Below are positions 1 through 64,000 of a stretch of 64,000 nucleotides of DNA, in pieces. The notes under the pieces were generated by a model. It worked only from the letters and a program-made list of their open reading frames with translations, did not search any database and had not been told where the DNA came from. The number at the start of each line of letters is the position of its first letter. The stretch's first letter is position 1. The stretch lies in the IMG/VR virus record IMGVR_UViG_3300032053_000002, positions 1 through 64,000 of that record; one strand, given 5' to 3'. The translations under genes were made by a program, and so were the position numbers.

Positions 1-324
1 CGTGAATGTCTCCTTTTATTAGTGCAGCGGAAGCTGTTATCTGACCGTTACTCCAAAGAATTAATTGTGCGTTTGAACTAGATATTGAACCGGAACTTAC
101 ACTAAAACCGGCAATATATCCAGAACCAGTTGCTATTATATTTGCAGCGTATAAGTTATTAGCGTGAATGTCTCCTTTTATTAGTGCAGCGGAAGCTGTT
201 ATCTGACCGTTACTCCAAAGAATTAATTGTGCGTTTGAACTAGATATTGAACCGGAACTTACACTAAAACCGGCAATATATCCAGAACCGGTTGCGATTA
301 TATTATTTGCATATAAATTAACCG
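1..324 (-). repeat. 162-bp (54 aa) tandem repeat; further copies at ~3100-3420
   Basis: cgtgaatgtctccttttattagtgcagcggaagctgtt... starts at 1 and again at 163. Confidence 0.9.
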
Positions 325-3300
325 CGTGAATATCACCACGAATCAAAGAGTTTGATGCGGTTATTTGACCGCTGTCTCCGCGAAGAATTAATGTAGAATT
401 TGCACTAGTTATGGCATTAGATGATATTGAAAATCCACCTATTGTACCGGCCGTAGCGTTTAAAGAACCCGTGATTTGAAGAGTTGATATTCCCGGATTC
501 CAAGCCATTCCATTATTAGCATCTCCGACAGAAAAATATCCGTTATCAAACCAGTGATTATATCCGTCGATCCACGAACCGCTTCCCTGAATGAATTGCG
601 GGAATCGGCTGCTCGCGCCAACGTTTTTACCGAGTCGCATTCCACCAGCATGAACTACTCCAGTGAATGAACCAGTTGTCGCAGTTACTTTCCCAGAAAA
701 ATATCCGTTTTCAGTATAGATACCATATCCAGGAGAAGTATCGCCATAAAGATACGCCGGTGACAATCCTTTTAAGTCCCCAATTCGTGCTTTCAATAAT
801 ACATCAAATACCCCGCTACCTGTTCTTTCTATTATATCCATAAATGGTGCGTATGGGTCTCGGGGATTAGCATTTAATTTAATAAATCCGCTCCCACTTA
901 TTCCAGTGGAAACCAGAACCTGACCCGGCTCATAAGAACCGGTTACAGACCCAGTATAATTGACTAACGGGATTCCCAACGAATCGACTAATTGCGGATG
1001 TTGCCATACTTTGTTGCTTTGATAACTTCTGGAAACGTAAAGTTTTCCATTAAACGTGTTGGAATTGTCGCTATCAAAAGACCAACTTGCCACTCTTACA
1101 TATTCAGTAGAAAATCCGGTATCACTTACTTTTTTAACAAGAATAATTTCGCCGACTGCCCAACCACTTGCATTTTCTACGCTCCACGTAGCAAAAGTTG
1201 GGTTAGTAGGATTCGAACTTGATGTCACACTTCCACTCAATACAGTAGAATTTGCAATCCACAATTCGCCTCCGACTGCATTAACACTTTCTTTTTCAAA
1301 AACCGTGGTTCTTAACGTTCCTCTAATTTTCGCATTCTCAAATTCTGCGAAACCGTTGAAATCGCTAGTTATTCGCCACCCAACCAAATTACTTACATAA
1401 TTAGCAGATTGAATTGTTCCATTACTGTTGATAATTATATTACTTGCGGTTATTTGAGCATTATCAAAATACCAACCGCCAATTTTATTTGTTGACCCCA
1501 ATTGAAATGATGTATTACCCCCGCCAACTCCTATAATACCCCAATTGGTTGCGTCAGTATAATGCATCTTAACATAGTCTGTCGCAGAACTGCTTACTTG
1601 AATGTATCTATTGAAAGAGTTTAATTCTACAGACCCAGATGATAAAGAAGTAGGCGAGATTCTCCAGCCACCGATTAAACCGCTTCCAGTTGCTATTATA
1701 CTGTTAGCGTATATGTCCCCGCGAATCAACGCTGACGATGCAGTTATTTGACCACTATCACCACGAAGAATCAAAGAATTATTTGAACTAGAAATAGCGG
1801 TTGGTGTTATTGAAAATCCACCTATTGTACCAACAGTAGCATTTAATGAGCCGGTAATTCTTAATGTTGTTGCTCCAGGATCCCACGATAATCCGCTACT
1901 AGCATCTCCGACAGAAAAATATCCGTTATCAAACCAGTGATTATATCCATCAATCCATGAACCTGTGCCTTGAACGAATTGTGGAAATCTGCTGCTTGCA
2001 CCGACATTCTTTCCTAGTAACATTCCACCGGCATGGACTCTACCAGTAAATGAACCGGATGTGGCGACAATCTTTCCAGAAAAGTATCCGTTTTCAGTAT
2101 AGATACCATGTCCCGGACTAGTGTCACCAAAAAGTAATGATGGCGACAATCCAGTTAAATCTCCAATTCGTGCTCGTAGCCGTACATCATATACTCCACT
2201 ACCTGTTCTTTCAATTATATCTATGTATGGAGTATACGTGTCGCGAGGATTGGCATTCAATTTAATGTAACCGCTTCCGCTCAATCCAGTAGAAACTATT
2301 ACCTGTCCTGGTTCATAAGAACCGGTTATAGAACCACTGTCATGCACCAGTGGCGGGCCTCCAGGAATTACTAGTTGGGTATGTGCCCATTGAATATTGC
2401 TTTGGTAACTTCTGGAAACATAAAGTTTTCCGTTAAACTTTGTCAACCCATCTGATTCGAGCGACGAACTTACTATTTTTACATATTCTGTAGTGAATCC
2501 AGTATTGCTTACTTTTTTAACTAACGCGATTTCTCCAACTGCCCAACCGCTTGCATTATCCACACTCCAAGTAGCAAAAGTCGGAGATGTTGGGTCTGCA
2601 CTAGCAGTTAAACTACCGCTCAAAACCGTAGAATTAGCTATCCATAGTTGTCCACCAACAGCATTTACCGTTTCTTTTTCAAATACAGTCGTTTTTAATG
2701 TTCCGCGAATTTTAACGTTTTCAAATTCTGCATAACCATTGAAATCACTAGTTATTCGCCAACCGGATAAATCACTGACATAATTAGCGGTTTGCAAAGA
2801 ACCGTTGGAATCTATAATTATATTACTTGCGCTTATTCTAGTATTATCAAAAAGCCAACCGCCAATTTTATTAGCAGAACCGAGTTGAAACACCGTAGCA
2901 TTTCCGCCAACTCCTAATAAACCCCAATTGGTTGCGTCAGTATAATACATCTTTGTATAATCAGTTACAGAAGAACTTACCTGAATGTATCTATTGAAAG
3001 AGTTTAATTCTACAGACCCAGATGATAAAGAAGTAGGCGAGATTCTCCAGCCACCGATTAAACCGCTTCCAGTTGCTATTATACTGTTAGCCGTTATATC
3101 ACCTTTTATTAAAGCAGCGGAAGCTGTTATCTGACCGTTACTCCAGAGAATTAACTGCTGATTTGAACTAGAGATTGAACCGGAACTAATACCAAATCCG
3201 CCAATAATTCCGCTTCCAGTTGCGATTATATTAGCAGCGTATAAATTATTGGCGTGAATGTCGCCCTTTATTAAAGCGGCGGAAGCTGTTATTTGACCGT

Positions 3301-6300
3301 TACTCCAGAGAATTAACTGAGCATTCGAACTAGAAATTGAACCGGAACTTACACTAAAACCGGCGATATATCCAGAACCAGTTGCGATTATATTATTTGC
3401 ATATAAATTAACCGCGTGTATATCTCCGCGAATTAAAGCATTGGAAGCGGTAATCTGACCAGTGCTTACTATCTGACCGGTACTCCCGCTTAAATATACC
3501 GCACCATTAACACTGGTAAGAGCATCAGCCGCGATTTTCCACCCGCCAATTGTTCCAACTACGGCATTCAATGAACCTGAAATCTGTAACGTTGCCGTTC
3601 CAGGATTCCAAAACAACCCGCTATTAACATCTCCAACAGAAAAATATCCGTTATCAAACCAGTGGTTGTATCCGTCTATCCACGAACCTGTGCCTTGAAC
3701 AAATTGCGGAAATCTACTGCTTGCACCGATGTTTTTACCAAGCCGCATTCCACCGGCATGAACTACTCCCGTGAATGAACCGGTTGTCGCAGTTACTTTC
3801 CCAGAAAAATATCCATTTTCAGTATAGATACCGTGTCCTGGACTGGTATCTCCATAAAGATATGCCGGCGACAGTCCAGACAAATCTCCAATTCGAGCCC
3901 TAAGTAATACATCGTACACCCCGCTTCCGGTACGTTCTATTATGTCTATGTATGGAGTATATACATCTCTCGGGTTAGCATTTATTTTGATATAACCGCT
4001 TCCACTTATTCCAGTAGAAACAATTACTTGGCCTGGTTCATAAGAACCGGTTATAGAACCACTGTCATGAACTAGAGGCGGCCCGCCCGGAATTACCAGT
4101 TGTGGATGTGCCCATTGTAGATTGCTTTGGTAACATCGTTGTACATAAAGTTTTCCGTTAAACTTGGTTGAACTATCAACGTCGCGAGACGAACTCATTA
4201 TTCGAACATATTCAGTAGAAAATCCGGTATCCGTTACTTTTTTAACGAGCGCGATTTCTCCAACTGCCCAACCACTCGCATTTTCTACGCTCCAGGTGCA
4301 AAATGATGCGACGGATGGGTCTGAACTGGCAGATATGCTTCCACTTATAACAGTAGAATTTGCTACCCATAATTGTCCTCCGACCGCATTAACCGTTTCT
4401 TTCTCAAATACGGTCGTGCGAAGAGTTCCTCTAATTTTCGCATTTTCAAATTCTGCGTAACCATTGAAGTCGCTAGTTATTTTCCACCCAGTCAAATCAC
4501 TAACATAATTGGACGTTTGAATAGTTCCATTACTGTTCAGAATTAAATTATTACTATAAATTGTCGAAGGCGAAATTGACCATCCACCAATAGATGCAGA
4601 TCTAAATAATGCGTATCCATCTGTATCAATGGAAGAACTTGCGTTTTCTCTGGTTGATGGAGAACCCGCAATAGTTGCCGGAGTACGTATAGAATTAGCA
4701 GTAACAGAACCTAAAATAGTAACATCTTCAGTAATCGTTCCACCAGTAAAGAGTACATGGCTCGCGGTTATATCTCCGTCCTTACTCACAAAAAAGTGAG
4801 AAGAAGAAATCGTTCCGTCGCCAGACAATACAAGCGTGCTTCCCGGAGACGATAAAGACGCACTATTTATATTCCACCCACCAATAGAACCGGACATGAA
4901 ATGAACATACCCTTGTTGAGTTATCGCGGCTCGATAATAATTTCCAGAATTCGGATCATAATACGCACTAGCCGTTTCGTCACCAGTTATTCCACCAAGC
5001 GGAACTAAAATTCTATTTGCTTCGATACCACCAGAAAAATAACCATCCGTTGCGTAAATAGAACCAGTAATTTCAAGACGACCGGTATCAGTCCTAAAAC
5101 GAAGCGCGTGCGTTTCGCCTCTTCCAGTAGACGGATTTATCGCAGACGCACTTCCGCCATGAAGTTCAAGTCCAATTCCCCGATATAGTCCGGTACTTAA
5201 ATCATCCAACGCCGAACCGCTCCAAATCATGAAACCGCCCGGACCGGTTCCATCTGTCGCTCTATAATATCCTTGATATAACACATCTTTCAAATATGAT
5301 GCGCGAGTTCCGTCCGATGCGCCAACCGAAGTAAGTTGAATTCCGCCATCAATTCTATTACCAACAAAAATTGAACCGGTTAATAGATTGTCTTCACCGG
5401 AGATATAAACATTTCCTCCTTCATAAAATACTTCAGATGATGTAGCAAACAGAGTCGCTCTATCTCCTCGATAAGTGTAAAACTCCGTCTTAAATTCTAA
5501 AGTATCTTGCCTTTGCCAAGAAGGGGTCGGAATAGTGAATGACGCCAAATCAGGAGAAAATCCGGTTTCTTGCGAAACTCTCAATGAAACATCACTAATA
5601 TGCCAGTCGCCAGAGTCAATAACAAATCTAATGTGCCCATCCCCGTCTTTGTCGGCTATAAAGTTGATAGAAACTTTACCAAAACTTCTTTCGGCTACAT
5701 TATCCGTATCCGTTAAATTTATTTCGCGAATACGTTTTCCATTTCCGGAAAACTCGATAAATCCACCACCCGCCGCCATTGAGGTTGGAAGCTCAGTAAA
5801 TGCGGATCCGGACACAAAAATTAGTAATCTTGCGCTAGGAACGTCTATCATGCGCGTGATGGCGACTCTTTTATATTTTTTTATTGCGTATAACTTTACG
5901 TCTAGAGAATACTCGACATCTTTGTAAAAATTCGTTTTCTGAAGCGGATAAACGGTATAATAATCGCGATACAATCTAATACCCGAACTACCCGTAACAT
6001 ACATAGCGTCTAATAATTTTTCACTGGTATGTGTTAAGGATGGGCCGGTCATACTAGAAGTTGACGATAATACGGACGCCGTCCAGAAACTATCTATTGT
6101 ACCCTGACCATAAAAATATCCATATCGTTCATTTGTATTTACAGATTCAGAATCAATCATCAATTCTTTGGACTCAAGTACTGATTCGCCTATCAATTCA
6201 TAATCCCGTTCAGAACCAACGGATTTAGCATATAATTTTATTGAGTAGACATCTCCAGAAAAAACACTCATATTCGCAACAGTTGCTTTAACAAAAGACC

Positions 6301-7168
6301 TATAATTTTCTGTTAGAGAATATGTAGGCGCGGTTTCATACACTAAAGTATATGGACTCGCATTAAAATTTTTGGAGCCATAAGTATTAACACCCATTAT
6401 CGTACTAGTATACACTTGTGGATAAAGTCTATAATCTTCCGCAGTTGGTAAATATGGATTTTGTGCAACCGCCGTATATGCATTAGTAATAGATCTAATT
6501 CTAGTTACATACGATTGACTATTTCCATATACAACATCAGGTATTGGAACTGTTAATAATCCACCAATCATTTGATAATTAAATTGAGCCCCCGCCCACA
6601 TTGATATATTATAGTTGGAACCGACCGCTCTACCTATTACAAGGCCTGAACTATAAGTAATTGTTTCTGGACTAGAACTGGTGGAGTATGTTCGGACTAG
6701 ATATGGAGTAAAAAGTTCTTCGGTGATTACTCTAGGAAGTGAATAAAATCTAATCGGCGAAGAATTTCGCAAAGATGGGTTGACCATAATGCTTTTTTGC
6801 CATCTGATATTGGGAATTCCTTGCCATTCAATTGGAACATTTTTAGCTTCACCGACAACAGTTATAAGACCTTCACCATATTCTTCATCGGGATATACAT
6901 AAACGGAAACAAAACGAGACGCTCCTTCAACATAGTCGGGATATTCAGAATAGATTACTTTTCCGTTTTCATTTAAAACTTCCACATGAACTTCGGAATT
7001 AAGTTTTAATAAATCAGAACCATTTATACGAAACGCGGTTTTCCCAGCGGGGAAAATCTCAGGAATGTCAAATATTCTAAAATATCTAGAATTTGAATCA
7101 TTGTCAATTATGTATACAGGTATTCGCTCCAACCCAACATAATCGTTGTGTTTTTTCAAAACGGACAT
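1..7168 (-). CDS. Giant repeat-containing tail fibre/virion structural protein (>2380 aa, truncated by window edge)
   Basis: Not in the ORF track. ATG at 7168 follows GGAG RBS and ATATTTATA motif (MSVLKKHNDYVGLERIPVYII...). The same frame was open wherever I translated it (7168-5000, ~4550-3550, 1-100); I did not check every codon. Gly/Ser/Thr-rich beta-type repeats (VFEKETVNAVGGQLWVANS, RARIGDLSGLSP, NGQITASAALIKGDIHA). Confidence 0.85.
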   Translation of the reverse strand, partial: MSVLKKHNDYVGLERIPVYIIDNDSNSRYFRIFDIPEIFPAGKTAFRINGSDLLKLNSEVHVEVLNENGKVIYSEYPDYVEGASRFVSVYVYPDEEYGEGLITVVGEAKNVPIEWQGIPNIRWQKSIMVNPSLRNSSPIRFYSLPRVITEELFTPYLVRTYSTSSSPETITYSSGLVIGRAVGSNYNISMWAGAQFNYQMIGGLLTVPIPDVVYGNSQSYVTRIRSITNAYTAVAQNPYLPTAEDYRLYPQVYTSTIMGVNTYGSKNFNASPYTLVYETAPTYSLTENYRSFVKATVANMSVFSGDVYSIKLYAKSVGSERDYELIGESVLESKELMIDSESVNTNERYGYFYGQGTIDSFWTASVLSSTSSMTGPSLTHTSEKLLDAMYVTGSSGIRLYRDYYTVYPLQKTNFYKDVEYSLDVKLYAIKKYKRVAITRMIDVPSARLLIFVSGSAFTELPTSMAAGGGFIEFSGNGKRIREINLTDTDNVAERSFGKVSINFIADKDGDGHIRFVIDSGDWHISDVSLRVSQETGFSPDLASFTIPTPSWQRQDTLEFKTEFYTYRGDRATLFATSSEVFYEGGNVYISGEDNLLTGSIFVGNRIDGGIQLTSVGASDGTRASYLKDVLYQGYYRATDGTGPGGFMIWSGSALDDLSTGLYRGIGLELHGGSASAINPSTGRGETHALRFRTDTGRLEITGSIYATDGYFSGGIEANRILVPLGGITGDETASAYYDPNSGNYYRAAITQQGYVHFMSGSIGGWNINSASLSSPGSTLVLSGDGTISSSHFFVSKDGDITASHVLFTGGTITEDVTILGSVTANSIRTPATIAGSPSTRENASSSIDTDGYALFRSASIGGWSISPSTIYSNNLILNSNGTIQTSNYVSDLTGWKITSDFNGYAEFENAKIRGTLRTTVFEKETVNAVGGQLWVANSTVISGSISASSDPSVASFCTWSVENASGWAVGEIALVKKVTDTGFSTEYVRIMSSSRDVDSSTKFNGKLYVQRCYQSNLQWAHPQLVIPGGPPLVHDSGSITGSYEPGQVIVSTGISGSGYIKINANPRDVYTPYIDIIERTGSGVYDVLLRARIGDLSGLSPAYLYGDTSPGHGIYTENGYFSGKVTATTGSFTGVVHAGGMRLGKNIGASSRFPQFVQGTGSWIDGYNHWFDNGYFSVGDVNSGLFWNPGTATLQISGSLNAVVGTIGGWKIAADALTSVNGAVYLSGSTGQIVSTGQITASNALIRGDIHAVNLYANNIIATGSGYIAGFSVSSGSISSSNAQLILWSNGQITASAALIKGDIHANNLYAANIIATGSGIIGGFGISSGSISSSNQQLILWSNGQITASAALIKGDITANSIIATGSGLIGGWRISPTSLSSGSVELNSFNRYIQVSSSVTDYTKMYYTDATNWGLLGVGGNATVFQLGSANKIGGWLFDNTRISASNIIIDSNGSLQTANYVSDLSGWRITSDFNGYAEFENVKIRGTLKTTVFEKETVNAVGGQLWIANSTVLSGSLTASADPTSPTFATWSVDNASGWAVGEIALVKKVSNTGFTTEYVKIVSSSLESDGLTKFNGKLYVSRSYQSNIQWAHTQLVIPGGPPLVHDSGSITGSYEPGQVIVSTGLSGSGYIKLNANPRDTYTPYIDIIERTGSGVYDVRLRARIGDLTGLSPSLLFGDTSPGHGIYTENGYFSGKIVATSGSFTGRVHAGGMLLGKNVGASSRFPQFVQGTGSWIDGYNHWFDNGYFSVGDASSGLSWDPGATTLRITGSLNATVGTIGGFSITPTAISSSNNSLILRGDSGQITASSALIRGDIYANSIIATGSGLIGGWRISPTSLSSGSVELNSFNRYIQVSSSATDYVKMHYTDATNWGIIGVGGGNTSFQLGSTNKIGGWYFDNAQITASNIIINSNGTIQSANYVSNLVGWRITSDFNGFAEFENAKIRGTLRTTVFEKESVNAVGGELWIANSTVLSGSVTSSSNPTNPTFATWSVENASGWAVGEIILVKKVSDTGFSTEYVRVASWSFDSDNSNTFNGKLYVSRSYQSNKVWQHPQLVDSLGIPLVNYTGSVTGSYEPGQVLVSTGISGSGFIKLNANPRDPYAPFMDIIERTGSGVFDVLLKARIGDLKGLSPAYLYGDTSPGYGIYTENGYFSGKVTATTGSFTGVVHAGGMRLGKNVGASSRFPQFIQGSGSWIDGYNHWFDNGYFSVGDANNGMAWNPGISTLQITGSLNATAGTIGGFSISSNAITSANSTLILRGDSGQITASNSLIRGDIHAVNLYANNIIATGSGYIAGFSVSSGSISSSNAQLILWSNGQITASAALIKGDIHANNLYAANIIATGSGYIAGFSVSSGSISSSNAQLILWSNGQITASAALIKGDIH
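440..4540 (-). repeat. Three ~1 kb near-identical modules within the giant tail gene (~4540-3560, ~2815-1820, ~1430-440)
   Basis: Highly similar DNA and protein modules at offsets of ~1725 and ~1386 bp. The three antisense shadow ORFs 1056-1400, 2493-2735 and 4164-4460 are paralogous. Confidence 0.9.
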
Positions 7169-7264
7169 AAAAAAATCTCCAATAATATACATATAAATAT
7201 AAAAAAATAAATGTTTTTATCGCTCTTTTTTATATTTATATAAAGGACAATAAAGGAGAATAAA

Positions 7265-7414
7265 ATGTTAAAAAACAGGAAAAGAGTTAGTTATTCAATC
7301 AGTAAAGATATATTGAAAAAATTTAACGAGCTTGGAAAAAAACTTGGCTCAAATAAATCTAAAGTGGTTGAGATTTTAATAGAACGATGGATAAAAGAAA
7401 ATGATAATAAATAA
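7265..7414 (+). CDS. Ribbon-helix-helix (CopG/Arc-like) DNA-binding protein, 49 aa
   Basis: Below ORF-track cutoff. MLKNRKRVSYSISKDILKKFNELGKKLGSNKSKVVEILIERWIKENDNK, AAGGAG RBS; alternating beta strand then helix-G-x-x-KS-helix pattern. Confidence 0.75.
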   Translation: MLKNRKRVSYSISKDILKKFNELGKKLGSNKSKVVEILIERWIKENDNK

Positions 7415-8114
7415 ATGGAAAAGAAATTGCCCTGAATGCAATAGAATTATTAAATATTCTACCAAATACTGTTTTAATACGGCCGTAAAGAAAAAAACAT
7501 CGTGCATTTCTTGTTCATTAATTGGTCATATTGTTTCAGATGCAACTCGTAAAAAAATAAGTAAAAAAAGAATTGAGTTAAAATTGGGCGTCGGAAACAA
7601 TAATCCGGCTAAACGAAACGATGTCCGCAAAAAAATTAGTAAGGCTCTTACGGGCAGAAAACGCAACCCATTTAGTCAATCATGGAAAGAAAACCTTAGC
7701 AATGCTCAAAAAATATGGAGGAAAAATCATCCAGAAGATAGAACGGGGAAAAATAGTCCTTTTTATGGAAGACACCACACAGAAGAAACAAAAAGAAAAA
7801 AACGGCTAATCGCGATAGAAAATATAAATAAAAGAAGTGGCCATCCCAGACCAAATTATAATCCAAAGTCTATCTCAATTTTGGAAGAGAAAGCAAAGGA
7901 GCTTGGAATAACGGATCTTCAACACGCTGAAAACGGTGGCGAGTTCTATATTAAAGATTTGGGATATTGGGTAGACGGTTACAGTAAAGAAAAGAATATA
8001 GTTATTGAGTATTATGAAAAACGCCACAAAACGCGGAAAGATCGTGACGAAAGAAGAAGATTGGAAATAACAGAAAAATTAAAATGCAATTTTATAGAAA
8101 TACGAGAATATTAA
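7401..8114 (+). CDS. Putative homing endonuclease: Zn-finger + NUMOD3 repeats + C-terminal Vsr/DUF559-like nuclease
   Basis: CPEC...CISC; NUMOD3-like HTEETKRK and SPFYGRHH; HAENGGE...YWVDGY...IVIEYYE..H; paralogous to 58582-59187. Confidence 0.75.
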   Translation: MIINKWKRNCPECNRIIKYSTKYCFNTAVKKKTSCISCSLIGHIVSDATRKKISKKRIELKLGVGNNNPAKRNDVRKKISKALTGRKRNPFSQSWKENLSNAQKIWRKNHPEDRTGKNSPFYGRHHTEETKRKKRLIAIENINKRSGHPRPNYNPKSISILEEKAKELGITDLQHAENGGEFYIKDLGYWVDGYSKEKNIVIEYYEKRHKTRKDRDERRRLEITEKLKCNFIEIREY

Positions 8115-11100
8115 TCCATAATAATTTTACTGAAGCCGTTTTCTTTTTGAATTTCCAATGATATATCTACAAGATCTTTTACATAATAAAGATGCGAAAT
8201 CACAATAACAAAATCAAATTGATTTTTGAGATAGTCGAGCATCCGATAAAGATTATTGGCATTATCTGAATCCAGTGAACCGAACCCTTCATCGACCACT
8301 AGAAAATTTGGTCGGGGTAAACTGGTTATACTTAGTAATGCGACTCTCAATGCAACGGACGAAATGAACCGTTCCATTCCGCTAACTAGCTCTATCGGCC
8401 AGATATCCGTACCGCCATACGAAATTTTTGCGAAAATATCTTTTTCCTCGTTATCGACGCTTAAAATAATTCTGAAATCAACTACTTGCGACAGAATATT
8501 ATTTACTTCATTTTCTATTTGTGGAATGACGCTGGAGATCAATTGGAATGGGACTCCATCTCGTTCAACCGATTCCATATAATATTTATACGCATCATAA
8601 TTCTTTTCCAATTCCCGAACATAATCTATTTCTTCGTCCATTTTTCGCTGTTTTTCTTTATTGACTTCTATTTGTGCATTCAAACTCATAACTTCTTGTC
8701 CAACTTCATTGATTCTGGTTTCCACCATTCGCAATTTGCTCTCCCAATCATCTATTTTTGTTTGAACGATAAAGTTTTTTTGGATAATTTGTTTGTTGGT
8801 GTGATATAAAGAAATATTATTTTTAGTCTCTTCTATTTTTTTATTCAATAGTTGAAAATCTTTTTCAGATTGTATTATATTCGACTGAACCAAATTTATT
8901 TTGCTCTCCATATCCAAAAGTTCTTCTTTTAATCTATTGTATTCCGCATATTTTTCTTTGGTTTCTTTTTCAGATGCCAATTTGGTTTCAAAGTTTTTAA
9001 GTTTTTCCTCAAACCCCCGAACAACCAGTTTATCTCGATCAATATCTTCTTTTGTTTTAACTTTGCTTTTTATGAAGTTCTCATTTTCGGTACAACTGTC
9101 GCAAGAAGGATTGAAAACCAATTTTCCGAAATCTCCCAGTTGTTTCAACGCCGCATCTAACTTTATTTTATATTTATCATACGTGTGTTGAGTTTCGTCA
9201 TTACTTCTTTCCATTTCCTGATACATCACATACTTATCAACGATGTTCGAATCAATCATATTTATTTTATTTATCAATCCACTCTTTTCTACTGACAAAG
9301 ATTGCAAAGATAATTTTATATCATTCAATTGCATCTCTTTTTTCGGGAGCAGTTGGATATATTGTTCTAAATCGCTTTCTAATCTTTTAATGTCCGTGAT
9401 AGAAATGTCAATCTTGATCAGATTTTTAGTGAGATTTTTTATTTCCTCATTTATTTGTTTGTATAGTACGTCGCACTCATTTTTTATTCTATTTTTGTTT
9501 TCATATTCTTTTTCCAATCGCGCCAATAAAACTGATATTTCCGCCAAATCCTTTCCAAAATCCCTTTTTTCAAAATCCTGAAGAACCATACTTATTTTTT
9601 TCATTTCGTCGTTCGCGATATTATATAAATCCTGGCACACAAACAAATCTAAGAATCTCATTAGCAAAATCTTCCTATCAACCTGCCGCATGGATATGAA
9701 ATTATTTTTATCGGTTTGAGGCATCAGAGCGGTTAAAGAAAAATCATCAAAGTCGCCCAAATAATTTCGTATAACGATGTTTGTCGAGCTTCGTCTATCA
9801 CTGTTCAGAGATATTTTATCACCGTCGTCTTTCATGTAAAAATTGACATCAACATTTACGTCGCCGTTTTTATTCTTTTTTCCAAGCCGTTTTAATACGA
9901 ACTCTTTATCGTCAATCAAAAAATTCAGCTTTGAACTGAAATATGATTTTTTATTATTCAATACATTTATTGCTTTCCACGCTCTTGGCGACTTATCAAA
10001 TATAGAAAAACACAACGATTCGATAACATTGCTTTTCCCGTATGTATTCGGCCCGAACAATCCAACTATGCCTCTTAATTTCGTAAAATCTATTTTATTA
10101 TGATCCCCATAAGAAAACATATTCGAGAACTCAAAACTTTGCGGTTTCCAGACTATATTACGTTGTATATCCCTTTCGGGTAATTTCAGATTCATTTGTT
10201 CATTTAATTCAAATATACGATTCAGTAAATCTTCTTTAATATTATATTTTTTTTCTAAATATTCTTTAATCAGTTGATTCTGATAATTTATATCTCGTAT
10301 GTCGCCGATATCGATTCGTTTGGATTGATTTGAAGTGGATTGTATTAAATCACCGACTCTCATCTCGATAATTTCTTCTATACATGGGTATTTCTGGCGA
10401 ATCTTGGATATTATTTCGGCAACTTGCGTTACCGATGTATTTCGAATCATCAGACGAATTCTCGCCTTTGAAGGCAAATCACTAATATCTGGCATCGAAT
10501 TGGAGTCAACAATAAGAGTCACGTAGCCATAATCATTTTTAATTTCTATAAATTCTGATTCTCTATTAGGAATATTCCATTTTAGTATGCCGTGCTTTAA
10601 ATCCTCGCCAAAGCTTTGCTGCATTAGCGAACCGCAATATCCAACCGTCTTTTCTTTATTCAAATACTGATGCTTATGAATATCTCCCAGTATAACCATA
10701 TCAAATTCGTCAAAAATCTCCATTTTTATTTTTTCACTGTGAAGGCGAAAACCGGTATCAGATATGGCCTGGTTCACGATTCCGTGATAAACCGCTATTT
10801 TATTATTTCCTAATATTTTATTGGCAGTAATATATTTACTGGGCGAGTCAAAAATTGACATTACACTGAGTTTGATGTCCGCAATTTCATATACATCAGA
10901 ATTTTTCAAATAAAAAAGATTTTTATTATGTATATTTTTTATTACTGGACTAATGACATCCAGTCTAGTGGGATTTGCTAAATTACAGTCGTGGTTACCG
11001 GCGATTACTATGGTTGGAAGAATACCTGACATTTGTTTTAGGAACTCGAAAGTTAAATCAACTTGTTCAGGCGACATTTCCAATTTCGCATGCGCAATAT

Positions 11101-11263
11101 CTCCCGCAATAATTGCGATAGCATTTTGCGTATCTTTTTTTATCACATCGTATAATCGCGCAAATACTTCCCGATACTCTCGATGTCGCCGTAAATTTCG
11201 GATATGAATATCCGCCATGTGAAATACGGTTTCTACTTTATCTAGCCCAACATCTAATCTCAT
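8111..11263 (-). CDS. Fused Mre11/SbcD nuclease - Rad50/SbcC ATPase (gp47-gp46-like)
   Basis: DIH, GD, GNHD, GDIH phosphoesterase motifs; Walker A GPNTYGKS; coiled coil with CDSC zinc hook; signature VSGME; Walker B/D-loop VVDEGFGSLD; ISH. Confidence 0.92.
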   Translation of the reverse strand: MRLDVGLDKVETVFHMADIHIRNLRRHREYREVFARLYDVIKKDTQNAIAIIAGDIAHAKLEMSPEQVDLTFEFLKQMSGILPTIVIAGNHDCNLANPTRLDVISPVIKNIHNKNLFYLKNSDVYEIADIKLSVMSIFDSPSKYITANKILGNNKIAVYHGIVNQAISDTGFRLHSEKIKMEIFDEFDMVILGDIHKHQYLNKEKTVGYCGSLMQQSFGEDLKHGILKWNIPNRESEFIEIKNDYGYVTLIVDSNSMPDISDLPSKARIRLMIRNTSVTQVAEIISKIRQKYPCIEEIIEMRVGDLIQSTSNQSKRIDIGDIRDINYQNQLIKEYLEKKYNIKEDLLNRIFELNEQMNLKLPERDIQRNIVWKPQSFEFSNMFSYGDHNKIDFTKLRGIVGLFGPNTYGKSNVIESLCFSIFDKSPRAWKAINVLNNKKSYFSSKLNFLIDDKEFVLKRLGKKNKNGDVNVDVNFYMKDDGDKISLNSDRRSSTNIVIRNYLGDFDDFSLTALMPQTDKNNFISMRQVDRKILLMRFLDLFVCQDLYNIANDEMKKISMVLQDFEKRDFGKDLAEISVLLARLEKEYENKNRIKNECDVLYKQINEEIKNLTKNLIKIDISITDIKRLESDLEQYIQLLPKKEMQLNDIKLSLQSLSVEKSGLINKINMIDSNIVDKYVMYQEMERSNDETQHTYDKYKIKLDAALKQLGDFGKLVFNPSCDSCTENENFIKSKVKTKEDIDRDKLVVRGFEEKLKNFETKLASEKETKEKYAEYNRLKEELLDMESKINLVQSNIIQSEKDFQLLNKKIEETKNNISLYHTNKQIIQKNFIVQTKIDDWESKLRMVETRINEVGQEVMSLNAQIEVNKEKQRKMDEEIDYVRELEKNYDAYKYYMESVERDGVPFQLISSVIPQIENEVNNILSQVVDFRIILSVDNEEKDIFAKISYGGTDIWPIELVSGMERFISSVALRVALLSITSLPRPNFLVVDEGFGSLDSDNANNLYRMLDYLKNQFDFVIVISHLYYVKDLVDISLEIQKENGFSKIIMD

Positions 11264-11264
11264 A

Positions 11265-12224
11265 CTACCCCAATCCCAACTTAAATTTCATCAAACTTTG
11301 AAAATCTATTTTAACAGAATTATTTTTTATTACTTCATTTATTTTTTCGAATCCGACTATCGATGGATCTTTTTCTCCTAACTTAACAATATAAACATAC
11401 AACCCCTCCGATAATAATTTCTCGGTTATTTTAATCGAATTTTTTATCGCGTCTTTATCCAACGCGATATAAACCGCCGGCGGGTGTTCCATTACTATTT
11501 TTTCATATAACTTATCAGAAACGGTTTTTCCAAAAAGCGGAATGGCGTTCCTTTTTATGGCTATCGCGTCAAATACGCCTTCGCATAATATAATCTCACT
11601 TTGCCAGTTTATGAATAGATCAAACCCAATTACATTTCTCGACGCTGATGGATTTATATATTTTAGTTTAGTGTCTTCAAAAAATGCACGAGCGGTAAAA
11701 TAATTTAATTTTCCACTATCATCAAACGATGGAACTATTATTCTATTTTTATATTTTCCTTCGGCACAAAATCCTATTTGATATTTTAATATATCGTGAA
11801 GAGTTACTCCCCGATTTTTCAAATATAATAATGCGTGTTTTCTTTCGATTATATTGTTTTTCGCCCAAAGCGGAATATATTCTTTTGGCAAGTTGACAAC
11901 AATTGACGTTAATACGTCTTTGGAATCTGAATGGCGTCCAAAACTTTTTTCTCCGAGAATCTCTTTTAATAAACTTATCTGCTCGGGCGACGCATCAAAT
12001 CTTTTGAACAGTGCGTAGAGACTTTTCCCCTTTGTTCCGTGTATATCCTGGCAGATCCAACAGTGCCACGATTGAAAAGTTTTATAGTTCGGATCTAGTT
12101 TTATTATCAGTTTTGGCTTATAGTGATTACATGCCGGGCAGTGAAAAAGGTATTCTCCGCGACCCTGTTTTCTACCATTTCCTAATAAAGATTCTAAAAG
12201 CGATAGTAACCTTGTTTCATCCAT
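11265..12224 (-). CDS. DNA primase (Zn-binding + TOPRIM)
   Basis: CPAC...HCWIC; RIIVP; KYIN; CEGVFDA; DKDA. Confidence 0.9.
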   Translation of the reverse strand: MDETRLLSLLESLLGNGRKQGRGEYLFHCPACNHYKPKLIIKLDPNYKTFQSWHCWICQDIHGTKGKSLYALFKRFDASPEQISLLKEILGEKSFGRHSDSKDVLTSIVVNLPKEYIPLWAKNNIIERKHALLYLKNRGVTLHDILKYQIGFCAEGKYKNRIIVPSFDDSGKLNYFTARAFFEDTKLKYINPSASRNVIGFDLFINWQSEIILCEGVFDAIAIKRNAIPLFGKTVSDKLYEKIVMEHPPAVYIALDKDAIKNSIKITEKLLSEGLYVYIVKLGEKDPSIVGFEKINEVIKNNSVKIDFQSLMKFKLGLG

Positions 12225-12227
12225 ACA

Positions 12228-12410
12228 TTATATTAGTTTGTCTTCTTCTTTAACTAACCTATTGATAATAAGTTCCATCAATTTCTCGAATTCTATTATC
12301 GCATAATTCTTTGAACGATTTCGATGAAAGACCACTAAAGGTATCCGATTTGGTTCGGAATTTTCTTCGGCTTGCTGAATAGCTTGCCATGTATTAAAAG
12401 ACTTATTTTT
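12228..12410 (-). pseudogene. Orphaned duplicate C-terminal half of the resolvase gene
   Basis: FNTWQAIQQAEENSEPNRIPLVVFHRNRSKNYAIIEFEKLMELI aligns with FNRNSAIKQSELNSSEGRISLVVFKKNYSKTYAIISLEDLINLM of 13322-13657. Confidence 0.8.
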
Positions 12411-12432
12411 AATATAAACAACATCAAAAATA

Positions 12433-13263
12433 TTATTTATTTTTAATTCTTCGTTTATTGGATTCTCCAATTGCATTACTCCCTGCTTTTGACATATCAT
12501 GTTTTTTTCCTTTTAATGCTAAACTTAATTTAATTTTTGTTTCTTCTTTGCATGGACTTCTTTTTCTTCCAATAGCTAGTTTTCTAATTTTATCCTTTGT
12601 TTCTTCGGTTTGTTTTCTTCCCTTGTTTAGTCCTGGGTGTTTCTTTCCATAATTACCGTTATTTCTGCCCACCTGCCTGTTTGGGTTTTTTCTATAATAT
12701 TCTAATTGAGAATTTCTTATTTTGTTTTTGGTTTCTGCTGACCGTTTTTGGCCTAACATAGACTTTCTTTTCTTTTCTAATATCTCTAGTGTCTTGACTT
12801 CGCCGTATTTTTCGATATATGAAAGTCCTTTTTGCCACCTACTTTGTTTTTCTTTTGATTCGTTTTTATGTTTTTTTCCAAACATAGGATTTTTTTCACC
12901 GGTTCTATTTTCAGATTGTTTTTCTTTTATTTGTTTTGCTTTACTTTCACCAAAACATTCTTCATAAGTTTTACCTTCCATACCATTACCACCATGCCCA
13001 CCATTAGCAATGTTGTAATTGCCAAATGTAATCGAACTATTAAATTTTTTTATATAATATTTTTCTTTTTTATCTAATTCCATTCTGTCTTTACATTCGC
13101 ATAATAATTCAACTTTAAAATTATTTGTTCCATATTTTTTAATAGATTTATTTAATATTTTTCCAGACCCATAATAGTTTTTATCAAACTTCCCTCTCTT
13201 TTGTCCGATATAAATTTTATTATTAATTAAATTTATAGTTTTATAAATATATCCAATATACAT
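12433..13263 (-). CDS. GIY-YIG homing endonuclease with NUMOD3 repeats (Seg-like)
   Basis: GYIYKTINLINNKIYIGQ...YYGSG...E..YI...YNI; repeated NPMFGKKH, SAETKNKI, TEETKDKI. Confidence 0.9.
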   Translation of the reverse strand: MYIGYIYKTINLINNKIYIGQKRGKFDKNYYGSGKILNKSIKKYGTNNFKVELLCECKDRMELDKKEKYYIKKFNSSITFGNYNIANGGHGGNGMEGKTYEECFGESKAKQIKEKQSENRTGEKNPMFGKKHKNESKEKQSRWQKGLSYIEKYGEVKTLEILEKKRKSMLGQKRSAETKNKIRNSQLEYYRKNPNRQVGRNNGNYGKKHPGLNKGRKQTEETKDKIRKLAIGRKRSPCKEETKIKLSLALKGKKHDMSKAGSNAIGESNKRRIKNK

Positions 13264-13321
13264 AAAAATCTCTTCAAATGTTGAATTATTCTTAATATTT
13301 ATAAATATAAAAAAGAAAAAA

Positions 13322-13657
13322 TTATTTCATTAAATTTATTAAATCTTCTAAAGAAATAATAGCATAAGTTTTACTATAATTTTTTTTAAACACGACTAAT
13401 GATATTCGTCCTTCAGAAGAATTTAGTTCAGATTGTTTTATTGCAGAATTTCTATTAAATTTTTCAACATTTTTACACTCTATCGCGAAAGGGATGACTT
13501 TCTTCGCTGCAGGTGAAAGTTTAATATCTACCCCCGATTCAGACATCATGGCCGGTTTTATATCTCCGGGTTCTAATTGAGAATATATTTTATAAAGGTA
13601 TTCCGTAACTTCATTTTGCAAACGGACGCCTTTATTTTTGGCGGATCGAGGTTTCAC
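13322..13657 (-). CDS. Putative Holliday-junction resolvase (PD-(D/E)XK)
   Basis: SAKNKG.RLQ, GVDI, FAIECKN, LVVFK motifs. Confidence 0.75.
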   Translation of the reverse strand: MKPRSAKNKGVRLQNEVTEYLYKIYSQLEPGDIKPAMMSESGVDIKLSPAAKKVIPFAIECKNVEKFNRNSAIKQSELNSSEGRISLVVFKKNYSKTYAIISLEDLINLMK

Positions 13658-13660
13658 AAT

Positions 13661-13879
13661 TTAAGACCAGAATAAAAAACATATCAGATAATAAAGAAAA
13701 TTGGCCGGTGGAATAAAAAGATTTCCGACTATGAGAACGGAAAAATATACTAAAAACGTTTTTATCGGAGACCATTCCCAGCCCTTTCTACCAAAAACTA
13801 ATCGATTCCCGATAAATACAACAACGGCCATGATAAATGACATTATAAATAAAACTTTAAGCATAAATAAAACAACCAT
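13661..13879 (-). CDS. Small membrane protein
   Basis: Two hydrophobic segments, GGAGG RBS. Confidence 0.6.
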   Translation of the reverse strand: MVVLFMLKVLFIMSFIMAVVVFIGNRLVFGRKGWEWSPIKTFLVYFSVLIVGNLFIPPANFLYYLICFLFWS

Positions 13880-13903
13880 TGATATTCTCCTCCATTTTAT
13901 ATA

Positions 13904-13931
13904 TTATACTCTTTTATATGAGAAAAGTTCC
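13904..13931 (-). promoter_or_regulatory. ECF-sigma-type promoter GGAACTT-N15-GTATAA
   Basis: Identical boxes and spacing at 34016-34043 and 60256-60283. Confidence 0.75.
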
Positions 13932-13932
13932 A

Positions 13933-14841
13933 TTATAAATCTAATCTGACAACAATGGTAAGTGGTAAATCGGGGTCGTTTCGAACCGGCTGGGCAAGTT
14001 TGCCAATCGCTAATAGATTCAGATAGCTATCATATAAACCAACCGTAGTAACATATGGGGCGAAATTAGAACCAGTAACGAATCGGAGAGGTTCAGTAGT
14101 GTATAAGGAACGACTAACTCTTGCGCTCGGATTCATAGTCATATTAAATTCACCTTCTTTTACAATGCAAATTGCTTCTATTTCATGTATCTTTTCCGTT
14201 CCGCGAAATTTAACCGTATAAGTATTCGACCCAGTTCCAAAACTTAAATAATTATGGGGAGAAGAACCTGTATTCGTAATAACCATATTTCCGTGTTCAT
14301 AAAAAACATTACCTAACGTATATGTCGCCTTGTTCGCGGCGAAACTTGCCGAACTGTCCGCATCATATAGATTTCCGTATCCGTCGTCCACCAGAGTAAA
14401 TCCAACCGTTACGTCTTCCAGGTAAACCGATTTCGGTTTTATCGTATACCCAAAAAGATTTTGCGGAACCGAAATAACTTTACAACTATCGTGGAAATTT
14501 CTATACATCAATCCCTTTCCGCTTAATCCAAAGTTAAAATATGGTTCATAAAATTTATTGACTGACCACGAACCGGTTTCCGCCGGATTTGTATAAGAAC
14601 CCGTATATTCAGAAAGACTGGTTAAATTATAATACAGATGTTTTACACTGTCATAAAGAGTTCTGTTATAAATGTCGCCCGAAGCGGTTGGTTCTAACCA
14701 CCAATAGAATGCGGAATTCTCCACTTTCATCGCATACATTACTAGTGCGATACCATCGGCCTGAGTAAGTACCCATTCCTTGTATGCGTAAATTTCCCTA
14801 TAACTAATATCGTCGCCAGATAATTCTTTGTATATCGCCAT
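13933..14841 (-). CDS. Virion structural protein, paralog of 14977-16215
   Basis: Shared C-terminus YVTTVGLYD...LLAIGKL.QP...VRLD (tail-collar-fibre-like). Confidence 0.65.
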   Translation of the reverse strand: MAIYKELSGDDISYREIYAYKEWVLTQADGIALVMYAMKVENSAFYWWLEPTASGDIYNRTLYDSVKHLYYNLTSLSEYTGSYTNPAETGSWSVNKFYEPYFNFGLSGKGLMYRNFHDSCKVISVPQNLFGYTIKPKSVYLEDVTVGFTLVDDGYGNLYDADSSASFAANKATYTLGNVFYEHGNMVITNTGSSPHNYLSFGTGSNTYTVKFRGTEKIHEIEAICIVKEGEFNMTMNPSARVSRSLYTTEPLRFVTGSNFAPYVTTVGLYDSYLNLLAIGKLAQPVRNDPDLPLTIVVRLDL

Positions 14842-14900
14842 CTATAATATGTCCTTTTAGTATAAATATGTTAAAGAGAAATTATTTATCGAGCAAAATA

Positions 14901-14931
14901 AAAATGGTCGCGATTAAGCGACCATTTTTTT
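14901..14931 (-). terminator. Intrinsic terminator (possibly bidirectional)
   Basis: aaaatggtcgc-gattaa-gcgaccatttt. Confidence 0.8.
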
Positions 14932-14976
14932 AATATTTCTTTTTAACTCTTACGTAACTTATTATTTTTATTGATG

Positions 14977-16215
14977 TTACCAATCCAATCTTACTTTTAT
15001 CAGTGCCTCGCGATCAAAAGCTTTTAATATTGGTTGACTTATCTTCGCAACTGCTAATAGTTGGTTCGAATCATCATATAATCCAACCGTCGTAATATAA
15101 ACTTTCGGATCCCCGATAAAAGTTGATATTTTTATTGAACCGTCAGAAGATGTATAAAACGTCGGGTTGTTACTAAAATTATATTCTCTATTTTTTACTC
15201 TAACAAAATATGTCGTAGAAGAAACGACTTCTTCGTTCCTTGCGGCGAAATACGAACCTGATTGAAGCATTCCAACAAGTTGCCGATGATTATTTTGCGC
15301 AGATCCAGAATCCGACGTAACAAAAGATAATCCGGCCAAATGCCCCGCCAAAGTTAATGGACTAAGAATTATAATTCCTCTATCAGGATAGAACAACCCA
15401 AATCCGCCCGGTGTTTCACTGGCCGCCGGTGTGAGCACTCCATTTGCAATACTACCGGTAACTACGTTATATCTTCTACCAGATACACCAGATAATTTAT
15501 CAAAATTGTCGCCACTATCATCTATCAACTTTACAGTATTCGCACCATATTTTAACCACAATTCCCAGTTACCAGGATCCATTTTTTGTTTCAATCTTGC
15601 TCTATTGATGTTTATCGCTAAAATCTGATCACTGGAATAACTTCCCGCAAATGTAAATTTTGTATCTTCCGGATCCAATAAAATATTTCTATATTGCGCA
15701 TAAATTGCTTTAGTAGGCTCTTTGGAAGTATTTTTGGTTGTTACGTTTGGATAACCGCCACCGTTGATTTCGCCGTATGCAACTGAAAATTGAACTTCCG
15801 CACTATCGTCAGTATTCGGATCTAAATTATAAACATCATAATACCAGTCGCCCGTGCTGCCAGATTGAGATGTTCCTATATAAAAATTGGCTAAACTTCC
15901 AGTGTCTCCACTCCACATTCCGGTTGTAACTCTTCGCGTCATATTATCTACCACATCATCAGTAGTAAAATGTGTATAGGTTTTCATTACTGTTGCCGTT
16001 GGTGTACCACCCGCTGCCCCCGCAACTCGGGTTTGAGATGGGTATCTTTGTAATATCAAATTTCTCGTAGCGGTATCCAACGCTGCCCACTCCGCCGCAG
16101 TTAGCACAGCCCCGGACATTAGTTGATTACCTCTAGCGGTGCCAACTACAGATCCCAAACCGGCTTTCATGAAATAATCATCTAATAAAGTTAAAAAATC
16201 AGTCGTCATTGCCAT
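14977..16215 (-). CDS. Virion structural protein (tail/baseplate-associated)
   Basis: YITTVGLYDD.NQLLAVAK...VRLDW C-terminus; lies in late operon. Confidence 0.65.
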   Translation of the reverse strand: MAMTTDFLTLLDDYFMKAGLGSVVGTARGNQLMSGAVLTAAEWAALDTATRNLILQRYPSQTRVAGAAGGTPTATVMKTYTHFTTDDVVDNMTRRVTTGMWSGDTGSLANFYIGTSQSGSTGDWYYDVYNLDPNTDDSAEVQFSVAYGEINGGGYPNVTTKNTSKEPTKAIYAQYRNILLDPEDTKFTFAGSYSSDQILAININRARLKQKMDPGNWELWLKYGANTVKLIDDSGDNFDKLSGVSGRRYNVVTGSIANGVLTPAASETPGGFGLFYPDRGIIILSPLTLAGHLAGLSFVTSDSGSAQNNHRQLVGMLQSGSYFAARNEEVVSSTTYFVRVKNREYNFSNNPTFYTSSDGSIKISTFIGDPKVYITTVGLYDDSNQLLAVAKISQPILKAFDREALIKVRLDW

Positions 16216-16232
16216 TTTTTAATCTCCTAAAG

Positions 16233-17151
16233 TTATGTTGCGGTTGAACCACCCGCGAAAATTCTATCCGTATATATCGTCACCGGAACTGTTCTAGTTA
16301 CTCCCGTATCGTTTCCGATAATGGTTATAGAAGTTTGCACATAAGTTGTCGTATAAGGAGAAACATCTTTACTAATCAGTGTAAAAGATTTTCCAACTTT
16401 TACTATTGATTGATTAAGTTCGGTGTCACCCAAAAACGATGGAACTACGGCGACAACTGACTGGTTGGTTTGTTCTTTTACCTGCAAGTCCGCATAGTTT
16501 GAATTATGCAATATTGCGGTATACCCATATGCGTCGCCTTCGTAATATCTAGTTTTTGGCTGGATAACAACTTCGTCTCCCTGTTTTCCCAATTGAATTG
16601 ATGCGAATCCAATTGTAAGAAGAGGCATTTTTGTTGTCGTTTTTGGTAGTGTAATAAGTTTATATCTCATTGTTTGAGTTTCATCGGGACACGCCTCTAA
16701 AACGGGCATCCCTTCAATCGCCGAACCATAATAGTCCGTTCCCAATGGATGCGATTCGTCCCACAAAGTATAATCAACTTCATCATCAGCCAAAGCAAAT
16801 TTTGTTATGCCTAACTTGCCGCCTTTCGATAAAACCTCACGTCCCTTTTTTGTCAGTCATTTTGTTATCTTATTAGTTTTTTATCTAATAACTCTTACGA
16901 TTTCTGTTTTTCGTAAGTTCGGCATATATTTTCAACCACTTGGGTTGTTGGACACTCTTGGAAAGATTATTGTTGGATCTCACTTTCTATGCTCTACACT
17001 ACTTGTTCTACATTATCCCGAACAAGTTAGCACGGTGTTAGCATTTCAGCCTTTCACCGTTTTTGCCCAAATTATTACCCAGACATTGCTATCTGGGACG
17101 ACACTACTTTATCGCCTCCACAACCGTGGTGGTGCTGGTTAAATATCCCAT
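16233..17151 (-). CDS. Intron-split virion protein, exons 17151-17111 and 16857-16233 (221 aa spliced)
   Basis: Splicing gives in-frame MGYLTSTTTVVEAI|LTKKGREVLSKGGKLGITKFALADDEVDYTLWD...; GAGGAG RBS before ATG 17151. Confidence 0.88.
16858..17110 (-). ncRNA. Group I self-splicing intron (253 nt, no internal ORF)
   Basis: 5' splice site after U paired to G in P1 (GGCGAU/GUCGUC); P2 CCCAGAUAGCAAUGUCUGGG; P3 UUGGGCA/UGUCCAA; P4 ACGGUG/CACCGU; P7 G(A)GCAUA/UAUGCC; terminal omega-G; removal restores frame. Confidence 0.9.
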
Positions 17152-17899
17152 AAAGCATCTCCTCAACTTGTTTGGTCATCTTTTCAAAATTATTGTGTAC
17201 TTTCGAATGACAACTTCTACATAAATAAATTAAATTATTCTCGTTATTATTTCTCTTATCTTTATCTATATGATGTAAGCACAAATCATTATTGATGGCG
17301 CATAATAAACACCCATTTTTTTGCCTTTCCAACAGATGTTCTCTAAATTCTTTATTATAAAATTCATCTCCATATCTATCATTTTTATTCGGATTCCATA
17401 GATAATGGTTTTCTCCAGACCATTTTCTTATCCGTTCATCATTAAACCTAGATTTATTTTTATTCCAAATATCAGGATATATTCCTAACATTTTTTTAAT
17501 ATTTTTCGTTTCGTTTGATTTGGAAACTATTTTATTATAAATATCATCCACTTCGGTTTTATTTCGTGTATTCACATAATGATTCTTTGATAAAATACCA
17601 TTTTGAGATTGTTGTTTTTTAGTTTCTCTCATTTTATCCATTATATTATTAAAATATTTCGGATTTTCTTTTATCCAACGTTTTCTTCCTGCGGATATGT
17701 TTTTTATATGAGAATCTGATTTTTTAACTCCCTTTGTTACCGTTGATACAGATTTACTAATTTTACTAACTATCTTTTTATATTCTTCAGACTCTTTATT
17801 ATATTTTAATTGCCAACTACCACCACCACTATGACCATATAAATATCTATTGGTTTCTTTAACAACTTCTTTCCCGCAACCACATTCACAAAGTCTCAT
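17075..17899 (-). CDS. HNH homing endonuclease
   Basis: N-terminal CECGCG; C-terminal CLLC...HHID.DKRNN...NLIYLCRSCHSKVH. Confidence 0.88.
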   Translation of the reverse strand: MRLCECGCGKEVVKETNRYLYGHSGGGSWQLKYNKESEEYKKIVSKISKSVSTVTKGVKKSDSHIKNISAGRKRWIKENPKYFNNIMDKMRETKKQQSQNGILSKNHYVNTRNKTEVDDIYNKIVSKSNETKNIKKMLGIYPDIWNKNKSRFNDERIRKWSGENHYLWNPNKNDRYGDEFYNKEFREHLLERQKNGCLLCAINNDLCLHHIDKDKRNNNENNLIYLCRSCHSKVHNNFEKMTKQVEEMLYGIFNQHHHGCGGDKVVSSQIAMSG

Positions 17900-17949
17900 G
17901 ATATTCTTCCTTTTATCTTATCTATAAATATAAATATAATAAATTTATT

Positions 17950-20900
17950 TTATTCTACTAAAATTTTACTAGGCCCCATATCCGTTGTCATCAATCTATT
18001 CGGATTAGTATAAAATACTTCTACAGGTTCTTTTCCATCAATTGATGTTTCGGTAGTATTTAATGTCCCTGCGTAGTATAATCTATTTCTAAGACTTCTA
18101 GCTTCAGACGTCCACGAACCGGATGGAAACATATCCTGAATTGGATGAATCATTTCTATATACCCATCATAAATGATCGAATCTTCAAATGCAAAATTTA
18201 TTGCGGAATTGTACTCTTCAAATGCTCCTTCATATGTTGGATCGATTTGAAGTATTTCGGATTCATACTTTGGAAGAGTTGAACTCATAGTACAGTAATT
18301 ATTAACATAGATATTAGTTTCTTTATCTATTCTCTCATGCACTAAATCTCGCCATTTTATCTTATGGCGTTCCAATATGGTTGGTTCTATCAGAACTCCT
18401 ATTACAGGTTTCGCCCGAGCAGGAATCAATGATCGCAGTTGATTAAAGAACGATGCGTCATAGTGTTTAAGAACGCGAATAAATTTATTAAAATCTGGGC
18501 GACTTTTATATTTTCTCCAGTACGCCAGTGACAACTCATCCAAATCATCGTATGAATCATTAAATCTGTCGCGAGGGTCGCCAATATATCCGCTTAAATC
18601 AAGTCCCGCATAAGTAGCTATTATGTCTCTGTTGATAGATTCTATGGGCGAAAAATAAATACCTAATTTCGGAGAATCCAATGGCGCTCTATCAAAAGAA
18701 GATTTTTCCACTCTTTTCGCCACACTTAAATGCCCATATTCTATTTCATTATCTTCTAACCTGATTTTAGTATTTATGTACCTGCCGCCCCCCATTTGTA
18801 TAGTAAGAGCTGCAAATTCTTCTGTTCTCGGAGAATAACTAATGTGGCTACCAAAATTGGTAGCGGTTCCGACGGTCGTCCACGATTGATTTGCTTTTAT
18901 GTCACTAACGGTCGTAGTTGTTGCGTGATTTACCGGATTGTCAAGTGAATATCGTAATACCAAATCATAATAGGTGCGAGTGGGCGTATTGGAATTATAT
19001 GATTTTGGCCATCGCACATGATTATCAAATGCCGATTCCGAAAGAGCGGATTGATACAGTTTAAATTCTTGAAGCGAACCGGTAAATTGCACTCCCCACG
19101 TATAACCAGCATCTCCACCGATATAAAGAGTTGATGTATTAGTCCACGATGTAAGAATATTAGCATTGGTTGTTAAATTCGCCGATGAATGCCATATAAT
19201 TCTGTCACTTTCCGCTTTCTTCACAAATAATTGAAGTTGGTTCGCCGCGGCGGATGCGCTATACCTAACCATAACAGAATTAAACTCATTATCATAATAT
19301 CGGTATTTATCAGTTTTTATTGAACTCACTGTCGCGCCATTAGTAATAATAAATTCCACAGCTCCATATCCAGACCCAGAGTCTAAAAGTCTAATTGCCC
19401 AATCATCCGCAGAAACTAATGATTGCGTCGGCTTTCCGCGTCCTAATCCGACACTACTTATCGAATCGTAAAGTGTTGGAGCAGACGCAAAGCGAAACTC
19501 TATCGTATCCGGTTTTTTACTTTGAGTGAGATCGCTCCAGGAAAATGAAATACTCTGACTTCCTTCAAGATTTAATGCGTACACAAAATCATCAAATATA
19601 TATGAAGATTTTTGGTCTATTTCAGAATAATCTCTAGGATCCGGGCCTCCATATTCACGAATTGTTAGCAAAGAAGTTGGAATTCCATAGCATGCTAATA
19701 ATGCACGGATAGAACGTTCCGTTCCTTTGGTTTTTAATAGATATGATAAGTTATTTAATATTCTTCGCCAGATTTCCTTTGATACATTTTCATGGGACAT
19801 ATATTGATATTTATCACCACTGGAACCGCTCACTGACCCGACATAATAACTTCCCGTTGCATCATATCCAAACGCATATCTCCATAACTCCGAATTATCT
19901 CTACCATTAAATAAATCAAACCCTAAAGATTTGGCGACATGATAAGTTAAATCTTTCGCCATCCCTTCAAAAATAGATTCATCCCGATTATGGATTTTGG
20001 TTAAATGTTTTGTATATGCCCAAAACATATCAAAGTATTGCCCCATCATATAAATGAATGCAAGATAATCCCCGTTATTTTCGTCGACGGTCAGATAATC
20101 AGGAATATTGCTAACAAAGTTGTAAATATTATCCTTATCATATTCTTGCGCAATTGTTAATTGGTCTTCATACCAGGAAGTCACGTTTGAAGAAGTTAGC
20201 CGATATAAAATAAATGGCTTTGTTTTATTTTGCTTCGGCCATTCATTTATCGCGTTAGTCAAATATTTTCCAGTTATCGTAGAACCGGAATATTGCGATC
20301 CGGATGAATAATATAAATGCCGTTCATAGGAATCAAGCCCATTAACTAAAACTCTTTTTTTGTTTTCATAATTTCCGATACTGGAAGACGCGATTGCTGA
20401 GCCCGACGAGCTCGTATTTCGCACTTTCAGTATTTCTTCATTATATGCATCTATTAGTTCCATCTTGTACTTGAAGTTGGCGAGTCTTTCTTCCGCCGAA
20501 CCAAAATGAACAAATTCAGAATAATCTCCATAATTTATATTTAACGAAATGTCGCCTACTTCCGGATTTGATGCGCTTATAAATTCGTCTAATAATGCCT
20601 GAGATGTTGACGGATATGTTGAAAGCAAAGTATCCCACGTCTCATATCCAGTTGAACGTCCCGTTATTCCTGCAACATTTATATCCCAGTTGGCCGGTTC
20701 AAGGATCAGATAATCTTCTTCTCTTTCGGCTTCGAGTAAAAATGCTTTTTCTATAATGGAATAAGTTATTTTTTTAGAAACCCATAATTGATCGTTTTCT
20801 TTAAAATCTTGCGGAAGAGGCTCGTATAATTTTAATACTATTGAATTGGGATATTCTGGGTATTTTACAGAATCCTGCGCCCAATTTACTATAAAATAAT

Positions 20901-21750
20901 TTTTACTATTTCCAAAGTTAATATAAAAGTCCGCCGACCTATTCGAAGGACTATAAAAAACAAGGGTTTTGATAAATTCTTCCCACCGAATATAAACACG
21001 CATCGTTGTACCAGACTGATCAAATCCTTCGCCAAAAACAATAGTGAATACTTTTTCGGCGACACTTGACAATCTTTGTTGATCTTCATACTGAAGAATA
21101 TCTTTCGCTTCTTTTTTTGCATTATTGTAAACTTGATTAATTGTTTCTCCGACCAACGTAGTAAATTTTGCAGATAATTCTTCGTATTCAGAAGATTCGA
21201 CATCCGAGAAAAAATCTTTTGCGGTGTATGTGTTTAATTTATTTCCAAACAATCTTGCGAAAGATTTTGTTAGTATTCCATTTCTTCCAAAATTAACAAA
21301 GTCAGAATTAAATTGAATATTATTATTTTCATCCGTTGTTTTTACTGGTAATACTCTAATTTCTTTTCGCGATGGAGAAATTTCTTCTATAAAAAGTTTA
21401 TTATCGTTAAACCCACCCAAACTATTTCTGAAAAATTCGTATACTACTCGATATTGCCCACGTTGGAAGCCGAATAAACGTAAATCGTTCCCGGGTTTTA
21501 AGATTATTTTATTTGGCGAAACTTTGTCATACATTTCATAGGGAGGGGGAACAATCGCCCACTGAAGAAAATTATCGTCCATATCATAGACGGATAACTC
21601 TACAGTATCTTTTCCATCGGAATAATTATAGGTTTCTTCGCTATCCTTATTGAAATAAAATAAAGTTAGGTCTTTTGTGTCAATTCGCTCGCCACGAACC
21701 TGACCAACGGATTCTTTTATTTCATTATAATTTTTAAAGTCTTTTATCAT
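17950..21750 (-). CDS. Large baseplate/virion protein (P2 gpI-like segment and LamG-like region)
   Basis: LLKTKGTERSIRALL motif; FTGSLQEFKLYQSALS LamG-like motif; position in baseplate operon. Confidence 0.6.
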   Translation of the reverse strand: MIKDFKNYNEIKESVGQVRGERIDTKDLTLFYFNKDSEETYNYSDGKDTVELSVYDMDDNFLQWAIVPPPYEMYDKVSPNKIILKPGNDLRLFGFQRGQYRVVYEFFRNSLGGFNDNKLFIEEISPSRKEIRVLPVKTTDENNNIQFNSDFVNFGRNGILTKSFARLFGNKLNTYTAKDFFSDVESSEYEELSAKFTTLVGETINQVYNNAKKEAKDILQYEDQQRLSSVAEKVFTIVFGEGFDQSGTTMRVYIRWEEFIKTLVFYSPSNRSADFYINFGNSKNYFIVNWAQDSVKYPEYPNSIVLKLYEPLPQDFKENDQLWVSKKITYSIIEKAFLLEAEREEDYLILEPANWDINVAGITGRSTGYETWDTLLSTYPSTSQALLDEFISASNPEVGDISLNINYGDYSEFVHFGSAEERLANFKYKMELIDAYNEEILKVRNTSSSGSAIASSSIGNYENKKRVLVNGLDSYERHLYYSSGSQYSGSTITGKYLTNAINEWPKQNKTKPFILYRLTSSNVTSWYEDQLTIAQEYDKDNIYNFVSNIPDYLTVDENNGDYLAFIYMMGQYFDMFWAYTKHLTKIHNRDESIFEGMAKDLTYHVAKSLGFDLFNGRDNSELWRYAFGYDATGSYYVGSVSGSSGDKYQYMSHENVSKEIWRRILNNLSYLLKTKGTERSIRALLACYGIPTSLLTIREYGGPDPRDYSEIDQKSSYIFDDFVYALNLEGSQSISFSWSDLTQSKKPDTIEFRFASAPTLYDSISSVGLGRGKPTQSLVSADDWAIRLLDSGSGYGAVEFIITNGATVSSIKTDKYRYYDNEFNSVMVRYSASAAANQLQLFVKKAESDRIIWHSSANLTTNANILTSWTNTSTLYIGGDAGYTWGVQFTGSLQEFKLYQSALSESAFDNHVRWPKSYNSNTPTRTYYDLVLRYSLDNPVNHATTTTVSDIKANQSWTTVGTATNFGSHISYSPRTEEFAALTIQMGGGRYINTKIRLEDNEIEYGHLSVAKRVEKSSFDRAPLDSPKLGIYFSPIESINRDIIATYAGLDLSGYIGDPRDRFNDSYDDLDELSLAYWRKYKSRPDFNKFIRVLKHYDASFFNQLRSLIPARAKPVIGVLIEPTILERHKIKWRDLVHERIDKETNIYVNNYCTMSSTLPKYESEILQIDPTYEGAFEEYNSAINFAFEDSIIYDGYIEMIHPIQDMFPSGSWTSEARSLRNRLYYAGTLNTTETSIDGKEPVEVFYTNPNRLMTTDMGPSKILVE

Positions 21751-21756
21751 TGTTTA

Positions 21757-23259
21757 TTACCCAACATCTTTAATAAGAGTGCTTCCACCACCACCGGTAT
21801 TGCCTTTGTCTTCATCGTCAATAACTATGGCTCCAGATCCGCCATCCCCAGTATCTTTAATTTCAGTATCTATAATAAATCCTGCCAGTATTTCAATATT
21901 AAGCTCGGTTAGTGATATTTCCAACGCAGAACTTGTGCTTATAAGATTATATTTTCCAGCATCATTTTTTCTATACCATCCAACAAAAGTTCCATATAAA
22001 AAGTTTTCTTTAATGAATGTTATTTGTAACTTATTTCCAATATCCGTCTTTATTATAATAGGAATTGAATTATTAACATCTTCTTTAATAAGTTGTGTTC
22101 CTTTCAATATCTTATATGTAAACCAATCATCTACCGGAAAAGAAGGATCTTCTGACCTAACCCCGCTAACTCCATAAACATCGGCGACATCTCCGATGTG
22201 AACTTTTGTAACAGATTGTGCTGGAAATTGCTCTTGTGGTGATTCATCCTTATATCCAGACGCAATTATATACTGATTCGCATCTTCTAAATATTGAAGT
22301 TCAGGTCTATATCCCTTTCTGGGAACAAAATAAAATCTAATCTTTTTTTCTTCCGATACTTTTTCCCACTTTGATAATGTTTTATCAAATAACCACCACC
22401 CAATCCAATTTGTCGCGGAATTTACCAATTCCAGAATAACGTCATATTTACTATTATCTGCCGGAAAAGGCTTCCCCCGTTTATCCGTTCGAATGAAGCG
22501 GTCTGTTAAAATGTCCCCTTCCGAATATATTGCGTCAGTATTCCTATCGACTATATAATATTTTATTTCTACCATTGGTTTTACTGTTGTTTCAGTAACA
22601 ACCTTTAAATTTATAGTATCATATATCAACGATGTTAGTAATAAAGACATAACAGAAGTAGATTCTGAAAATTGACCATAATCAGGAAGATTTGTTATGA
22701 CCGTCGGGAATCTTGGGTCTTTTTCGCCAGTACCGCCGCCTCCGCCATCTCCCCAAGTAGCTTTTATTTCGGCCAGTAACTTTTTTAATCTTTCTATTTC
22801 ATCCAACAATCTTTGTCTCTCACTTACCGGAAAAAAAGCGGTTGGGTCTTTAGCATTTATAAGCGCTTCAACGGATTTATCTCCATAATTCGGTATAGAA
22901 TCTTTTATCTTCGCGTAAAGCGCGAATAACTCATTTATCAATTCCAACATAGTTTTTTGCGATTTATACAGTTCTCGCAATTCCAAATCCAGAACTTTAG
23001 TCATTTCTTTATAGTCATAAATCCTGCGAAATAATTCGACCGACACAAACTGGTTTGCGCTGACAATATTTTTTTGTTCGTTATATTTGTCCTCGTAGAG
23101 CAAAATATTTCCAATATTATCTCTTAAAGTAGGCACCTTTCCATGCAAAATACTGATTGTATTTCCACTGCTGATAGTCTGTTCTTGCTGAGATAATTGA
23201 CCGGAATCCATTCCCAGAGAATCTTGTTGTTTTTTAATTTCGGAATGCCACTTTGCCAT
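21757..23259 (-). CDS. Hypothetical virion protein
   Basis: 500 aa ORF in structural operon with Gly-rich linkers. Confidence 0.55.
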   Translation of the reverse strand: MAKWHSEIKKQQDSLGMDSGQLSQQEQTISSGNTISILHGKVPTLRDNIGNILLYEDKYNEQKNIVSANQFVSVELFRRIYDYKEMTKVLDLELRELYKSQKTMLELINELFALYAKIKDSIPNYGDKSVEALINAKDPTAFFPVSERQRLLDEIERLKKLLAEIKATWGDGGGGGTGEKDPRFPTVITNLPDYGQFSESTSVMSLLLTSLIYDTINLKVVTETTVKPMVEIKYYIVDRNTDAIYSEGDILTDRFIRTDKRGKPFPADNSKYDVILELVNSATNWIGWWLFDKTLSKWEKVSEEKKIRFYFVPRKGYRPELQYLEDANQYIIASGYKDESPQEQFPAQSVTKVHIGDVADVYGVSGVRSEDPSFPVDDWFTYKILKGTQLIKEDVNNSIPIIIKTDIGNKLQITFIKENFLYGTFVGWYRKNDAGKYNLISTSSALEISLTELNIEILAGFIIDTEIKDTGDGGSGAIVIDDEDKGNTGGGGSTLIKDVG

Positions 23260-23263
23260 TGTA

Positions 23264-24925
23264 TTACCTTATTACTTTAAAAGTATATTTTTCGTCATAA
23301 ATCGTTTCAACATTATTACTTTGCGAAACCTTGAATAATATTCTGTAGAATCTCTCGGGCTCAACGCCATTCAAATATAAATTAAAATAACTCCCCGTTG
23401 AATCTACAGATATCTGACTATAATCAGAAAACGGAATGACTTCTTCTTCAGTCCACGCATCCCTAATCGAATAATAAGAAGTTATCGGTAAAAAACTTTC
23501 ATCTCTATTATATGACCAACTACCAGTCGTATATGTCTTTTTCGGGTATCTTTCTCTTGCACGTATTCTAAATCTGACCTTTGAATCCTGTCGGTATTTA
23601 TCTAGCATATTAGTTAGGTGAATAACAAAATCTTCGCCGCCTATCGCGAACATTGTTTGAGTTGACGTACTATTAGTTGTATATCCAGTAATACTGGAGC
23701 TTAAATATGTATAATTTGCGGTAACCGCAGTAAAACTCTGACTATAATAATATCCACCTCCCGGAACATATGTCCATACAGCGTCGCTCGAAGTTGCGGC
23801 GGCAATAGAATATGAAACATTTGCAGCATTTGATGCGGAAAAATCGCTGCCCAAACTCGCGGTGTAAAAATCCGTAACGGTTGTGGCCGCAGATACTAAA
23901 CTATAACTTATGATAGTATTACTTCCGCTCGTATATGTATATCCTAAATATGTTGAACTAGTTACGAAACTAGAACTATGATATAATCCGACGCTCCCAG
24001 TCCATGAATAAATCGAGTGTGTCGCATAATAATAACTCTCTTTATACCAGGTAGTAGAATCGTCACTTTGAGTAAAATATCCGAAGTTATATCCTATTCC
24101 GCTTCCGGTGTAAGAAGTAGCAACAGTATATGAAATTACAGGATTATACGACATGGAAAGAATAGACGTTGCTTCAGAATAACTATAACTTACAGTTGTT
24201 CTCGGGCTATTTGAAAAATCTTTCCAAATGGCTTCCAATCTTGGGCGATAAATTGTATTGGTCTCGTTGGAATAAAATCGAATAGTTCCCTGGTTCAAAT
24301 CATTCCGTTCGTCCGTAACAGTTCTTCTAATTAAAAATCCATAATTAGGAATGTCGCCTCTAAGCCATGCTAGAACTGTATTAGTTACGTCCATATACAA
24401 ATCCGTAGTCTGAAATTCAAATGATTGCGACGATTCATATATTCCATATCCAGACCCGGATAGATAATCACTTCCAGTTGTTACCCACGTACTACCAGTA
24501 ATTCCGGATATAGTAACTCCATCTCGTATTTCCCAACTAACACCGGTCTTGGTTGCGGGAACGCTCGACCGTTTCCCATTTCCCATTTCCCACGATTGAG
24601 ATACCGGATATGCGCAGATAGTATATGAAAATGGTATTTCCAATGCTTCCGCCGTATACATATTCAAATAAAATTTCATACCACTTCCAGATAATTCGCC
24701 CGATGCAAAAGAAGATGAGTAATCATCCAAATCAAATTCAATCAGAATTCTGGAATTATACGGCGCATCATCGTAGCTATGAACTATTTGTTTTTGTAAT
24801 TCTACCAGTTGGTCAAGCCCCGTATTCATATGAATACTGTCTTCATAAATCGTACTATCTTTTTTAGCAAACAAAAAATAATGCGCCATTAATTTGCTCC
24901 CATTTTCTTTTTTAGTTTTCGCCAC
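23264..24925 (-). CDS. DNRLRE-like domain virion protein with Ser/Thr/Tyr-rich insert
   Basis: DSTIYE...SRILIEFD...NYGFLI...FYSNE...RPRLE; true start may be 24889 (MAHYF). Confidence 0.6.
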   Translation of the reverse strand: MAKTKKENGSKLMAHYFLFAKKDSTIYEDSIHMNTGLDQLVELQKQIVHSYDDAPYNSRILIEFDLDDYSSSFASGELSGSGMKFYLNMYTAEALEIPFSYTICAYPVSQSWEMGNGKRSSVPATKTGVSWEIRDGVTISGITGSTWVTTGSDYLSGSGYGIYESSQSFEFQTTDLYMDVTNTVLAWLRGDIPNYGFLIRRTVTDERNDLNQGTIRFYSNETNTIYRPRLEAIWKDFSNSPRTTVSYSYSEATSILSMSYNPVISYTVATSYTGSGIGYNFGYFTQSDDSTTWYKESYYYATHSIYSWTGSVGLYHSSSFVTSSTYLGYTYTSGSNTIISYSLVSAATTVTDFYTASLGSDFSASNAANVSYSIAAATSSDAVWTYVPGGGYYYSQSFTAVTANYTYLSSSITGYTTNSTSTQTMFAIGGEDFVIHLTNMLDKYRQDSKVRFRIRARERYPKKTYTTGSWSYNRDESFLPITSYYSIRDAWTEEEVIPFSDYSQISVDSTGSYFNLYLNGVEPERFYRILFKVSQSNNVETIYDEKYTFKVIR

Positions 24926-25140
24926 GAAAGTATGTCCCGAACATCAATCACCGTTGATTGTGTCGGGTACGCGCCCATAACATTGGTCAACACTACAAAT
25001 TTGTTCCCCCGCGTATCGTTAAAAAACTTTTCCAGTTGCCCTCCAATTTTTTCAAATTTTGGATTACCGGTTTCGAATTCGTAGAATCCACCTTCTTCGA
25101 AATCTTCTTCTTCCACCATCAAATTTTTTAACTGCGTCAT
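24889..25140 (-). CDS. Small hypothetical protein
   Basis: GGAGAG RBS; in operon. Confidence 0.55.
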   Translation of the reverse strand: MTQLKNLMVEEEDFEEGGFYEFETGNPKFEKIGGQLEKFFNDTRGNKFVVLTNVMGAYPTQSTVIDVRDILSWRKLKKKMGAN

Positions 25141-25153
25141 TTCAGTTCTCTCC

Positions 25154-27052
25154 TTATAGAGCCCTTCCTATTATATCACTATTTGTAAATTTAATACAAA
25201 AAATACTCGGATCTAAACTCGGATAAATTATATTGTCTTTTGTCGCCGATTTCATATCATAAAAGTTTCCGGAATATCCATCAGATGTTTTATAACGATT
25301 TTCTATTTGAATATTAGTTACTGCTTGAACTCCTTCTACCGAAAACAACTCTGTATGAATGTCGGATATAATAATTGGCTGATTAAATTGCCATTTATCC
25401 AAGTTAAAAAAGTCTTTCATTTTCTGAACGCAATTTAGCAAAACCTCTCTTTTATTATAATTTTTGAAAACAACTATATCAAATAGTACGGCAATATTTA
25501 CTATAAATCCGTCTTTAATATTTATTGCATCCGTTAACATTCGGTATTGGGACAAATATGTTTTCAAATTTGTTTTTACCGCTTTATTCGCCGTGGTCAG
25601 TGTTTTAGCGTTGTTATATCCCAACACATATAAATTTATCGCGAGTGGATTCGCAACTCTACTATTTCCACTACCAAATCCAGAGGTATCTGGCGACAAA
25701 CTCAACTGATCATCCTGAACAACATAAGCTTTCGCAATAGACCCGTATTTAGCGGGCATAGAATATACCCGACTAATAAAATCTTCTTTGTTTACCATTC
25801 TAAGTTGCGTTGGAAATTCCGCTAAAGCATTATACCTAACTTCTTCAACAGTGTCGCCGTCTCTCCCGCCGACCGCCGCGATTGGATTGTTCACCGCTAA
25901 AGAAGATTCTACTTGAGACAATACAGATGCGTTTAGTGCATCATCGTCAATTGAAAATACCACGTCCTTAACCTTTGTCAGAGAGTTCTGATTCACGTTT
26001 GACTTCAATCCCCCACCCGCGACATACTTGATAGTGATAGTTGTATTATGAGGCGACTGCCCATACGTTCTAGTATGCAAAAAATTGGCGGGATCTATTG
26101 GGTTATCAGAAAACTCCACCGACCCGAACACGTTTGAACCGATGTTGGTTGGGTTCGGAATAATCAACTCGTCGGGATTATCAGATACGCCAGACCCGAA
26201 TTGTACCTCTACTTTTTTATCACTTAAAATACGAGAAGTAAAACGTCGAGCGGACTTCTGAAGTTTTAATAAATACGGAGTTTCATTGCCATATTGCGCT
26301 AAATCGGTTTCGTTGGCCGCAATATTTTGAATGTCAGTAAAAACAGTATCCTGCGCGAGATACGGGACGTGATACCATTTGTTCCCATCAGAATCAGTCC
26401 CATACAATATTTCAATTATATTATCGTCGGCTATCGTTCTCTTTGCAAATTCTACCGGATCTGTAAATGATAACTCCGTTTCTTTTATTTCTCCCGCCGC
26501 CGCATCAACTGATTTTTTCAGAACAAAAAATGTTGGATTTCCGCTGCCATCCACTTCATATACCGCGGCACTAGTTGGATTTTCCGAACTGGAATACGCA
26601 AAGTTTATATCTTCAACGGTTCGAAATATAACAGTATTATCATCTTCGCTAGAAACTTGCATCCCGGAATTAACTATTAGCGCATATCTATAATCAGGGG
26701 CAGAACTACCACCCGTTCCCGCCGCCGGAACTATTTGATAAACATCTAAGGTTACTAACGCCGGATACGATAAACTCGGTCGATACCCCAACGACTGCGC
26801 AATTGCATAAATGTTTTGATTCTCTTCCGCATAATACAACAAACTTTCTTTTAACGCGCTATCTATGTAATAACTTAGCACGTCGCCAACGTAAGACGCC
26901 ATTTCAATAAACATTTGCCCGACTGAAGCTTCGTTAAAATTTCTGTAAGTGGTAGGGTAATAAACTTTCGCGAAGTCCATCAAATTTTGTCTTAATGTTG
27001 AGAAGTCCCTTCCTAAATATCGTATTTCTTTATTTTTTGTTATTTCGGCCAT
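25154..27052 (-). CDS. Baseplate wedge protein (T4 gp6/J-like)
   Basis: RDFSTLRQNL...FNEASVG.MFIEM.SYVGDVLSYY; FG.G; GG.D.DT.EEVR.NA...Q.R.V..ED. Confidence 0.88.
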   Translation of the reverse strand: MAEITKNKEIRYLGRDFSTLRQNLMDFAKVYYPTTYRNFNEASVGQMFIEMASYVGDVLSYYIDSALKESLLYYAEENQNIYAIAQSLGYRPSLSYPALVTLDVYQIVPAAGTGGSSAPDYRYALIVNSGMQVSSEDDNTVIFRTVEDINFAYSSSENPTSAAVYEVDGSGNPTFFVLKKSVDAAAGEIKETELSFTDPVEFAKRTIADDNIIEILYGTDSDGNKWYHVPYLAQDTVFTDIQNIAANETDLAQYGNETPYLLKLQKSARRFTSRILSDKKVEVQFGSGVSDNPDELIIPNPTNIGSNVFGSVEFSDNPIDPANFLHTRTYGQSPHNTTITIKYVAGGGLKSNVNQNSLTKVKDVVFSIDDDALNASVLSQVESSLAVNNPIAAVGGRDGDTVEEVRYNALAEFPTQLRMVNKEDFISRVYSMPAKYGSIAKAYVVQDDQLSLSPDTSGFGSGNSRVANPLAINLYVLGYNNAKTLTTANKAVKTNLKTYLSQYRMLTDAINIKDGFIVNIAVLFDIVVFKNYNKREVLLNCVQKMKDFFNLDKWQFNQPIIISDIHTELFSVEGVQAVTNIQIENRYKTSDGYSGNFYDMKSATKDNIIYPSLDPSIFCIKFTNSDIIGRAL

Positions 27053-27065
27053 TCAATTTCTCCGA

Positions 27066-27311
27066 TTATTTTTTCTTTTTTGCTTTCTTAACCATATCTT
27101 CATACGGCGTTAATACTTTTCCGGCCGGAAGTGGGTGCCATTTCATCCCCTCAACACTTTTCACGGTTCCATATGGCATATGAGTTCGTTCATGCCAAGT
27201 CATTTCAACGAAATCTTCAGTACCATCTTTATATCTTACCGCATAAAGAACTTTTTCTTTTTCTTCATATATTTTACTCATTTCAAGCAATTTCATTATA
27301 CTTATAGGCAT
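27066..27311 (-). CDS. Small hypothetical protein
   Basis: Translationally coupled in operon. Confidence 0.55.
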   Translation of the reverse strand: MPISIMKLLEMSKIYEEKEKVLYAVRYKDGTEDFVEMTWHERTHMPYGTVKSVEGMKWHPLPAGKVLTPYEDMVKKAKKKK

Positions 27312-27817
27312 TATCTTATTCCTCGTCTATCCATTTCTGCTCTGACGGACGCCATACATAGTCGCCCATGAAATGCCAGATCTCCCCGGTGTCTTCCATA
27401 TTTCTCTTCATAAACGTCTTTTATATAATATATTTGTGCCTTCAAGTCTTCGTCCGACAAAGAATCGAGTTTTTCTTCATAGTGGGGATCATATACTGAT
27501 ACATATTTGAATTTTTCATGGTTGTTTTTGTCTACATATATTGTTTTCCACTCATTTATTTTTTTTGTCTCCGATGTATTTTCTTTCAGCGGTTTTAAAT
27601 CTTTTGGCTTAAACCAAGAAATAGTTCGTTTTTCGTCATAAACATATAACGAAAATAAATTTTTCATGTCTTGACCACCACCATATTTTTCATAATACGT
27701 TCCTATTATTTTCGCTTTCCTTCCTTTATTTACGCCCGTTACTATCAGAACGGCATCCCCTCTTTTAAATTTTTGGCGAGAAGGCATTATTTCAAATAAT
27801 TTTTTTAATTTAATCAT
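27311..27817 (-). CDS. Hypothetical protein with KOW-like motif
   Basis: FKRGDAVLIVTGVNKGRKAKII. Confidence 0.55.
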   Translation of the reverse strand: MIKLKKLFEIMPSRQKFKRGDAVLIVTGVNKGRKAKIIGTYYEKYGGGQDMKNLFSLYVYDEKRTISWFKPKDLKPLKENTSETKKINEWKTIYVDKNNHEKFKYVSVYDPHYEEKLDSLSDEDLKAQIYYIKDVYEEKYGRHRGDLAFHGRLCMASVRAEMDRRGIR

Positions 27818-27834
27818 ATGTTATCTCCATCAAA

Positions 27835-28221
27835 TTAAACCTGAAATACAATTTGAATTTCGTCGTATAGTTTTAAATCCCTTTTCAACCCAAAACTAAT
27901 AGCGATTTTTATTTTATTGCTGTCTATATTTTCCTGGGACGCGTCCACGTCAATATTAAATATTTCGACATACGGAAGCCAGGTTTTTATTGCTTCCTCA
28001 ACGTCCTGTTTTATCTTCGGCCCCAAATCGTATGTGTTCTGATCAAACAAGCGATTATAAATATCCGTTCCGAAATCGGGTTGCATAACTCTTTCTCCTT
28101 TTTTAGTCAGAAGAAGATTTAACAGATTAGATTTCGCCTCTTCTAAAGAAGAAAAAGTTTGCTGAAAATAGCCGGTGTTGCCCATAGCAATCGGTATTCT
28201 TATTCCTATCGGAATCGCCAT
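27835..28221 (-). CDS. Baseplate wedge subunit gp25/GPW
   Basis: NLLLTKKGERVMQPDFGT...I..AIKTWLPYV. Confidence 0.92.
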   Translation of the reverse strand: MAIPIGIRIPIAMGNTGYFQQTFSSLEEAKSNLLNLLLTKKGERVMQPDFGTDIYNRLFDQNTYDLGPKIKQDVEEAIKTWLPYVEIFNIDVDASQENIDSNKIKIAISFGLKRDLKLYDEIQIVFQV

Positions 28222-28868
28222 TATCTAACTCCCGCCGCTTTAATACCTTTAGCCTTCTCGTCCGCCTTTTTTAATATACTTTTATAATTTTTGGATAAGT
28301 TCAGTATTACAGTATTAGGAACCGCTGACAAATTTAATGGTTCACCTTCCGGCCCGACCGTTGGTAAAAGTATTTTTTCTGGCACTTCTTGACTAACCAT
28401 TTGTTTTTTCGACGCAATTTCGTTTCCTCTCGATAAATTTTTAACTTGCGCAGGAAGAGTCGCAAGATTTTGAGTATTTAACCTTATTTCGGCTTGTTCG
28501 TTCATCGCACCCAAAACCATATCAGGCCGATATCCAGTTCCGGTAACAACCTCTTCCGCCGTTTTATTTAGTATGTCGTAAATAGTTCCTTTTTTAGTGA
28601 ACGGTTTTTTTATCAGAACAGGTTCTTTCGACTCGGCAATTTCTTCTTCTTGCAATATCTTGGTTAAAGAATAATTATTTTCTTCGCCGTTTCCGAGAAC
28701 ATTTTTGGAAGATTTTTCTAGAATCAAATGTAATTGTTTTTTAATCGTCTCTTTTATCAACGGGCGAATTTCTTCTAAAAACAATTTTCGTAATTCGTTT
28801 CTAACCACTTTGGAAATCATTAGTTCAAATTGTTTTTTATCCATAGTTATTTCACCTCCGCAATCCAT
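28221..28868 (-). CDS. Hypothetical virion-associated protein
   Basis: Probable start MDKKQF (28844) after GGAGG. Confidence 0.55.
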   Translation of the reverse strand: MDCGGEITMDKKQFELMISKVVRNELRKLFLEEIRPLIKETIKKQLHLILEKSSKNVLGNGEENNYSLTKILQEEEIAESKEPVLIKKPFTKKGTIYDILNKTAEEVVTGTGYRPDMVLGAMNEQAEIRLNTQNLATLPAQVKNLSRGNEIASKKQMVSQEVPEKILLPTVGPEGEPLNLSAVPNTVILNLSKNYKSILKKADEKAKGIKAAGVR

Positions 28869-29236
28869 TTATTTATTTTTATAATTGCATCATCTACACT
28901 TTTCGCCCGAACTTTTCTAAATCTTTTCTTTGCGCCCATAAATTGATGGATCAACTCGATGTCCCCGTCGTTTTCAAAATGTAACTTTACATACCTAGAA
29001 TTATTTACGATACCATTTCCCCATTGGTCTTCTCTATCCAAAGAGAAATTTATTAAAATCGATACGTGACTTTCGCCACCTAATGTGGAATGATATACTT
29101 TAGCATACGGCGCATTTATCTTTTTCTGTAATTCTTCAACCGCACTATTTACCGTGGTAATGTCGAAAACTTTACTGTCGTTGGCTTCCATCAAAGAATT
29201 TTTTCTCAGTAGTTTTTGCCATTGCTTTAAATCCAT
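28847..29236 (-). CDS. Hypothetical protein
   Basis: ORF with RBS in late operon. Confidence 0.55.
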   Translation of the reverse strand: MDLKQWQKLLRKNSLMEANDSKVFDITTVNSAVEELQKKINAPYAKVYHSTLGGESHVSILINFSLDREDQWGNGIVNNSRYVKLHFENDGDIELIHQFMGAKKRFRKVRAKSVDDAIIKINKWIAEVK

Positions 29237-29300
29237 TCTATTTCTCCCATTCTTTTATTTCTATGAATTTGCAACCCAAGTATTCAACTATTTCTTGCTA

Positions 29301-29879
29301 TCATCCATATCCCCCCCATAAAAATGGTGTCGGAATCGGCGCACCAGACGGTGTGGGCACTAGCGCAGTCGTGATTCCCGATAATGTTGATAAATGTTGT
29401 CTAAAAAATTTTATTAAATTATTTATAAATTCACTCTTATTTTGCGTGCCGTCTTTTCGCATACTGAGTATCGGAATCGGAGTTCCCGGCGAAGTAACCA
29501 TATTGGAAACTACACCAACCGTTCCCGGTGGCGGAACTAACAGTGCTAAACTTGCACCACTCCAAAATTGTATCAGTCCATTAGAGATCCCAGTTCCCAT
29601 CAAAGTCGGCACCATTTCGCCCATCGTTAAATTTTTTAATTGTTTAAATAGCGTTTTCAACGCGCTCTTCAATCCGGGAGAGTTATACGATGTCACCATA
29701 TTTCCATACATCATATCCACTCCCATTAAAACGGCTATTTCGTATTGTGTCGCCAGAAAATCCGCTGCGTCGTCTTCCTTTTGGGCGACAAAATTGTCAA
29801 AATACATCTGTAAATTATTTCCAAAAGTGTTCCAGTTTATAGCCACTATCTTTTCCCATTTAAAAAATCGGTTTCGCAT
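29301..29879 (-). CDS. Putative baseplate spike-associated protein
   Basis: Pro/Gly-rich C-terminus, adjacent to spike/hub gene. Confidence 0.45.
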   Translation of the reverse strand: MRNRFFKWEKIVAINWNTFGNNLQMYFDNFVAQKEDDAADFLATQYEIAVLMGVDMMYGNMVTSYNSPGLKSALKTLFKQLKNLTMGEMVPTLMGTGISNGLIQFWSGASLALLVPPPGTVGVVSNMVTSPGTPIPILSMRKDGTQNKSEFINNLIKFFRQHLSTLSGITTALVPTPSGAPIPTPFLWGGYG

Positions 29880-30127
29880 TGATCTAATTCTCGTTGAGTT
29901 TTTGGATCAACCTTCTTCAAATAATTCAGAAATTCAGAATAATCTTTTGGTAAATAAATCGTTGTCGGTGGGCGACCCGCGCTCGTTTTCAATGCATATT
30001 TCGGAAAAATTATTCCGTACGGGCTGCCGGTTTTATACTTAACGTTAATTGGTCTTATAAGTTTTTCCCAATCGGTTCCTTCGTTAATAATCGTCCGAAT
30101 CATTTCCCTAAGTTCTGATTTTTTCAT
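29846..30127 (-). CDS. Small hypothetical protein
   Basis: MKKSELREMIRTIINE leader. Confidence 0.55.
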   Translation of the reverse strand: MKKSELREMIRTIINEGTDWEKLIRPINVKYKTGSPYGIIFPKYALKTSAGRPPTTIYLPKDYSEFLNYLKKVDPKTQRELDQCETDFLNGKR

Positions 30128-30142
30128 TTTTATTTCTCTCTC

Positions 30143-31348
30143 TTATAATGTGTAATTTTGTTGAGACAATGCTTGTTCCAATTTCTGTTTTATGCTAATA
30201 AATTGCGAAGTGTTGATAGGTGGCCCGGAAGGCCCGGTTCCTGTTGGCACTGTTAACTTCGTAATCGCATCTATCAATTCTTCCAGCAATTTTTTTAATG
30301 TCGTTCCTAATACTACTTGCTCTTTTGCGTCTTTGCTACCCAAATAAATCTGGGGAGTGTTGACTATCACCTTATTGGAACTATTTATTATCGTTTCGCC
30401 GACGGCGTCTATCGTAAAAATTCCGGAACTGACTAAATTTATCGCCTTTTTGGCGAAACCCATTATCTCATTCTGTCTTGCATTTAAAACGACTCTGTCG
30501 CTATTAATAAATAGTTGATTGCCGATAAATGTTGGTGGTTTATTCGGATAAAACTGTAAATGAACATCCGAATCCAATGTCGCAGGATTAAACCCGATTT
30601 CTTCATCAGATGTAATCCACAATGAATTCGGGTCGTCATTTATATTTTCCTCTATCAGCGCTAAAAACTTATTCGGGACTTCCTCCGGATGCCCGACTTT
30701 TATTTTCATATTCGGAAGATGGGTTTTAGGATTCGAACCGAACTTAATTGACTGACCGAATCGCCCTTCGTAAATGATGTCACCTTCAAACGGTTTTATC
30801 GGTTTAATATTTTTATTGGTAGAAAATATTTTTCCTAAAGAAAATGCGGATTGATCGTTTTTTTTATTTGGAGACCCCGATGTAGAGATTTCGTTGTATT
30901 CTTTAGCACTTCCTTTCCCACCGCTACCTTTAGTCTGCAAAGACGGCAAGCTGACTCCGGGGTAAGAGTTTTCGTTTGGATTATTAAATATATTCATTCT
31001 CTGAGTATAATATAAATCTCCCAGATAATTTACTGCAATAACAACTTCGTGCACTAAAGGATAACTTTTAATATTGGAATCTAATGGTTTTGCGTAAGTT
31101 AAAACTTCCGAGCTCATCCCATTTTGACTGGTAACAAACCTAACTTTCGCCTTTCCTATGTCGCGATAATCTTTAAATTGCGGATGGTTTTCGTCCAGAA
31201 TAATATCGAGAACTTCCGCTGGCTCTAACTCGTAAAACTCTATTTGAGATGCATTTGCTCCACGACCTGGAGAAGATTCCGCCGACAGTAATCCGAACCG
31301 TTGATTGAATTGAGAAGACCCTTTGTTTTTTTCTTTATATATGGCCAC
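30143..31348 (-). CDS. Baseplate hub/central spike protein (gp5/gpV-like)
   Basis: N-terminal OB-like YPLVHEVV; EGD.I.EGRFGQSIKFG; beta-helix-like strands; LG...A.E.VVLG..L; TVPTGTGPSGPP tip. Confidence 0.7.
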   Translation of the reverse strand: MAIYKEKNKGSSQFNQRFGLLSAESSPGRGANASQIEFYELEPAEVLDIILDENHPQFKDYRDIGKAKVRFVTSQNGMSSEVLTYAKPLDSNIKSYPLVHEVVIAVNYLGDLYYTQRMNIFNNPNENSYPGVSLPSLQTKGSGGKGSAKEYNEISTSGSPNKKNDQSAFSLGKIFSTNKNIKPIKPFEGDIIYEGRFGQSIKFGSNPKTHLPNMKIKVGHPEEVPNKFLALIEENINDDPNSLWITSDEEIGFNPATLDSDVHLQFYPNKPPTFIGNQLFINSDRVVLNARQNEIMGFAKKAINLVSSGIFTIDAVGETIINSSNKVIVNTPQIYLGSKDAKEQVVLGTTLKKLLEELIDAITKLTVPTGTGPSGPPINTSQFISIKQKLEQALSQQNYTL

Positions 31349-31350
31349 CG

Positions 31351-31788
31351 TTATTCTCCAGTACTACCACTAAATGAACTTGAAAACTCCGATTTAAATC
31401 TTTCAAGACTATCGCTTATCACTTTTAATTTTTTGTCTTCGTTTTTCTTTTCTTCTTCATAACTTTTTACTTCTGATAACAATTGTTCTTTCTCATGTTC
31501 TGTCAGCAACCCAACATCCGTAACACTCTTTTTATCTTCCCGAATTAACCTTTGAACTATATCCGCTAACTTAACCAGATGCTCATCATTTTTAACACCG
31601 ACTTCCAGATATTCTTTTATCAATGGAACTATTACCGCCGCGTCACTTAAATGTTTCACAAATGGCGTTAATTGTTTAATCAATTCGTTTATTTGCCCCT
31701 TTGTTTTAGAAGAATTTTTGTATATGTCCTCAAATAACCCGCTTAAACTTTTACCATTAAACAATTCGTATAATTTTTTATCGTCCAT
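31351..31788 (-). CDS. Conserved hypothetical late protein
   Basis: First gene after late motif; VPLIKEYLEVGVKNDEHLVKLA. Confidence 0.55.
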   Translation of the reverse strand: MDDKKLYELFNGKSLSGLFEDIYKNSSKTKGQINELIKQLTPFVKHLSDAAVIVPLIKEYLEVGVKNDEHLVKLADIVQRLIREDKKSVTDVGLLTEHEKEQLLSEVKSYEEEKKNEDKKLKVISDSLERFKSEFSSSFSGSTGE

Positions 31789-31815
31789 ATTTAACTCCCT
31801 AAATCTGTATTCATT

Positions 31816-31824
31816 TATAAATAT
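31816..31824 (-). promoter_or_regulatory. Putative late promoter ATATTTATA heading the baseplate operon
   Basis: Same sense-strand motif at 7192-7200(-), 7232-7240(+), 13300-13308, 14861-14869, 17923-17931, 34059-34067, 63282-63290. Confidence 0.7.
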
Positions 31825-31845
31825 AAAAGTTTTCGTTTATTAAAT

Positions 31846-31875
31846 AAAAAAGGCCCGTATTTTAACGAGCCTGAT
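31846..31875 (-). terminator. Intrinsic terminator after late sigma gene
   Basis: aggctcgt-taaaat-acgggcct-tttt. Confidence 0.75.
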
Positions 31876-31927
31876 TTATTTACCGAAACCATCTATGCAC
31901 TGGATGCTTCATAGTACCGGATTTCAG

Positions 31928-32641
31928 TCAAAGAAAGTCATCCAAACATTCATCAACGTCGAATATTCCAACAGTGTTATATTTATTCAGCAATATTTCG
32001 TTGTGTTCTTTCATCTTATTTACTACGGCGGTTATGTATTGCGTTCTAAGACCCGTCATTTCCCGTATTAAAAGATATAATGCTTTTTTATTATAATTTT
32101 CTATATTTTGCGACATTCTAAATAAATTTAAAACGGCATCCGCTATCATAATCTCCTGTCGTTTAGTGAAAACTTTGCTAAGATTGTTTTCCCAATATTC
32201 TATCATCAGTCGAACAAATTCCGGTATATCATCATTTGCTAATCGTTCTTGCGCTTCATCTACAATATCAACGGTATGGTCAGGATTAATCTGATCAATT
32301 CTTTGTTGAATTTTTTTATATTTGTATTGTTCGTTGTTTCCGAGTATTAAATAATTTTTCGCCAAAATGGAAAAATAAGAAAATGCTTTGCCTTTGTTTT
32401 GGTCGTATTTGTTTATATTTAAAACTAAAAAGGATACCACGTCAAATTGTAAGTTTTCTTCCACTTCTTTAAAATATGGGAATTTGAATCTGTTGATAAC
32501 GTTTTCGGCCAATTTATTAAACGATTTCGATATTTTGTTTTTATAAATATTCGATTTAACTTTTACGCAAGTTTCTGTATTATAAGAAACTATTGCGTCC
32601 TCGGTTTCCTGAGTAAAATAATTTTTATTTTTCAAATCCAC
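31928..32641 (-). CDS. Late-transcription sigma factor (T4 gp55-like)
   Basis: NYFT...KLAENVI..FKF...KYD..KGKAFSYFS..AKNY resembles sigma region 2 of gp55; GTG start. Confidence 0.7.
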   Translation of the reverse strand: MDLKNKNYFTQETEDAIVSYNTETCVKVKSNIYKNKISKSFNKLAENVINRFKFPYFKEVEENLQFDVVSFLVLNINKYDQNKGKAFSYFSILAKNYLILGNNEQYKYKKIQQRIDQINPDHTVDIVDEAQERLANDDIPEFVRLMIEYWENNLSKVFTKRQEIMIADAVLNLFRMSQNIENYNKKALYLLIREMTGLRTQYITAVVNKMKEHNEILLNKYNTVGIFDVDECLDDFL

Positions 32642-32752
32642 GTCTCCCCCAATCCAAGAATGCGCATATTATTATAGTCGCGTATGTTAAAAATATTATT
32701 AAGGAGAGTTTAAGGTTTAAAGTTATCGGTGTGTTAAAAGTTTAAAATTTAT

Positions 32753-33241
32753 TTATGGTGTAGATTGTGAGCCTTTTTGTATATCTTCTATTTCTATATT
32801 AGGATTTTTCCGTTTCAATATTCTTTTTTTAATTTCTCGCTCCCGAGCATACATCACAGGCGAAAGAATTTCCTGTTTTTCTTTTTCCCCTTCTTCGATA
32901 ATTCCGTATACAGACAACCTTTTCAGTATAGAATACATCGCCTGATAAAAAAATCCGACTTCGTCATCGGATCTAAAAGTTCCGGCAGCATCTATGTTAT
33001 TCAATTCCTGGTCTACTGTTTGAACTGTTTTTGCAAATCCGTCAATCCACGTTTCATATGTTTCAATGTAATCTTCATATCGTATGACCTGTAAATACAG
33101 ATTCTTAATAACAAATGCCATTATTATAATACACAAAAATAAAAATAATATAATAAAAAGTTCCATATTGTTATTCTTCCATTTTTTTATCATTATTAAA
33201 TTCGCCGAATATCTTATTAAAGTCATCAATCGAAAGCGCAT
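32753..33241 (-). CDS. Membrane-anchored hypothetical protein
   Basis: Likely start MELFIILF (33166); N-terminal TM; GTFRSDDEVGFF. Confidence 0.55.
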   Translation of the reverse strand: MRFRLMTLIRYSANLIMIKKWKNNNMELFIILFLFLCIIIMAFVIKNLYLQVIRYEDYIETYETWIDGFAKTVQTVDQELNNIDAAGTFRSDDEVGFFYQAMYSILKRLSVYGIIEEGEKEKQEILSPVMYAREREIKKRILKRKNPNIEIEDIQKGSQSTP

Positions 33242-33980
33242 TTGGTTCGGCGCTCTTAAATGATTGTTCCAATGTTTTTTTCGGCTTATTTACTTTCTTT
33301 TGATATGTGTCGCCATTTATTCCTTTCAGGAATTTTTGCCCATCCAGACTATTCTCCCACTCATAATATTCCTTCTTAAACGCCATCATATCCGCCCAAT
33401 GCGCAATATATGGGAGCATCGATCTTAATCTATATTTTGGTTCGTATGTAACAAGGTATGCTTTATTGCCTTCGTCGTAAAGACCATCGTGGAGTTTTAT
33501 AGATACAAATTCATTTTCAGTCATTTTTATCCCGAAATGTTGTAATAAAAATATTGACCTATCCTGAGTTTTCATATATGGTAGTTCCTCAGTAAAATCA
33601 AATTGTGTTCCCTTTTTAATTTTCCAATCATCCGTCGCAGGAATATAATACTCGTAATCCAAATTCCCTATTTTCCCCAGGTCATGATTCAACGTAACAA
33701 AGTTTAATTCCTCGTCGGTATAATTCTTGACTCCGCTAAACGAACTCCACAAGTCAGAGACCTTTTTTCCCGCCTCAATAACATTCAGAACGTGATATAC
33801 ATATCCACCCACGAAACACGAGTGAAAGTTGACTCTATTCGATGCTGGCGACAAGGCGACTCTCTCTGAAAAGGTATCGTATAGTTTCAATAACCTTTCT
33901 CGTCTTTCGCCGTTAAATGTGTTATCAATAAAGTTAATTATTCGTTGATAATTATCTTGTATTTGTTGTTCGGTTAACAT
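33171..33980 (-). CDS. HD-domain phosphohydrolase
   Basis: H..F.GG...H; HDLGK; HDG; ADMM. Confidence 0.85.
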   Translation of the reverse strand: MLTEQQIQDNYQRIINFIDNTFNGERRERLLKLYDTFSERVALSPASNRVNFHSCFVGGYVYHVLNVIEAGKKVSDLWSSFSGVKNYTDEELNFVTLNHDLGKIGNLDYEYYIPATDDWKIKKGTQFDFTEELPYMKTQDRSIFLLQHFGIKMTENEFVSIKLHDGLYDEGNKAYLVTYEPKYRLRSMLPYIAHWADMMAFKKEYYEWENSLDGQKFLKGINGDTYQKKVNKPKKTLEQSFKSAEPNALSIDDFNKIFGEFNNDKKMEE

Positions 33981-34015
33981 AAATGCCTCTTCCCTTTTTA
34001 ATCGACTTTAATTAT

Positions 34016-34043
34016 TTATACTAAAAAAAAGGAATAAAGTTCC
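34016..34043 (-). promoter_or_regulatory. ECF-sigma-type promoter (HD protein - late sigma operon)
   Basis: GGAACTT-N15-GTATAA. Confidence 0.75.
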
Positions 34044-34082
34044 CTAATATACAATAAATATAAATATTTAAATAATTAAAAT

Positions 34083-34106
34083 AAAAAAGGGCAGTTAATG
34101 CCCTTT
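34083..34106 (-). terminator. Intrinsic terminator
   Basis: aaagggca-ttaac-tgcccttt-ttt. Confidence 0.8.
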
Positions 34107-34114
34107 GAAATTCG

Positions 34115-34876
34115 TTATCCTTTGTTTTCCAGTCGTTTCTTATACTTCACATATACTTTGTTCAGTGCGTCAGCCTGTTTTTGAGTAAAAATGTTTTTAT
34201 TAACCGCTCCATTATAAACACTCAACACAAACCAGTATGCGGAAAATCTTGGTGCGGCGGGGTGAGTTATTCCATCCACTTTGCAAACCAAATCCAATAT
34301 CATCTTTATTTTTGGAATGGTAACTTCAGTAAAATGTTTTAAATGGTCGCCGAACTTGGAAACGTCGCCATGTTTAGTCATAAACCTATCGCGAACTCGA
34401 ACCAGCGCGTTTACCATATTTATCGTAAATGGACGACTCCCAGTATCGAGAATGGCTTTCATATCGCGAACAAAACTATTTGCGGAAAGATAATTTTCCG
34501 GTAAACCATTCGTCCAATCAATCAGGTTTTTATATTTGATAGCGTATTCGGCTTTTCTACGGCTAGCGGCTGCGTCTTCTTTAAGTTGTTTTATACTGGT
34601 CGATGCGGAATTATATCCGGCCCAACGAGTTCCCAACACTAAAGTCAGGCAATCCATACCGATTTCATGTTTTATCGCCTTACCTATCGTATCAGACGCG
34701 CTTCCAAACCCATCAATCACGGCGACATACTGAAGATTATTACCGCAAAATTCGCACTTGGTCGCTTTATTGTGACGATGAAGCGAATCGTAACATTCGT
34801 TTAACTTGAAATCGTACTTACCGGCAAGTTCTTTTATGTCGGTGTGCCAGCGTTTTGAAACATTATTCTTATTCAT
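34115..34876 (-). CDS. Early hypothetical protein with Zn-finger
   Basis: CEFCG...IGMDC; own sigma70 promoter and terminator. Confidence 0.6.
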   Translation of the reverse strand: MNKNNVSKRWHTDIKELAGKYDFKLNECYDSLHRHNKATKCEFCGNNLQYVAVIDGFGSASDTIGKAIKHEIGMDCLTLVLGTRWAGYNSASTSIKQLKEDAAASRRKAEYAIKYKNLIDWTNGLPENYLSANSFVRDMKAILDTGSRPFTINMVNALVRVRDRFMTKHGDVSKFGDHLKHFTEVTIPKIKMILDLVCKVDGITHPAAPRFSAYWFVLSVYNGAVNKNIFTQKQADALNKVYVKYKKRLENKG

Positions 34877-34903
34877 ACTTTAAAACCTTTTTATTATCAA
34901 TAT

Positions 34904-34932
34904 AATATAACCAAAAGAAACGTTTCAGTCAA
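34904..34932 (-). promoter_or_regulatory. sigma70-type early promoter
   Basis: TTGACT-N17-TATATT. Confidence 0.8.
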
Positions 34933-34978
34933 CTGGTATTTTCAACTATCTTTGGAATGGTGTACAAGTGTTCACCTA

Positions 34979-35680
34979 CTAGCCGGGGTTCTTCTGGTCG
35001 TAAAATTCCTTTAGCACCGCATAATACACTTCCGAATCAATTTTATACATCAGAACGTTCCGATAAAAAAAGGATTTTTGCCCAGGAGTCAGCAAGATGT
35101 CTATCCACTGAGTATACCGTTCATTCATAGTATCTCTGACCTGATAAATCCCATCATAACTTCCACTCGGAGTTCCCTTGATTAAAACGAAATCTCCGAA
35201 TCGTATGTCGCCGCCCCATCTCTTGAGCAAGTCTCTGGACAATGCAACATAGTGATAATCACCGGCAGTTTTTATATCAAATACCGTTCCGTCGGCGGTA
35301 ATATTTGGAGTGTCATCCGTTTGTGATTTAAGTGGGTGATAACCGGTCAATTTCGTTTTATAAACTTTTTCGCTGAACAGATGCTTAACGAAATGTTTAA
35401 CCTGCTCTTTCTTGTCGTACATATTATTTATAACCGAATCTTGTTCCTGTGAATAATGCGCTAACTCAGCATATTTGTTTTTCAGTTCGCCGTACATAAG
35501 TTGTTTTTCATACAACTCGTTTTTCAACACTGCACCCTGAGCGACCATAAATAAAAATAAAATAAAAAAAATTCCAAGTACAAATTTCATCATATCAATA
35601 TCCGTCAAACTTTTATACCATGTCCTAATTAAACAAATTTTACTTAGAAAATAGTATTCAATTTTGGCAAATGCGTTCAT
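34979..35680 (-). CDS. Membrane-anchored 3D-domain (lytic transglycosylase-like) protein
   Basis: TM + coiled coil + TGY...TADG...ALSRD...VRDTMN...IDIL. Confidence 0.8.
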   Translation of the reverse strand: MNAFAKIEYYFLSKICLIRTWYKSLTDIDMMKFVLGIFFILFLFMVAQGAVLKNELYEKQLMYGELKNKYAELAHYSQEQDSVINNMYDKKEQVKHFVKHLFSEKVYKTKLTGYHPLKSQTDDTPNITADGTVFDIKTAGDYHYVALSRDLLKRWGGDIRFGDFVLIKGTPSGSYDGIYQVRDTMNERYTQWIDILLTPGQKSFFYRNVLMYKIDSEVYYAVLKEFYDQKNPG

Positions 35681-35735
35681 TCTAACTCTCCCGAAGCAAT
35701 TAAACTTACCAACAACTAAAAAACGGCAAAAAAAT

Positions 35736-35806
35736 AGGCATCATAACGGATTAAAACCTGTATCTTCGCCTCTTTTGGCGACGTGCTGACTTGCACCAAT
35801 GATGTC
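35736..35806 (-). ncRNA. Degenerate tRNA-like cloverleaf (71 nt)
   Basis: GACAUCA/UGAUGCC acceptor (one mismatch); GUGC-AAGUCA-GCAC; UCGCC-AAAAGA-GGCGA; imperfect T-arm GGUUUUAAUCC. Confidence 0.5.
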
Positions 35807-35812
35807 TACCTG

Positions 35813-36118
35813 TTAGTCTATGCGTCCCTGACTATTAACTATCTTTACTATTTCGCGAACCTCGTTTTTTTCTCTTTTCCTTTTTCTTCTCCTATTCATT
35901 TTTTTTTCATACAACATTAATCTGCATATTCCGTGATGGTCACAAGAAACGGAATGATGATGTTTAAAAAACCCATATCCATTTCCATCATTTTCATCTG
36001 ACGTATAAAGAGTTCTATTTTCGTCTTCGTCTTTTTTATACGCCCAATACCAGCCCATTATTTTCCACAATTTTCGCCGAGAATCTAATTTAGCTTTTTC
36101 TTTTGGTCGTAGTCTCAA
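35813..36118 (-). CDS. Basic hypothetical protein
   Basis: GGGAG RBS, TTG start. Confidence 0.5.
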   Translation of the reverse strand: MRLRPKEKAKLDSRRKLWKIMGWYWAYKKDEDENRTLYTSDENDGNGYGFFKHHHSVSCDHHGICRLMLYEKKMNRRRKRKREKNEVREIVKIVNSQGRID

Positions 36119-36140
36119 TCAATTCTCCCAATACAATTAG

Positions 36141-36489
36141 TGGAGTCGGCGGGGAATCGAACCCCGCGTCCGAAATAGTTCCAAAATCAACATCTACAAT
36201 TATAGTTTGTTTTTATTTTATATCGCGAAAACAAACAAAACATGATAACAACTTTCTTTTAATTCTATGTTGTGAAAGAATGGAGGCCTGACCGAATGGT
36301 CATTCCGGCTACCAGTTGATATGACACCGCTTTTCCCACTATCAACGTCATGGAGCGATGGCGACTTAAATAGTTTTAAGCCGCGTAGGCAAGTGAATAG
36401 TTGCCATTTATTTTTGTTTTTGGTTTTTAACGTCACCCCGACGAATTGCAGTTAATCTTCTACCTACCCCGTCGAATCCGTGCGACCCC
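36141..36489 (-). ncRNA. ssrA: tmRNA; tag (A)GNYSLAYAA at 36405-36376
   Basis: 5' GGGGUCGCACGGAUUCGAC; 3' GCGGGGUUCGAUUCCCCGCCGACUCCA; G3.U alanine pair; 349 nt; tag ORF ends AA-stop after AUAAAU. Confidence 0.95.
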
Positions 36490-36716
36490 AATGTAGTAAC
36501 AACATCATCATGGCTCAGAAACTTTGTTGATTGAGCATCTTTAGCACCCGAATACCATCTATCTCTACTACCGAGTGCGTTTTCAAACGCGTTTAAACAC
36601 GCCATTAAATATTTCGCCAGAATAAAATCTGGAGTGTTCGAACCGTTTTCAATACTGTTTCTGTTAATTAAAGTTTCCAATTCTTTCATAAATTTTGTTT
36701 TCGCCATTGTTTTCAT
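36408..36716 (-). CDS. Conserved phage hypothetical protein overlapping tmRNA 5' end
   Basis: LINRNSIENGSNTPDFILAKYL. Confidence 0.6.
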   Translation of the reverse strand: MKTMAKTKFMKELETLINRNSIENGSNTPDFILAKYLMACLNAFENALGSRDRWYSGAKDAQSTKFLSHDDVVTTLGSHGFDGVGRRLTAIRRGDVKNQKQK

Positions 36717-36755
36717 TTCCTTTTAATAAATATACGCAAATTTTATTAATATACT

Positions 36756-37799
36756 TTATTTTAACAGTAAATGTGGTTGCGCTTCAATTTGCCCAGCGGA
36801 AGTAACTCTTACGAAATCAACTTTTGCGCGAAATTCGTCTAAAGTTCTGGCACCGACATAACTCATGGAAGACTTTAATCCGTCCGTAATAGCCTTTATT
36901 ATTCGTTCCACCTTGCCTTTATAAGCGACAATTTTGCTATTACCTTCGATGTTATCCGTGTTTTCATTTCGATCCATTTTCGCCGATTCCGATGCCGATC
37001 CCTTATATTGTTTATACAATTGCTCGTCAGGAAAGTTCCCTATTCGGATAAACTTCCCAGGGGTTTCCTTTGTTCCAGCAAGAAGTGAACCCAGCATCAC
37101 AAGGTCGGCTCCAGCTCCAATCGCTTTAGCAACATCTCCTGGTGTCCTTATACCGCCATCCGCAATAATTATATTTTTTCCCTGCGTCGCCTCGTAAACG
37201 TCCATTATGGCCGTGAGTTGCGGAATACCGATTCCAGTACGAATGCGAGTTTCGCAAAGAGAACCGTTTCCTTGCCCAACTCTCAGAATATCCACCCCCC
37301 ACTCCAGTTGGTCTGTCGCCGCTTCTTTGGTGGAAATACTACCACCGATAACGATGATGTCTTTTAACTCTTGGCGAAGAGCCTTCATTACGTCTTTCAT
37401 ATGTTTGGAATGCCCATGCGCAATATCAACTATAAAAGTTCTCGCTCCATTCAGATACAATTGTCTAACCCGTTCCAAATAATCACCTGTTGCGCCAACG
37501 GCAAATGGAGTTGCTTCAATTCCCTTATCTCCTATGTATTGTATTTTAAGAGATTGTAGTTGTTCCAATTGCTTATCAATAGGCATAAACCGATGAATAG
37601 TTCCTATTGCTCCCAGTTGATATAAAATTTCAGCCATTTTATATTCTGAAACGGTACTCATTGGCGACGATATTACCGGAACGGAAAGAATTACGTGATC
37701 AGTTACCCACTTTGTTTCTAAAGAGCATTCGCCTCTAGACTCCATATCCGAGTATTTCGGAGCTATTTGCACATCATCGTAAGTCAGACATTCTCTCAT
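36756..37799 (-). CDS. IMP dehydrogenase/GMP reductase family (no CBS domain)
   Basis: LTYDDV; SSPM.TV; DIAHGHS; VG.G.GSLC.TR; [21 protein letters not shown]; EG. Confidence 0.9.
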
Positions 37800-37811
37800 G
37801 CGCCCTTCTTT

Positions 37812-38165
37812 CTAAAATTTTTTATAATCAGGATTATTCATAATAATGTTTTTCCCGAGATCAAGATATAACGTATCTTTACCAGAAAACCTTCTAGTAG
37901 CTGGGAAAAAAATATCCCATACTTTGAGTTGATTAGTTCCGCGTTCCCAATGTCGGCAATAACACCTAATCTCATCATCGCCTTGATAAAATACTAAAAT
38001 ATATTGATAAGTTTCGCCGACCTTATATGTTTCGGCCAGTGGTTTCTTATTCGACAATATTTCAGTTTGAACGGTATTATGAATTCCATAAAATATCAAA
38101 AAAACAAATATCAATGAAATAAAAAATATCCACGGTACACCGGCGTGATTTTGTTTTTGGTTCAT
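37812..38165 (-). CDS. Membrane-anchored hypothetical protein
   Basis: N-terminal TM. Confidence 0.5.
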   Translation of the reverse strand: MNQKQNHAGVPWIFFISLIFVFLIFYGIHNTVQTEILSNKKPLAETYKVGETYQYILVFYQGDDEIRCYCRHWERGTNQLKVWDIFFPATRRFSGKDTLYLDLGKNIIMNNPDYKKF

Positions 38166-38181
38166 TACATCATTTCCTTTC

Positions 38182-38994
38182 TTATTTTATTATAAAATCT
38201 TTAGTGTTTGAAACTTGCACACCCATCGCTACCATCGACTTAATGAAATCGTCTTGAAGTTGTTCGAATCCGCTAACGGGACTCATACCATCTTCCAATA
38301 ATACAAGTTTTTCTGGTGAGATACCATCAAGTAAAAACTCGGATACAATATCCTTTACGGTATTGGCGACGCAATGCGAACCAGCTTCACCGACCACAAG
38401 AACCGAGTCGCAATCCTCCAGCGTTTCGATAAGTTTAATGTTTGTCAGGGTTGATGGGTCGTTCATGTCAGGAACGTCGGCTTTAATCGCTGAATAGTGC
38501 TCAGTGAAAGAATTACTCCCTTTGGTGATATAATTCACGTTTGTCGCATATTTTTGCTCCCACTCTTTTAACGTGTCGAATAGTGGTTGCATAACGGCCT
38601 GCCCATCACTTCCAATCAGACAGTGCGGAGGCCAGATACATAATGGGTAACGTTTGTTCTCTTCCAATGATTTTATGTAGTGCAAAGCCTGTTTGAATGT
38701 ACCTGGAATGAAGGGCAACCAGGTTGCTGCCAATACATCTTCCAATTTAATAATAGTATACGGGAGCGGGTGATTACCATTAACATCCACCCAGAAAATC
38801 GGATGTGCAATATGAACGGTTTGATGCGTATCTAGAGTTACGTGAATATAACGAAGTTTTTCGCCAATCCGTTTAATTAAGTCCGATATTCTTTCTATAT
38901 CCTTTTCTGCATTCTTCACATATAAAACGTTTTTTATCGGGTCGCAAAAATCTACTTGCGGATCGATGATAAGTAAATCAATTTTTTTATTCAT
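38182..38994 (-). CDS. pncA: Nicotinamidase (isochorismatase family)
   Basis: IIDPQVDFC; D.H; WPPHC; KG; YSA; GEAGSHCV; next to pncB. Confidence 0.85.
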   Translation of the reverse strand: MNKKIDLLIIDPQVDFCDPIKNVLYVKNAEKDIERISDLIKRIGEKLRYIHVTLDTHQTVHIAHPIFWVDVNGNHPLPYTIIKLEDVLAATWLPFIPGTFKQALHYIKSLEENKRYPLCIWPPHCLIGSDGQAVMQPLFDTLKEWEQKYATNVNYITKGSNSFTEHYSAIKADVPDMNDPSTLTNIKLIETLEDCDSVLVVGEAGSHCVANTVKDIVSEFLLDGISPEKLVLLEDGMSPVSGFEQLQDDFIKSMVAMGVQVSNTKDFIIK

Positions 38995-38997
38995 AAT

Positions 38998-40161
38998 TTA
39001 TCGTCCTTTAATTTCTTGTAATGCGCGTTTAATCATATCTTTATTTCCCGTATATTTTGTTTTCGAGTCGCTCAACTTTATCGTCGGTATCCATTTACCG
39101 TTTCCATCTGGATCCGCTGCGGTCATTTTGATTACCATATTCAGAGGTTTAACTTCAGGAATATCATTCGTAAGATAAGTGCCGATGCCGTAAGAAGTCT
39201 TGATGCGACCATTAACATATTTTTCTATTTTTTTCACAAAGTCGTAGTTTAGGCCGTCCGAAAATACTATTGTTTTGGAAAGCGGATCGATTCTCAATTT
39301 TTCATAGTGTTTGATTGCTTTATCTGCGAACTCAAACGGCGAACCCGAATCCTGTCGTACACCGTCAAACAATTTTGCGTACAGGGTATCAAATGACCGA
39401 AAGAATTCGTCGGACGTGAACGTATCAGTTAACGCGATTCCGAGATTACCGTGATACGCATCCACCCATCTACCCAATGCAACTCTTGTCGCCATTTTGA
39501 AACCGTATTTAGCGGCGTGAAACATATACCACTCGTGAGCCTGAGTTCCTATCGGAGTTAAATCATATTTGTGCGCAAGACTAACGTTGCTGGTTCCGAC
39601 AAAGTTTTTATTGGGAGAAAATGTACTAACCATCAGGTTTTGATACCAATACGCATAACGTCGGCGTGTTCCAAAGTCGGCGAATTTTATACCAAGTGCT
39701 TTAAACTTTTCGGATTTTTTATTGATAAGTTCCGTAACTTTACCGAATTCACCGGTCATATCAACATTTTTACGAACCATTGCATAATTCAATTCACTAA
39801 TCATCGCCATCAACGGAACTTCCCAGAGAATTGTGCGATACCAGTACCCCTCGATAACTACTTTTAAGTCGCCACCATTCTGAGTTATTTTGACTTCGTT
39901 CGGGTCGTATTTATACCCTTCGAGTAAATCTAAATAAACGGGGTCGAAGAAATAGCACTTATCTCTTAAAAACTCTTTTTCCGACTTTAATAGTGATGGT
40001 ATTTTCCGCAATTCATCTTTTAATTGTGCTCCCAAATACTTTGGAAATCTGTGTTTTCCGCGATTGATAAACTCATATCGAACTTTCGCGTTGGGATATA
40101 ATTTCGCGACAGCTAGTTGCATCGAGAATTTATACAAATCAGAATCGAGAATTGAAATCAT
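38998..40161 (-). CDS. pncB: Nicotinate phosphoribosyltransferase
   Basis: SILDSDLYKFSM; DFGTRRR; GTSNV; GTQAHEW; LTDT; GVRQDSG; VFSDGL; GIGT.LTND; KLSD. Confidence 0.95.
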   Translation of the reverse strand: MISILDSDLYKFSMQLAVAKLYPNAKVRYEFINRGKHRFPKYLGAQLKDELRKIPSLLKSEKEFLRDKCYFFDPVYLDLLEGYKYDPNEVKITQNGGDLKVVIEGYWYRTILWEVPLMAMISELNYAMVRKNVDMTGEFGKVTELINKKSEKFKALGIKFADFGTRRRYAYWYQNLMVSTFSPNKNFVGTSNVSLAHKYDLTPIGTQAHEWYMFHAAKYGFKMATRVALGRWVDAYHGNLGIALTDTFTSDEFFRSFDTLYAKLFDGVRQDSGSPFEFADKAIKHYEKLRIDPLSKTIVFSDGLNYDFVKKIEKYVNGRIKTSYGIGTYLTNDIPEVKPLNMVIKMTAADPDGNGKWIPTIKLSDSKTKYTGNKDMIKRALQEIKGR

Positions 40162-40177
40162 AACTTATCCTATTTAA

Positions 40178-40411
40178 TTAAAATAAAATTTTCATAAAAA
40201 CCGTGACCAAAATAAACCATATAGCAAATGAAAACATCATACCGCATGCCATTAGAAATAATATACTATCCCATTGTTTGCTGGTATGCGCAGAAAAATT
40301 TGTATCCAGTTTTTTATCGATTTCATCACTTTGTTTTTGCCAAAATATAGCCAATCCTGCTCCAGAAAGTATAACAACCAAAACCCAAAGTAATCCTTTA
40401 AGAAAAATCAT
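40178..40411 (-). CDS. Small two-TM membrane protein
   Basis: Hydrophobic segments, GGAG RBS. Confidence 0.5.
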   Translation of the reverse strand: MIFLKGLLWVLVVILSGAGLAIFWQKQSDEIDKKLDTNFSAHTSKQWDSILFLMACGMMFSFAIWFILVTVFMKILF

Positions 40412-40619
40412 AACTTCTCCTATTTTTATTCATAATTCTTTAATATATAATCTATTTCATTTAAAAGTTTTTTCATTTTTCTTTTATATTGGTTTATTTC
40501 ATTTTTGGTGTCTTCTCTACGTATCATTGAACGTAATGTATTAGCATACTTTAAAGCATCAAACGCACAACTATATAAATAATCGTATGCGATTTTTTCA
40601 TTAAGATTTACTGGTAAAC

Positions 40620-41561
40620 TCATTCTATTTCTTCCTTTATCAATTTTCTTCTTGAAATATTATACGGATTATTTCTTTTAAATTCCGATTTTAAATGTCG
40701 CCGAATAACTGAGTGGTCTTCATCTACCTCGCGACCGTGAGTATAATCACTTAAAATTTCATCAACTTCTTCGTATGTCTTTGCTCCCAATTGTTCCAGA
40801 TCAGAGTTTGTTATTCCTAACCCATCAGTCGGAACGGCATCTATACATAACCGCATGGCTTCCGCTTTTTTAAAATCCTGGTTGCATCCAGACGAGTAAT
40901 CATTTAAAAGGTATTTTGATAATGTATACACTTCGGTTTTCCAGAGATTCTGTATCATACCAAAGTCACCCACGTCGCCGTGAAGTGTCCAGAATCCGAG
41001 TAAATACTCGGTATAATTGTCAGTACCCAAAACCATTCCTTTATTAGTATACGCAAGATTATACAGGTAAATCATTCGCAGTCGTGCTTTGATATTTCCC
41101 CTACGTATTTTTTCTTCCATCTCATTCGCCATCAGAACATATTTTTCAGTAACATCCATTTCCACATTAAAAAAAGTAGCGAGCAAATCTGTATTTTCCC
41201 TAAAATCAGTACAAAACGCTTCGCCGGTAGCAATCGCCCTTTTTTGTTCTTCGTCCGTGTTCGTTTCAATCGGCAAACTGCGACCAATCAACGGAATACC
41301 TAAATGTCTGCAAACCGGTTCGGCTATTGCACAACATAACGCACTGTCTATACCGCCAGATACACCGATGATCAGTGATTTTATTTTGTTGGTTACGATA
41401 TAAACATCGAGCATATCCTGAATAGTTTTAATAACCGACGCGGCTTCTTTTTCTGTTATAAATGTCGCCTCTTTTGCTAATACTTTTTCGGTGGCGTCCA
41501 TCACTTCTTTCAATGTTATTCCGATAGTCATTACTTCTCCAATGCTTTTAAAGTTTAACAA
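40620..41561 (-). CDS. nadE: NH3-dependent NAD+ synthetase
   Basis: GVSGGIDSA; GNIKARLRM..LY; GTDN.TE..LGFWTLHGD; KTEVY; PTDGL; no glutaminase domain. Confidence 0.92.
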   Translation of the reverse strand: MLNFKSIGEVMTIGITLKEVMDATEKVLAKEATFITEKEAASVIKTIQDMLDVYIVTNKIKSLIIGVSGGIDSALCCAIAEPVCRHLGIPLIGRSLPIETNTDEEQKRAIATGEAFCTDFRENTDLLATFFNVEMDVTEKYVLMANEMEEKIRRGNIKARLRMIYLYNLAYTNKGMVLGTDNYTEYLLGFWTLHGDVGDFGMIQNLWKTEVYTLSKYLLNDYSSGCNQDFKKAEAMRLCIDAVPTDGLGITNSDLEQLGAKTYEEVDEILSDYTHGREVDEDHSVIRRHLKSEFKRNNPYNISRRKLIKEEIE

Positions 41562-41850
41562 TACTATACATGGCAGCTAAGGTTTTCCATTTATCTATTA
41601 TACGATTTTTTTGAATACAAATTTTCTTGTATTTACTATCAAGTTCTTTTTTTGTAGGAACTTTAATGTATTTATATCCATAAGTAACATAGTTGTCTGA
41701 ATGCTTCCATGCACCGAATTCAGAACACCATTTTTCGAGATGATATTTTATATCTTCTTCAGTAAAATCTTTTGAAATGCGAAATATTCTTTTTTCCTCC
41801 GTTCCACGATTTGATTTAATCCAAAACAAAACATACGTTTTATTTTTCAT
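41548..41850 (-). CDS. Hypothetical protein
   Basis: Coupled ORF in early operon. Confidence 0.5.
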   Translation of the reverse strand: MKNKTYVLFWIKSNRGTEEKRIFRISKDFTEEDIKYHLEKWCSEFGAWKHSDNYVTYGYKYIKVPTKKELDSKYKKICIQKNRIIDKWKTLAAMYSIVKL

Positions 41851-42028
41851 TATTTCTCCAATATATTATTTTTCAAATTTAAATGCCCGTTTTTACATAT
41901 TCGTATATTCTCCGTAGAAGCCCCACAGGTTATTTCTTCTGTAAAATCTCCGCATATTCCACAAAGACAATCCTTGTCTATAACCAAATCATATATTGCG
42001 TTCATTAATATTTTCTTTTCATCTTCTT

Positions 42029-42301
42029 TCATTGCTTCTCCAACGCATCTATCTTTTCAATAAATTCATTAACAAAATGAATATATTTGGGATGCTCAAG
42101 TGCAACTAGAGCGAATGCTTTTTTAACATCGTCTATATATTTTTTAATTGCGCCTTCTAACCGGTTATTGTCGGCTTCTAGATCGCTGATGGTTTCTATA
42201 AAATTCATTATGGTTTCTCCCCGAATATTTTGTACGCTATTCAAGCCGTGTTCGGCGACAACCTTTCTCCATCGTTCAATTTCTTGTTTATCCAATATCA
42301 T
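42029..42301 (-). CDS. Hypothetical protein
   Basis: First gene behind sigma70 promoter; GGAG RBS. Confidence 0.55.
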   Translation of the reverse strand: MILDKQEIERWRKVVAEHGLNSVQNIRGETIMNFIETISDLEADNNRLEGAIKKYIDDVKKAFALVALEHPKYIHFVNEFIEKIDALEKQ

Positions 42302-42330
42302 AACTTCTCCAATATTTTATTTACTATAAT

Positions 42331-42359
42331 AATATACGAAATTATATTCAGAAAGTCAA
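42331..42359 (-). promoter_or_regulatory. sigma70-type early promoter (NAD operon)
   Basis: TTGACT-N17-TATATT. Confidence 0.8.
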
Positions 42360-42931
42360 GAACTTTTTATTATCACTATCACTCTACCGCTTTTCGCCGT
42401 GTAGATGAAAACCTTATGTGAAGAAAATACCGCTTTCCAGTCTATCAGAACTTCTGTATGGCCGGGGTCTCCGTAAAAAGTTTTATGCACCGGTGTCGGA
42501 TATGTGAATACGGCGTTTTCGCAAACTCTCATTATTTCTTTCGCCGCATTTTCTTTTAACTCAGGCGAAACGTGTTCAATAGTTTCTGCACACCATCCCC
42601 AGTGCCATTGTTTATCAGAAAATATATTTAGGTCGCAAACATCGGCGACATAATTGACGTTAGCACCGGGTCTAATATCTAACGCAGCGTATTCCAGTGT
42701 CCGTTTTCTCAGGTTTCCGCGATAAGGTGTTTTAGTTCCAGAACCGATATCGAGTATTGACCTGGCGACAGTCTTGCTATTGAGATTAGCAGTTCTGATA
42801 TAATTTCTTCGCCAGTGATATGAACCGTCTTCAGCAAAATATACCGGCGGAAGAAAGTTCAGGTAAAAGCGAATAACTTGCTCTTCGTTGTGATGGTTAT
42901 TAATTGGGATCATTTTCAAAAAAGTGCTCAA
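42356..42931 (-). CDS. Class I SAM-dependent methyltransferase
   Basis: SILDIGSG; ALDI; ADVCDL; ETIEHV; EIMRV. Confidence 0.8.
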   Translation of the reverse strand: MSTFLKMIPINNHHNEEQVIRFYLNFLPPVYFAEDGSYHWRRNYIRTANLNSKTVARSILDIGSGTKTPYRGNLRKRTLEYAALDIRPGANVNYVADVCDLNIFSDKQWHWGWCAETIEHVSPELKENAAKEIMRVCENAVFTYPTPVHKTFYGDPGHTEVLIDWKAVFSSHKVFIYTAKSGRVIVIIKSS

Positions 42932-42944
42932 AATTAATCATTTC

Positions 42945-43652
42945 TTATAAAATTTTAATTTTCGAATTCCATTTTTTCAACTCATCACGTGCCGCAAAAA
43001 TCGCTCCACGCATTGTATAAATCCTGACTCCGCTACCTTTATATTTGTCAATAGTTGTCTGATTTACGCCAGTAAATCCTAAAATATAGTTATCATGGTG
43101 TGGGACGGTTTGATTGATAATTTTTTCAATCATTTTTTCGTTTGAAAGTTCTCCGTGAAAAATCCATAAAATACCAACAATAGGTTTTTCTGGCAAGGAA
43201 TAAACTCGTTTCATTATTTCCTCCACCCTCGGCGCGATTCCATACCATCGCCAACATCTCTCATATGCATTTTGCTCACTTAATTGGTTTTTAACTTCGA
43301 GCATGAAGTGATTAAAAAAATTTTCATCGGTAGAAATTAGTGCTTCCGGTTTAACCGATCCCCCGTTTAAAGAAACTCCGTTGTGAACTGACCCCCCACA
43401 ATATTGAGCGCAAAGATTCCCATATTGACCATAAATACGATGCCATAACCCAAATGGGTCGGCGGTCTTATTTGAAATTACTAAATCAGAAACTTCCTTG
43501 ATTGCTCGAATAGTTACATCTTCTGCAAGACTACCGGTTACGCCGGCTTGTGCCATCCCTGTAGGATCCAATTTTTCCGTAAAAATTTCTGGTGAAACAT
43601 CCTTATATTCTTCATAATCAAAAAAGTCTTTTTTCATATTTTTCTTATTCAT
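42945..43652 (-). CDS. Hypothetical protein
   Basis: 235 aa ORF, no motif recognised. Confidence 0.55.
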   Translation of the reverse strand: MNKKNMKKDFFDYEEYKDVSPEIFTEKLDPTGMAQAGVTGSLAEDVTIRAIKEVSDLVISNKTADPFGLWHRIYGQYGNLCAQYCGGSVHNGVSLNGGSVKPEALISTDENFFNHFMLEVKNQLSEQNAYERCWRWYGIAPRVEEIMKRVYSLPEKPIVGILWIFHGELSNEKMIEKIINQTVPHHDNYILGFTGVNQTTIDKYKGSGVRIYTMRGAIFAARDELKKWNSKIKIL

Positions 43653-43654
43653 TC

Positions 43655-44668
43655 TCAGTTATAAAGTAATATCTCTTTTGCCAGTTTTGCGTCATAACTT
43701 GGGGATTCATCATACCCATCCGATTTGTCAAGTTTAACATATTCATTTTCTTTTCTTTCGGTCTTCTTTCTTCTACCCGCCGTATAAATAACCTCAAATC
43801 TTTTCAAGTTTAACGATCCTTTATACTTTTCAAAAAACCCATCATCTTCATCTCTATTACATAAAAACACTTTTGAATTTTTTAACCGTTTGCAAAACGC
43901 GACCACTTCTATTTGTTTGTCATCATCAAAATCTTGCCCATATTTAGTAAATCCTCCTCTATATGGCGGATCTAAAAAGAAAAACGTATTGTTATCCTCG
44001 ACTCTATTTACACAATCTCTCCAATCTTCGGAATAAATCTCAACGTTTTCTTGTAGAATTTCCGACCACATCATAACATTATTTTTATCATAAATATTTA
44101 CTACTTGATTTAGTAATCCAGACGGAGTACCAAATCTACCATTGGTATTTTGATTCACTTGCCAAATACCATTAAACCCCGTCTTCATTAAAAAATATAA
44201 ATGGGCGGCTTCTATGCTCGGCGTTTCTCTCCATTTTTCATAATCAAACGCGTGTTCGTAACGAATCTCAAAATATAATTTTTTTCTTTCTTCTTTATTC
44301 AATCGAATATATTCGCCTTCTAGTCTGTCCATCTCGTGAATAAAAGTATTAACATCATTTTTTATCGAGTTATATATACGAATAATACCATCATTAATAT
44401 CATTGATTACTATTCTTTTTAAGTTGGGATTCTTTACTAAAACTCTTAATAGCATAGCTCCACCACCAAAAAATGGCTCACAATAATTTTCAAATTCTAA
44501 ATTTGCCATTAGTGGAATATAGTGTTTTAACATTTTATTCTTACCGCCGGCCCATATGAAAAGTGGTCTTATTTTTCGTTGTTTGTCTTTATTTTTTATT
44601 ATCGGATATTCTTCTTCCAAAATAAAATAATCTTTGTTAGCCATACCTAAAAACCTCTCGTTTAACAT
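43655..44668 (-). CDS. D12-class N6-adenine DNA methyltransferase (Dam-like)
   Basis: WAGGK; EPFFGGGA; INDIN; FNG; FLDPPY; probable start 44644. Confidence 0.92.
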   Translation of the reverse strand: MLNERFLGMANKDYFILEEEYPIIKNKDKQRKIRPLFIWAGGKNKMLKHYIPLMANLEFENYCEPFFGGGAMLLRVLVKNPNLKRIVINDINDGIIRIYNSIKNDVNTFIHEMDRLEGEYIRLNKEERKKLYFEIRYEHAFDYEKWRETPSIEAAHLYFLMKTGFNGIWQVNQNTNGRFGTPSGLLNQVVNIYDKNNVMMWSEILQENVEIYSEDWRDCVNRVEDNNTFFFLDPPYRGGFTKYGQDFDDDKQIEVVAFCKRLKNSKVFLCNRDEDDGFFEKYKGSLNLKRFEVIYTAGRRKKTERKENEYVKLDKSDGYDESPSYDAKLAKEILLYN

Positions 44669-44675
44669 TTCTATA

Positions 44676-44703
44676 TTAAACGTTGGCGAATAAAATAAGT
44701 TCC
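44676..44703 (-). promoter_or_regulatory. ECF-sigma-type promoter variant before Dam
   Basis: GGAACTT-N15-GTTTAA. Confidence 0.6.
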
Positions 44704-44711
44704 TTAATATT

Positions 44712-45224
44712 TTAGAAAGTGGGATAAATTTTCGCGACTATTTTCTGTTCAATTAGTTTTTTCCAGGGGCAATAAATATTATAAGTTATTCCAAAACCTT
44801 TAGTAGTATAATCCAATTTGAAAGTTCTGTATTTGGGTGACTTATGCGCGTCATTATAATGCAAATCAACGATGTATTTTTTTAGTTCATTCCACTTGAC
44901 TAAATACACAATAGTTGGGCATTCTTTGTCTTCTCCATCATAATAACCATAAACCAATGCATTACACCATATTAACTTACTCCACCATCCGTGATTATTT
45001 GTTTCCAAATCCTGTTCAACCTCGATAACCATATCAGAATGCAGATAACTGGACGATTTTTCGTCTATATATATTTTTGTTCCATCGGTTCTAAATAACT
45101 TCTTATCACCATATTTTTCTTGTTCTTCTTTTGAAGTGATGTGTTCAACGCGATGTCCCAACCCCTTATATATAACACCATCACAAAATAGGGAAAACTT
45201 CTTTTCTAAATCAAAAGTATTCAT
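44712..45224 (-). CDS. Putative PD-(D/E)XK nuclease
   Basis: Q..YGD...IYIDEK pattern. Confidence 0.45.
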   Translation of the reverse strand: MNTFDLEKKFSLFCDGVIYKGLGHRVEHITSKEEQEKYGDKKLFRTDGTKIYIDEKSSSYLHSDMVIEVEQDLETNNHGWWSKLIWCNALVYGYYDGEDKECPTIVYLVKWNELKKYIVDLHYNDAHKSPKYRTFKLDYTTKGFGITYNIYCPWKKLIEQKIVAKIYPTF

Positions 45225-45237
45225 AACACCTATTATA

Positions 45238-46227
45238 TTATTTATTTGAAGATTTTTTCTTCAGGTATATTTTCACATACCCATCAGCAACCGCATTCGT
45301 ATCTCCGCCTCGACTGAACACGGGATTGAACTTCAGGGTGTTTGATAAAAAACGTTTATCTTCAAAGTTGGAAATAAAAACTAATCTATTATCTTCATCG
45401 GGCAGAATAATCGACGCTATACCTTTATTTTTCACATAGATTCTAAGTAGTTCAATACCCAAATATTCTTTACAATATTCGACATCATGCATATTTCCCG
45501 CCATATGAGTCGCCCAACGTAACCTGATATTATCTGTAAAATCAGTACATATTTTTTCCGGATATAGGTCATCAAAAAATCCTTTAAATTTTGTTTTAAC
45601 TTCATCTGTCGTCATTCCAGCAAAACAGTCGTCGTGTTCGTTCTTTTTTGAAGATAATGGATTCAACCCACCAAACCATTTTTCTAAAGCGTTATCACCG
45701 ACACGATGTTTATTACCTTCTTTAATAACCGGACTAAAGCACGCGCCACTACCACTTTTAACTTCACCTTTCTTTATTTTTATTTCATTATTATCATCTA
45801 AATCTCTAATCAATAAATCATCAACGGAAGAAAATATTGTATTGGAAAATAGAAGTATCAAAGCCAACTCTCCGGCTCCCCTACCTTTACCTTTAACTTG
45901 AAATAATCTTTTTATGACATGATTAAAGGTTTTATTTGCTTTCAATGATTCAGGAATCAACTCAAAAATAGTAGTATCTGAATTTTCAGTTGGAAATGGT
46001 GGCAAATCACCATTCGACGTTAGGCAGTCAATCATTTCCATACCGTCGTGATTATATCGTTCATGACCATACAATCCGGATTCAAGAAGAGTTTGCCTAA
46101 ACTCATTAAGGATAACTATTTCCTTTGGTGACAAAAATCTTTTCTTAATAAGTTCATCAACTTTTTTCTCGAATTCTGATAAAAAATTCGCTGGATTTTT
46201 TACTTCTTTGTTATTATCTTTTTCCAT
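45238..46227 (-). CDS. Putative restriction-endonuclease-like protein
   Basis: GAGE.AL...DL...GEVKSG pattern. Confidence 0.4.
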   Translation of the reverse strand: MEKDNNKEVKNPANFLSEFEKKVDELIKKRFLSPKEIVILNEFRQTLLESGLYGHERYNHDGMEMIDCLTSNGDLPPFPTENSDTTIFELIPESLKANKTFNHVIKRLFQVKGKGRGAGELALILLFSNTIFSSVDDLLIRDLDDNNEIKIKKGEVKSGSGACFSPVIKEGNKHRVGDNALEKWFGGLNPLSSKKNEHDDCFAGMTTDEVKTKFKGFFDDLYPEKICTDFTDNIRLRWATHMAGNMHDVEYCKEYLGIELLRIYVKNKGIASIILPDEDNRLVFISNFEDKRFLSNTLKFNPVFSRGGDTNAVADGYVKIYLKKKSSNK

Positions 46228-46261
46228 TTATTACTTAAACCTTTGTTTATCTTATACTATA

Positions 46262-46290
46262 AAGATAATCATATTCGGCTTACCTGTCAA
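46262..46290 (-). promoter_or_regulatory. sigma70-type promoter
   Basis: TTGACA-N17-TATCTT. Confidence 0.65.
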
Positions 46291-46351
46291 ATTATATTTT
46301 ATTTATTTTTAAAGTTTGTGAAAAATTTCACAAGGCGGCAATCTGTAACTA

Positions 46352-46969
46352 TTAAACGATTTCCCATCCCTGTTCCAGATAGGCTTCTGCCTTTTTGTAT
46401 TTGATTTGTTCTATAACCTGATCTGTAACATTATTCTTTATATTCACTTTCTCGTTCCGACCATATTTGAACGGATTTTTAATCGTCTTGAAAAAGTCTA
46501 TCATAAGTTTACCATCCAGATGTGCTATCTCATGCTGCACGCATATACACTCTAACAACCCGCTATCGTTCATAGAAAATTCGTTTTCGCCAGTGATTGG
46601 ACAAAATATCATCTTACTCAGCCAGTTATCGGCTTCAACCGTGATTAAAGTATGTCTTATTGTTCTCGCCGTTTTTCCGGGGAAACTCAAACAACCTTCT
46701 GAATATACAATCTCGCCTTCGGCTTCAATGATGCGCGGATTGACCAGATAAAACGGCTTGTCCTTAACTTTTATGGCGACAACTCGTTTCAGAATACCAA
46801 TCTGCGGTGCAGACAGTCCAATACCGTCTTCGTGCTCAGACAATACCTGTAACAACTTTTCGCCGATTTCTCGCCCCTCTTCTGGAGTGGCCGGTTCGCT
46901 GATTTGCCTTAAAAACTTTTCGTCTTTAATTATTTGCATTTGCCTTCTCGATTGTTTTCCAGTACGCAT
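46352..46969 (-). CDS. def: Peptide deformylase
   Basis: GIGLSAPQIG; EGCLS; QHEIAHLDG. Confidence 0.95.
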   Translation of the reverse strand: MRTGKQSRRQMQIIKDEKFLRQISEPATPEEGREIGEKLLQVLSEHEDGIGLSAPQIGILKRVVAIKVKDKPFYLVNPRIIEAEGEIVYSEGCLSFPGKTARTIRHTLITVEADNWLSKMIFCPITGENEFSMNDSGLLECICVQHEIAHLDGKLMIDFFKTIKNPFKYGRNEKVNIKNNVTDQVIEQIKYKKAEAYLEQGWEIV

Positions 46970-47163
46970 CTACTGCGACTCTCGTGGTTTGTCCTAAACA
47001 ACTTTTCATAATATCACATTTTGGATGACCCATATCAAAAGAACTCTGCGCACATTTTCTATGCACGGGGCACAGCCTAAATATCCAATACTTTGAAGTG
47101 AACCACTTGTCTTTGAATAAATACCATTTATTGCTCCACCAATACCATTTAAATATTTTCATT

Positions 47164-47463
47164 TTATCCCCACCATTTTATTTCTTTTAATGGAATATCC
47201 CCAACGCTCCCATGATGAAACACCTTTTCCAGAAGATATTGCGGAATCGCGATATACAATAACATCAACGCAAGCATGATTAGTGTAGCAAGTATAACAA
47301 CCGGAAAGATCACGAACTTCATTTCCAGTGATTGCCCCCAGTTCGCTAACATAAAATCCGCCCAATGAAAAACTCTATCTAAAAGCGGAAACGATTTAAC
47401 GAAAAGATAAAGTTGAAAATAAAAAACTAAAAAACGTATAAAGTATCCGATTGCTTTTATCAT
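47164..47463 (-). CDS. Small membrane protein
   Basis: Hydrophobic segments; ATGA coupling. Confidence 0.5.
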   Translation of the reverse strand: MIKAIGYFIRFLVFYFQLYLFVKSFPLLDRVFHWADFMLANWGQSLEMKFVIFPVVILATLIMLALMLLYIAIPQYLLEKVFHHGSVGDIPLKEIKWWG

Positions 47464-48086
47464 ATGATTTCGTCCACCATTTTATATTTCAAGCAGGTTT
47501 CTGCATCGAAGAACAGATCATGCAACAGGATTTCATCCAGTTTATCGGCAGGTATTTCAGTATACTCCGCATACACTTGTTTGATAAGTGTCATAAAGCG
47601 TTCCAGATTCTGCATCTCATCTTTATGCTCGGAGAACTTGCCCCAAAAAACAGATTGTAACTCATGAATGAGCATGAAAGAGTGACGCGAAATCTGACGT
47701 TTCTTACCGACTACCGACAAGAATGTCGCCGCGGATGCACACACACCATCCACGATGGTAATCACGGGCGACTGACATTTCAATATGTTGTCCATTGCGG
47801 AAAATCCAGAAAAAATACTCCCGCCATAACTATTGATATGCAAAAATATTGGATCTAAAGTTTCACGACCATGAATTTGCTTATCACTTATGTTCGTGTT
47901 ATCGATCTCTTTCAATTCCTTATTCAATTTGAGAACCTCTGCGCGGTCTATATCGGAGTAGAAAAAAATTCGGTTGTTGACAACTTCAAGAATATCCGGC
48001 TCTTTGATGAAAATTTCATCTTTCGGTGGCTGAACAGGTTGATCATTTTTTCCGTTTCGTATATCCCATGCACACATATCACACAC
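47460..48086 (-). CDS. clpP: ClpP-like protease subunit
   Basis: LHINSYGGS; GVCASAA; MLIH; DLFFDAE...YKMVDEII. Confidence 0.88.
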   Translation of the reverse strand: MCDMCAWDIRNGKNDQPVQPPKDEIFIKEPDILEVVNNRIFFYSDIDRAEVLKLNKELKEIDNTNISDKQIHGRETLDPIFLHINSYGGSIFSGFSAMDNILKCQSPVITIVDGVCASAATFLSVVGKKRQISRHSFMLIHELQSVFWGKFSEHKDEMQNLERFMTLIKQVYAEYTEIPADKLDEILLHDLFFDAETCLKYKMVDEII

Positions 48087-48096
48087 TCCTTTTTAT

Positions 48097-48624
48097 TTAC
48101 GCGAAAAACTTATTTTTAATTTTTTTGTCGCCACTCTTTTTTACGTCTTTTTCCGCAATCTCGAACTTTTCCTTTTTCCTATCCTCGCGCTTTTTCTTTT
48201 TTTCGAGTTGTTCCTTTTTCTTTTCATAGCGTTTGGCGAGTTTTTGTTCGTGTTCCATTTTCTTTTGTTGACGCTGAAATGAAGAAAGTTTCTTTTTCTC
48301 TTCGATAACTGTTGGTGGTAACGTTCCCTTTAACTCCGGTTGTTCTACACCCTTGTGATAAACATTCAGTTCTGCGTCTACGTATACCTTCATAAATCGC
48401 CATCCACGCGGCTTTCGCGGAGCTGTGTCTTCGGTCTCTTCTTTCGGCTTGAGCTGATGCGGTATCTCTACCATTTTCTGGCAACACAACCAGCAAATCG
48501 CACCTTCGGAATCCGAATCTACTGAAACTTCGTTGACGTTGCAGGTCGAACAAACGACGAACTTGCGATTTGATTTTCTAACTTGAAAGTCCACATCTTT
48601 ACTACTCATCTTTTTGCGCTTCAT
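48097..48624 (-). CDS. Zn-finger protein with basic coiled-coil tail
   Basis: CSTC...CWLC; KPRGWRFMKVYVD. Confidence 0.55.
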   Translation of the reverse strand: MKRKKMSSKDVDFQVRKSNRKFVVCSTCNVNEVSVDSDSEGAICWLCCQKMVEIPHQLKPKEETEDTAPRKPRGWRFMKVYVDAELNVYHKGVEQPELKGTLPPTVIEEKKKLSSFQRQQKKMEHEQKLAKRYEKKKEQLEKKKKREDRKKEKFEIAEKDVKKSGDKKIKNKFFA

Positions 48625-48940
48625 TTGGTTCTCCTATGTTTGGTGAAAACATTAAATTCTTCGCCGTTGGCGACTTTGATAATATCGCATCCAATTTTTT
48701 GAATAGTGAATCCATCTCCCCTTTGATATTTTTGAAGTCTACTTTAAAAACTTCTCCATCTTTCTTTTTCTTGAAATCGTCGGTAATCTCAAACACGTCC
48801 ACCACAGTATCTTCAAAGTTTTTGCTTATATTATCTTCAATGACGTGCCTCTCAACTTCAGACCTATTATCTGCGAAAAGATAAGTGATAATCTTTCCAT
48901 CAGTATCTTTAAACGACTTCTCCACCTGATAAAATTTCAT
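48602..48940 (-). CDS. Hypothetical protein
   Basis: ORF with GGAG RBS. Confidence 0.5.
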   Translation of the reverse strand: MKFYQVEKSFKDTDGKIITYLFADNRSEVERHVIEDNISKNFEDTVVDVFEITDDFKKKKDGEVFKVDFKNIKGEMDSLFKKLDAILSKSPTAKNLMFSPNIGEPNEAQKDE

Positions 48941-48942
48941 TT

Positions 48943-49530
48943 TTATTCTCTCCGTTTAATTACTATGATTTTTCTATACGCCACGTGTATTATCTTTTCA
49001 ATACTATACTTCTGAGATATGGTATTCTGTAATTCTTCCAATCCAATGCCAAAGCAATCTATTTTATTAAACGGCTTCGCGTTCTCTTCTGCCCAAGAAA
49101 TGAAACACCGTCCGTTCTTTGTTAAACACTACATCCACGAATCGAGCGCTTTATTAAAGTCGTAACAGTGGTCTATACTATTTGTATAAATAAAATCAGT
49201 CGCGTCTATCCATTCCGGTTTCGTATCGTGAAAATCGTGAACAATCATATTTGGTATTGTCGCCGCGGTTTCAGATATATCCGTGCCTATTATATTATCA
49301 CTGTTCAACGATTCTCTAAACTTTCGCACTTCATATCCATTTCTGGCTCCATGACATATTCCAAAATTAATTTTTAATCCAAGTTCCTTAATATACTGAG
49401 AAATTTGGGTTATTTCTTCATCGTTTATCCATACCGCACCTAATTTTCTTTTGTTCTGACTTGTTTGCAGTTGAACATATTCTTGATAATTATCTGATTT
49501 AATATATTTAGTCATAATTATATGTGACAA
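48943..49530 (-). pseudogene. SAM methyltransferase-like gene interrupted by in-frame TAG (49129-49131)
   Basis: GICHGARNG; GTDIS; HDFH; IYTNSIDH; the frame continues after TAG: WM*CLTKNGRCFISW...IKRRE to TAA at 48943. Confidence 0.7.
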
Positions 49531-50468
49531 TCTATTATTGACATCATTATCTCAGGTGTTTTTTCCAATGGCTCCAGAAAGGTTGAGTAATAATTCTCTA
49601 CAAAATTTCTATACTCTTCGTCGCCTTCAGTAGAGCAACCGAACCATCCCATATCCCCAGGAGCATTCCATTCACCATCATCAGTAATTACCGCGTAAGT
49701 CGAAAACATATTCGTTAATTTAATAAAATTCTCTTTAGTTAAATATCGATCTAAATAATATTTCGGACTATAATATGTTTTTGCGTGATGTTTCGATATT
49801 TTCTTTTTTCGTTCTTCTTCCGGTAGAGATAAAAATTCTTCTGAAGTAAACGGCACTACGTATTGCTCCCACAATTTTTCTTGTTCTTTGATTGACCTTT
49901 GATTTGGTTTCGCAGAATTTTTCCAATCGATTAAAATAAACGGCGCGTAATCGACATATCCCTGTTTCGGAGGCGGGGTTTGAATTCCGAGGTGCCCCGT
50001 TCCGGAAAACTCATATAAATACCGATATTTTTTAGGCACTTTGGAAATTGGTTTTAACTTTAATTCTCCGCTCCATCTCCCACCAACCGAATACCAATCC
50101 CACTTGGCGTCTTCATTCGTATATCTTCCCCAGTTGCCATCATCATTTTGAGAATATCCACTCCAGTCGTTCATCAATTTTTCGTAATTGTTTGTTTTTA
50201 GATATTCCAGATATTTTACAAAATAATCTTTTTTCTCTATACTTCCATCTTTATTAAGCGTTTTTATTTTCCGCCGTTTGCCATCACGGTCATAAAAAAC
50301 ATTTTTTAGAATATAATTTCGAATATCGTCCTTCTTACATTCCATTATAAAAGACGCGCGTGGGTCGTCCTTTATTTCTTCTTGCGACAATGTACACTCT
50401 AATTCATGATAAGGATATAGCTTATTCTCAACATCGTCGCCGATAACTAAAACCGAAAAATGCGACAT
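49518..50468 (-). CDS. Conserved phage hypothetical protein
   Basis: MSHFSVLVIG; KWDWYSVGGRWSG; GDMGWFG; IDCHI. Confidence 0.7.
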   Translation of the reverse strand: MSHFSVLVIGDDVENKLYPYHELECTLSQEEIKDDPRASFIMECKKDDIRNYILKNVFYDRDGKRRKIKTLNKDGSIEKKDYFVKYLEYLKTNNYEKLMNDWSGYSQNDDGNWGRYTNEDAKWDWYSVGGRWSGELKLKPISKVPKKYRYLYEFSGTGHLGIQTPPPKQGYVDYAPFILIDWKNSAKPNQRSIKEQEKLWEQYVVPFTSEEFLSLPEEERKKKISKHHAKTYYSPKYYLDRYLTKENFIKLTNMFSTYAVITDDGEWNAPGDMGWFGCSTEGDEEYRNFVENYYSTFLEPLEKTPEIMMSIIDCHI

Positions 50469-50983
50469 TATTGTTTTCCCCCGTATTTATTCCATAATTT
50501 ATTTAATTTTTCAATCGACTCTTTTGATAATTTACATTTGTCTATAAAATCATCGTATATATCAACAAACTCGTCTACGTCGGCTTTCCACGATACCTCT
50601 ATTGAACTATCCCGTATCACTCTTCGCAATTTTTCCAACCTCTTTTTGATTTTTTGGTATTTGTCTACGTCTATTTTGTTCGCATCTCGTTTGACTTTCA
50701 GTACAGAAGTGTCGCGATATGAATATCCTTTATAAAGTTTTTTACGTTTCAATTCCACCCATTTATCAATCGGATATACTTTACGAGAAGGATTTTTGCA
50801 ATCTATTCTTCCCCATTCCGCAACTAAATGTTTAGCATCAAGTTGCGATATTCTATAAAATTTGAAATGATTATCGTTGGTGTTTTCTAAATATACGGTT
50901 TCTCTCATTTGATCCTCGGATTCCAAATCTTTTATTATTTCATCTAGCGCGGTTAACGCTTTTTTATACGAATTCTTTATCAT
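50468..50983 (-). CDS. WGR-domain protein
   Basis: NHFKFYRI...AEWGRI...KKLYKGY. Confidence 0.7.
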   Translation of the reverse strand: MIKNSYKKALTALDEIIKDLESEDQMRETVYLENTNDNHFKFYRISQLDAKHLVAEWGRIDCKNPSRKVYPIDKWVELKRKKLYKGYSYRDTSVLKVKRDANKIDVDKYQKIKKRLEKLRRVIRDSSIEVSWKADVDEFVDIYDDFIDKCKLSKESIEKLNKLWNKYGGKQ

Positions 50984-50988
50984 ATCTG

Positions 50989-51017
50989 AATATACAAAAT
51001 AAAACCATACCAGTCAA
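50989..51017 (-). promoter_or_regulatory. sigma70-type early promoter
   Basis: TTGACT-N17-TATATT. Confidence 0.8.
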
Positions 51018-51020
51018 CCG

Positions 51021-51314
51021 TTATATTTTTCTCTTTTTATTCGCCATTGGAATTTGTTCCAATTCTCGATTTCTTATCCATTTAACGTAATTTCGGACTT
51101 TTTCGTTTTTCAATAGTTTAGAAATTGAGTTATATTCTCTTTCTAATTGTTTGTTCGGAATCAACTTATGTACCATGTCTTTACACGATAAACATACCAG
51201 AACAACGTCCGATTTCGAGCCTCCGCGACTCTTTGGGGTAAGGTGATGTTTGGTTAGAGTATTCACCGTTCTCTTACAGAGTTCACACGTTTTTAAAGAA
51301 TCCGAGAATTGCAT
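51021..51314 (-). CDS. Small HNH endonuclease-like protein
   Basis: CELC...HHLTPKSRGG...VCLSC..MVH. Confidence 0.75.
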   Translation of the reverse strand: MQFSDSLKTCELCKRTVNTLTKHHLTPKSRGGSKSDVVLVCLSCKDMVHKLIPNKQLEREYNSISKLLKNEKVRNYVKWIRNRELEQIPMANKKRKI

Positions 51315-51322
51315 GAATATAA

Positions 51323-51649
51323 CTATTCTTTCGGTTTAATAGATTTTAAAACACGGTCAATATCGTCGCTCACTTCTTTTTTAAGTCGTTTCAGAGTTTT
51401 ATTTACAATTTTGACATACATTAAATAAAAGATGTTGGAAAAAAACAAAATGAATATAAATATAAAAATCACGACAAGTGATGGCGAAAAAAATGCAAAA
51501 TACAAAAATAATAATAAAGAAATAAGTATTGATAAAACTTCATTGATATTAAAAATAATATCCAGACGTTTCTCCCATTTTTCTATTAGGTTGTTATTCA
51601 ACCGTATTTTGTCGTTTAATAAATTCATATTTTTTAATATCTTCTTCAA
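51323..51649 (-). CDS. Membrane protein
   Basis: Two TM segments. Confidence 0.45.
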   Translation of the reverse strand: MKKILKNMNLLNDKIRLNNNLIEKWEKRLDIIFNINEVLSILISLLLFLYFAFFSPSLVVIFIFIFILFFSNIFYLMYVKIVNKTLKRLKKEVSDDIDRVLKSIKPKE

Positions 51650-52406
51650 ACCACACTTTTAATTCATAACCACGTCGCTTCACGGCATCCCATTTCAGTT
51701 TATCATTTTCTCTTTCATAACCTTTTGTCTCGATATAATAAAAATTTTCATCGTTATCAAGAACTTTAAAATCTAAAAGATAAAAATGCTCTTTTCCATC
51801 AACTCCAATATATTTTATTCGATCATTTGTATATTCCCAATCTTTTATATCTCCGTCCCGTTTCCACCTATCAAGTATTTTACAAGTTCTTAGTTCATAC
51901 GTTCCTTGTACTTTTATTTTTCCATGCGTTGTTTCTACTTCCACCCATCTAGTTATTCCGCCAAAAACCGGTTTTCCATTTTCATACGATTTTTTTACCG
52001 CAAGAGATAAATTTTTTCTCGTTTCATTGCTCACAAAATGTCCCATTAAGGCTTCGCGTATTTTTACTAATGTTTCTTCAGAATAAACATTCGTTCTTCC
52101 CCTATTCCACGGAACTTGCCCTCTATGATTATCACTTATTTTTTTTAATCTTTCGTCCGTTTCTTTAGTCAGTCCTTTATTCCACGGAATTCTACCTTTA
52201 TTCCACGAAATTCTACCCTTATTTCTTTCCATTAATGTATTACTAACTTTTTCGTTTATTTCTTGCCGCATCTCTTTCGTTGAATAACCTCGAGCGCATT
52301 TTTTTGAGCAAAATGTTCCATCCGAATATTTACTATACTTTACAACTTCATTTATATTACAATATTTACATTTCATTTTATTTGTAATTTCCCACTTATT
52401 TTGCAC
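51594..52406 (-). CDS. Putative homing endonuclease (NUMOD-type repeats + TnsA-like PD-(D/E)XK)
   Basis: CKYC..FCSKKC; WNKG repeats; YE...Y.LDF...YIETKG; probable start 52376. Confidence 0.75.
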   Translation of the reverse strand: MQNKWEITNKMKCKYCNINEVVKYSKYSDGTFCSKKCARGYSTKEMRQEINEKVSNTLMERNKGRISWNKGRIPWNKGLTKETDERLKKISDNHRGQVPWNRGRTNVYSEETLVKIREALMGHFVSNETRKNLSLAVKKSYENGKPVFGGITRWVEVETTHGKIKVQGTYELRTCKILDRWKRDGDIKDWEYTNDRIKYIGVDGKEHFYLLDFKVLDNDENFYYIETKGYERENDKLKWDAVKRRGYELKVWFEEDIKKYEFIKRQNTVE

Positions 52407-52452
52407 TCTCGGCAGGATTTGAACCCGCCCTATTCCGTTGCTCTACGAGAGC
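52404..52452 (-). ncRNA. 49-nt tRNA minihelix-like RNA (acceptor stem + T-arm only)
   Basis: GCUCUCG-UAGAGCAACGGAAUAGG-GCGGG-UUCAAAU-CCUGC-CGAGAGU-G-CAA. Confidence 0.6.
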
Positions 52453-52814
52453 ATTATTCCTTCTATAATATCATGGCTTATTTCGCGAAGATTTTCAAAC
52501 TCTCTCCAGCCTTCCCATTTCTTTTCCAATATCCGAAATTCTTCTTCGGTTTCGGCTAATGATATTTCGTGTATAAATTCGTGTAAGTTATTCTTATCAA
52601 ACAACTTATTTACATTTATCGCAGTATTTATCTTTTTTATTTTTCGCAACAAATTGTTTCCCACACTTTTTACAATCATTTATATGTCCGATAATATGAG
52701 GTTTAACATTGGGATTGCATATCGAGCACTGCATCCAATCCAATGAACCGGTATGCACGTGCCCGAAATGCGCATTTATTGAATCCTTGTTCATATTTTA
52801 TTCCTTTTAATTAG

Positions 52815-52895
52815 TATCCACGGCAGGATTTGAACCTGCGTTTTCAGCTCCGTACTACGGCTAATGCGTTCGTAGCGCATCCCGGCTACGTGGAC
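52815..52895 (-). tRNA. Non-canonical D-armless tRNA-like RNA, anticodon ACG (Arg), long variable arm
   Basis: GUCCACG/CGUGGAU acceptor; 8-nt UAGCCGGG linker; AUGCG-CUACGAA-CGCAU; 24-nt variable region; GCAGG-UUCAAAU-CCUGC; ends A-CUA. Confidence 0.75.
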
Positions 52896-52901
52896 ATATA
52901 T

Positions 52902-53123
52902 TTATTCTTTTACTTCCAACTCCGCTGCCGCTTCGGCTTTCACTTTCTTCTTCGGTTTATATTCAATTTCATTTCCACCGCTCAGTATTTCGCCGCACTT
53001 TGGGCAGGTTAGCCAAAAAAACAGTTCACCCTCTTCCTTTTTAGGAACAACCGACTTAAATTGATAATTCCTATCACAAGTCTCGCAATAAAAACCTCGT
53101 TTACTAGCCATTATATTCTCCAC
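52902..53123 (-). CDS. Small Zn-ribbon protein
   Basis: CETC...CPKCG. Confidence 0.55.
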   Translation of the reverse strand: MENIMASKRGFYCETCDRNYQFKSVVPKKEEGELFFWLTCPKCGEILSGGNEIEYKPKKKVKAEAAAELEVKE

Positions 53124-53138
53124 TTTTTATATGTACCG

Positions 53139-53167
53139 AATATACAAAAAAATAGAATCATAGTCAA
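53139..53167 (-). promoter_or_regulatory. sigma70-type early promoter (tRNA-like RNA unit)
   Basis: TTGACT-N17-TATATT. Confidence 0.8.
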
Positions 53168-53170
53168 GTA

Positions 53171-53575
53171 TTATTTTGAAAATAATTCCGTTTGTATTCG
53201 CAAAACTTCATGTATCAAGTTCATTTTCGTAAATGACGGGCAATCTCTGGCATGACACTCCGGAAAATTAAACGTTTTCTCCGCCGGATTCAAAATCGCG
53301 TCCGATGCTACTTTCCATCTGCTATCGAGTCGGCATACCTTTTCCGTAGAAATGAGCGATACGATATTAAACAATTCTTCTGAGCCAAATTTTGATTTAT
53401 CGAATATATGCACTATAACACTGCCCATATCAGGAATACCATGAGCGGATACAATCCTATCATCTATACGATAAATCGACATCAATATTTCTATTTTCTG
53501 AGATCTTGTTTTTACTTCTTCTTCCGACACCTTTAACTTCTCCACATCGAGTTTACTACCTATAAATATATTCAA
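53171..53575 (-). CDS. Hypothetical protein
   Basis: Coupled ORF. Confidence 0.45.
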   Translation of the reverse strand: MNIFIGSKLDVEKLKVSEEEVKTRSQKIEILMSIYRIDDRIVSAHGIPDMGSVIVHIFDKSKFGSEELFNIVSLISTEKVCRLDSRWKVASDAILNPAEKTFNFPECHARDCPSFTKMNLIHEVLRIQTELFSK

Positions 53576-54205
53576 TTATTTATTTTCCTCTATAATCATT
53601 TTTAAAAAGAAACGAACAAACTTTTTATTCATCGATACTCGTCTTTTAATTGGATTATATTTATATGTTTCCGTTGAGTATGCGTTTAAACTTCCGAATC
53701 TTCTGGCAAAAAAATCGCTCGAATCTCGATATTCTTTAGTTAGTGGCTGATATATGATTCCGACTTTATGTTGTCTGCAAAATTCTCTGAGATTGGATTC
53801 AACTGCTTCATTTTTGTTATCTAAACTCGACCATATAAAATCGTTAGCAGTATCTTCGGCAATATGCTCATGCATATCTAAAAATATTTCCGGTTTATAT
53901 TCTTTTATTATATCTTGTAATTCTTTCATAAATTTTAATTTTGTTCTCGCCCGATACTCACGATTTAAATTGAAATTTTCCTGAAGACCGTCGCGGGTTT
54001 TAATACCTGAATAAAATCTGTTTTCATCGGCGAATCCCTGTTTATTTAAACAGGATATTATCCACACATCATTTTTTAATTTCTTAGTCAAAATGGATTC
54101 TATCGCTATAACCGGTGCTTTCTCGTCTCCATGAGAACCCGCTACAATAAATAATCTTGGTTCTCCAAACTGATGTATTGTTACGCCGTTAGATAACCTC
54201 AGCAT
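53576..54205 (-). CDS. M14 metallocarboxypeptidase / desuccinylase-like protein
   Basis: AGSHGDE; NLNR; FLDMHE; C-terminal E. Confidence 0.75.
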   Translation of the reverse strand: MLRLSNGVTIHQFGEPRLFIVAGSHGDEKAPVIAIESILTKKLKNDVWIISCLNKQGFADENRFYSGIKTRDGLQENFNLNREYRARTKLKFMKELQDIIKEYKPEIFLDMHEHIAEDTANDFIWSSLDNKNEAVESNLREFCRQHKVGIIYQPLTKEYRDSSDFFARRFGSLNAYSTETYKYNPIKRRVSMNKKFVRFFLKMIIEENK

Positions 54206-54395
54206 ATATTTTCCTTAACAGTTAGTTTTATATTTTTTTACTTTCCCCGACCACCGCCGTACACATATCAGACACGTATTATTTATTTTTATTATTTTCC
54301 TAATCAGAAAACGTTTGTACACTTTTGAATTAGTTGTGTTTTTTATTGTTTCTTTCATCTTAATTTATTCGCCCTTTCCGAATTCTATAAACATA

Positions 54396-54869
54396 TTATT
54401 TCTTTAATATTTTAGTCGCCAGTTCTACCAGCTTTTCATTAAACCCATCCAACATATTCGTATGTAAAACATTATCAGGAAAAAACGGCCAAATATCGTC
54501 AACATCGTCGTCTAATATCAGAAATGATTTCACGTTTTCCTTATTGTTTTCCAACCATTGTGATATTTCTTTCCCGCGAATATCTTCCCGAGTCTTTGGA
54601 GTGAGCCCAATAACTTCCCAATTAACATTCTTTTTTTCAAATAGTTGTTGAAAATAGTCAATCGTCTTCCCGTATCGCCAACTTGAAGATATTACGATTT
54701 TGGAATCAGTCAAAGAGATAAGTTTATTTAACGCGATAATACAATCATCGTCCAGAGATTGTAAATCCCTTTCATCACTGGATAACTTTTTATCCCGTAA
54801 ATTTTCAATGCTCTTTCTAGTAACGAGAACCCCGTCTAGATCAAGAAAAATAATGTTAAACTTTTCCAT
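54396..54869 (-). CDS. HAD phosphatase (Swiss-army-knife RNA-repair type)
   Basis: IFLDLDGVL; KIVISSSWR; RGKEI..WL; ILDD. Confidence 0.85.
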   Translation of the reverse strand: MEKFNIIFLDLDGVLVTRKSIENLRDKKLSSDERDLQSLDDDCIIALNKLISLTDSKIVISSSWRYGKTIDYFQQLFEKKNVNWEVIGLTPKTREDIRGKEISQWLENNKENVKSFLILDDDVDDIWPFFPDNVLHTNMLDGFNEKLVELATKILKK

Positions 54870-54874
54870 ATACT

Positions 54875-54903
54875 AATATACCACCCCAGAAATTAACAGT
54901 CAA
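54875..54903 (-). promoter_or_regulatory. sigma70-type early promoter
   Basis: TTGACT-N17-TATATT. Confidence 0.8.
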
Positions 54904-54930
54904 CCGAATCTTTAAAGATTGTGAAACCTT

Positions 54931-56919
54931 TCACGAGCGACGACTCTTATTTTTTAACCACTGAAATACCCTGTCCACGTTGATTGATTTTTCAAAAATT
55001 TCTTCTTTATGCCCGATTACAGAATAAACATATTCGTCAATTGTATTTTCGCCCAAAAGATAATAGATATTTACAGGATTTTGTTGACCTATCCTATGCA
55101 ACCTATCTTCCGCTTGTGACAATAACGCCGGTGTCCACGGTAATTCAACAAACGCAATCTTATCGCAAATTCTCTGTAATCCATCGATACCTATTCCGGC
55201 CGATTGCAGCGAACCGATGAAAATCTTTATATCTTTTTCAGCTATGAATCGGTTTATAGTGTCGCTAACTTCATTCGCCATCCCGCCATACAACATCACC
55301 GAACAATTTCTGTATTTATTAAAAAGATTTTCTATTATGTCGCGATGATGAGCGAAAATAACCAACTTATCAACTTGCTCCAAAGTATCGTCAACCCATT
55401 CGAATATCGCGTCCATTTTGTACGTCGCCGTGGCCTGTCGTAAGTATTCTATTTTAACCATTTTTTCTGCGTATTCACTGCGAGTTGTTAGTTTTTCTTC
55501 AATCAACTCTTCTACTTCAATTTCAGATAGATTTTGTTTCTTTAACTTTTCTTCATACCAGTTTATAGAGTCATCTTCTACTTCTTTATATTTTTTGTAA
55601 TCAGATAAAGGCAAATAAACTACCTGTTTTATCTTGTCTGGTAATTCCTTTAACACGTCTTTTTTCATTCGCCGAATCATACAGGATTTTCTTAGTTCGG
55701 TCTGCAACTCTTCTTCATTCGCGGAAGTGTATATCGTTCCGAAACCATTAAATTGCGGCGGTGCATATCTGCGAATAAATCGTCTTTTCCCACCGAAGTG
55801 AGAATCCAAAACACCCAACAATTCCAACTGCGGCGCCAATTCTATTGTTCTATTCAGGATAGGCGTTCCCGTTGTTAAAATGCGATATGAAACATTTTCA
55901 AAATATTTTAATATTGCTATTGTGCGCTGGGAGTTAGATGTTTTCAAATAATGCGACTCATCTGCTATCAAACACTTCGGTTTTCTTATCATAAGTCTGT
56001 CGCCAACTTTGGAAATCATATTGTAACTAACCACGTAAATATCAGAGTTCGGAAAAACGCTGCTGTTGTCTATCTTTGATGCCGTCCGATGTGGAATCCA
56101 ACTTTCTATTTCTCTCAACCAATTTCTCACAATCATGGCCGGAACAACAATTACTGCGGGGTATAATTGGTGATATTCAATAATCGCCAATGCTTGAATT
56201 GTTTTTCCGAGACCCATTTCATCCGCGATTAAAATTCCGTTCCGATGTTTAGAATATTCGACGGCGACTTTCTGAAACGGATATAATCTCTCAAACATTC
56301 CTTTGAATTCATCTGATTCGTTTATAGATTCCATAGTTGACAGTATAAATAATTTTTTTTGTTGACCTACCTCTATTTTAGCTTTATTTATCGCCTTCTC
56401 CATTTTCTTTTCGTCTATGTTATAACCGATCTCTTTAATTAGCGGATTGTTCAGCAGTTCTTCGAAAATGTTTTCATCACGTATTACAGTAAACCATAGC
56501 GGATCAGAATTCTGGCGATATTCGAATTGTAAGTCCAAATCTTCTTTGAAAAATTTAATTAACGGCTCGAACTTGTTTCGCGGAAGCCATGGTAAACGAA
56601 TCTCTAATACGTTGTTATCGCCCATAATTTTTATTTCTATCGCCTGAAAAACCGGTCGACTTTCGCCTCCGCTTTTTTCTTTTTGGTATTCTTCCAACGA
56701 ATAATATTTTATTCCCAGACTTCTGAAATAATCATTGTACTTTATCAAAGAATCGTTTAGTAATTTTATTATTTCGTAATCCTTTATTTTTCCGCGAAGT
56801 AAATGACTAAACAACATCAAATCCGGAGGAGAAATACCTGTTATTTTTCCTTTAGCGGCATAATCCAGGAGCAACTTTACGAATTTTACGATGTAGTGAT
56901 TCTCAAAATTATTTGCCAA
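54931..56919 (-). CDS. SNF2/HARP-like helicase
   Basis: LYPFQ; ADEMGLGKT; DESH; TGTP; RR.K; QAEDRLHRIGQ. Confidence 0.92.
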   Translation of the reverse strand: MANNFENHYIVKFVKLLLDYAAKGKITGISPPDLMLFSHLLRGKIKDYEIIKLLNDSLIKYNDYFRSLGIKYYSLEEYQKEKSGGESRPVFQAIEIKIMGDNNVLEIRLPWLPRNKFEPLIKFFKEDLDLQFEYRQNSDPLWFTVIRDENIFEELLNNPLIKEIGYNIDEKKMEKAINKAKIEVGQQKKLFILSTMESINESDEFKGMFERLYPFQKVAVEYSKHRNGILIADEMGLGKTIQALAIIEYHQLYPAVIVVPAMIVRNWLREIESWIPHRTASKIDNSSVFPNSDIYVVSYNMISKVGDRLMIRKPKCLIADESHYLKTSNSQRTIAILKYFENVSYRILTTGTPILNRTIELAPQLELLGVLDSHFGGKRRFIRRYAPPQFNGFGTIYTSANEEELQTELRKSCMIRRMKKDVLKELPDKIKQVVYLPLSDYKKYKEVEDDSINWYEEKLKKQNLSEIEVEELIEEKLTTRSEYAEKMVKIEYLRQATATYKMDAIFEWVDDTLEQVDKLVIFAHHRDIIENLFNKYRNCSVMLYGGMANEVSDTINRFIAEKDIKIFIGSLQSAGIGIDGLQRICDKIAFVELPWTPALLSQAEDRLHRIGQQNPVNIYYLLGENTIDEYVYSVIGHKEEIFEKSINVDRVFQWLKNKSRRS

Positions 56920-57340
56920 ATGCTTGCTCCAGTATAGGAAGATGCCTATAAAACATTTTTTTCTCGGCTTCTTCTTTGCTCAAAAACCCCGCCCAATCAA
57001 CCTCTTCTTTTTGCAACAAATCACTCACAACAACCGGATATACAAATTCCGCGATTCGCGGATTAGTTATTTCAACTATGAAACAGAAAACTTTTTTATA
57101 CACCTTTCCTTTTTTATCGGTATATTCTATAATAATTGGAACATCGGACTTTATCATACCCCTTGAAAATCGCACACCGATTTCTTCTTCCGTTTCGCGA
57201 ATAGCGGCATCTATCACATCTTCACCGTTCTCTATTTCGCCTTTAGGAATCGAGTACGTCCCATTCCAGGATGCATTAGTCGGGTGGCATAACAAAATCT
57301 TATTATCGTAAATTATCGCGAGCCCGGCAGATTTTTTCAT
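56909..57340 (-). CDS. NUDIX hydrolase
   Basis: PKGEIENGEDVIDAAIRETEEEIG. Confidence 0.92.
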   Translation of the reverse strand: MKKSAGLAIIYDNKILLCHPTNASWNGTYSIPKGEIENGEDVIDAAIRETEEEIGVRFSRGMIKSDVPIIIEYTDKKGKVYKKVFCFIVEITNPRIAEFVYPVVVSDLLQKEEVDWAGFLSKEEAEKKMFYRHLPILEQAFGK

Positions 57341-58107
57341 TCCACTAACTCTCCGTCTTTTTTATAGATTATATTTTTTAGATAGTCGCGATTGTCGGCG
57401 AAAAACGGAACGTCATTATCAAGTACCCACTTTGACCTGAGAACTTTTTGCCCATCTTCGGTAACAATCTCATACATATATTTTTTTACGGTGAATCCCC
57501 ACTTCTGAGCACTGGGTAATTCTTCCCACTTTTCACCTTTACCTTTTAATTCACACATTTCTCTTAACTCGTCAGAATTTTTATTCAGTAATACTTTTTG
57601 ACTAAACATAGAATGCGCAAGAGATTGGATAGAATTTCTCTTTGCGTCAAATTGTCGCCAGATGAAAATGTTTTCCACTTCGTTTAGCGGAACATTAAAT
57701 ACCCGACAATCAAAGTATGCCAGTGAGTTGGGAAGCGCAATCACACTGTTGAAATTGGCAGTAAAAATAGATGCGATTACAGAAGAAACCTTTTGAATAT
57801 TTCCGCCAAACCACACCTGAGACTTTTCTCCACCCCAGACTCCACCACCCATTAAAAATGTCGCTTCATCTGATTGACTATATGCCATAGCGACAGACCC
57901 AATTTCTTTACAAGTTTCAACCGCCGCGATTCCCATTGCAGTAGACAACGCCCAATCAAACGGCCGTTTGAACTCATTTTTTCCAACCCAGGTATGAAAC
58001 GCTTTACCATCCACTCGAACAAAAATCGGAAGGTTCACGTCTAAATAGATTCTACTTTTTTCTTCGTACGCTTTTAGACGGTTTCCCATCTCGTCTTTTT
58101 TCTTCAT
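57337..58107 (-). CDS. tRNA-His guanylyltransferase Thg1-like 3'-5' polymerase
   Basis: RVDGKAFH; YSQSDE; FDCR; WRQ.DA.RNS. Confidence 0.92.
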   Translation of the reverse strand: MKKKDEMGNRLKAYEEKSRIYLDVNLPIFVRVDGKAFHTWVGKNEFKRPFDWALSTAMGIAAVETCKEIGSVAMAYSQSDEATFLMGGGVWGGEKSQVWFGGNIQKVSSVIASIFTANFNSVIALPNSLAYFDCRVFNVPLNEVENIFIWRQFDAKRNSIQSLAHSMFSQKVLLNKNSDELREMCELKGKGEKWEELPSAQKWGFTVKKYMYEIVTEDGQKVLRSKWVLDNDVPFFADNRDYLKNIIYKKDGELVE

Positions 58108-58313
58108 CAGAAATTTCCTCTTTTTTTGGATTATAGTTTATTTCTTTTATATCATATTCGGAACAGGCTTTATCCGCAATTTTATATAACCTATTCCACT
58201 CTTCTTCAGTTTCAGTAGAAACACTATTCTTCTGTTTTTCTTTTCGATATTTTTCGCAAATTTTCGCGAACGCTGACAGACTATCCATTAGTTCCGAATG
58301 TTTAGTCATATGA

Positions 58314-58496
58314 TTAGTATTTCTCGTTAAATACTTCGTCTTGACATTTCTGGCATAACCCACTTATCCGAAATTCTTTTTTCGGCAGTTCGTCGAGAAA
58401 ATCATTCTCGTTTACTGGTTTTTTGCAAAATGGGCAAATACCAATATCCTTCAGTCCGGACTCGATAGGAAACAACACTTCAACAGGTTTAGACAT
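58314..58496 (-). CDS. Small Zn-finger protein
   Basis: CPFC...EFRISGLCQKCQD. Confidence 0.6.
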   Translation of the reverse strand: MSKPVEVLFPIESGLKDIGICPFCKKPVNENDFLDELPKKEFRISGLCQKCQDEVFNEKY

Positions 58497-58526
58497 TTCT
58501 TAATTCCTTATAATAACACATAATTA

Positions 58527-58555
58527 AATATACGAAAATAAAGTACATAAGTCAA
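58527..58555 (-). promoter_or_regulatory. sigma70-type early promoter
   Basis: TTGACT-N17-TATATT. Confidence 0.8.
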
Positions 58556-58581
58556 CCGTTATTTTTAACACAAAAGGCGAC

Positions 58582-59187
58582 CTATTTATAAAGTTTTATT
58601 CTGATTACTTTATATCCCAAACTTTCTAAGTATTTTTGTTTTTCTATGTCTCGTTTTTTATAACTACCATCGAAATTAAAATGATGTTTTTCATCTATTT
58701 CTATTATTACTTTCTTTTCTTCATCAACCCCATCCGGCCAATAACCACCAATACACTTTTCTCCACCATTTTCGGCATGCTGAAAATCACAACCGTGTCG
58801 TTTTCCATATTCGTCTATAAGTTTGCACGCGTTTTTATTATAATTAGGCATTATTTGCCCGTATTTTTCTTTTATTTCTTTTATTCTTCTTATTCTACGA
58901 GATTTATTTAATTCACTTTGTTTTTTGTTCGCATATTCTTTTCCGTGTTTTTCTAACCACACATCATATACAGATCGACCATACATAGGATTTTTTTTAC
59001 CTAATCTTCCCTTACTATTCTTTTCTCTAGATTCTAAACTTTTAGACGGATGTTTATCTCCTTTAGCAATCATAGTTTTACTTATTTTTTCTCTAACTTC
59101 CAGACGTTTGGCCGGATTGTTATCTCCAAACATCTCTGGTCGTTTCTTACCAATCCAATATCCAATTCTTCTTTTTTTAATTTTCAT
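58582..59187 (-). CDS. Putative homing endonuclease (NUMOD3 + Vsr/DUF559-like), paralog of 7401-8114
   Basis: NNPAKR; NPMYGR; PNYN; QHAENGGE; YWPDG; IIEIDE.HH; LGYKVIRI. Confidence 0.75.
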   Translation of the reverse strand: MKIKKRRIGYWIGKKRPEMFGDNNPAKRLEVREKISKTMIAKGDKHPSKSLESREKNSKGRLGKKNPMYGRSVYDVWLEKHGKEYANKKQSELNKSRRIRRIKEIKEKYGQIMPNYNKNACKLIDEYGKRHGCDFQHAENGGEKCIGGYWPDGVDEEKKVIIEIDEKHHFNFDGSYKKRDIEKQKYLESLGYKVIRIKLYK

Positions 59188-59226
59188 TTTTTATCAACTT
59201 ATCAAAGTTTTATTGTATTATATATG

Positions 59227-59254
59227 AAAATGGGTGATTAAAAATCACCCATTT
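59227..59254 (-). terminator. Intrinsic terminator
   Basis: aaatgggtgatt-ttt-aatcacccattt. Confidence 0.75.
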
Positions 59255-59329
59255 AATGTAACTCGGAGGCATATAACGTAACCTATCTATCTATAATTAT
59301 ACAATTTTATTAAAAATAAGTTCCATTTT

Positions 59330-60136
59330 TTAGAATTTTTTTCCACAAGATGGGCAATATGTTTCGTTTTTTCTGCGTCTCCGACCACAATCAGAACAAT
59401 ATTCCCGAACATCCTGAATAGTGGCTGGTTTCTGAGAAACTGGGAGTATTTGGAATTGAATGGAATATGCACAATAAGTATCGAAATCCAGATAAACACT
59501 ATTAAATTCCTGATCAGATACAGACCCCTGTTCCACTCTTCCGGTTTCTATTTCTGTTTTATCCATATAATCAATGGACGCAACACCAACACCAGAAGTG
59601 AGAGTTGTATTATTATAACAAGTGGTAGTAATGGAACTTGATAGACCGTCATTCAGATTAGTATTTCCGGCGGTTGTATACCATGTATATTTAGGCCAGC
59701 AAGGATAATCGTCCCGTCTTTTTCTTCGTCCGCCACCGATGTAGATTGGGTTTATCGTTATCGATGATCGAATTTCTTTCTTTCTATAAAAAGAAATTTC
59801 CACCTTTCCATTGTTTCTAATAGCATTTGTTCTATCAGAATCTACGGAATACGTTTCAAACTTGAAACGTCTTTTGTTTCCCTGATTGAGATCCGGGGTG
59901 TCTAAGTACACTCGTTCTCCAGGTCGTAAGACTAATCCCGCATCAGAAACCAACTCATCATTCAACTTAATTTTAGCGAGCCATGTTTCATTTGTTGGAT
60001 TATCAAATTCTAATTGAAATTCCGTGTTGTTTTCCATAAAAAGTTTATTTCCCGGATAAACCTTAACACGATTTCTGTTTAATACGATGTGCGCATTTGG
60101 ATAATTGCCGGATTCGGCATAAGATACATTAGTCAT
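59330..60136 (-). CDS. Conserved phage protein with C-terminal Zn ribbon
   Basis: ATG 60136 after AAGGAG; GLVLRPGERVYL; ETGRVEQG; CSDCG...CPSCG. Confidence 0.7.
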   Translation of the reverse strand: MTNVSYAESGNYPNAHIVLNRNRVKVYPGNKLFMENNTEFQLEFDNPTNETWLAKIKLNDELVSDAGLVLRPGERVYLDTPDLNQGNKRRFKFETYSVDSDRTNAIRNNGKVEISFYRKKEIRSSITINPIYIGGGRRKRRDDYPCWPKYTWYTTAGNTNLNDGLSSSITTTCYNNTTLTSGVGVASIDYMDKTEIETGRVEQGSVSDQEFNSVYLDFDTYCAYSIQFQILPVSQKPATIQDVREYCSDCGRRRRKNETYCPSCGKKF

Positions 60137-60255
60137 AGTAAATCTCCTTATTATAGTTTGTTTGACTAAAACGTCCACCTTTTGATTCACGACTATTTTA
60201 TAAATCGCTCCAAAGTCTTGACGGCTCTCAACCGATGAACTGACATTTATATATG

Positions 60256-60283
60256 TTATACTTTTTAGTGTATAAAAAGTTCC
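60256..60283 (-). promoter_or_regulatory. ECF-sigma-type promoter
   Basis: GGAACTT-N15-GTATAA. Confidence 0.75.
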
Positions 60284-60301
60284 AATAGTAAATAGTAAAA
60301 A

Positions 60302-61213
60302 TTATATTTTTTTAGATTCTCTTTTCACAATAGACACTATAATAGAAATGATTAAAATAAAAAGAATAAACAACAAGGTAATGATTATCGGAATCTTATA
60401 CACCCAAATGAACATCATCTTTATTCCAATGAATATTAGAATGACAGAAAGACCTACATATAAATAATCAAAAAGTCTCATAAATCCAGACAACGCAAAA
60501 TAAAGAGCTCGAAGACCGAGTATAGCAAATATGTTGGATGTATATACTATAAAAGGATTCAATGTTATCGCTAAAACGGCCGGTATGGAATCTATCGCGA
60601 ACACAATATCACTAGTTTCTATCACTATTAAAACTATAAGTAAAGGAGTCGCCATAATTTTGCCACTTCTCTTAATAAAAAAACTTTCTCGCTCATATTG
60701 CGGAGTGATTGAAATAAATTTTCTAGCAAATTTAACGATCGGGTTTCTTTCTACTTTAATACCCCTTTCTTTATTAGTCAATGTCTTAATCCCTGTTAAT
60801 ATAAGAAATCCGCCAAAAATATAGATTATCCATTGAAACTTGTTTATCAAAGTTATTCCCAATACAATAAAAATCGCTCTCATTATTAGTGCGCCGATAA
60901 TACCCCAAAAGAGAACTTTGTGTTGATGACGAGTTTCAACCCTGAAATATGAAAAGATTATTAAAAAGACAAAAAGATTGTCGGCACTCAAAGATTTTTC
61001 TAAAAGATACGCAGTTAAAAATTCTAATGCGGCATCACTTCCAAACGAGAAATAAATTATTATATTAAACATCAACGCCAAACTTATCCAAACAAGAGTC
61101 CAGACAATAGCTTCTTTTAGTTTTATTTCGTGGGATTTTTTATTAAAGATGCCCAAATCAATAAAGAGCATTAGAAAAACAAAAGCATTAAATAATATCC
61201 AATATAAGTACAT
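60302..61213 (-). CDS. TerC/Alx family membrane protein
   Basis: EKSLSADNLFVF; QHKVLFWGI.GAL.MR; IE.SDIVFAIDSIPA; SNIFAILGLR.LYF. Confidence 0.93.
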   Translation of the reverse strand: MYLYWILFNAFVFLMLFIDLGIFNKKSHEIKLKEAIVWTLVWISLALMFNIIIYFSFGSDAALEFLTAYLLEKSLSADNLFVFLIIFSYFRVETRHQHKVLFWGIIGALIMRAIFIVLGITLINKFQWIIYIFGGFLILTGIKTLTNKERGIKVERNPIVKFARKFISITPQYERESFFIKRSGKIMATPLLIVLIVIETSDIVFAIDSIPAVLAITLNPFIVYTSNIFAILGLRALYFALSGFMRLFDYLYVGLSVILIFIGIKMMFIWVYKIPIIITLLFILFILIISIIVSIVKRESKKI

Positions 61214-61515
61214 TATAATAGCAATTTTTCTTCATTAAAGTCATCAAAAACTATATTTCCTGCGCTGAATTGCATCTTCCCATTCTTAAAGTATTTTATC
61301 CAATTATTATCAATGGTTTCGCCTTCAGCATACAAAATAAAAAGGTTCGCTGAATATTTTTTAGATAATTCTCGTAAATCTTTCTCGTGAGTTTCCCACA
61401 GTGATGGATTACCCTTTAATGCATATCTGGCTTCACTATTATTTTCTAATAGGTAGTCCATTATTTTCTGATCGAACGGTTCAATCTCCACTAAAAAAAC
61501 GCAATATTTTCCCAT
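61213..61515 (-). CDS. Hypothetical protein
   Basis: Coupled ORF. Confidence 0.5.
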   Translation of the reverse strand: MGKYCVFLVEIEPFDQKIMDYLLENNSEARYALKGNPSLWETHEKDLRELSKKYSANLFILYAEGETIDNNWIKYFKNGKMQFSAGNIVFDDFNEEKLLL

Positions 61516-61517
61516 AC

Positions 61518-63062
61518 TTATATTTCTCGACTTATTATAACACTGCCTCCCGGGGAGAACATCGTTGTTTCTATCTGCCCCGCCCGTTTCTCTTTAACCT
61601 CTTTAACCGCATTATCAAAATATTCTTTAATTTCATCAGATGTTATCGGGTGTTTGGATTTTGCGTCATCTGTAATTTCTTCTATTTTATCTGGAATAGG
61701 AATTTCGCCTTCGTGCTCTTCGTCAGGCTCAGGTATTTTATCATCCTCGACCGGTATTGTCTCAATTGGTTCTGGTATAACATCATTATCGATTTCTTCT
61801 TTATCGGGTTCAGGTAAAATGTCGTCTTCTTCTGTCTTATCTGGCTCCGGAATATCCGGTTCCAAAACTACTTCTTCTATTATTTCAGGTTCAATAACCA
61901 ATTGTGTCGACTTCGGATCAACTTCTTCGGCTACCACTGGGGAAGTAAACACCTGAGCGTCTTCCTTGTTCTGAGTTTCCATTTCTTCTTGATTAATGTT
62001 AATAGGTTGAATTATTTTTTCAGCTTCTTCGATAATAATGGGATTTTGTTCTGTCGCGGCAGCAGGAAGATTGAAATCATCCGGCGGTGATTGTAATAAA
62101 TCGGTTTCTTCTTTTACTACTATTGTTTTTTTTCTCCGCCTTTTTGGTTTTGTGAGTTCTTCCACTCGTTCAGTTTCATCACCACTTATAACCGTACTCA
62201 CGCTAACTACTCTTTGTTTTCCTTCAATACTAATTCTTTCTTCCTTTGATTTTTGTATAACCATATTCATGGCGATAATAAGAGCGATCGCCAAAGGATC
62301 GAATACAAAAATAATAATAAGAGTAAACCATTTAACGACCGTGTCCATACCAATATTAAACAATCTCGCAATATACAATAACGGCCCAACATCGGCTCCA
62401 GTATCAATCAACTCAAGTTTTTTGTCTGAGATTTCATTGCCTATTCTTGAAAGTTTTGCGTTCGTAGAATCCAAGTTGGCGACATACTTAGAAATGTTAT
62501 TATCTATTCTCGTTAGTTCTTCATCGTATCGCTTGTAGACCTGACTATTTCTCCAGGAGCGGTTTTTGATTGAAACGGAATCGATTGCTATATTATTGGC
62601 TGCGATTTCGCCATTTCTATTCTGAATCGTTGATTGCCGTTCATTTCTTAACGTTGATATATCGTTTATCAATCTTTCACGCTCCGCTACCAGATCACCT
62701 TTTCGCTGATCTAGAACCTGGTTCTGAGAATTGATTTTTTCCAATCCAATAGTAGAACCTTGATAAGAACTGGTTAAATATCCGAAAATACCGGCGGAAG
62801 TAAGTATCATTAAAATCAACAATCCGATAGTCAAATATACCTTTAACGACTTCGGAACGGCTTTCCAATAACGATATAAAAATGAGGCGGTGATAATTTT
62901 AGCGAATTCCAATCCACCCATCATTATGGCGACATAAACAAGAGAACCGGCGTATAACATCGAAACACCAGTAATAGAAAATACTGCTGCCATAGAAGCC
63001 AATAGCATTGCCGAGAAGCCTAATAGAAATGTAAAAAGCCGGCTATTCGTTTTTTCTAGCAT
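61518..63062 (-). CDS. Multi-TM coiled-coil membrane protein with acidic PEPD-repeat tail
   Basis: TMs; TSAGIFGYL; VGPL.YIA; IIFVFDPLA. Confidence 0.65.
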   Translation of the reverse strand: MLEKTNSRLFTFLLGFSAMLLASMAAVFSITGVSMLYAGSLVYVAIMMGGLEFAKIITASFLYRYWKAVPKSLKVYLTIGLLILMILTSAGIFGYLTSSYQGSTIGLEKINSQNQVLDQRKGDLVAERERLINDISTLRNERQSTIQNRNGEIAANNIAIDSVSIKNRSWRNSQVYKRYDEELTRIDNNISKYVANLDSTNAKLSRIGNEISDKKLELIDTGADVGPLLYIARLFNIGMDTVVKWFTLIIIFVFDPLAIALIIAMNMVIQKSKEERISIEGKQRVVSVSTVISGDETERVEELTKPKRRRKKTIVVKEETDLLQSPPDDFNLPAAATEQNPIIIEEAEKIIQPININQEEMETQNKEDAQVFTSPVVAEEVDPKSTQLVIEPEIIEEVVLEPDIPEPDKTEEDDILPEPDKEEIDNDVIPEPIETIPVEDDKIPEPDEEHEGEIPIPDKIEEITDDAKSKHPITSDEIKEYFDNAVKEVKEKRAGQIETTMFSPGGSVIISREI

Positions 63063-63067
63063 TTTGT

Positions 63068-63253
63068 TTATAATCGGTTATCAGTTTCGCGGACAATCAG
63101 GGATTGAATTTGACCTAATTTTGCTTGCAAATATTTTAACGTATCATAAACCTTTTCTTCGGTAATGGTTTTCTTTTCCATTCCAGTTTTAGCCATATCA
63201 AGTTGAGCTGACGCTTCCCCTAAATACTGATCCACTAATTCTTTGTATATCAT
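63068..63253 (-). CDS. Small hypothetical late protein
   Basis: AAGGAG RBS and late motif upstream. Confidence 0.5.
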   Translation of the reverse strand: MIYKELVDQYLGEASAQLDMAKTGMEKKTITEEKVYDTLKYLQAKLGQIQSLIVRETDNRL

Positions 63254-63294
63254 AAAAACTCCTTAAAATTTTGTTTACTCATATAAATATAAAA

Positions 63295-63324
63295 AAAAGA
63301 AAAAGGGGGACAATTTGTCCCCCC
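63295..63324 (-). terminator. Intrinsic terminator after Ro60
   Basis: gggggacaa-a-ttgtccccc followed by U-tract. Confidence 0.8.
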
Positions 63325-63330
63325 GTTGAT

Positions 63331-64000
63331 TTAGAATTTATCACTAATGAAATCGGACATTATTGTTGGAACGTTTGTATCGAAGCCAACTACATCGAGT
63401 GCGGAAGTATCCATCGGATCCGCTATCGTAAATTCGGTGCTCGTCATTCCGACAACAATAAGTTTCACGTCATGCCCAACTTGGTCTCTGTATTGTTTCA
63501 TTGCTTGAGTTGGATGAATTTTACCTGCCCAAGTTTCGCAATCCGTATAAATAACAATCGCGTCAAAATCCTTTTTGTTATTTTTCGCCCAAATTGCTGG
63601 CAATGCGCAATCAGTTGCTCCAAACGGTAATCCGTTAGTATAATCCGTTATTTCGTTCAAAGACATTCCTGAGTGAACCTTTAACTCGGCGACGTTTGAT
63701 TGCCCAGATAACCAATCTCCTCCAGTGAATCCGATAATAGCGTGATTCTTTTCAGTTCTCATCGTTACCAATGCGAGAGCCGCAGACGCTTCTCTCGGAG
63801 AAAGGTTTAGAATGTTAGCAACACCACCATTAGACATTGAACCGGATACGTCAAGAGCTAACAATATTCTTTTCCCGGTCGGTTCAACATATTTGAACGC
63901 TAAATAAAACGCATCGTTCAGCGCTTTAACAATTTGCGGAACAACATTCCATTGACCAGACCCGCGCATACCGTGACCAGATTCGTAAGTTTTCAGCGCC
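63331..64000 (-). CDS. Ro60/Rsr TROVE-vWA RNA-binding protein (C-terminal part; runs off window)
   Basis: KRILLALDVSGSM; TDCALP; YTDCETWAG.IHP.QA..QYR; KLIVVGMTS..FTIADP.D...LDVVGFD. Confidence 0.92.
   Translation of the reverse strand, partial: ALKTYESGHGMRGSGQWNVVPQIVKALNDAFYLAFKYVEPTGKRILLALDVSGSMSNGGVANILNLSPREASAALALVTMRTEKNHAIIGFTGGDWLSGQSNVAELKVHSGMSLNEITDYTNGLPFGATDCALPAIWAKNNKKDFDAIVIYTDCETWAGKIHPTQAMKQYRDQVGHDVKLIVVGMTSTEFTIADPMDTSALDVVGFDTNVPTIMSDFISDKF

What the first reader, a model, noticed from the sequence alone, without database searches (positions are those of the whole stretch)
16233..17899. Hidden group I intron in a virion gene, with an adjacent HNH gene that reads through exon 1 into the intron
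Seen: a 253-nt ORF-less intron with P1-P4 and P7 pairings and omega-G splits codon 14 of a structural gene. The ORF track therefore shows only a truncated product. The upstream HNH ORF has its own late motif, overlaps all of exon 1 and stops inside the intron. Splicing changes its C-terminus from ...CGGDKVVSSQIAMSG to ...CGGDTDKKGT. Known: most phage group I introns are in DNA-metabolism genes, and free-standing endonucleases can mobilise neighbouring ORF-less introns (collaborative homing). Inference: the HNH cuts intron-less alleles at this junction, and ribosomes translating the HNH across P1 could modulate splicing.
Basis: partly seen in the sequence, partly recalled or inferred. Interest (0 to 1): 0.68.

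Follow-up and report, generated by a model that had tools for sequence, protein, structure and literature searches.

The report
Hidden self-splicing intron with HNH partner
A 253-base group I intron that standard RNA-family scans miss splits a conserved tail-module gene of a 293-kb phage, and it always travels with the same neighbouring HNH nuclease gene: a well-documented new example of a known kind of selfish DNA partnership.

Summary
On the minus strand, exon 1 (17151..17111, MGYLTSTTTVVEAI, with a GAGGAG ribosome-binding site) and exon 2 (16857..16233) are separated by 253 nt (17110..16858). Joining them gives a 221-aa protein whose N-terminus matches more than 5000 uninterrupted homologues (MGYLDN..VEAILTKKGRE).

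The insert is a group I intron:
- It has P1 with a U.G pair at the splice site, P10, and a terminal G.
- The P3/P7 pseudoknot and P4, P6, P7.1, P8, P9 and P9.1 covary across 16 relatives (98% of cells paired against 31-44% in slid controls).
- A model built from the family hits Twort orf142 introns 2 and 3.
- Rfam RF00028 misses the whole family.

The 274-aa HNH ORF (17899..17075) overlaps exon 1 and stops at intron nt 34-36.

Every HNH homologue with DNA available (eight lineages) lies upstream of the same gene, split at the same site. None of 67 intron-less loci has one. Intron-bearing alleles are scattered on the gene tree, and an HNH-less, intron-bearing allele exists in metagenomes. This fits collaborative homing, but cleavage is untested.

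The read-through into the intron is specific to this lineage: a stop codon was lost. A regulatory role is therefore unsupported. No RNA data exist. Verdict: a new member of a known kind.

The parts
17923..17938 (-). Two overlapping copies of the promoter-like motif TATATTTATA, 24-39 nt upstream of the HNH start.
   Evidence: The motif occurs 11 times in the window against 1.15 expected, 9 of them on the coding strand. It also lies upstream of other genes. It is kept in the HNH-less allele.
17075..17899 (-). Free-standing HNH endonuclease ORF, 274 aa. Its last 25 codons cover exon 1 and intron nt 1-36.
   Evidence: ORF list, PHROG HNH families, homologues P0123-P0134.
17180..17919 (-). Segment replaced by 22 nt in a natural HNH-less allele. 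This marks the extent of the HNH insertion or deletion.
   Evidence: read laying found a joint from 17179 to 17920 in contigs of runs X5 and X2. In X5 the record also covers 17079-17179, that is exon 1 plus intron nt 1-32; in X2 the joint has 29 letters on its shorter side.
17159..17164 (-). Ribosome-binding site GAGGAG of the tail-module gene, inside the HNH ORF.
   Evidence: Sequence. It lies 7 nt before the ATG.
17111..17151 (-). Exon 1: 13 codons plus 2 nt, MGYLTSTTTVVEA+AT.
   Evidence: It matches the conserved N-terminus of the homologues.
16858..17110 (-). Group I intron, 253 nt (window position = 17111 minus intron position). Helices: P1 exon GGCGAU with intron 9-14; P10 intron 5-8 with exon 2 ACUG; P2 14-19/28-33; P3 41-46/158-163; P4 51-56/74-79; P5 60-62/69-71; P6 84-91/103-110; P7 117 and 119-123 / 185-190 with bulged A118; P7.1 124-128/146-150; P8 164-168/174-178; P9 194-200/211-217; P9.1 220-226/235-241; terminal G253.
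   Evidence: Covariation. Model R1 scores 130.6 bits on this stretch, which was one of the sequences R1 was built from, and hits Twort introns. Orthologous introns lie at the same site in relatives.
16233..16857 (-). Exon 2, including the stop codon. The spliced CDS is 666 nt and encodes 221 aa.
   Evidence: Translation and spliced product.

Best explanation
Window 16858-17110 (minus strand) is a self-splicing group I intron of the phage IA type, related to the Twort orf142 introns. It sits after the second base of codon 14, inside the most conserved motif (AILTKKGRE) of a baseplate/tail-fibre-module gene of a 293-kb phage.

How it works (inferred):
- The HNH ORF, exon 1, the intron and exon 2 are transcribed together from the TATATTTATA motif upstream of the HNH gene.
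- The intron folds. Its guide sequence GUCGUC pairs with exon GGCGAU, giving a U.G pair at the splice site.
- Free guanosine attacks that site. The terminal G253 then docks in P7, and the exons are ligated with help from P10.
- The product is mRNA for a 221-aa protein.

The HNH partner (inferred):
- The upstream 274-aa HNH protein is a free-standing homing endonuclease.
- It most likely cuts intron-less alleles of this gene at or near the insertion site during co-infection.
- Repair from the intron-bearing genome then copies the HNH gene and the intron together (collaborative homing). The intron protects its own genome by splitting the target.

The read-through of the HNH ORF through exon 1 into the intron is a lineage-specific by-product of a lost stop codon. 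It is tolerated because it ends in J2/3, before the catalytic core.

Shown: the split gene, the fold with covariation, homology to proven introns, the HNH-intron association, and the HNH presence/absence polymorphism.
Inferred: splicing in vivo, the HNH target, and co-conversion.
For: Split gene:
- Homologues are uninterrupted and match exon 1 joined to exon 2.

Group I anatomy in the sequence itself:
- U at -1 pairs with G9; the guide is contiguous with P10; G253 is terminal.
- J3/4 is AAAA; P7 has a bulged A next to a G-C pair.

Covariation:
- RNAalifold found compensatory changes in 25 of 35 pairs.
- Over 45 pairs that include the P3/P7 pseudoknot, 98.1% of 695 cells pair, against 31-44% when partners are slid.
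- 31 of those pairs show double changes, against 7-14 when slid.
- Pair 117:190 is G-C, A-U or C-G in different members.

Homology:
- blastn finds the element splitting helicase, terminase, tape-measure and capsid genes in other phages.
- Model R1 hits Twort orf142 introns 2 and 3 at 31-33 bits, E about 1e-5 to 1e-6.
- Those Twort introns are proven self-splicing IA2 introns (PMC10136302).

Orthologous introns:
- They lie at the identical site in L128, L129, L133, L135, L136 and L138, at 113-141 bits with R1. For L128, L129, L133 and L135 the identity to the window's intron was measured at 70-79%. L132 shows exon 1 and the intron start before its contig ends, with no R1 hit.
- P10 changes with the exon 2 sequence: UAGU/ACUG here, UUAAU/AUUAA in L133, L135 and L138.
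- All six alleles tabulated codon by codon (the window, L128, L129, L133, L136, L138), and L135, carry GCG ATA at the junction, against 1 of 66 intron-less alleles.
- All have an in-frame stop early in the intron.

HNH link:
- Association; tree; HNH-less allele.

The arrangement is known as collaborative homing (PMC3984707, PMC10448857).
Against: - There is no RNA evidence: no RNA run holds the locus, so splicing is inferred.
- Rfam RF00028 gives no hit at E up to 10 on this element, its genome or ten relatives. It does hit the Twort introns at 64-101 bits, so the family is divergent.
- Only one hairpin (P7.1) is seen where IA2 introns have P7.1 and P7.2.
- P5 is short and poorly supported.
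- The HNH cleavage site is unknown.
- The perfect HNH-intron association could also come from linked vertical descent with repeated joint loss.
- No wider co-conversion tract is seen beyond the GCG ATA junction.
Confidence: 0.85

Rival explanations
1. The intron is real and splices, but the HNH is not its homing partner. The HNH would be an independent free-standing homing endonuclease gene occupying an intergenic hot spot and cutting elsewhere, for example in the upstream 1266-aa gene or in the empty intergenic site. Alternatively it replaced an earlier intron-encoded endonuclease (the 'HEG turnover' idea). The tight association would then reflect 41-nt physical linkage and shared descent.
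For: - The same slot holds an unrelated DUF559/MTES_1575 endonuclease-like ORF in the closest intron-less relative, L064.
- A GIY-YIG/NUMOD3 homing endonuclease gene lies three genes downstream.
- An HNH-less but intron-bearing allele exists.
- PMC10448857 proposes endonuclease-gene turnover as an origin of such loci.
Against: Homologues down to 35% identity are found only beside intron-bearing alleles, in eight lineages with DNA and one more by gene layout, and in none of 67 intron-less loci. An endonuclease with an unrelated target should sometimes sit next to intron-less alleles.
Confidence: 0.25
2. HNH translation through exon 1, P1 and P2 is a regulatory device that times or limits splicing.
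For: - The HNH ORF physically covers the 5' splice site, the guide sequence and P2, and stops at intron nt 34-36.
- Translation is known to influence phage group I splicing (PMC3984707).
Against: - The overlap is not conserved. There is a 14-25 nt gap in L133 and L135, and only a 14-17 nt overlap in L128 and L129.
- The window's extension is explained by the loss of one stop codon.
- The HNH gene itself is dispensable in natural variants.
Confidence: 0.12
3. The gene is a pseudogene disrupted by a dead intron remnant. Alternatively it starts downstream, either at the TTG at 16793 or at the ATG at 16860 followed by a shift in the A6 run, and is never spliced.
For: - Gene callers output the 186-aa TTG product.
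- The ATG at 16860-16858 followed by GACAAAAAAGGG would come into frame if one A were removed.
Against: - Every core pair is intact in the window's own sequence.
- The 14-residue conserved N-terminus, with a strong ribosome-binding site, lies exactly 253 nt upstream.
- The A13-I14-L15-T16 columns are invariant in the family.
- The ATG at 16860 has no ribosome-binding site and is not conserved: L128 and L129 end the intron in ATTG.
- Contigs from three other samples are identical across this region.
Confidence: 0.04

Closest known systems
Staphylococcus phage Twort orf142 introns 2 and 3 (self-splicing group I, subgroup IA2; the ribozyme has a crystal structure)
   Same: - Similar size, no ORF, and located in a virion gene (orf142 is a tail tube protein, PMC11878797).
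- Parallel 3' core: P7 with a bulge, GAAC, a P9 hairpin, a P9.1 hairpin and a GAUAACA-type tail ending in G.
- Model R1 hits both introns.
   Different: - Sequence similarity is confined to the 3' core.
- Twort is detected by Rfam RF00028 at 97-101 bits, while this family is not detected at all.
- Only one hairpin lies between P7 and P3' here.
- Twort's introns are not paired with an upstream free-standing HNH at this locus.
Collaborative homing loci: cyanophage S-PM2 psbA intron with F-CphI, T3/T7-like DNA polymerase intron with a free-standing endonuclease, and ICP1 terminase intron with a T5orf172 endonuclease gene
   Same: [quoted passage not shown] The proposed co-mobilisation works by cutting intron-less alleles at the insertion site (PMC3984707, PMC10448857, PMC6083498).
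   Different: - The host gene is a tail or baseplate-module gene of a jumbo phage.
- The endonuclease family is different (HNH with a CxCGCG N-terminus).
- The intron lies only 41 nt into the gene.
- In this lineage the HNH ORF runs through exon 1 into the intron.
- Cleavage specificity is untested here.
Unannotated or mis-annotated relatives of the same intron family in public phage records
   Same: They share 67-75% nucleotide identity and the same covarying helices. Examples:
- Bacillus phage PJN02, RecD-like helicase.
- Staphylococcus phage SA2, terminase.
- crAss-like cr7_1 and cr131_1, terminase.
- crAss-like cr118_1, helicase.
- Arcanobacterium phage TPWB06, tape measure.
- Dulem virus 41, capsid.

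   Different: They sit in different host genes. Several carry endonuclease ORFs inside or at the 5' end of the intron rather than a free-standing upstream gene.

Membership tests
Group I self-splicing intron | P1 helix between the 5' exon end and an internal guide sequence, with a U.G pair at the splice site | tested here: met
   Exon GGCGAU pairs with intron 9-14 GUCGUC, with U(-1).G9. The same pairing holds in the orthologues, and G(-5).U13 becomes G-C in L129.
Group I self-splicing intron | Terminal guanosine at the 3' end, and P10 between the guide region and the 3' exon | tested here: met
   G253 is terminal here, and a terminal G is seen in all six orthologues with both splice sites read (L128, L129, L133, L135, L136, L138). 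P10 is UAGU/ACUG here and UUAAU/AUUAA in L133, L135 and L138, following the exon sequence.
Group I self-splicing intron | Conserved core P3-P9 with the P3/P7 pseudoknot and the P4-P6 domain, supported by covariation | tested here: met
   98.1% of cells paired against 31-44% in slid controls, and 31 of 45 pairs with double changes. P5 is weak.
Group I self-splicing intron | Guanosine-binding P7 with a bulged nucleotide next to a G-C pair | tested here: met
   A118 is bulged. G119-C189 is invariant in 16 of 16 sequences. Pair 117:190 covaries as G-C, A-U or C-G. Guanosine binding itself is inferred.
Group I self-splicing intron | Match to the curated model Rfam RF00028 (a detection aid, not a defining property) | tested here: not met
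   No hit at E up to 10 on the element, its genome or ten relatives. The positive control, Twort, scores 64-101 bits.
Group I self-splicing intron | Detectable homology to an experimentally proven group I intron | tested here: met
   Model R1 hits Twort orf142 introns 2 and 3 at 33.3 and 31.1 bits. This is modest and limited to the 3' core.
Group I self-splicing intron | Self-splicing with a guanosine cofactor; ligated exons in RNA | not testable with these tools
   No RNA run holds the locus.
Subgroup IA2 | Both P7.1 and P7.2 between P7 and P3' | tested here: inconclusive
   P7.1 is strongly supported (5 pairs, 16 of 16 sequences paired). It is followed by a largely conserved single-stranded stretch, CCAAGAGU here (C151, A152, G154, A155 and G156 invariant), and no second hairpin is seen.
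Collaborative homing system | Free-standing endonuclease gene next to an ORF-less intron in the neighbouring gene | tested here: met
   The arrangement recurs in eight further lineages with DNA.
Collaborative homing system | Endonuclease and intron co-occur and are patchily distributed among related genomes | tested here: met
   No HNH homologue occurs in 67 intron-less loci. Well-supported branches of the tree force at least 3 changes of state.
Collaborative homing system | The endonuclease cuts intron-less alleles at the insertion site, and the intron-bearing allele is immune | not testable with these tools
   This needs a cleavage assay.
HNH homing endonuclease | HNH (beta-beta-alpha metal) motif | tested here: met
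   14 PHROG HNH families match, best E 6.5e-8. The motif CLHHID..N..NL..LCRSCHSKVH is present. Pfam HNH_3 is below its cut-off (E 0.2).

The most novel reading that the evidence does not exclude
The HNH, exon 1 and intron form one co-evolving mobile cassette that has spread among diverged jumbo-phage lineages by targeting the invariant AILTKKGRE-coding site of a tail-module gene. The intron family, invisible to Rfam, would be a widespread and largely unannotated class of phage group I introns that silently splits structural and replication genes in many public phage genomes. In this lineage, HNH translation into P1 and P2 would add a real coupling between endonuclease expression and tail-protein splicing.
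Probability: 0.15. Interest if true: 0.65.

Novelty: new member of a known kind. Interest (0 to 1): 0.45.

Why it matters
1. Annotation. The public gene call for this protein is truncated: 186 aa instead of 221 aa.
   - The same Rfam-invisible intron family splits terminase, helicase, capsid and tape-measure genes in deposited phage genomes.
   - Some of those genes are recorded there as two fragments, others as a truncated gene.
   - A dedicated covariance model would repair many annotations.

2. Biology. The locus offers an unusually clean comparative series for the still thinly documented idea of collaborative homing. The series contains:
   - the window's lineage plus eight further lineages with the endonuclease and the intron at one site;
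   - many empty alleles;
   - one natural allele that has the intron but lacks the endonuclease.
   The host gene here is a virion gene rather than a DNA-metabolism gene.

3. The overlap of an endonuclease ORF with a 5' splice site is a natural construct for testing how translation affects group I splicing.

Tried and rejected
- Rfam scans at the gathering threshold and at E up to 10 on the window, the locus, the whole genome and ten relatives found no group I hit. This is not evidence of absence of a group I fold: the helices covary and model R1 reaches Twort. It does show that the family is divergent, because RF00028 detects Twort.
- A megablast search of the locus against phage records found nothing.
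- Pfam and PHROGs gave no family for the tail-module protein.
- The AlphaFold model has a poor N-terminal 90 residues and a generic Ig-like or cohesin-like C-terminal sandwich. Foldseek TM-scores were only 0.2-0.3, so no function can be taken from it. 'Virion gene' rests on synteny with the baseplate and tail-fibre genes of Flavobacterium phage immuto.
- No RNA run holds the locus. Read laying showed no intron-less allele of this strain.
- Model R1 found no second copy in the genome and no hit in T4 or SPO1.
- I considered a frameshift or alternative start at the A6 run and rejected it (see rivals).
- I looked for a wider co-conversion tract in the exons. Only the GCG ATA junction stands out.
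- P1 of the Bacillus phage PJN02 relative could not be resolved. Endonuclease ORFs lie between its 5' exon and the ribozyme core.
- The count of structure pairs was not used. The counts and slid controls were computed in Python instead.
Full report
**Setting.** The window is the first 64 kb of a 292,723-bp virus record, 91% complete by CheckV. Its DNA is held by sediment metagenome runs. Nearly all genes lie on the minus strand. The finding sits in a tail module:
- a 1266-aa ORF at 21750..17950;
- the HNH ORF at 17899..17075;
- the gene in question;
- two ORFs of 412 and 302 aa.

In Flavobacterium phage immuto the homologue of the gene in question lies between baseplate wedge genes and tail fibre or spike genes. 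That synteny is the only basis for calling it a virion gene. Pfam and PHROGs give nothing. The AlphaFold model shows only a generic Ig-like C-terminal sandwich.

**Observation.** Read on the minus strand:
- A strong ribosome-binding site, GAGGAG (17164-17159), precedes the ATG at 17151.
- The frame reads MGYLTSTTTVVEA plus AT, then stops two codons later in the unspliced RNA.
- 253 nt further on, after a G at 16858, the sequence A CTG ACA AAA AAG GGA opens the frame that runs to the stop at 16233.
- Joining the two parts gives 221 aa, MGYLTSTTTVVEAILTKKGREVL....

More than 5000 database proteins of 216-226 aa match this family. The closest begin MGYLDNSTVTVEAILTKKGRE. All 62 related viral loci, and five loci from other assemblies, read straight through this point. 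A13, I14, L15 and T16 are invariant columns. So the insert sits in the most conserved motif of the protein, and the public gene call (186 aa, P0003) is truncated.

**What the insert is.** Rfam gives no group I hit, even at E up to 10. The sequence nevertheless has the full anatomy (intron numbering 1-253):
- The 5' exon GGCGAU pairs with GUCGUC (9-14), with U.G at the splice site.
- UAGU (5-8) pairs with the first bases of exon 2 (P10).
- P2 is followed by J3/4 AAAA, then P4, P5 and P6.
- The stretch GUAGAGCAUAG, which resembles the classical R element, forms P7 with AUAUAUGCC. A118 is bulged next to the G119-C189 pair.
- One extra hairpin, P7.1, follows. Then come P3' (the pseudoknot with P3), P8, P9 and P9.1.
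- The tail GAUAACAAAAUG ends in G253.

A blastn search with short words found the same element in 58 phage records. There it interrupts these genes:
- a RecD-like helicase in Bacillus phage PJN02;
- terminase in Staphylococcus phage SA2 and in two crAss-like phages;
- a helicase in cr118_1;
- a tape measure gene in Arcanobacterium phage TPWB06;
- a capsid gene in Dulem virus 41.

More copies turned up in IMG/VR contigs.

Covariation in an alignment of 16 members:
- RNAalifold on its own recovered P6, P7, P7.1, P8, P9 and P9.1, with compensatory changes in 25 of 35 pairs.
- My count over 45 pairs, including P3 and P4, gives 98.1% standard pairs against 31-44% when partners are slid by 1-3 columns.
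- 31 of those pairs show double changes, against 7-14 in the slid controls.

A covariance model of the 3' core (R1) finds one copy in this genome. It also hits Twort orf142 introns 2 and 3. Those are proven self-splicing IA2 introns (PMC10136302) in what is now known to be a tail tube gene (PMC11878797). RF00028 does detect the Twort introns at 64-101 bits. Its silence on this family therefore marks real divergence, not a general blind spot. I file the element as a group I intron of the phage IA type. Assignment to subgroup IA2 stays open, because only one hairpin is seen between P7 and P3'.

**The HNH gene and its link to the intron.** The 274-aa ORF matches 14 PHROG HNH endonuclease families and carries the motif CLHHID..NL..LCRSCHSKVH.

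Its database homologues have 35-63% identity. I fetched every one I could. In L128, L129-131, L132, L133/134, L135, L136 and L138 the homologue lies directly upstream of the same tail-module gene. A further contig shows the same layout, judged by gene arrangement only. Where the contig reaches far enough, the gene is split at the identical site, GCG AT|A, by an orthologous intron of 248-256 nt (lengths measured for L128, L129, L133 and L135). L132 ends soon after the intron start. R1 scores on the complete orthologues are 113-141 bits.

Further comparative points:
- tblastn finds no HNH homologue in any of the 67 intron-less loci.
- On a tree of 156 alleles, the intron-bearing ones are scattered among intron-less nearest relatives. 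Well-supported branches force at least three changes of state.
- All six intron-bearing alleles tabulated codon by codon, and L135, carry GCG ATA at the junction, as P1 requires. Only 1 of 66 intron-less alleles does.
- P10 differs between lineages in step with exon 2.

Laying metagenome contigs on the locus showed identical HNH-plus, intron-plus sequence in three other samples. In runs X5 and X2 it also showed an allele in which 17180-17919 is replaced by 22 nt. In X5 the same contig keeps the promoter-like motif, exon 1 and the intron start. So the HNH gene is a separable insertion.

The slot is a hot spot for such genes. The closest intron-less relative, L064, carries a DUF559/MTES_1575 endonuclease-like ORF there. 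A GIY-YIG/NUMOD3 homing endonuclease gene lies at 12433-13263.

All this fits collaborative homing as described for S-PM2, T3-like phages and ICP1 (PMC3984707, PMC10448857). The cleavage site is untested, and linked descent with joint loss is not excluded.

**The read-through.** But the HNH stop sits in different places in the relatives:

| Locus | Where the HNH ORF stops |
|---|---|
| L133 | 14 nt before the tail-gene ATG |
| L135 | 25 nt before the tail-gene ATG |
| L128 | TAA formed by tail-gene codons 4-5 (CTT AAC) |
| L129 | TAA formed by tail-gene codons 5-6 (GAT AAT) |
| Window | TAA in J2/3, intron nt 34-36 |

The window's allele reads ACC AGC at codons 5-6 (T5 S6), which removes that stop. 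The frame then runs on to the TAA in J2/3. The extension is therefore specific to this lineage and ends before the catalytic core. Every orthologue also has an early in-frame stop in the exon 1 frame, a feature seen as favouring folding (PMC3984707). I find no support for a conserved regulatory role.

**The motif.** TATATTTATA occurs 11 times against 1.15 expected, mostly upstream of genes on the coding strand. The two copies before the HNH gene remain in the HNH-less allele. The motif is therefore most simply the tail gene's promoter, now driving both genes. A second, sigma-70-like class (TTGACT, 17 nt, TATATT) precedes other genes. 'Late' is an inference.

**Verdict.** The group I intron is strongly supported by anatomy, covariation and homology. 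The homing partnership is supported comparatively but unproven. The translational-coupling idea is unsupported. This is a new, well-documented member of a known kind. It has practical value because the intron family escapes the standard Rfam model.

Noticed in passing
window 36138-36489 (-): The phage genome carries a full-length tmRNA gene. Rfam scores it at 140.9 bits, and ARAGORN reads the tag peptide GNYSLAYAA*.
   Followed up: partly
window 52815-52895 (-): An 81-nt tRNA-like match in Rfam (37.4 bits) that ARAGORN does not call. It may be an unusual or degenerate tRNA.
   Followed up: no
window 12433-13263 (-): A second free-standing homing endonuclease gene lies three genes downstream of the split gene. 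It has a GIY-YIG domain plus NUMOD3 and matches phrog_314 at E 1.8e-34. It also has TATATTTATA upstream.
   Followed up: partly
window, e.g. 50984-51020, 53112-53170, 54870-54930, 58497-58581 (-): Two promoter-like motif classes are present. A sigma-70-like class (GGTTGACT, about 17 nt, GTATATT) precedes one set of genes, and TATATTTATA precedes another.
   Followed up: partly
window 2-7192 (-): A giant ORF of at least 2397 aa runs off the window start. It contains 162-nt (54-aa) tandem repeats at 1-304 and 3105-3460.
   Followed up: no
window 13933-14841 and 14977-16215 (-): The two ORFs downstream of the split gene share a C-terminal motif (TTVGLYD..LLA..K..P..L.I.VRLD). They look like paralogous tail-fibre or baseplate modules. 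Pfam and PHROGs have no family for them.
   Followed up: no
L108 (Bacillus phage PJN02, OM634653.1 4584-7843): This is the closest BLAST relative of the intron. It splits the Walker A motif (GGGGMGK|S) of a RecD-like helicase. Two ORFs ('mobile intron protein' and 'endonuclease') lie between the 5' exon and the ribozyme core. I could not find a convincing P1 there.
   Followed up: partly
L109, L111, L113, L114, L115, L116 (public phage records): Members of this Rfam-invisible intron family lie in or at terminase, helicase, tape-measure and capsid genes. Several of these genes are deposited as separate or truncated CDSs.
   Followed up: partly
L097 (IMGVR_UViG_3300045988_166862) 1612-1817, 6090-6277, 6858-7046: One 159-kb viral contig carries three copies of the intron family within 5.5 kb.
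   Followed up: no
L064 4318-4974: The closest intron-less relative has a DUF559/MTES_1575 (Vsr-like) endonuclease-like ORF in the same intergenic slot that the HNH occupies here. Flavobacterium phage immuto has a 403-aa 'nucleic acid binding protein' in that slot.
   Followed up: partly

Follow-up and report, generated by a model that had tools for sequence, protein, structure and literature searches.

The RNA-repair and ribosome-rescue toolkit of jumbo phages has already been published by Iyer, Anantharaman, Krishnan, Burroughs & Aravind (2021, Viruses 13:63; PMC7824862), with PMC7162821 belonging to the same framework. The phage described here shares with that complement a tRNA array, an ATP-grasp (Rnl1-type) ligase with kinase/phosphoesterase, Thg1, a ROT/TROVE (Ro60) protein with RNA partner, ClpP, Nudix and NAD salvage, and the purpose proposed for it, the countering of attacks on the translation apparatus, is the same. 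The framework is said to build on work by Burroughs & Aravind from 2016. Bacterial and mycobacteriophage Ro60 (Rsr) with its YrlA/Y RNAs (Chen et al. 2014, RNA 20:1715) is a further close relative, since TROVE and vWA domains are common to both, as are adjoining non-coding RNA genes with a long stem joining the 5′ and 3′ ends. Bacterial Y RNAs mimic tRNA, and in Deinococcus a Y RNA tethers Rsr to PNPase (PMC4201824). The Pnkp/Rnl1 heal-and-seal system of T4 places an Rnl1-family ligase next to a 5′-kinase/phosphoesterase, as the present phage does. The Thg1-like protein (TLP) of Bacillus thuringiensis (BtTLP; PDB 4KGK) is a template-dependent 3′-5′ polymerase that repairs 5′-truncated tRNA.

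The window, that is, the whole stretch of 64,000 nucleotides analysed, covers the opening 64 kb of an IMG/VR phage genome of 292.7 kb. Its source is an uncultured T4-like jumbo phage (~293 kb) that probably infects a bacterium of the Bacteroidota. The phage DNA is present only in sediment DNA runs; none of the RNA runs checked holds it, and a search of GenBank phages found no near-identical DNA. Positions 36-64 kb form the opening part of a ~75-kb accessory arm (about 36-113 kb), the features of which are collected in Table 1. The initial annotation had recognized here a tmRNA, a peptide deformylase, a ClpP-like protease, a HAD phosphatase, a Thg1-like protein and Ro60, and all six were confirmed by Rfam, ARAGORN, Pfam, motifs and alignments; the matches of the five protein genes are all above the Pfam curated cut-offs and all on the minus strand. 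These six genes are interspersed with unrelated ones for GMP reductase, NAD salvage, Dam methylase, TerC, an SNF2 helicase and a membrane protein. The RNA- and translation-rich character of the region continues beyond 64 kb, where Y RNAs, 45 tRNAs and an HD-Pnk/HD/Rnl1 cassette are found.

Table 1. Features of the accessory arm; positions beyond 64000 are those of the genome.
Feature	Position	Strand	Basis and remarks
tmRNA, one-piece	36138..36489	-	Rfam RF00023, 140.9 bits (gathering score 47); ARAGORN
NAD salvage trio	38182..41561	-	Pfam and NCBIfam; context, not RNA repair
Nicotinamidase-like protein	38182-38994	-	Member of NAD salvage trio
NAPRTase	38998-40161	-	Member of NAD salvage trio
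NAD synthase	40620-41561	-	Member of NAD salvage trio
Peptide deformylase	46352..46969	-	Pfam PF01327, E 8e-27
ClpP-like serine peptidase	47460..48086	-	Pfam, E 3.5e-23
Homing-endonuclease-like ORF	51594..52376	-	Pfam NUMOD3 repeats, PHROG endonuclease; C-terminal endonuclease domain
Mini tRNA-like element	52402..52452	-	Acceptor stem and T arm only; without anticodon domain
Rearranged tRNA-Arg(ACG)	52815..52895	-	Rfam tRNA, 37.4 bits; missed by default ARAGORN
HAD_SAK_2 phosphatase, stand-alone	54396..54869	-	Pfam PF18143, E 1.5e-25
SNF2-family helicase	54931..56919	-	Pfam SNF2-rel_dom, E 1.2e-36; between HAD and Nudix genes
Nudix hydrolase	56909..57340	-	Pfam NUDIX, E 1.2e-12
TLP, bacterial-type, predicted 3′-5′ polymerase	57337..58107	-	Pfam Thg1 PF04446, E 2.8e-25
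Conserved membrane protein	61518..63062	-	Transmembrane helices and coiled coil; directly downstream of Ro60; context
Ro60/Rsr	63331..65019 (63331..64000 in window)	-	Pfam vWA_Ro60, E 7e-60; C-terminal vWA part in window
Y2	66297-66370		Y-RNA stem descriptor and folding
Y1	66863-66976		Y-RNA stem descriptor and folding
HD + P-loop kinase (HD-Pnk)	96108-97115		Rnl1 cassette, beyond window
HD (HD_5)	97406-98005		Rnl1 cassette, beyond window
Rnl1-type ligase	98018-99193		Cassette at 96-99 kb, beyond window
Metallophosphoesterase	105919-106659		Same arm

On balance we lean towards the view that with this arm the phage itself upholds translation and RNA integrity, by separate modules and not by one machine. 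This rests on the identities of the genes and RNAs, on catalytic motifs that are intact, on covariation in the RNAs and on the gene order shared with two relatives, from which we infer the biochemical steps, the substrates and any counter-defence purpose. Together the modules would let translation continue while host or defence nucleases attack tRNAs, or during host shutdown.

A first module would be the tmRNA, in which both the tRNA-like domain and the tag reading frame (GNYSLAYAA by ARAGORN) are present, and which has a counterpart at the syntenic place in the relative G025. SmpB is absent from the whole 292.7-kb genome, so that the tmRNA would depend on the SmpB of the host. The peptide deformylase, a putative second module, retains all three catalytic motifs (GIGLSAPQ, EGCLS and HEIAH) and is 43-45% identical to its homologues in G025 and a second relative, G014. 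tmRNA tags feed Clp proteases, but such a connection is unsupported here: the ClpP-like protein has an intact Ser-His-Asp triad (alignment to ClpP 6HWM) and scores 50-65 bits with the NCBIfam ClpP equivalog models, far below their cut-offs of 228-361. Its best NCBIfam match is a ClpP-related head maturation protease (95 bits, cut-off 120), and by these scores it would not be a clear cellular-type ClpP. A role as head protease is unlikely because the genome has a gp21-type protease (256459-256893); a second ClpP paralogue is found at 196439-196951.

The third module would be the block of TLP, Nudix, SNF2 and possibly HAD genes, for which the rebuilding or trimming of damaged tRNA 5′ ends is the most probable role. 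The TLP matches BtTLP over its full length at 7.9e-40 (human THG1, 3OTB, 2.5e-07) and its carboxylate motifs DG..FH (DGKAFH) and SDE align with 4KGK; full-length similarity and the catalytic carboxylates are common to both, whereas the TLP found here is phage-encoded and its ORF overlaps a Nudix gene. On one side the Nudix ORF overlaps the last part of the TLP ORF, on the other the beginning of that for SNF2; its NCBIfam matches, RppH-type among them, are all weak and sub-threshold. The HAD_SAK_2 phosphatase, with DxD (DLDG) and DDD motifs intact, adjoins SNF2, Nudix and TLP in G025 and G014 too, where the SNF2 helicase is 60-62% identical. Compared with the complement of Iyer et al. 2021, a single conserved block that joins TLP with Nudix, SNF2 and HAD is distinctive. 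Either the Nudix or the HAD enzyme might prepare the 5′ end, after which TLP would fill in 3′-5′ against the 3′ strand. The acceptor stems of all 45 canonical tRNAs are intact and both tRNA-His genes encode G-1; hence nothing in the genome itself requires TLP, and a need of the phage tRNAs for 5′ editing by it was rejected. A Thg1-like gene occurs in about 164 phage records.

The Ro60 ORF (562 aa) runs past the end of the window and has both TROVE and vWA domains; against the NCBIfam Rsr model it scores 526 bits over residues 1-559, below the equivalog cut-off of 900. The initial annotation had advised looking for a Y RNA past 64000, and the descriptor, folding and compensatory changes point to two to four predicted Y-RNA genes just upstream of Ro60, at 66.0-67.4 kb and beyond the window. 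Run over the whole genome, the Y-RNA stem descriptor matched four times, as against 0.67 times on average in shuffled genomes. The four matches have three 5′ sites between them, none outside 66.3-67.4 kb, and two adopt a Y-RNA fold. The long stem of Y1, compared over three phages, comprises 18 pairs, five of them with compensatory changes. Four other Ro60 loci also have Y-like arrays immediately upstream of the gene; they gave 11 descriptor matches in 172 kb, ten of them just upstream, against five in 847 kb of control DNA. An exact 16-mer of Y1 was found in IMG/VR only in the known relative, and searching five relatives for the Y-RNA region at the DNA level gave no match.

A further candidate at 66005-66125 is alone in showing a permuted T-arm/hairpin/D-arm module; it reaches 22.3 bits with the YrlA model (gathering score 69), adjacent-tRNA junctions scoring no lower, and neither G025 nor G014 conserves it. 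Nor did the YrlA model match around Ro60 in contig G012. The descriptor match at 65719-65812 was discarded as a Y RNA, for it does not fold (z +2) and lies inside coding sequence. The 514-aa protein encoded beside Ro60 was likewise ruled out as its RNA partner because it is a widespread membrane protein: it has no Pfam or PHROG match, its conserved N-terminal half is hydrophobic, and it has more than 1700 homologues, with no Pfam domain among the 120 matches listed. In contrast to the RNAs of Chen et al. 2014, the phage Y RNAs miss the Rfam YrlA model, and unlike bacterial Rsr, which is often linked to RtcB, the phage Ro60 has no RtcB neighbour, more distant phages having an Rnl1-type ligase and metallophosphoesterase instead. 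By analogy with bacterial Rsr/Y RNA, Ro60 and the Y RNAs, the fourth module, would steer damaged structured RNA towards quality control or decay.

Forty-five canonical tRNAs are found at 66-132 kb, and the genome has six non-canonical ones in addition. As a fifth module, the tRNA genes, at least 50 in number, would include four rearranged tRNA-Arg supplying the one amino acid missing from the canonical set. The sixth, the HD-Pnk/HD/Rnl1 cassette, would be of the T4 heal-and-seal type; its healing enzyme carries an HD domain where that of T4 has a DxD phosphatase. HD-Pnk end-healing enzymes occur in Bacteroidota. The cassette lies 32 kb past the window, outside the coordinates of the 36-64 kb locus. 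RtcB or Rnl, a CCA-adding enzyme and SmpB had been named as genes to look for past 64000; Rnl1 is there, but RtcB, the CCA-adding enzyme (PolyA_pol) and Rnl2 are absent from the genome, as is SmpB, and the phage thus departs from the complement of Iyer et al. 2021 in missing RtcB, the CCA-adding enzyme and SmpB.

Protein identities of 36-67% separate the phage from G025 and G014, both of which keep the gene order. In G025 this runs tmRNA, peptide deformylase, rearranged tRNA, HAD, SNF2, Nudix, TLP, Ro60, Y RNAs, tRNAs, HD-Pnk, HD, Rnl1 and metallophosphoesterase; G014 has the same order without the tmRNA, and the ClpP and NAD-salvage genes are located elsewhere in the relatives. This synteny may stem from common descent alone. 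The initial annotation had made its reading depend on co-occurrence of the genes across related phages, which holds for these two relatives; outside the close lineage they are not a set. More distant phages have sub-modules only, namely Ro60 with Y RNAs, Ro60 with Rnl1 and metallophosphoesterase, and TLP by tRNA or tmRNA genes. Ro60 lies 1.3-2.5 kb from an Rnl1 homologue in five of 13 Ro60 loci, with a metallophosphoesterase nearby in four. As for TLP, five of eight IMG/VR loci have tRNAs within 10 kb, two of nine loci examined have a tmRNA within 3 kb, and single loci have HAD, Rnl1, metallophosphoesterase, ClpP or peptide deformylase nearby. The distributions of Ro60 (mostly actinophages), TLP (Bacillus, Prevotella and Caulobacter phages) and HAD_SAK_2 (Vibrio and Klebsiella T4-likes) are largely different. 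Among 15 capsid-similar records Thg1 was found in one record and TROVE in one record, a count that is uninformative because most are fragments and the closest, G001, stops before the accessory arm (its other half is G025).

Several of these observations would also suit an explanation by architecture, which we regard as rather unlikely though it deserves serious attention: non-structural, non-replicative genes gather in the arm and the RNA genes act independently in routine roles, peptide deformylase and tmRNA in bulk translation, TLP in the maturation of phage tRNAs such as the rearranged tRNA-Arg, and Ro60/Y RNA in quality control. The interleaving of unrelated genes, the separate position of ClpP and NAD salvage in the relatives, the differing distributions of Ro60, TLP and HAD, and the repeated embedding of TLP in tRNA arrays are what it predicts, and huge phages commonly have peptide deformylase and tmRNA without a defence link (PMC7162821). 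It accounts less well for the recurrence of Ro60 beside Rnl1 and phosphoesterase in several distant phages, or for single loci elsewhere that place TLP near tmRNA, Rnl1, phosphoesterase or HAD, and the complete heal-and-seal cassette in the arm points to damage repair beyond maturation. The integrated counter-defence of the initial annotation is hypothetical, and it coincides with the framework that Iyer et al. published.

The same genes might instead serve host take-over, with Ro60/Y RNA redirecting host PNPase onto host RNAs, the ClpP-like peptidase degrading host proteins and the tmRNA sensing or manipulating stalled host ribosomes. Iyer et al. propose that peptidases of patchy distribution such as ClpP act against the host (PMC7824862), Al-Shayeb et al. 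remark that tmRNAs serve phages in sensing host state (PMC7162821), and the tethering of Rsr to PNPase by the Deinococcus Y RNA (PMC4201824) would provide the means; sequence, however, gives no distinction between host and phage substrates, and Rnl1, HD-Pnk and TLP rebuild RNA rather than destroy it, so we hold this to be improbable.

Rfam, relaxed ARAGORN and a scan for T arm plus acceptor stem reveal only two non-canonical tRNA-like RNAs in 36-64 kb, not the three noted initially; a relaxed-ARAGORN call at 59223-59302 was ruled out as a terminator hairpin. The larger of the two has an acceptor stem, a T arm and a 7-nt anticodon loop with U33 reading ACG. Its D arm is not between acceptor stem and anticodon arm; the anticodon arm follows a short linker, a D-loop-like segment lies 3′ of it, and a 4-bp helix, paired in all eight family sequences with one compensatory change, encloses both. 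Besides this RNA the family includes three genomic paralogues, with six further members on other phage contigs, and all ten members found have Arg anticodons; the genome has no canonical tRNA-Arg. Most rearranged tRNA-Arg, this one included, have a G1-U72 end. The acceptor of the smaller element (GCUCUCG/CGAGAGU) recurs unchanged in a full-length rearranged tRNA-Arg(UCG) that G025/L183 has at the syntenic position, and the element is probably an internally deleted remnant of such a tRNA. The homing-endonuclease-like ORF has its likely start at the ATG at 52376, and a paralogue of it (83904-84608) is found at the edge of the tRNA array. That the two RNAs might be Y-RNA-like partners, as first proposed, or decoys for Ro60 or TLP would suit the tRNA mimicry of bacterial Y RNAs (PMC4201824), their position 5-11 kb from both genes and the G1-U72 end of the larger one as a possible TLP substrate. 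It is very unlikely, given that one reads ACG in a family that is ten out of ten Arg in a genome with no other tRNA-Arg, that the other lacks an anticodon domain and has the acceptor that a decayed copy would have, and that Ro60 itself is adjoined by better partner RNAs, whose Ro-type long stem covaries.

The two kinds of RNA could be joined with the TLP block in a self-contained tRNA maintenance pathway of the phage lineage, in which the rearranged tRNA-Arg, as a hitherto undescribed class with the anticodon arm nested inside the D-arm region, would decode all six Arg codons, the TLP-Nudix-HAD block would mature or repair their 5′ ends and Ro60/Y RNAs would remove the failures; we offer this as a speculation that is more likely wrong than right.

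As a toolkit, the locus is one more instance of a catalogued jumbo-phage repertoire and its value is mainly as an example. What is new here, and sets it apart from the complement of Iyer et al. 2021, is a Ro60 with an array of two to four putative Y RNAs and a tRNA set that includes the rearranged tRNA-Arg. By its place beside an Rnl1-type ligase in other phages, phage Ro60 is linked with RNA repair more closely than it had been, and the Y RNA arrays that accompany the Ro60 of T4-like environmental phages provide defined RNAs for testing. In the conserved TLP-Nudix-SNF2-HAD block there is a concrete candidate pathway for 5′-end repair. A 2024 paper states that no natural non-cloverleaf tRNA is known in bacteria (PMC11551756); should the rearranged tRNA-Arg decode, it would be one, at work on a bacterial ribosome.

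The initial annotation had placed six genes of RNA repair and ribosome rescue (tmRNA, peptide deformylase, a ClpP-like peptidase, a HAD phosphatase, a Thg1-family protein and Ro60) in this stretch. All six are present, each well over the curated cut-off of its family (see the table). In NCBIfam searches the ClpP-like protein fell far under the ClpP cut-offs, and its top match was a ClpP-related head protease model. A gp21-type head protease is also encoded, as is a further ClpP paralogue. Because the ClpP-like protein misses the ClpP cut-offs and the head protease model fits best, the presumed hand-over from tmRNA to ClpP in this phage is our application of general knowledge.

Positions of the RNA and protein features discussed in the text
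Feature	Position	Strand	Remarks
tmRNA	36138-36489		Rfam 140.9 bits; tag GNYSLAYAA
Peptide deformylase (PDF)	46352-46969		E 8e-27; three catalytic motifs all intact
ClpP-like peptidase	47460-48086		E 3.5e-23; Ser-His-Asp triad aligned
Rearranged tRNA-Arg, window copy	52815-52895	-	
Rearranged tRNA-Arg paralogue	genome 77422-77502	-	
Rearranged tRNA-Arg paralogue	genome 83000-83079	-	
Rearranged tRNA-Arg paralogue	genome 113018-113097	-	
Rearranged tRNA-Arg, other phage contigs	L165:4151-4230; L177:10185-10265; L183:3231-3310; L201:2681-2760		
Rearranged tRNA-Arg, G025	30701-30780; 30925-31004		
HAD_SAK_2 phosphatase	54396-54869		E 1.5e-25; motifs intact
Thg1-family protein (TLP)	57337-58107		E 2.8e-25
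Ro60	63331-65019		whole ORF
Y2	genome 66297-66370	-	long-stem RNA
Y1	genome 66863-66976	-	long-stem RNA
HD + P-loop kinase protein (HD-Pnk)	96108-97115		heal-and-seal cassette
HD_5 protein	97406-98005		heal-and-seal cassette
Rnl1-type RNA ligase	98018-99193		heal-and-seal cassette
Metallophosphoesterase	105919-106659		

Three non-canonical tRNA-like RNAs had been claimed, of which only two are detectable between 36 and 64 kb. The first belongs to a family with a common layout, in which a 7-bp acceptor stem is followed by a 4-bp helix (UAGC with GCUG; in one copy UAAC with GUUG) closing around two further elements. These are a stem of 5-6 bp whose 7-nt loop has the form YU-NNN-AN, and a near-invariant D-loop-like segment containing GG. 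The anticodon arm sits within the D-arm region, and the enclosing helix is followed by a short linker and a normal T arm. In an alignment of eight sequences 97% of cells are paired, compared with 33-46% after shifting the partners by 1-3 columns, and compensatory changes occur at 15 of the 25 pairs. Covariation lends the structure strong support. The four genome copies have ACG, UCU, UCG and CCU as loop triplets, and Arg anticodons occur in all ten distinct members found. Default ARAGORN overlooks or mislabels the rearranged members. Neither ARAGORN nor Rfam detected a canonical tRNA-Arg in the genome, yet the phage genes use all six Arg codons. For these three reasons (the anticodons, the lack of a canonical gene and the codon usage) we read the rearranged RNAs as putative tRNA-Arg genes and not as partners of Ro60 or the Thg1-like protein (TLP). 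A search of bacterial and archaeal genomes with a 16-nt signature returned no tRNA context or family member among the 120 matches listed.

The second RNA, at 52402-52452, consists of an acceptor stem and T arm only. Its acceptor is identical to that of a full-length rearranged tRNA-Arg(UCG) occupying the corresponding syntenic position in the closest relative (G025/L183), and a homing-endonuclease-like ORF adjoins it. The simplest reading is that it represents an internally deleted remnant of a rearranged tRNA-Arg. The suggestion that tRNA mimics act with Ro60 or TLP is therefore not borne out, as one candidate reads as a rearranged tRNA-Arg and the other as a remnant. The homing-endonuclease-like ORFs at 51594-52376 and genome 83904-84608 (both minus strand) have a common NUMOD3-region match at one place in the phage locus L129, and both border on tRNA or tRNA-like genes.

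Further unusual tRNA genes are found on the minus strand. That at genome 79919-79995 lacks a D arm, its loop reads GAU (Ile), and an additional hairpin precedes the T arm; the GAU anticodon is likewise missing from the canonical set. A non-canonical tRNA-like gene of 95 nt lies at genome 140107-140201, a tRNA whose CUA anticodon is of the amber suppressor type, also present in the related contigs G014 and G025, at genome 74629-74702, and a tRNA-like gene with a four-base anticodon according to ARAGORN at genome 81704-81779. The ORFs look intact under table 11, and no recoding was assumed.

The Thg1-family protein is by sequence a bacterial-type TLP: its carboxylate motifs are conserved, and its match to the TLP of Bacillus thuringiensis, 4KGK, is full-length (7.9e-40), the eukaryotic Thg1 proteins giving values of about 1e-7. 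Since the acceptor stems are intact in all 45 canonical tRNAs and the two tRNA-His genes each have an encoded G-1 facing C73, no tRNA of this genome would require TLP for routine maturation, except perhaps the rearranged tRNAs with their G1-U72 ends.

Directly upstream of Ro60 is an ORF-free stretch of 1.3 kb containing RNAs closed by a long stem, with GGGUCG and then GUUAYC in the 5' strand, UUAUCC in the 3' strand and a U run after the stem. The 5' motif is one that we take to resemble that of metazoan Y RNAs. A descriptor of these features gave four matches in the whole genome, at three 5' sites that all lie at 66.3-67.4 kb on the minus strand; shuffled genomes averaged 0.67 matches. The third site is the start of a longer copy (about 67115-67370), recognised only through its G025 homologue. 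Homologues of Y1 occupy the same position in two relatives, with compensatory changes in 5 of 18 long-stem pairs. One to four such RNAs lie immediately upstream of Ro60 in four other phage loci, and the descriptor matched 11 times in 172 kb of Ro60 loci (10 just upstream of Ro60) versus 5 times in 847 kb of control DNA. A candidate at 66005-66125 has the permuted T-arm, hairpin and D-arm order typical of YrlA, but scores only 22.3 bits, which junctions of adjacent tRNAs equal, and it is without a counterpart in the relatives.

Short ORFs called mechanically at 66.0-67.4 kb, genome 66787-66975 among them, are spurious; their apparent protein similarity to relatives arises because the Y1 RNA is conserved. 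Among the Y RNAs upstream of Ro60 lies a large structured RNA resembling the Rfam manA motif (genome 66432-66769, minus strand; L001:3432-3769), at 34.3 bits against a gathering score of 55.2 (E 6e-7). Similar sequence was read by eye beside Ro60 in two relatives (L132, about 5463-5830; G025, about 44020-44340). A conserved 514-aa protein adjoining Ro60 was rejected as an RNA factor, being a widespread membrane protein.

The components anticipated beyond 64 kb are there in part: Y RNAs and an Rnl1-type ligase were found, while RtcB, SmpB and a CCA-adding enzyme are absent from the whole genome, as is an Rnl2-type ligase. The 45 tRNA genes lie mostly at 66-113 kb. Two adjacent paralogues at genome 93911-95072 (minus strand) have DUF3293 and weak S-adenosylmethionine-lyase-like matches. 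Unrelated genes are interleaved with the named ones, namely GMP reductase, Dam methylase, TerC, an SNF2 helicase, a homing-endonuclease-like ORF, a membrane protein and an NAD salvage trio (nicotinamidase-like, NAPRTase and NAD synthase; 38182-41561, minus strand). The trio may be related to NAD-depleting defences; its NAPRTase and NAD synthase are located elsewhere in G025.

The window makes up bases 1-64000 of a single linear IMG/VR virus record (292,723 bp, 35% G+C; CheckV completeness 91%), with almost all genes on the minus strand. The record's major capsid protein is gp23-like and shares 53-58% identity with the capsid proteins of Flavobacterium phage 'immuto', Microcystis phage Mel-JY01 and LR756508, an uncultured 484-kb phage. 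The DNA was found in five or six metagenome runs from sediment, and none of the RNA runs searched contains the sequence. Three paralogous short plus-strand ORFs (1056-1400, 2493-2735, 4164-4460) correspond to one locus in relatives.

Among 15 records picked by capsid similarity, Thg1 was present in one and TROVE in another, a comparison that is uninformative because most are fragments. The closest, G001 (168 kb), stops exactly at the start of the accessory arm (about 36-113 kb here), and the 162-kb contig G025, which comes from the same sample, begins where G001 stops, the junction being a homologue of the gene at 14977-16215. The two are probably parts of a single genome of ~330 kb, split in IMG/VR. 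G025 carries the arm in the same order: tmRNA, GMP reductase, PDF (43% identical), two rearranged tRNA-Arg, HAD (36%), SNF2 (62%), Nudix (56%), TLP (46%), the membrane protein (67%), Ro60 (64%), Y RNAs, tRNA-Met, a tRNA array, HD-Pnk (54%), HD (55%), Rnl1 (62%) and metallophosphoesterase (49%). The ClpP homologue is on G001. G014 retains PDF, HAD, SNF2, Nudix, TLP, Ro60, one Y RNA and tRNA-Met; no tmRNA was seen in it. The genes are co-inherited within this lineage.

Beyond this lineage, only sub-modules recur. An Rnl1 homologue follows Ro60 by 1.3-2.5 kb in 5 of 13 Ro60 loci, and a metallophosphoesterase is nearby in four. The five loci (L137, L138, L139, L144 and L146) are on IMG/VR contigs of 48-548 kb; three also have the metallophosphoesterase, and the descriptor found no Y-like RNA in any. 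A sixth Ro60 locus, L142, has a phosphoesterase without the ligase. As raw, uncontrolled counts, 5 of 8 IMG/VR loci have tRNAs no further than 10 kb from TLP, and 2 of the 9 loci examined have a tmRNA no further than 3 kb from it; HAD, Rnl1, metallophosphoesterase, ClpP or PDF occur near TLP in single loci. In sequenced phages the distributions are largely separate: Ro60 occurs in 365 records, mostly of actinophages, TLP in 164, chiefly of Bacillus, Prevotella and Caulobacter phages, and HAD_SAK_2 in 312, chiefly of Vibrio and Klebsiella T4-like phages.

In a limited literature search we found no prior description of the rearranged tRNA-Arg family, the foremost of the new items, nor of Y-RNA arrays in T4-like environmental phages, the Ro60-Rnl1-phosphoesterase linkage or the conserved TLP-Nudix-SNF2-HAD block. 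The observation in the initial annotation is largely confirmed. Its interpretation as an integrated counter-defence toolkit is partly supported, since the genes are real and co-inherited in the lineage but the tRNA-mimic partnership is unsupported and functional integration is hypothetical. Three observations speak against a tightly integrated system: the canonical tRNAs give TLP no routine maturation task, the ClpP-like protein scores poorly as a ClpP, and the conserved protein beside Ro60 is a membrane protein. Huge phages are known to carry tmRNA, SmpB and PDF (Al-Shayeb et al. 2020, PMC7162821), and Y RNAs adjoin Ro60 in bacteria and mycobacteriophages (Chen et al. 2014, PMC4201824). The jumbo-phage repertoire of Iyer et al. 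2021 (PMC7824862) comprises tRNAs, RtcB or ATP-grasp ligases, kinases, phosphoesterases, a CCA-adding enzyme, sporadic Thg1, ROT/TROVE and its tRNA-like partner, as well as PTH2, ClpP, Nudix and NAD salvage. With these neighbourhoods and this repertoire already published, the toolkit belongs to a known kind, which Iyer et al. read as a way of countering attacks on the translation machinery.

Follow-up and report, generated by a model that had tools for sequence, protein, structure and literature searches.

A predicted PncA-PncB-NadE nicotinamide salvage block in a large sediment phage

Gene content, promoter and origin of the block

A compact set of genes for NAD+ metabolism lies on the minus strand of IMG/VR UViG 3300032053_000002, a record of 292,723 bp (292.7 kb) from sediment, whose first 64 kb constitute the window analysed here. 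The genes and features, in their minus-strand order, are the following.

42331..42359, minus strand: sigma70-like promoter p42359 (TTGACT-N17-TATATT), one copy of a repeated phage class, heading the block
42029..42301, minus strand: ORF of 90 aa, first after the promoter (JGI call; no significant family match)
41850..42032, minus strand: small ORF of the block, 60 aa
41548..41850, minus strand: ORF of 100 aa, weak match to phrog_79 (E 0.0019)
40620..41531, minus strand: NadE, single-domain NAD+ synthetase of the NH3-dependent type, 303 aa (PF02540, TIGR00552)
40426..40623, minus strand: ORF of 65 aa, with a 4-nt overlap with the NadE stop codon
40178..40411, minus strand: small ORF of the block, 77 aa
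38998..40161, minus strand: PncB, nicotinate phosphoribosyltransferase, 387 aa (PF17767 and PF04095)
38182..38994, minus strand: long-form PncA-like predicted nicotinamidase, 270 aa (from profile, fold and residues)
37812..38165, minus strand: ORF of 117 aa between the PncA-like and IMPDH-family genes
36756..37799, minus strand: CBS-less IMPDH/GMPR-family enzyme, 347 aa (PF00478, E 4.9e-95)
36138..36489, minus strand: tmRNA with tag peptide GNYSLAYAA (ARAGORN; Rfam RF00023, 140.9 bits vs 47)
34904..34932, minus strand: next copy of the promoter motif, the latest point where a new transcription unit starts

Three small ORFs stand between the promoter and NadE, and two between NadE and PncB; these five, and the downstream tmRNA, were absent from the preliminary description of this DNA. 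The arrangement that it did report, nadE, pncB and pncA co-oriented behind a sigma70-type promoter with IMPDH/GMPR downstream, was borne out; every gene that it named was found intact on the minus strand. Between 42301 and 36756 successive genes are separated by ≤17 nt or overlap, and no terminator-like sites were found on the coding strand of the block. The tmRNA lies downstream of the IMPDH-like gene within the same promoter-to-promoter interval.

A scan with the generic sigma70 consensus yielded no more sites than chance would give (27 vs 28.3 expected). The exact motif TTGACT-N17-TATATT occurs six times in the window, always in intergenic regions and always on the coding (minus) strand. 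When one mismatch was allowed, we observed 8 sites in the window against 1.15 ± 1.09 expected, a number reached by none of 100 shuffles. A relaxed form, TTGAC[TA]-N17-TAT[AC]TT, has 31 copies on the minus strand and none on the plus strand of contig positions 1–206 kb. As the motif recurs, is strand-biased and exceeds the shuffled controls, it is a real promoter class, and p42359 is a member of it. The tight packing of the genes behind one such recurring sigma70-like promoter indicates that the block, together with the IMPDH-family gene and the tmRNA, is probably co-transcribed by the host RNA polymerase. The early timing of expression given in the preliminary description is speculative.

The product of 36756..37799 has no CBS domain and reached no NCBIfam equivalog cut-off. 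Its best PDB match is 3r2g, and its homologues are proteins of 337–403 aa auto-named IMP dehydrogenase. From its sequence, it could be either an IMP dehydrogenase or a GMP reductase.

Close cellular relatives exist for all three NAD enzymes, as would be expected if the block were cellular DNA or an assembly chimera. We consider this hardly credible. The cellular homologues of the block proteins are at most about 60% identical, baseplate genes lie 7–24 kb from the block on the same strand of this 292.7-kb UViG, and the phage promoter motif is present on both sides of the block. The identical gene order recurs in an independent Logan contig (9.3 kb), and strain variants of the block are present in three other samples. 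The contig also carries gp25, baseplate-wedge genes and homing endonucleases as viral markers. Its IMG/VR status, gp25, the baseplate-wedge genes and the repeated phage promoter motif uphold the earlier view that it is phage and not cellular DNA.

The three predicted enzymes and the adenylyltransferase step

In PncB both NAPRTase domains are present, and over its full length the protein exceeds the equivalog cut-off (TIGR01514, 395.9 vs 269.55; NF003704, 434.5 vs 379). Homologues were found on 24 other IMG/VR contigs and in 14 phage records.

The PncA-like gene begins 3 nt past the end of PncB. Its product scores below the curated cut-offs (PF00857, 23.1 bits vs 27; NCBIfam PRK11609, 30.2 vs 174) and belongs to a divergent subfamily of long-form proteins (about 267 aa). 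A profile search with it matched nine PDB sequences, nearly all annotated as nicotinamidases. The predicted triad D11/K158/C208 is invariant in an alignment of 26 homologues, and these residues align with the motifs DxQxDF, KG and GxAxxxC that carry the catalytic Asp-Lys-Cys of the yeast enzyme Pnc1 (2h0r). The predicted metal ligands D55/H57 (TLDTH) and H124 (WPPHC) are likewise invariant and align to TRDWH and WPVHC of Pnc1. An AlphaFold2 model of the protein has a pLDDT of 88.7, and Foldseek ranks 1–12 against the PDB were all nicotinamidases (E 2e-13 to 3e-9). Among 80 bacterial loci of the long-form family, the gene adjoins NrtR in 23 and is near PncB in 18, and it forms arrays of the type NrtR-PncA-PncB(-NadE). 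Fold, triad, metal ligands and the NrtR/PncB neighbourhood together point to a nicotinamidase, and we predict this function for the phage protein.

In phages, the partner of the long-form gene is most often a small vWA protein (74 of 79 IMG/VR contigs) and less often PncB (17 of 79). This vWA protein has an intact MIDAS motif, and in 37 of the 80 bacterial loci its gene directly follows the long-form PncA gene on the same strand. As vWA and not PncB is the dominant phage partner, the core role of the family may be something other than feeding PncB. In its strongest form, the PncA-like protein would not primarily be a nicotinamidase, but part of a PncA-like/vWA two-gene module that merely landed beside PncB; its score under the family cut-offs would agree with this. 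We regard this as unlikely. The residues shared with Pnc1, the structural matches and the bacterial adjacency to NrtR and PncB tie the family to NAD metabolism, and in the present phage no vWA gene adjoins the PncA-like gene, which follows PncB so closely.

NadE starts at 41531 in the JGI call; an alternative TTG at 41561 would give a protein of 313 aa. It scores well above the family cut-off (TIGR00552, 130.8 bits vs 63.65; PF02540, E 1.9e-34), its SGGIDS sequence aligns with the SGGxDS ATP loop of NadE proteins in the PDB, and it has PF02540 only, without a glutaminase domain. Among the strain variants of the gene, 18 of the 23 listed fall at third codon positions, the pattern that purifying selection would leave.

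For the step that joins PncB to NadE, Pfam revealed no adenylyltransferase of the NadD, NadR or NadM type in the window, and the precomputed Pfam tables contained none in 51.5–168.8 kb either. Searches with a NadD HMM, a NadR-like search and the HxGH motif gave no adenylyltransferase in contig positions 1–206 kb (~70% of the 293 kb). For the last 86 kb the coverage consisted of a narrow scan for a NadD motif across the whole of IMG/VR, which returned 51 loci, this contig not among them. PRPP synthetase (Prs) was found neither in the window nor in the contig up to 168.8 kb. The preliminary description had noted that NadD/NadM and a PRPP source were not visible in the window, and had proposed looking for NadD/NadM/NadR and Prs beyond it; Pfam agrees for the window, and the wider search extends the same result to 206 kb for NMNAT and to 168.8 kb for Prs. 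As no phage adenylyltransferase was found in 1–206 kb, the route presumably relies on the NadD of the host.

This dependence would disappear if NadE acted on NaMN, as a Francisella-type NMN synthetase; the route would then avoid NadD and call for an adenylyltransferase specific to NMN instead. The best PDB match of the protein is 3fiu (71.7 bits vs 60.1 for the next), the NadE of Francisella, which reportedly prefers NaMN, and the failure to find a phage NadD in 1–206 kb would fit as well. However, the margin of 3fiu is small, and the closest homologues (52–60% identity) are standard NAD(+) synthases of about 270 aa, the named ones mostly from Bacteroidota. NadM and NadR were likewise not found in 1–206 kb. 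A NaMN-acting NadE is therefore improbable in our estimate.

Proposed route and its possible uses

Family scores, fold and active-site residues agree with the earlier proposal that the three enzymes make up a deamidating nicotinamide salvage set. We consider the block to be a phage nicotinamide salvage module of the deamidating (PncA plus Preiss-Handler) type, with a probability of about 0.6. The identities of the genes, their arrangement, the conserved active sites, the promoter class, the viral origin and the recurrence in other phages are observed; what we infer are the activities of the enzymes, the need for host NadD, when the block is expressed and whether it affects defence. The long-form PncA would hydrolyse nicotinamide to nicotinate, and PncB would convert nicotinate and PRPP, with ATP, to NaMN. 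NaMN would be turned into NaAD by the host's own NadD, and NaAD into NAD+ by the phage NadE with ammonia and ATP. Overall, infected cells would regain NAD+ from nicotinamide more quickly. Phage NAD(P)-dependent enzymes would draw on this NAD+, and defences that cleave NAD+ to nicotinamide and ADPR would lose some of their force.

NAD+ depletion is among the commonest bacterial anti-phage strategies. As the preliminary description proposed, the block may serve counter-defence; it may have been selected specifically to rebuild NAD+ from the nicotinamide that NADases of the Thoeris, DSR, SIR2-HerA or SEFIR types set free, which would make it in effect a fourth NARP. Phages are known to counter NAD+ depletion by resynthesis through the validated NARP1–3 pathways (bioRxiv 10.1101/2024.02.11.579819; PMC13464706), and the substrate of PncA is the exact product of such NADases. 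Other genes of the anti-defence type occur on the contig, namely S-AdoMet lyase-like ones and one with a NADAR domain (at about 105.5 kb), and the promoter class of the block dominates a region of small accessory genes. On the other hand, the literature search finds no experiment on any phage Preiss-Handler set, and the same genes form an ordinary bacterial housekeeping operon (PMC7318152). The route would also require host NadD, PRPP and three ATP, and an NADase may work faster than its four steps. Nor would ADPR be reused. The NUDIX gene at 56909, which had been suggested to recycle it, matched no ADPR-specific family and belongs to another promoter unit. On balance, a dedicated counter-defence role, argued by analogy with NARP1–3, is plausible but tentative, and less likely than not.

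Plain auxiliary metabolism fits the data equally well. Here the block would play no part in immunity and would only enlarge the NAD+ pool, to the benefit of NAD(P)-dependent phage enzymes and of a long cycle of infection. An IMPDH-family enzyme is a neighbour of the block, and the contig has at least six NAD(P)-dependent sugar epimerase/dehydratase genes at 138–169 kb. NAD+ supply to the phage is also what Li et al. (2024, Microbiome, PMC11662467) proposed for 'NAD-jumbo phages', and jumbo phage PA5oct up-regulates the pncA-pncB1-nadE operon (PA4918-4920) of its host P. aeruginosa (PMC7318152). However, the demand may be small because epimerases use NAD+ as a cofactor that is not consumed, and entry at nicotinamide, the NADase product, rather than at nicotinate alone would be left unexplained. 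We hold this reading to be quite possible, if somewhat short of even odds; it is compatible with counter-defence and does not exclude it.

A broader proposal is that the PncA-PncB-NadE blocks of large phages constitute a fourth, deamidating pathway of NAD+ reconstitution that hijacks the essential NadD of the host and protects against nicotinamide-releasing NADases (Thoeris, DSR, SIR2-HerA, SEFIR), the commoner phage pair of long PncA and vWA being a related piece of the same conflict. We regard this as a doubtful, speculative extension. The three validated phage answers to NAD+ depletion all proceed via amidated intermediates. If the deamidating route works as a countermeasure, phages could exploit an essential host enzyme, NadD, and nicotinamidase would count among the enzymes of the phage–host conflict. 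The present locus offers a compact, promoter-defined example that is directly clonable; taken alone, it is mainly one more case of a gene set catalogued in jumbo phages.

Recurrence and comparison with known systems

About 14 further IMG/VR contigs contain the PncA-PncB-NadE trio, and at least four (L125/L126, L150, L176 and L187) encode the complete set of four enzymes, adenylyltransferase included. The preliminary description had presented the deamidating route as a new, third one. This novelty does not hold, as the Preiss-Handler pathway of jumbo phages, including a pncB-nadD-nadE cluster (Kuafu_71), has already been reported (PMC11662467); the count was also superseded, since a third validated pathway exists in NARP3, which consists of PnuC and NadR (PMC13464706). 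The block is real, and an ordinary further case of what jumbo phages are known to carry.

The closest likeness is to the Kuafu_71-type clusters (PMC11662467). At 292,723 bp the present genome lies above the 200 kb of 'NAD-jumbo phages' as Li et al. (2024) use the term, and it shares with these clusters the grouping of pncB with nadE and the deamidated route. Both are known from sequence only and are proposed to raise phage NAD+. The present block differs in having pncA instead of nadD, so that it would start at nicotinamide and lacks the adenylyltransferase step. It is also interleaved with five small ORFs and followed by the IMPDH-family gene and the tmRNA, and it comes from sediment rather than from a gut.

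Bacterial pncA-pncB(-nadE) operons such as PA4918-4920 contain the same three enzymes, with nadD located elsewhere, and the long-form family also provides the PncA of the NrtR-PncA-PncB-NadE arrays in Andreprevotia and Sulfuricella (L103, L104). In the phage the order is reversed (nadE, pncB, pncA), NrtR is absent and the promoter is of the phage class.

Among the validated systems, NARP2 (Nampt plus Nmnat, of the Vibrio phage KVP40 NadV/NatV type) likewise uses phage-encoded enzymes to make NAD+ from nicotinamide and PRPP. That route is amidated, takes two steps via NMN, is wholly phage-encoded and has been validated by experiment, whereas the present route would take four steps via nicotinate with three predicted phage enzymes; neither Nampt nor Nmnat turned up in the portion of the contig analysed. 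The signature enzymes of NARP1, NARP2 and NARP3 (Adps and Namat, Nampt and Nmnat, PnuC and NadR) were absent from the window and from the Pfam tables to 168.8 kb. NARP1 and NARP3 share with the proposed module the aim of restoring NAD+ for the phage, but NARP1 reuses ADPR and NARP3 imports nicotinamide riboside, and neither involves nicotinate intermediates.

Source phage and its gene content

The window covers the opening 64 kb of the JGI contig Ga0315284_10000017 (IMGVR_UViG_3300032053_000002; 292,723 bp), and window and contig coordinates are identical. The contig originates from sediment metagenomes, and at least five samples contain nearly identical sequence or strain variants. All the genes of the window between 8 kb and 64 kb are carried on the minus strand.

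Further gene content of the window
2-7216, minus strand: giant open frame, repetitive and longer than 2,405 codons, with internal repeated segments, running off the contig start
minus strand: gp25 and baseplate-wedge genes
SbcCD-like fusion and primase genes
three NUMOD3/GIY-YIG homing-endonuclease-like genes
Dam methylase, peptide deformylase and ClpP genes
Thg1-like, NUDIX, SNF2 and TerC genes and the start of a Ro60 gene

The source is a jumbo phage. The reading of the NAD genes as cellular DNA or as part of a chimera was rejected on the viral gene content, the IMG/VR record, a second contig with the same gene order and the strain variants. The NAD region had no megablast match among 50,697 phage records; its relatives were found at the protein level instead.

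We also observed the following. A Thg1-like tRNA-His guanylyltransferase, the NUDIX protein, an SNF2 helicase and a HAD_SAK_2 RNA-repair-type phosphatase are clustered at 54396-58107 (minus strand), and genes for an Rnl1 RNA ligase, an HD protein and an HD/AAA_33 protein lie at ∼96–99 kb of the contig; together these suggest a theme of RNA/tRNA repair. A Ro60 orthologue (TROVE and vWA domains, 562 aa) starts within 63331-64000 (minus strand) and continues to ∼65.0 kb of the contig. It is followed by ∼2 kb without called genes (15100-17083 of the contig piece L032) that contain a tRNA-Met and a sub-threshold manA-like RNA (34.3 bits against 55.2) and are a candidate site for Y-RNA-like partners. 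The same piece has 27 tRNA genes within its positions 1-16504 (contig ∼66–82.7 kb), one having the anticodon CUA (amber-suppressor type) and one called with a 4-base anticodon. Code 11 reads the genes of the window through normally. A tRNA at 52815-52895 (minus strand) was called by Rfam (37.4 bits) and was absent from the ARAGORN calls. Finally, a large sugar-nucleotide modification cluster at 138–178 kb (contig pieces L039-L041 and L253) encodes several epimerases/dehydratases, a DegT aminotransferase, a carbamoyltransferase, glycosyltransferases, a B12-radical SAM protein and methyltransferases.

The NAD block and its promoter class

The preliminary description placed nadE, pncB and pncA co-oriented behind one sigma70-type promoter, with an IMPDH/GMPR gene downstream. 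We found the same gene order on the minus strand; its gene calls and pathway logic are correct.

The NAD block in transcription order (all on the minus strand)
42359-42331: promoter string TTGACT-17-TATATT
first three genes after the promoter: ORFs of 90, 60 and 100 aa
41531-40620: NadE, exceeding the NCBIfam curated cut-off
between NadE and PncB: ORFs of 65 and 77 aa
40161-38998: PncB, exceeding the NCBIfam curated cut-off
38994-38182: PncA-like gene (270 aa), below the Pfam and NCBIfam cut-offs
between the PncA-like and IMPDH/GMPR-family genes: ORF of 117 aa
37799-36756: CBS-less IMPDH/GMPR-family gene
36489-36138: tmRNA (tag GNYSLAYAA), 266 nt past the IMPDH/GMPR-family gene and in the same promoter-to-promoter interval

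Genes within the block overlap or are separated by at most 17 nt, and no terminator-like site was found on its coding strand. NadE from three other sediment samples differs at many sites, 18 of the 23 listed being third codon positions, and its strain variants include a small indel-rich patch at 41118-41135. It is improbable that this NadE is an NMN synthetase: the structure 3fiu was marginally preferred among its PDB matches, but its nearest homologues are ordinary NadE proteins.

A generic sigma70 consensus scan of the window gave no excess above chance, and we tested the recurrence of the exact motif TTGACT-17-TATATT instead. It has six copies in the window, all intergenic and all on the coding strand. 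When one mismatch was allowed, eight sites were observed against 1.15 expected, a number reached in none of 100 shuffles. The copies have in common an A-rich block and a CGG ahead of the -35 element. In 206 kb of the contig assembled from overlapping loci, the relaxed motif TTGAC[TA]-N17-TAT[AC]TT has 31 copies, all of them on the minus strand. These sites span 34.9–144 kb (to 143990) at ∼1 per 3.5 kb; those of the window have -35 hexamers starting at 34932, 42359, 46290, 51017, 53167, 54903 and 58555 (minus strand). No site was observed in the SbcCD/primase/baseplate region (1–34.9 kb) or at 144–206 kb, which includes the part of the sugar-modification cluster beyond 144 kb. The recurrent motif is a genuine promoter class of the sigma70 type. 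Since the next downstream copy is at 34932, the unit of the promoter at 42359 can reach from the NAD genes through the IMPDH-like gene to the tmRNA. Calling the class early would be reasonable by analogy with other large phages.

The PncA-like protein and its vWA partner

As the PncA-like protein fell below the family cut-offs, it was examined separately. It belongs to a large family (3,399 matches) of ∼267-aa proteins, here called long PncA. In a 26-member alignment D11, K158, C208, D55, H57 and H124 are invariant, and the profile of this alignment matches nine PDB sequences, nearly all annotated as nicotinamidases. Alignment with yeast Pnc1 pairs the motifs DxQxDF, DxH, WPxHC, KG and GxAxxxC with those of long PncA. 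For an AlphaFold2 model of the 270-aa protein (pLDDT 88.7), the best structural matches were 12 nicotinamidase structures consecutively. Long PncA adjoins the NAD regulator NrtR in 23 of 80 bacterial genomes, and PncB lies within 10 kb of it in 18; the neighbourhoods include NrtR-PncA-PncB(-NadE) arrays. Because the invariant residues, the fold matches and the genome context agree, we conclude that the protein is probably a nicotinamidase, of a divergent long type.

What the long PncA family does physiologically is left in some doubt, mainly by its coupling to a small vWA gene. This gene, with an intact MIDAS motif that already fixes the fold of its product, accompanies long PncA in 74 of 79 viral contigs (L123-L201), usually immediately downstream, a far tighter coupling than that to PncB (17 of the 79). 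In the bacterial loci (L042-L121) it is present in 44 of 80, in 37 of these immediately downstream of long PncA. The partner is ∼247 aa long, and NrtR is often upstream; in contig L152, for example, PncA occupies 9998-10798 and vWA 10851-11606. The phage of the window is one of the few without an adjacent vWA gene. We found no literature on the long PncA-vWA pair, which is a lead worth study by itself.

Role of the block and comparison with other phages

The preliminary description noted that the NadD/NadM step and a PRPP source were not visible in the window. Consistent with this, the Pfam scans of the window and the precomputed Pfam tables for 51.5–168.8 kb gave no family match for CTP_transf_like/NMNAT, Prs, NAMPT or PnuC. 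The search for NadD/NadM/NadR was carried to 206.4 of the 292.7 kb, past 168.8 kb for the adenylyltransferase step only. An HMM built from phage NadD genes and confirmed against PDB NadD (E 3e-43), a NadR-like search and an HxGH motif scan were all negative over 1–206 kb of the contig, and the 51 loci of an IMG/VR-wide NadD motif scan did not include this contig. Two Pfam-negative ORFs directly upstream (191 and 235 aa) were considered as hidden adenylyltransferases and rejected, as they resemble a methyltransferase and a nuclease.

As far as seen in 1–206 of the 292.7 kb, three of the four steps are phage-encoded, and the remaining one would rely on host NadD. NadD is essential in most bacteria. 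The best-supported reading from sequence is that the block would be a phage-borne nicotinamide salvage module using the host NadD.

Such a module may have been selected for general NAD+ supply, as an IMPDH-family enzyme is adjacent and NAD(P)-dependent sugar epimerases/dehydratases are encoded by at least six genes at 138–169 kb. By analogy with NARP1-3, it may have been selected as counter-defence: nicotinamide, with which the route starts, is precisely what NADases release, and the contig carries NADAR-domain and S-AdoMet lyase-like genes. The two readings are mutually compatible. The NADAR-domain protein (L035 6281-6751, contig ∼105.5–105.9 kb; TIGR02464, 90.7 bits, with a weak match to a NADAR anti-phage model) is another enzyme linked to NAD/ADP-ribose. 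The proposal that the NUDIX protein at 56909 recycles ADPR was unsupported, because it matched no ADPR-pyrophosphatase, other equivalog or specific Nudix family; it also sits in the promoter unit of the Thg1-like and SNF2 genes, separate from the NAD block.

The trio recurs in other phages. Among 24 other IMG/VR contigs with a PncB homologue, 12–14 have NadE within 10 kb; four of the 24 carry long PncA, and in seven there is a canonical 217-aa isochorismatase-family protein. The 79 other contigs with long PncA have PncB in 17, NadE in 11 and both in 10; NadD is nearby in 12, and all four enzymes occur together in L125/L126, L150, L176 and L187. This co-occurrence indicates that the deamidating route is a recurrent feature of large phages. 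A 287-aa radical-SAM gene is immediately upstream of PncB in nine IMG/VR contigs (L003-L007, L011, L012, L016 and L024; in L012 at 9103-9966) and is not present in the phage of the window.

We found no publication in which a defence system was used to test a phage PncA/PncB/NadE set. The host pncA-pncB1-nadE operon is up-regulated by jumbo phage PA5oct (PMC7318152), and the survey of Iyer et al. (2022) gives NadV, NadM and NadR alone for viruses. The validated pathways NARP1 (Adps+Namat) and NARP2 (Nampt+Nmnat) (bioRxiv 10.1101/2024.02.11.579819) and NARP3 (PnuC+NadR; PMC13464706) are amidated. The deamidating gene logic of the proposed third route holds. Its novelty was overstated: NARP3 is already the third validated pathway, and Li et al. 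(2024; PMC11662467) describe, on sequence evidence only, 174 'NAD-jumbo phages' with salvage or Preiss-Handler pathways, including a pncB-nadD-nadE cluster. The gene set belongs to a kind already catalogued.
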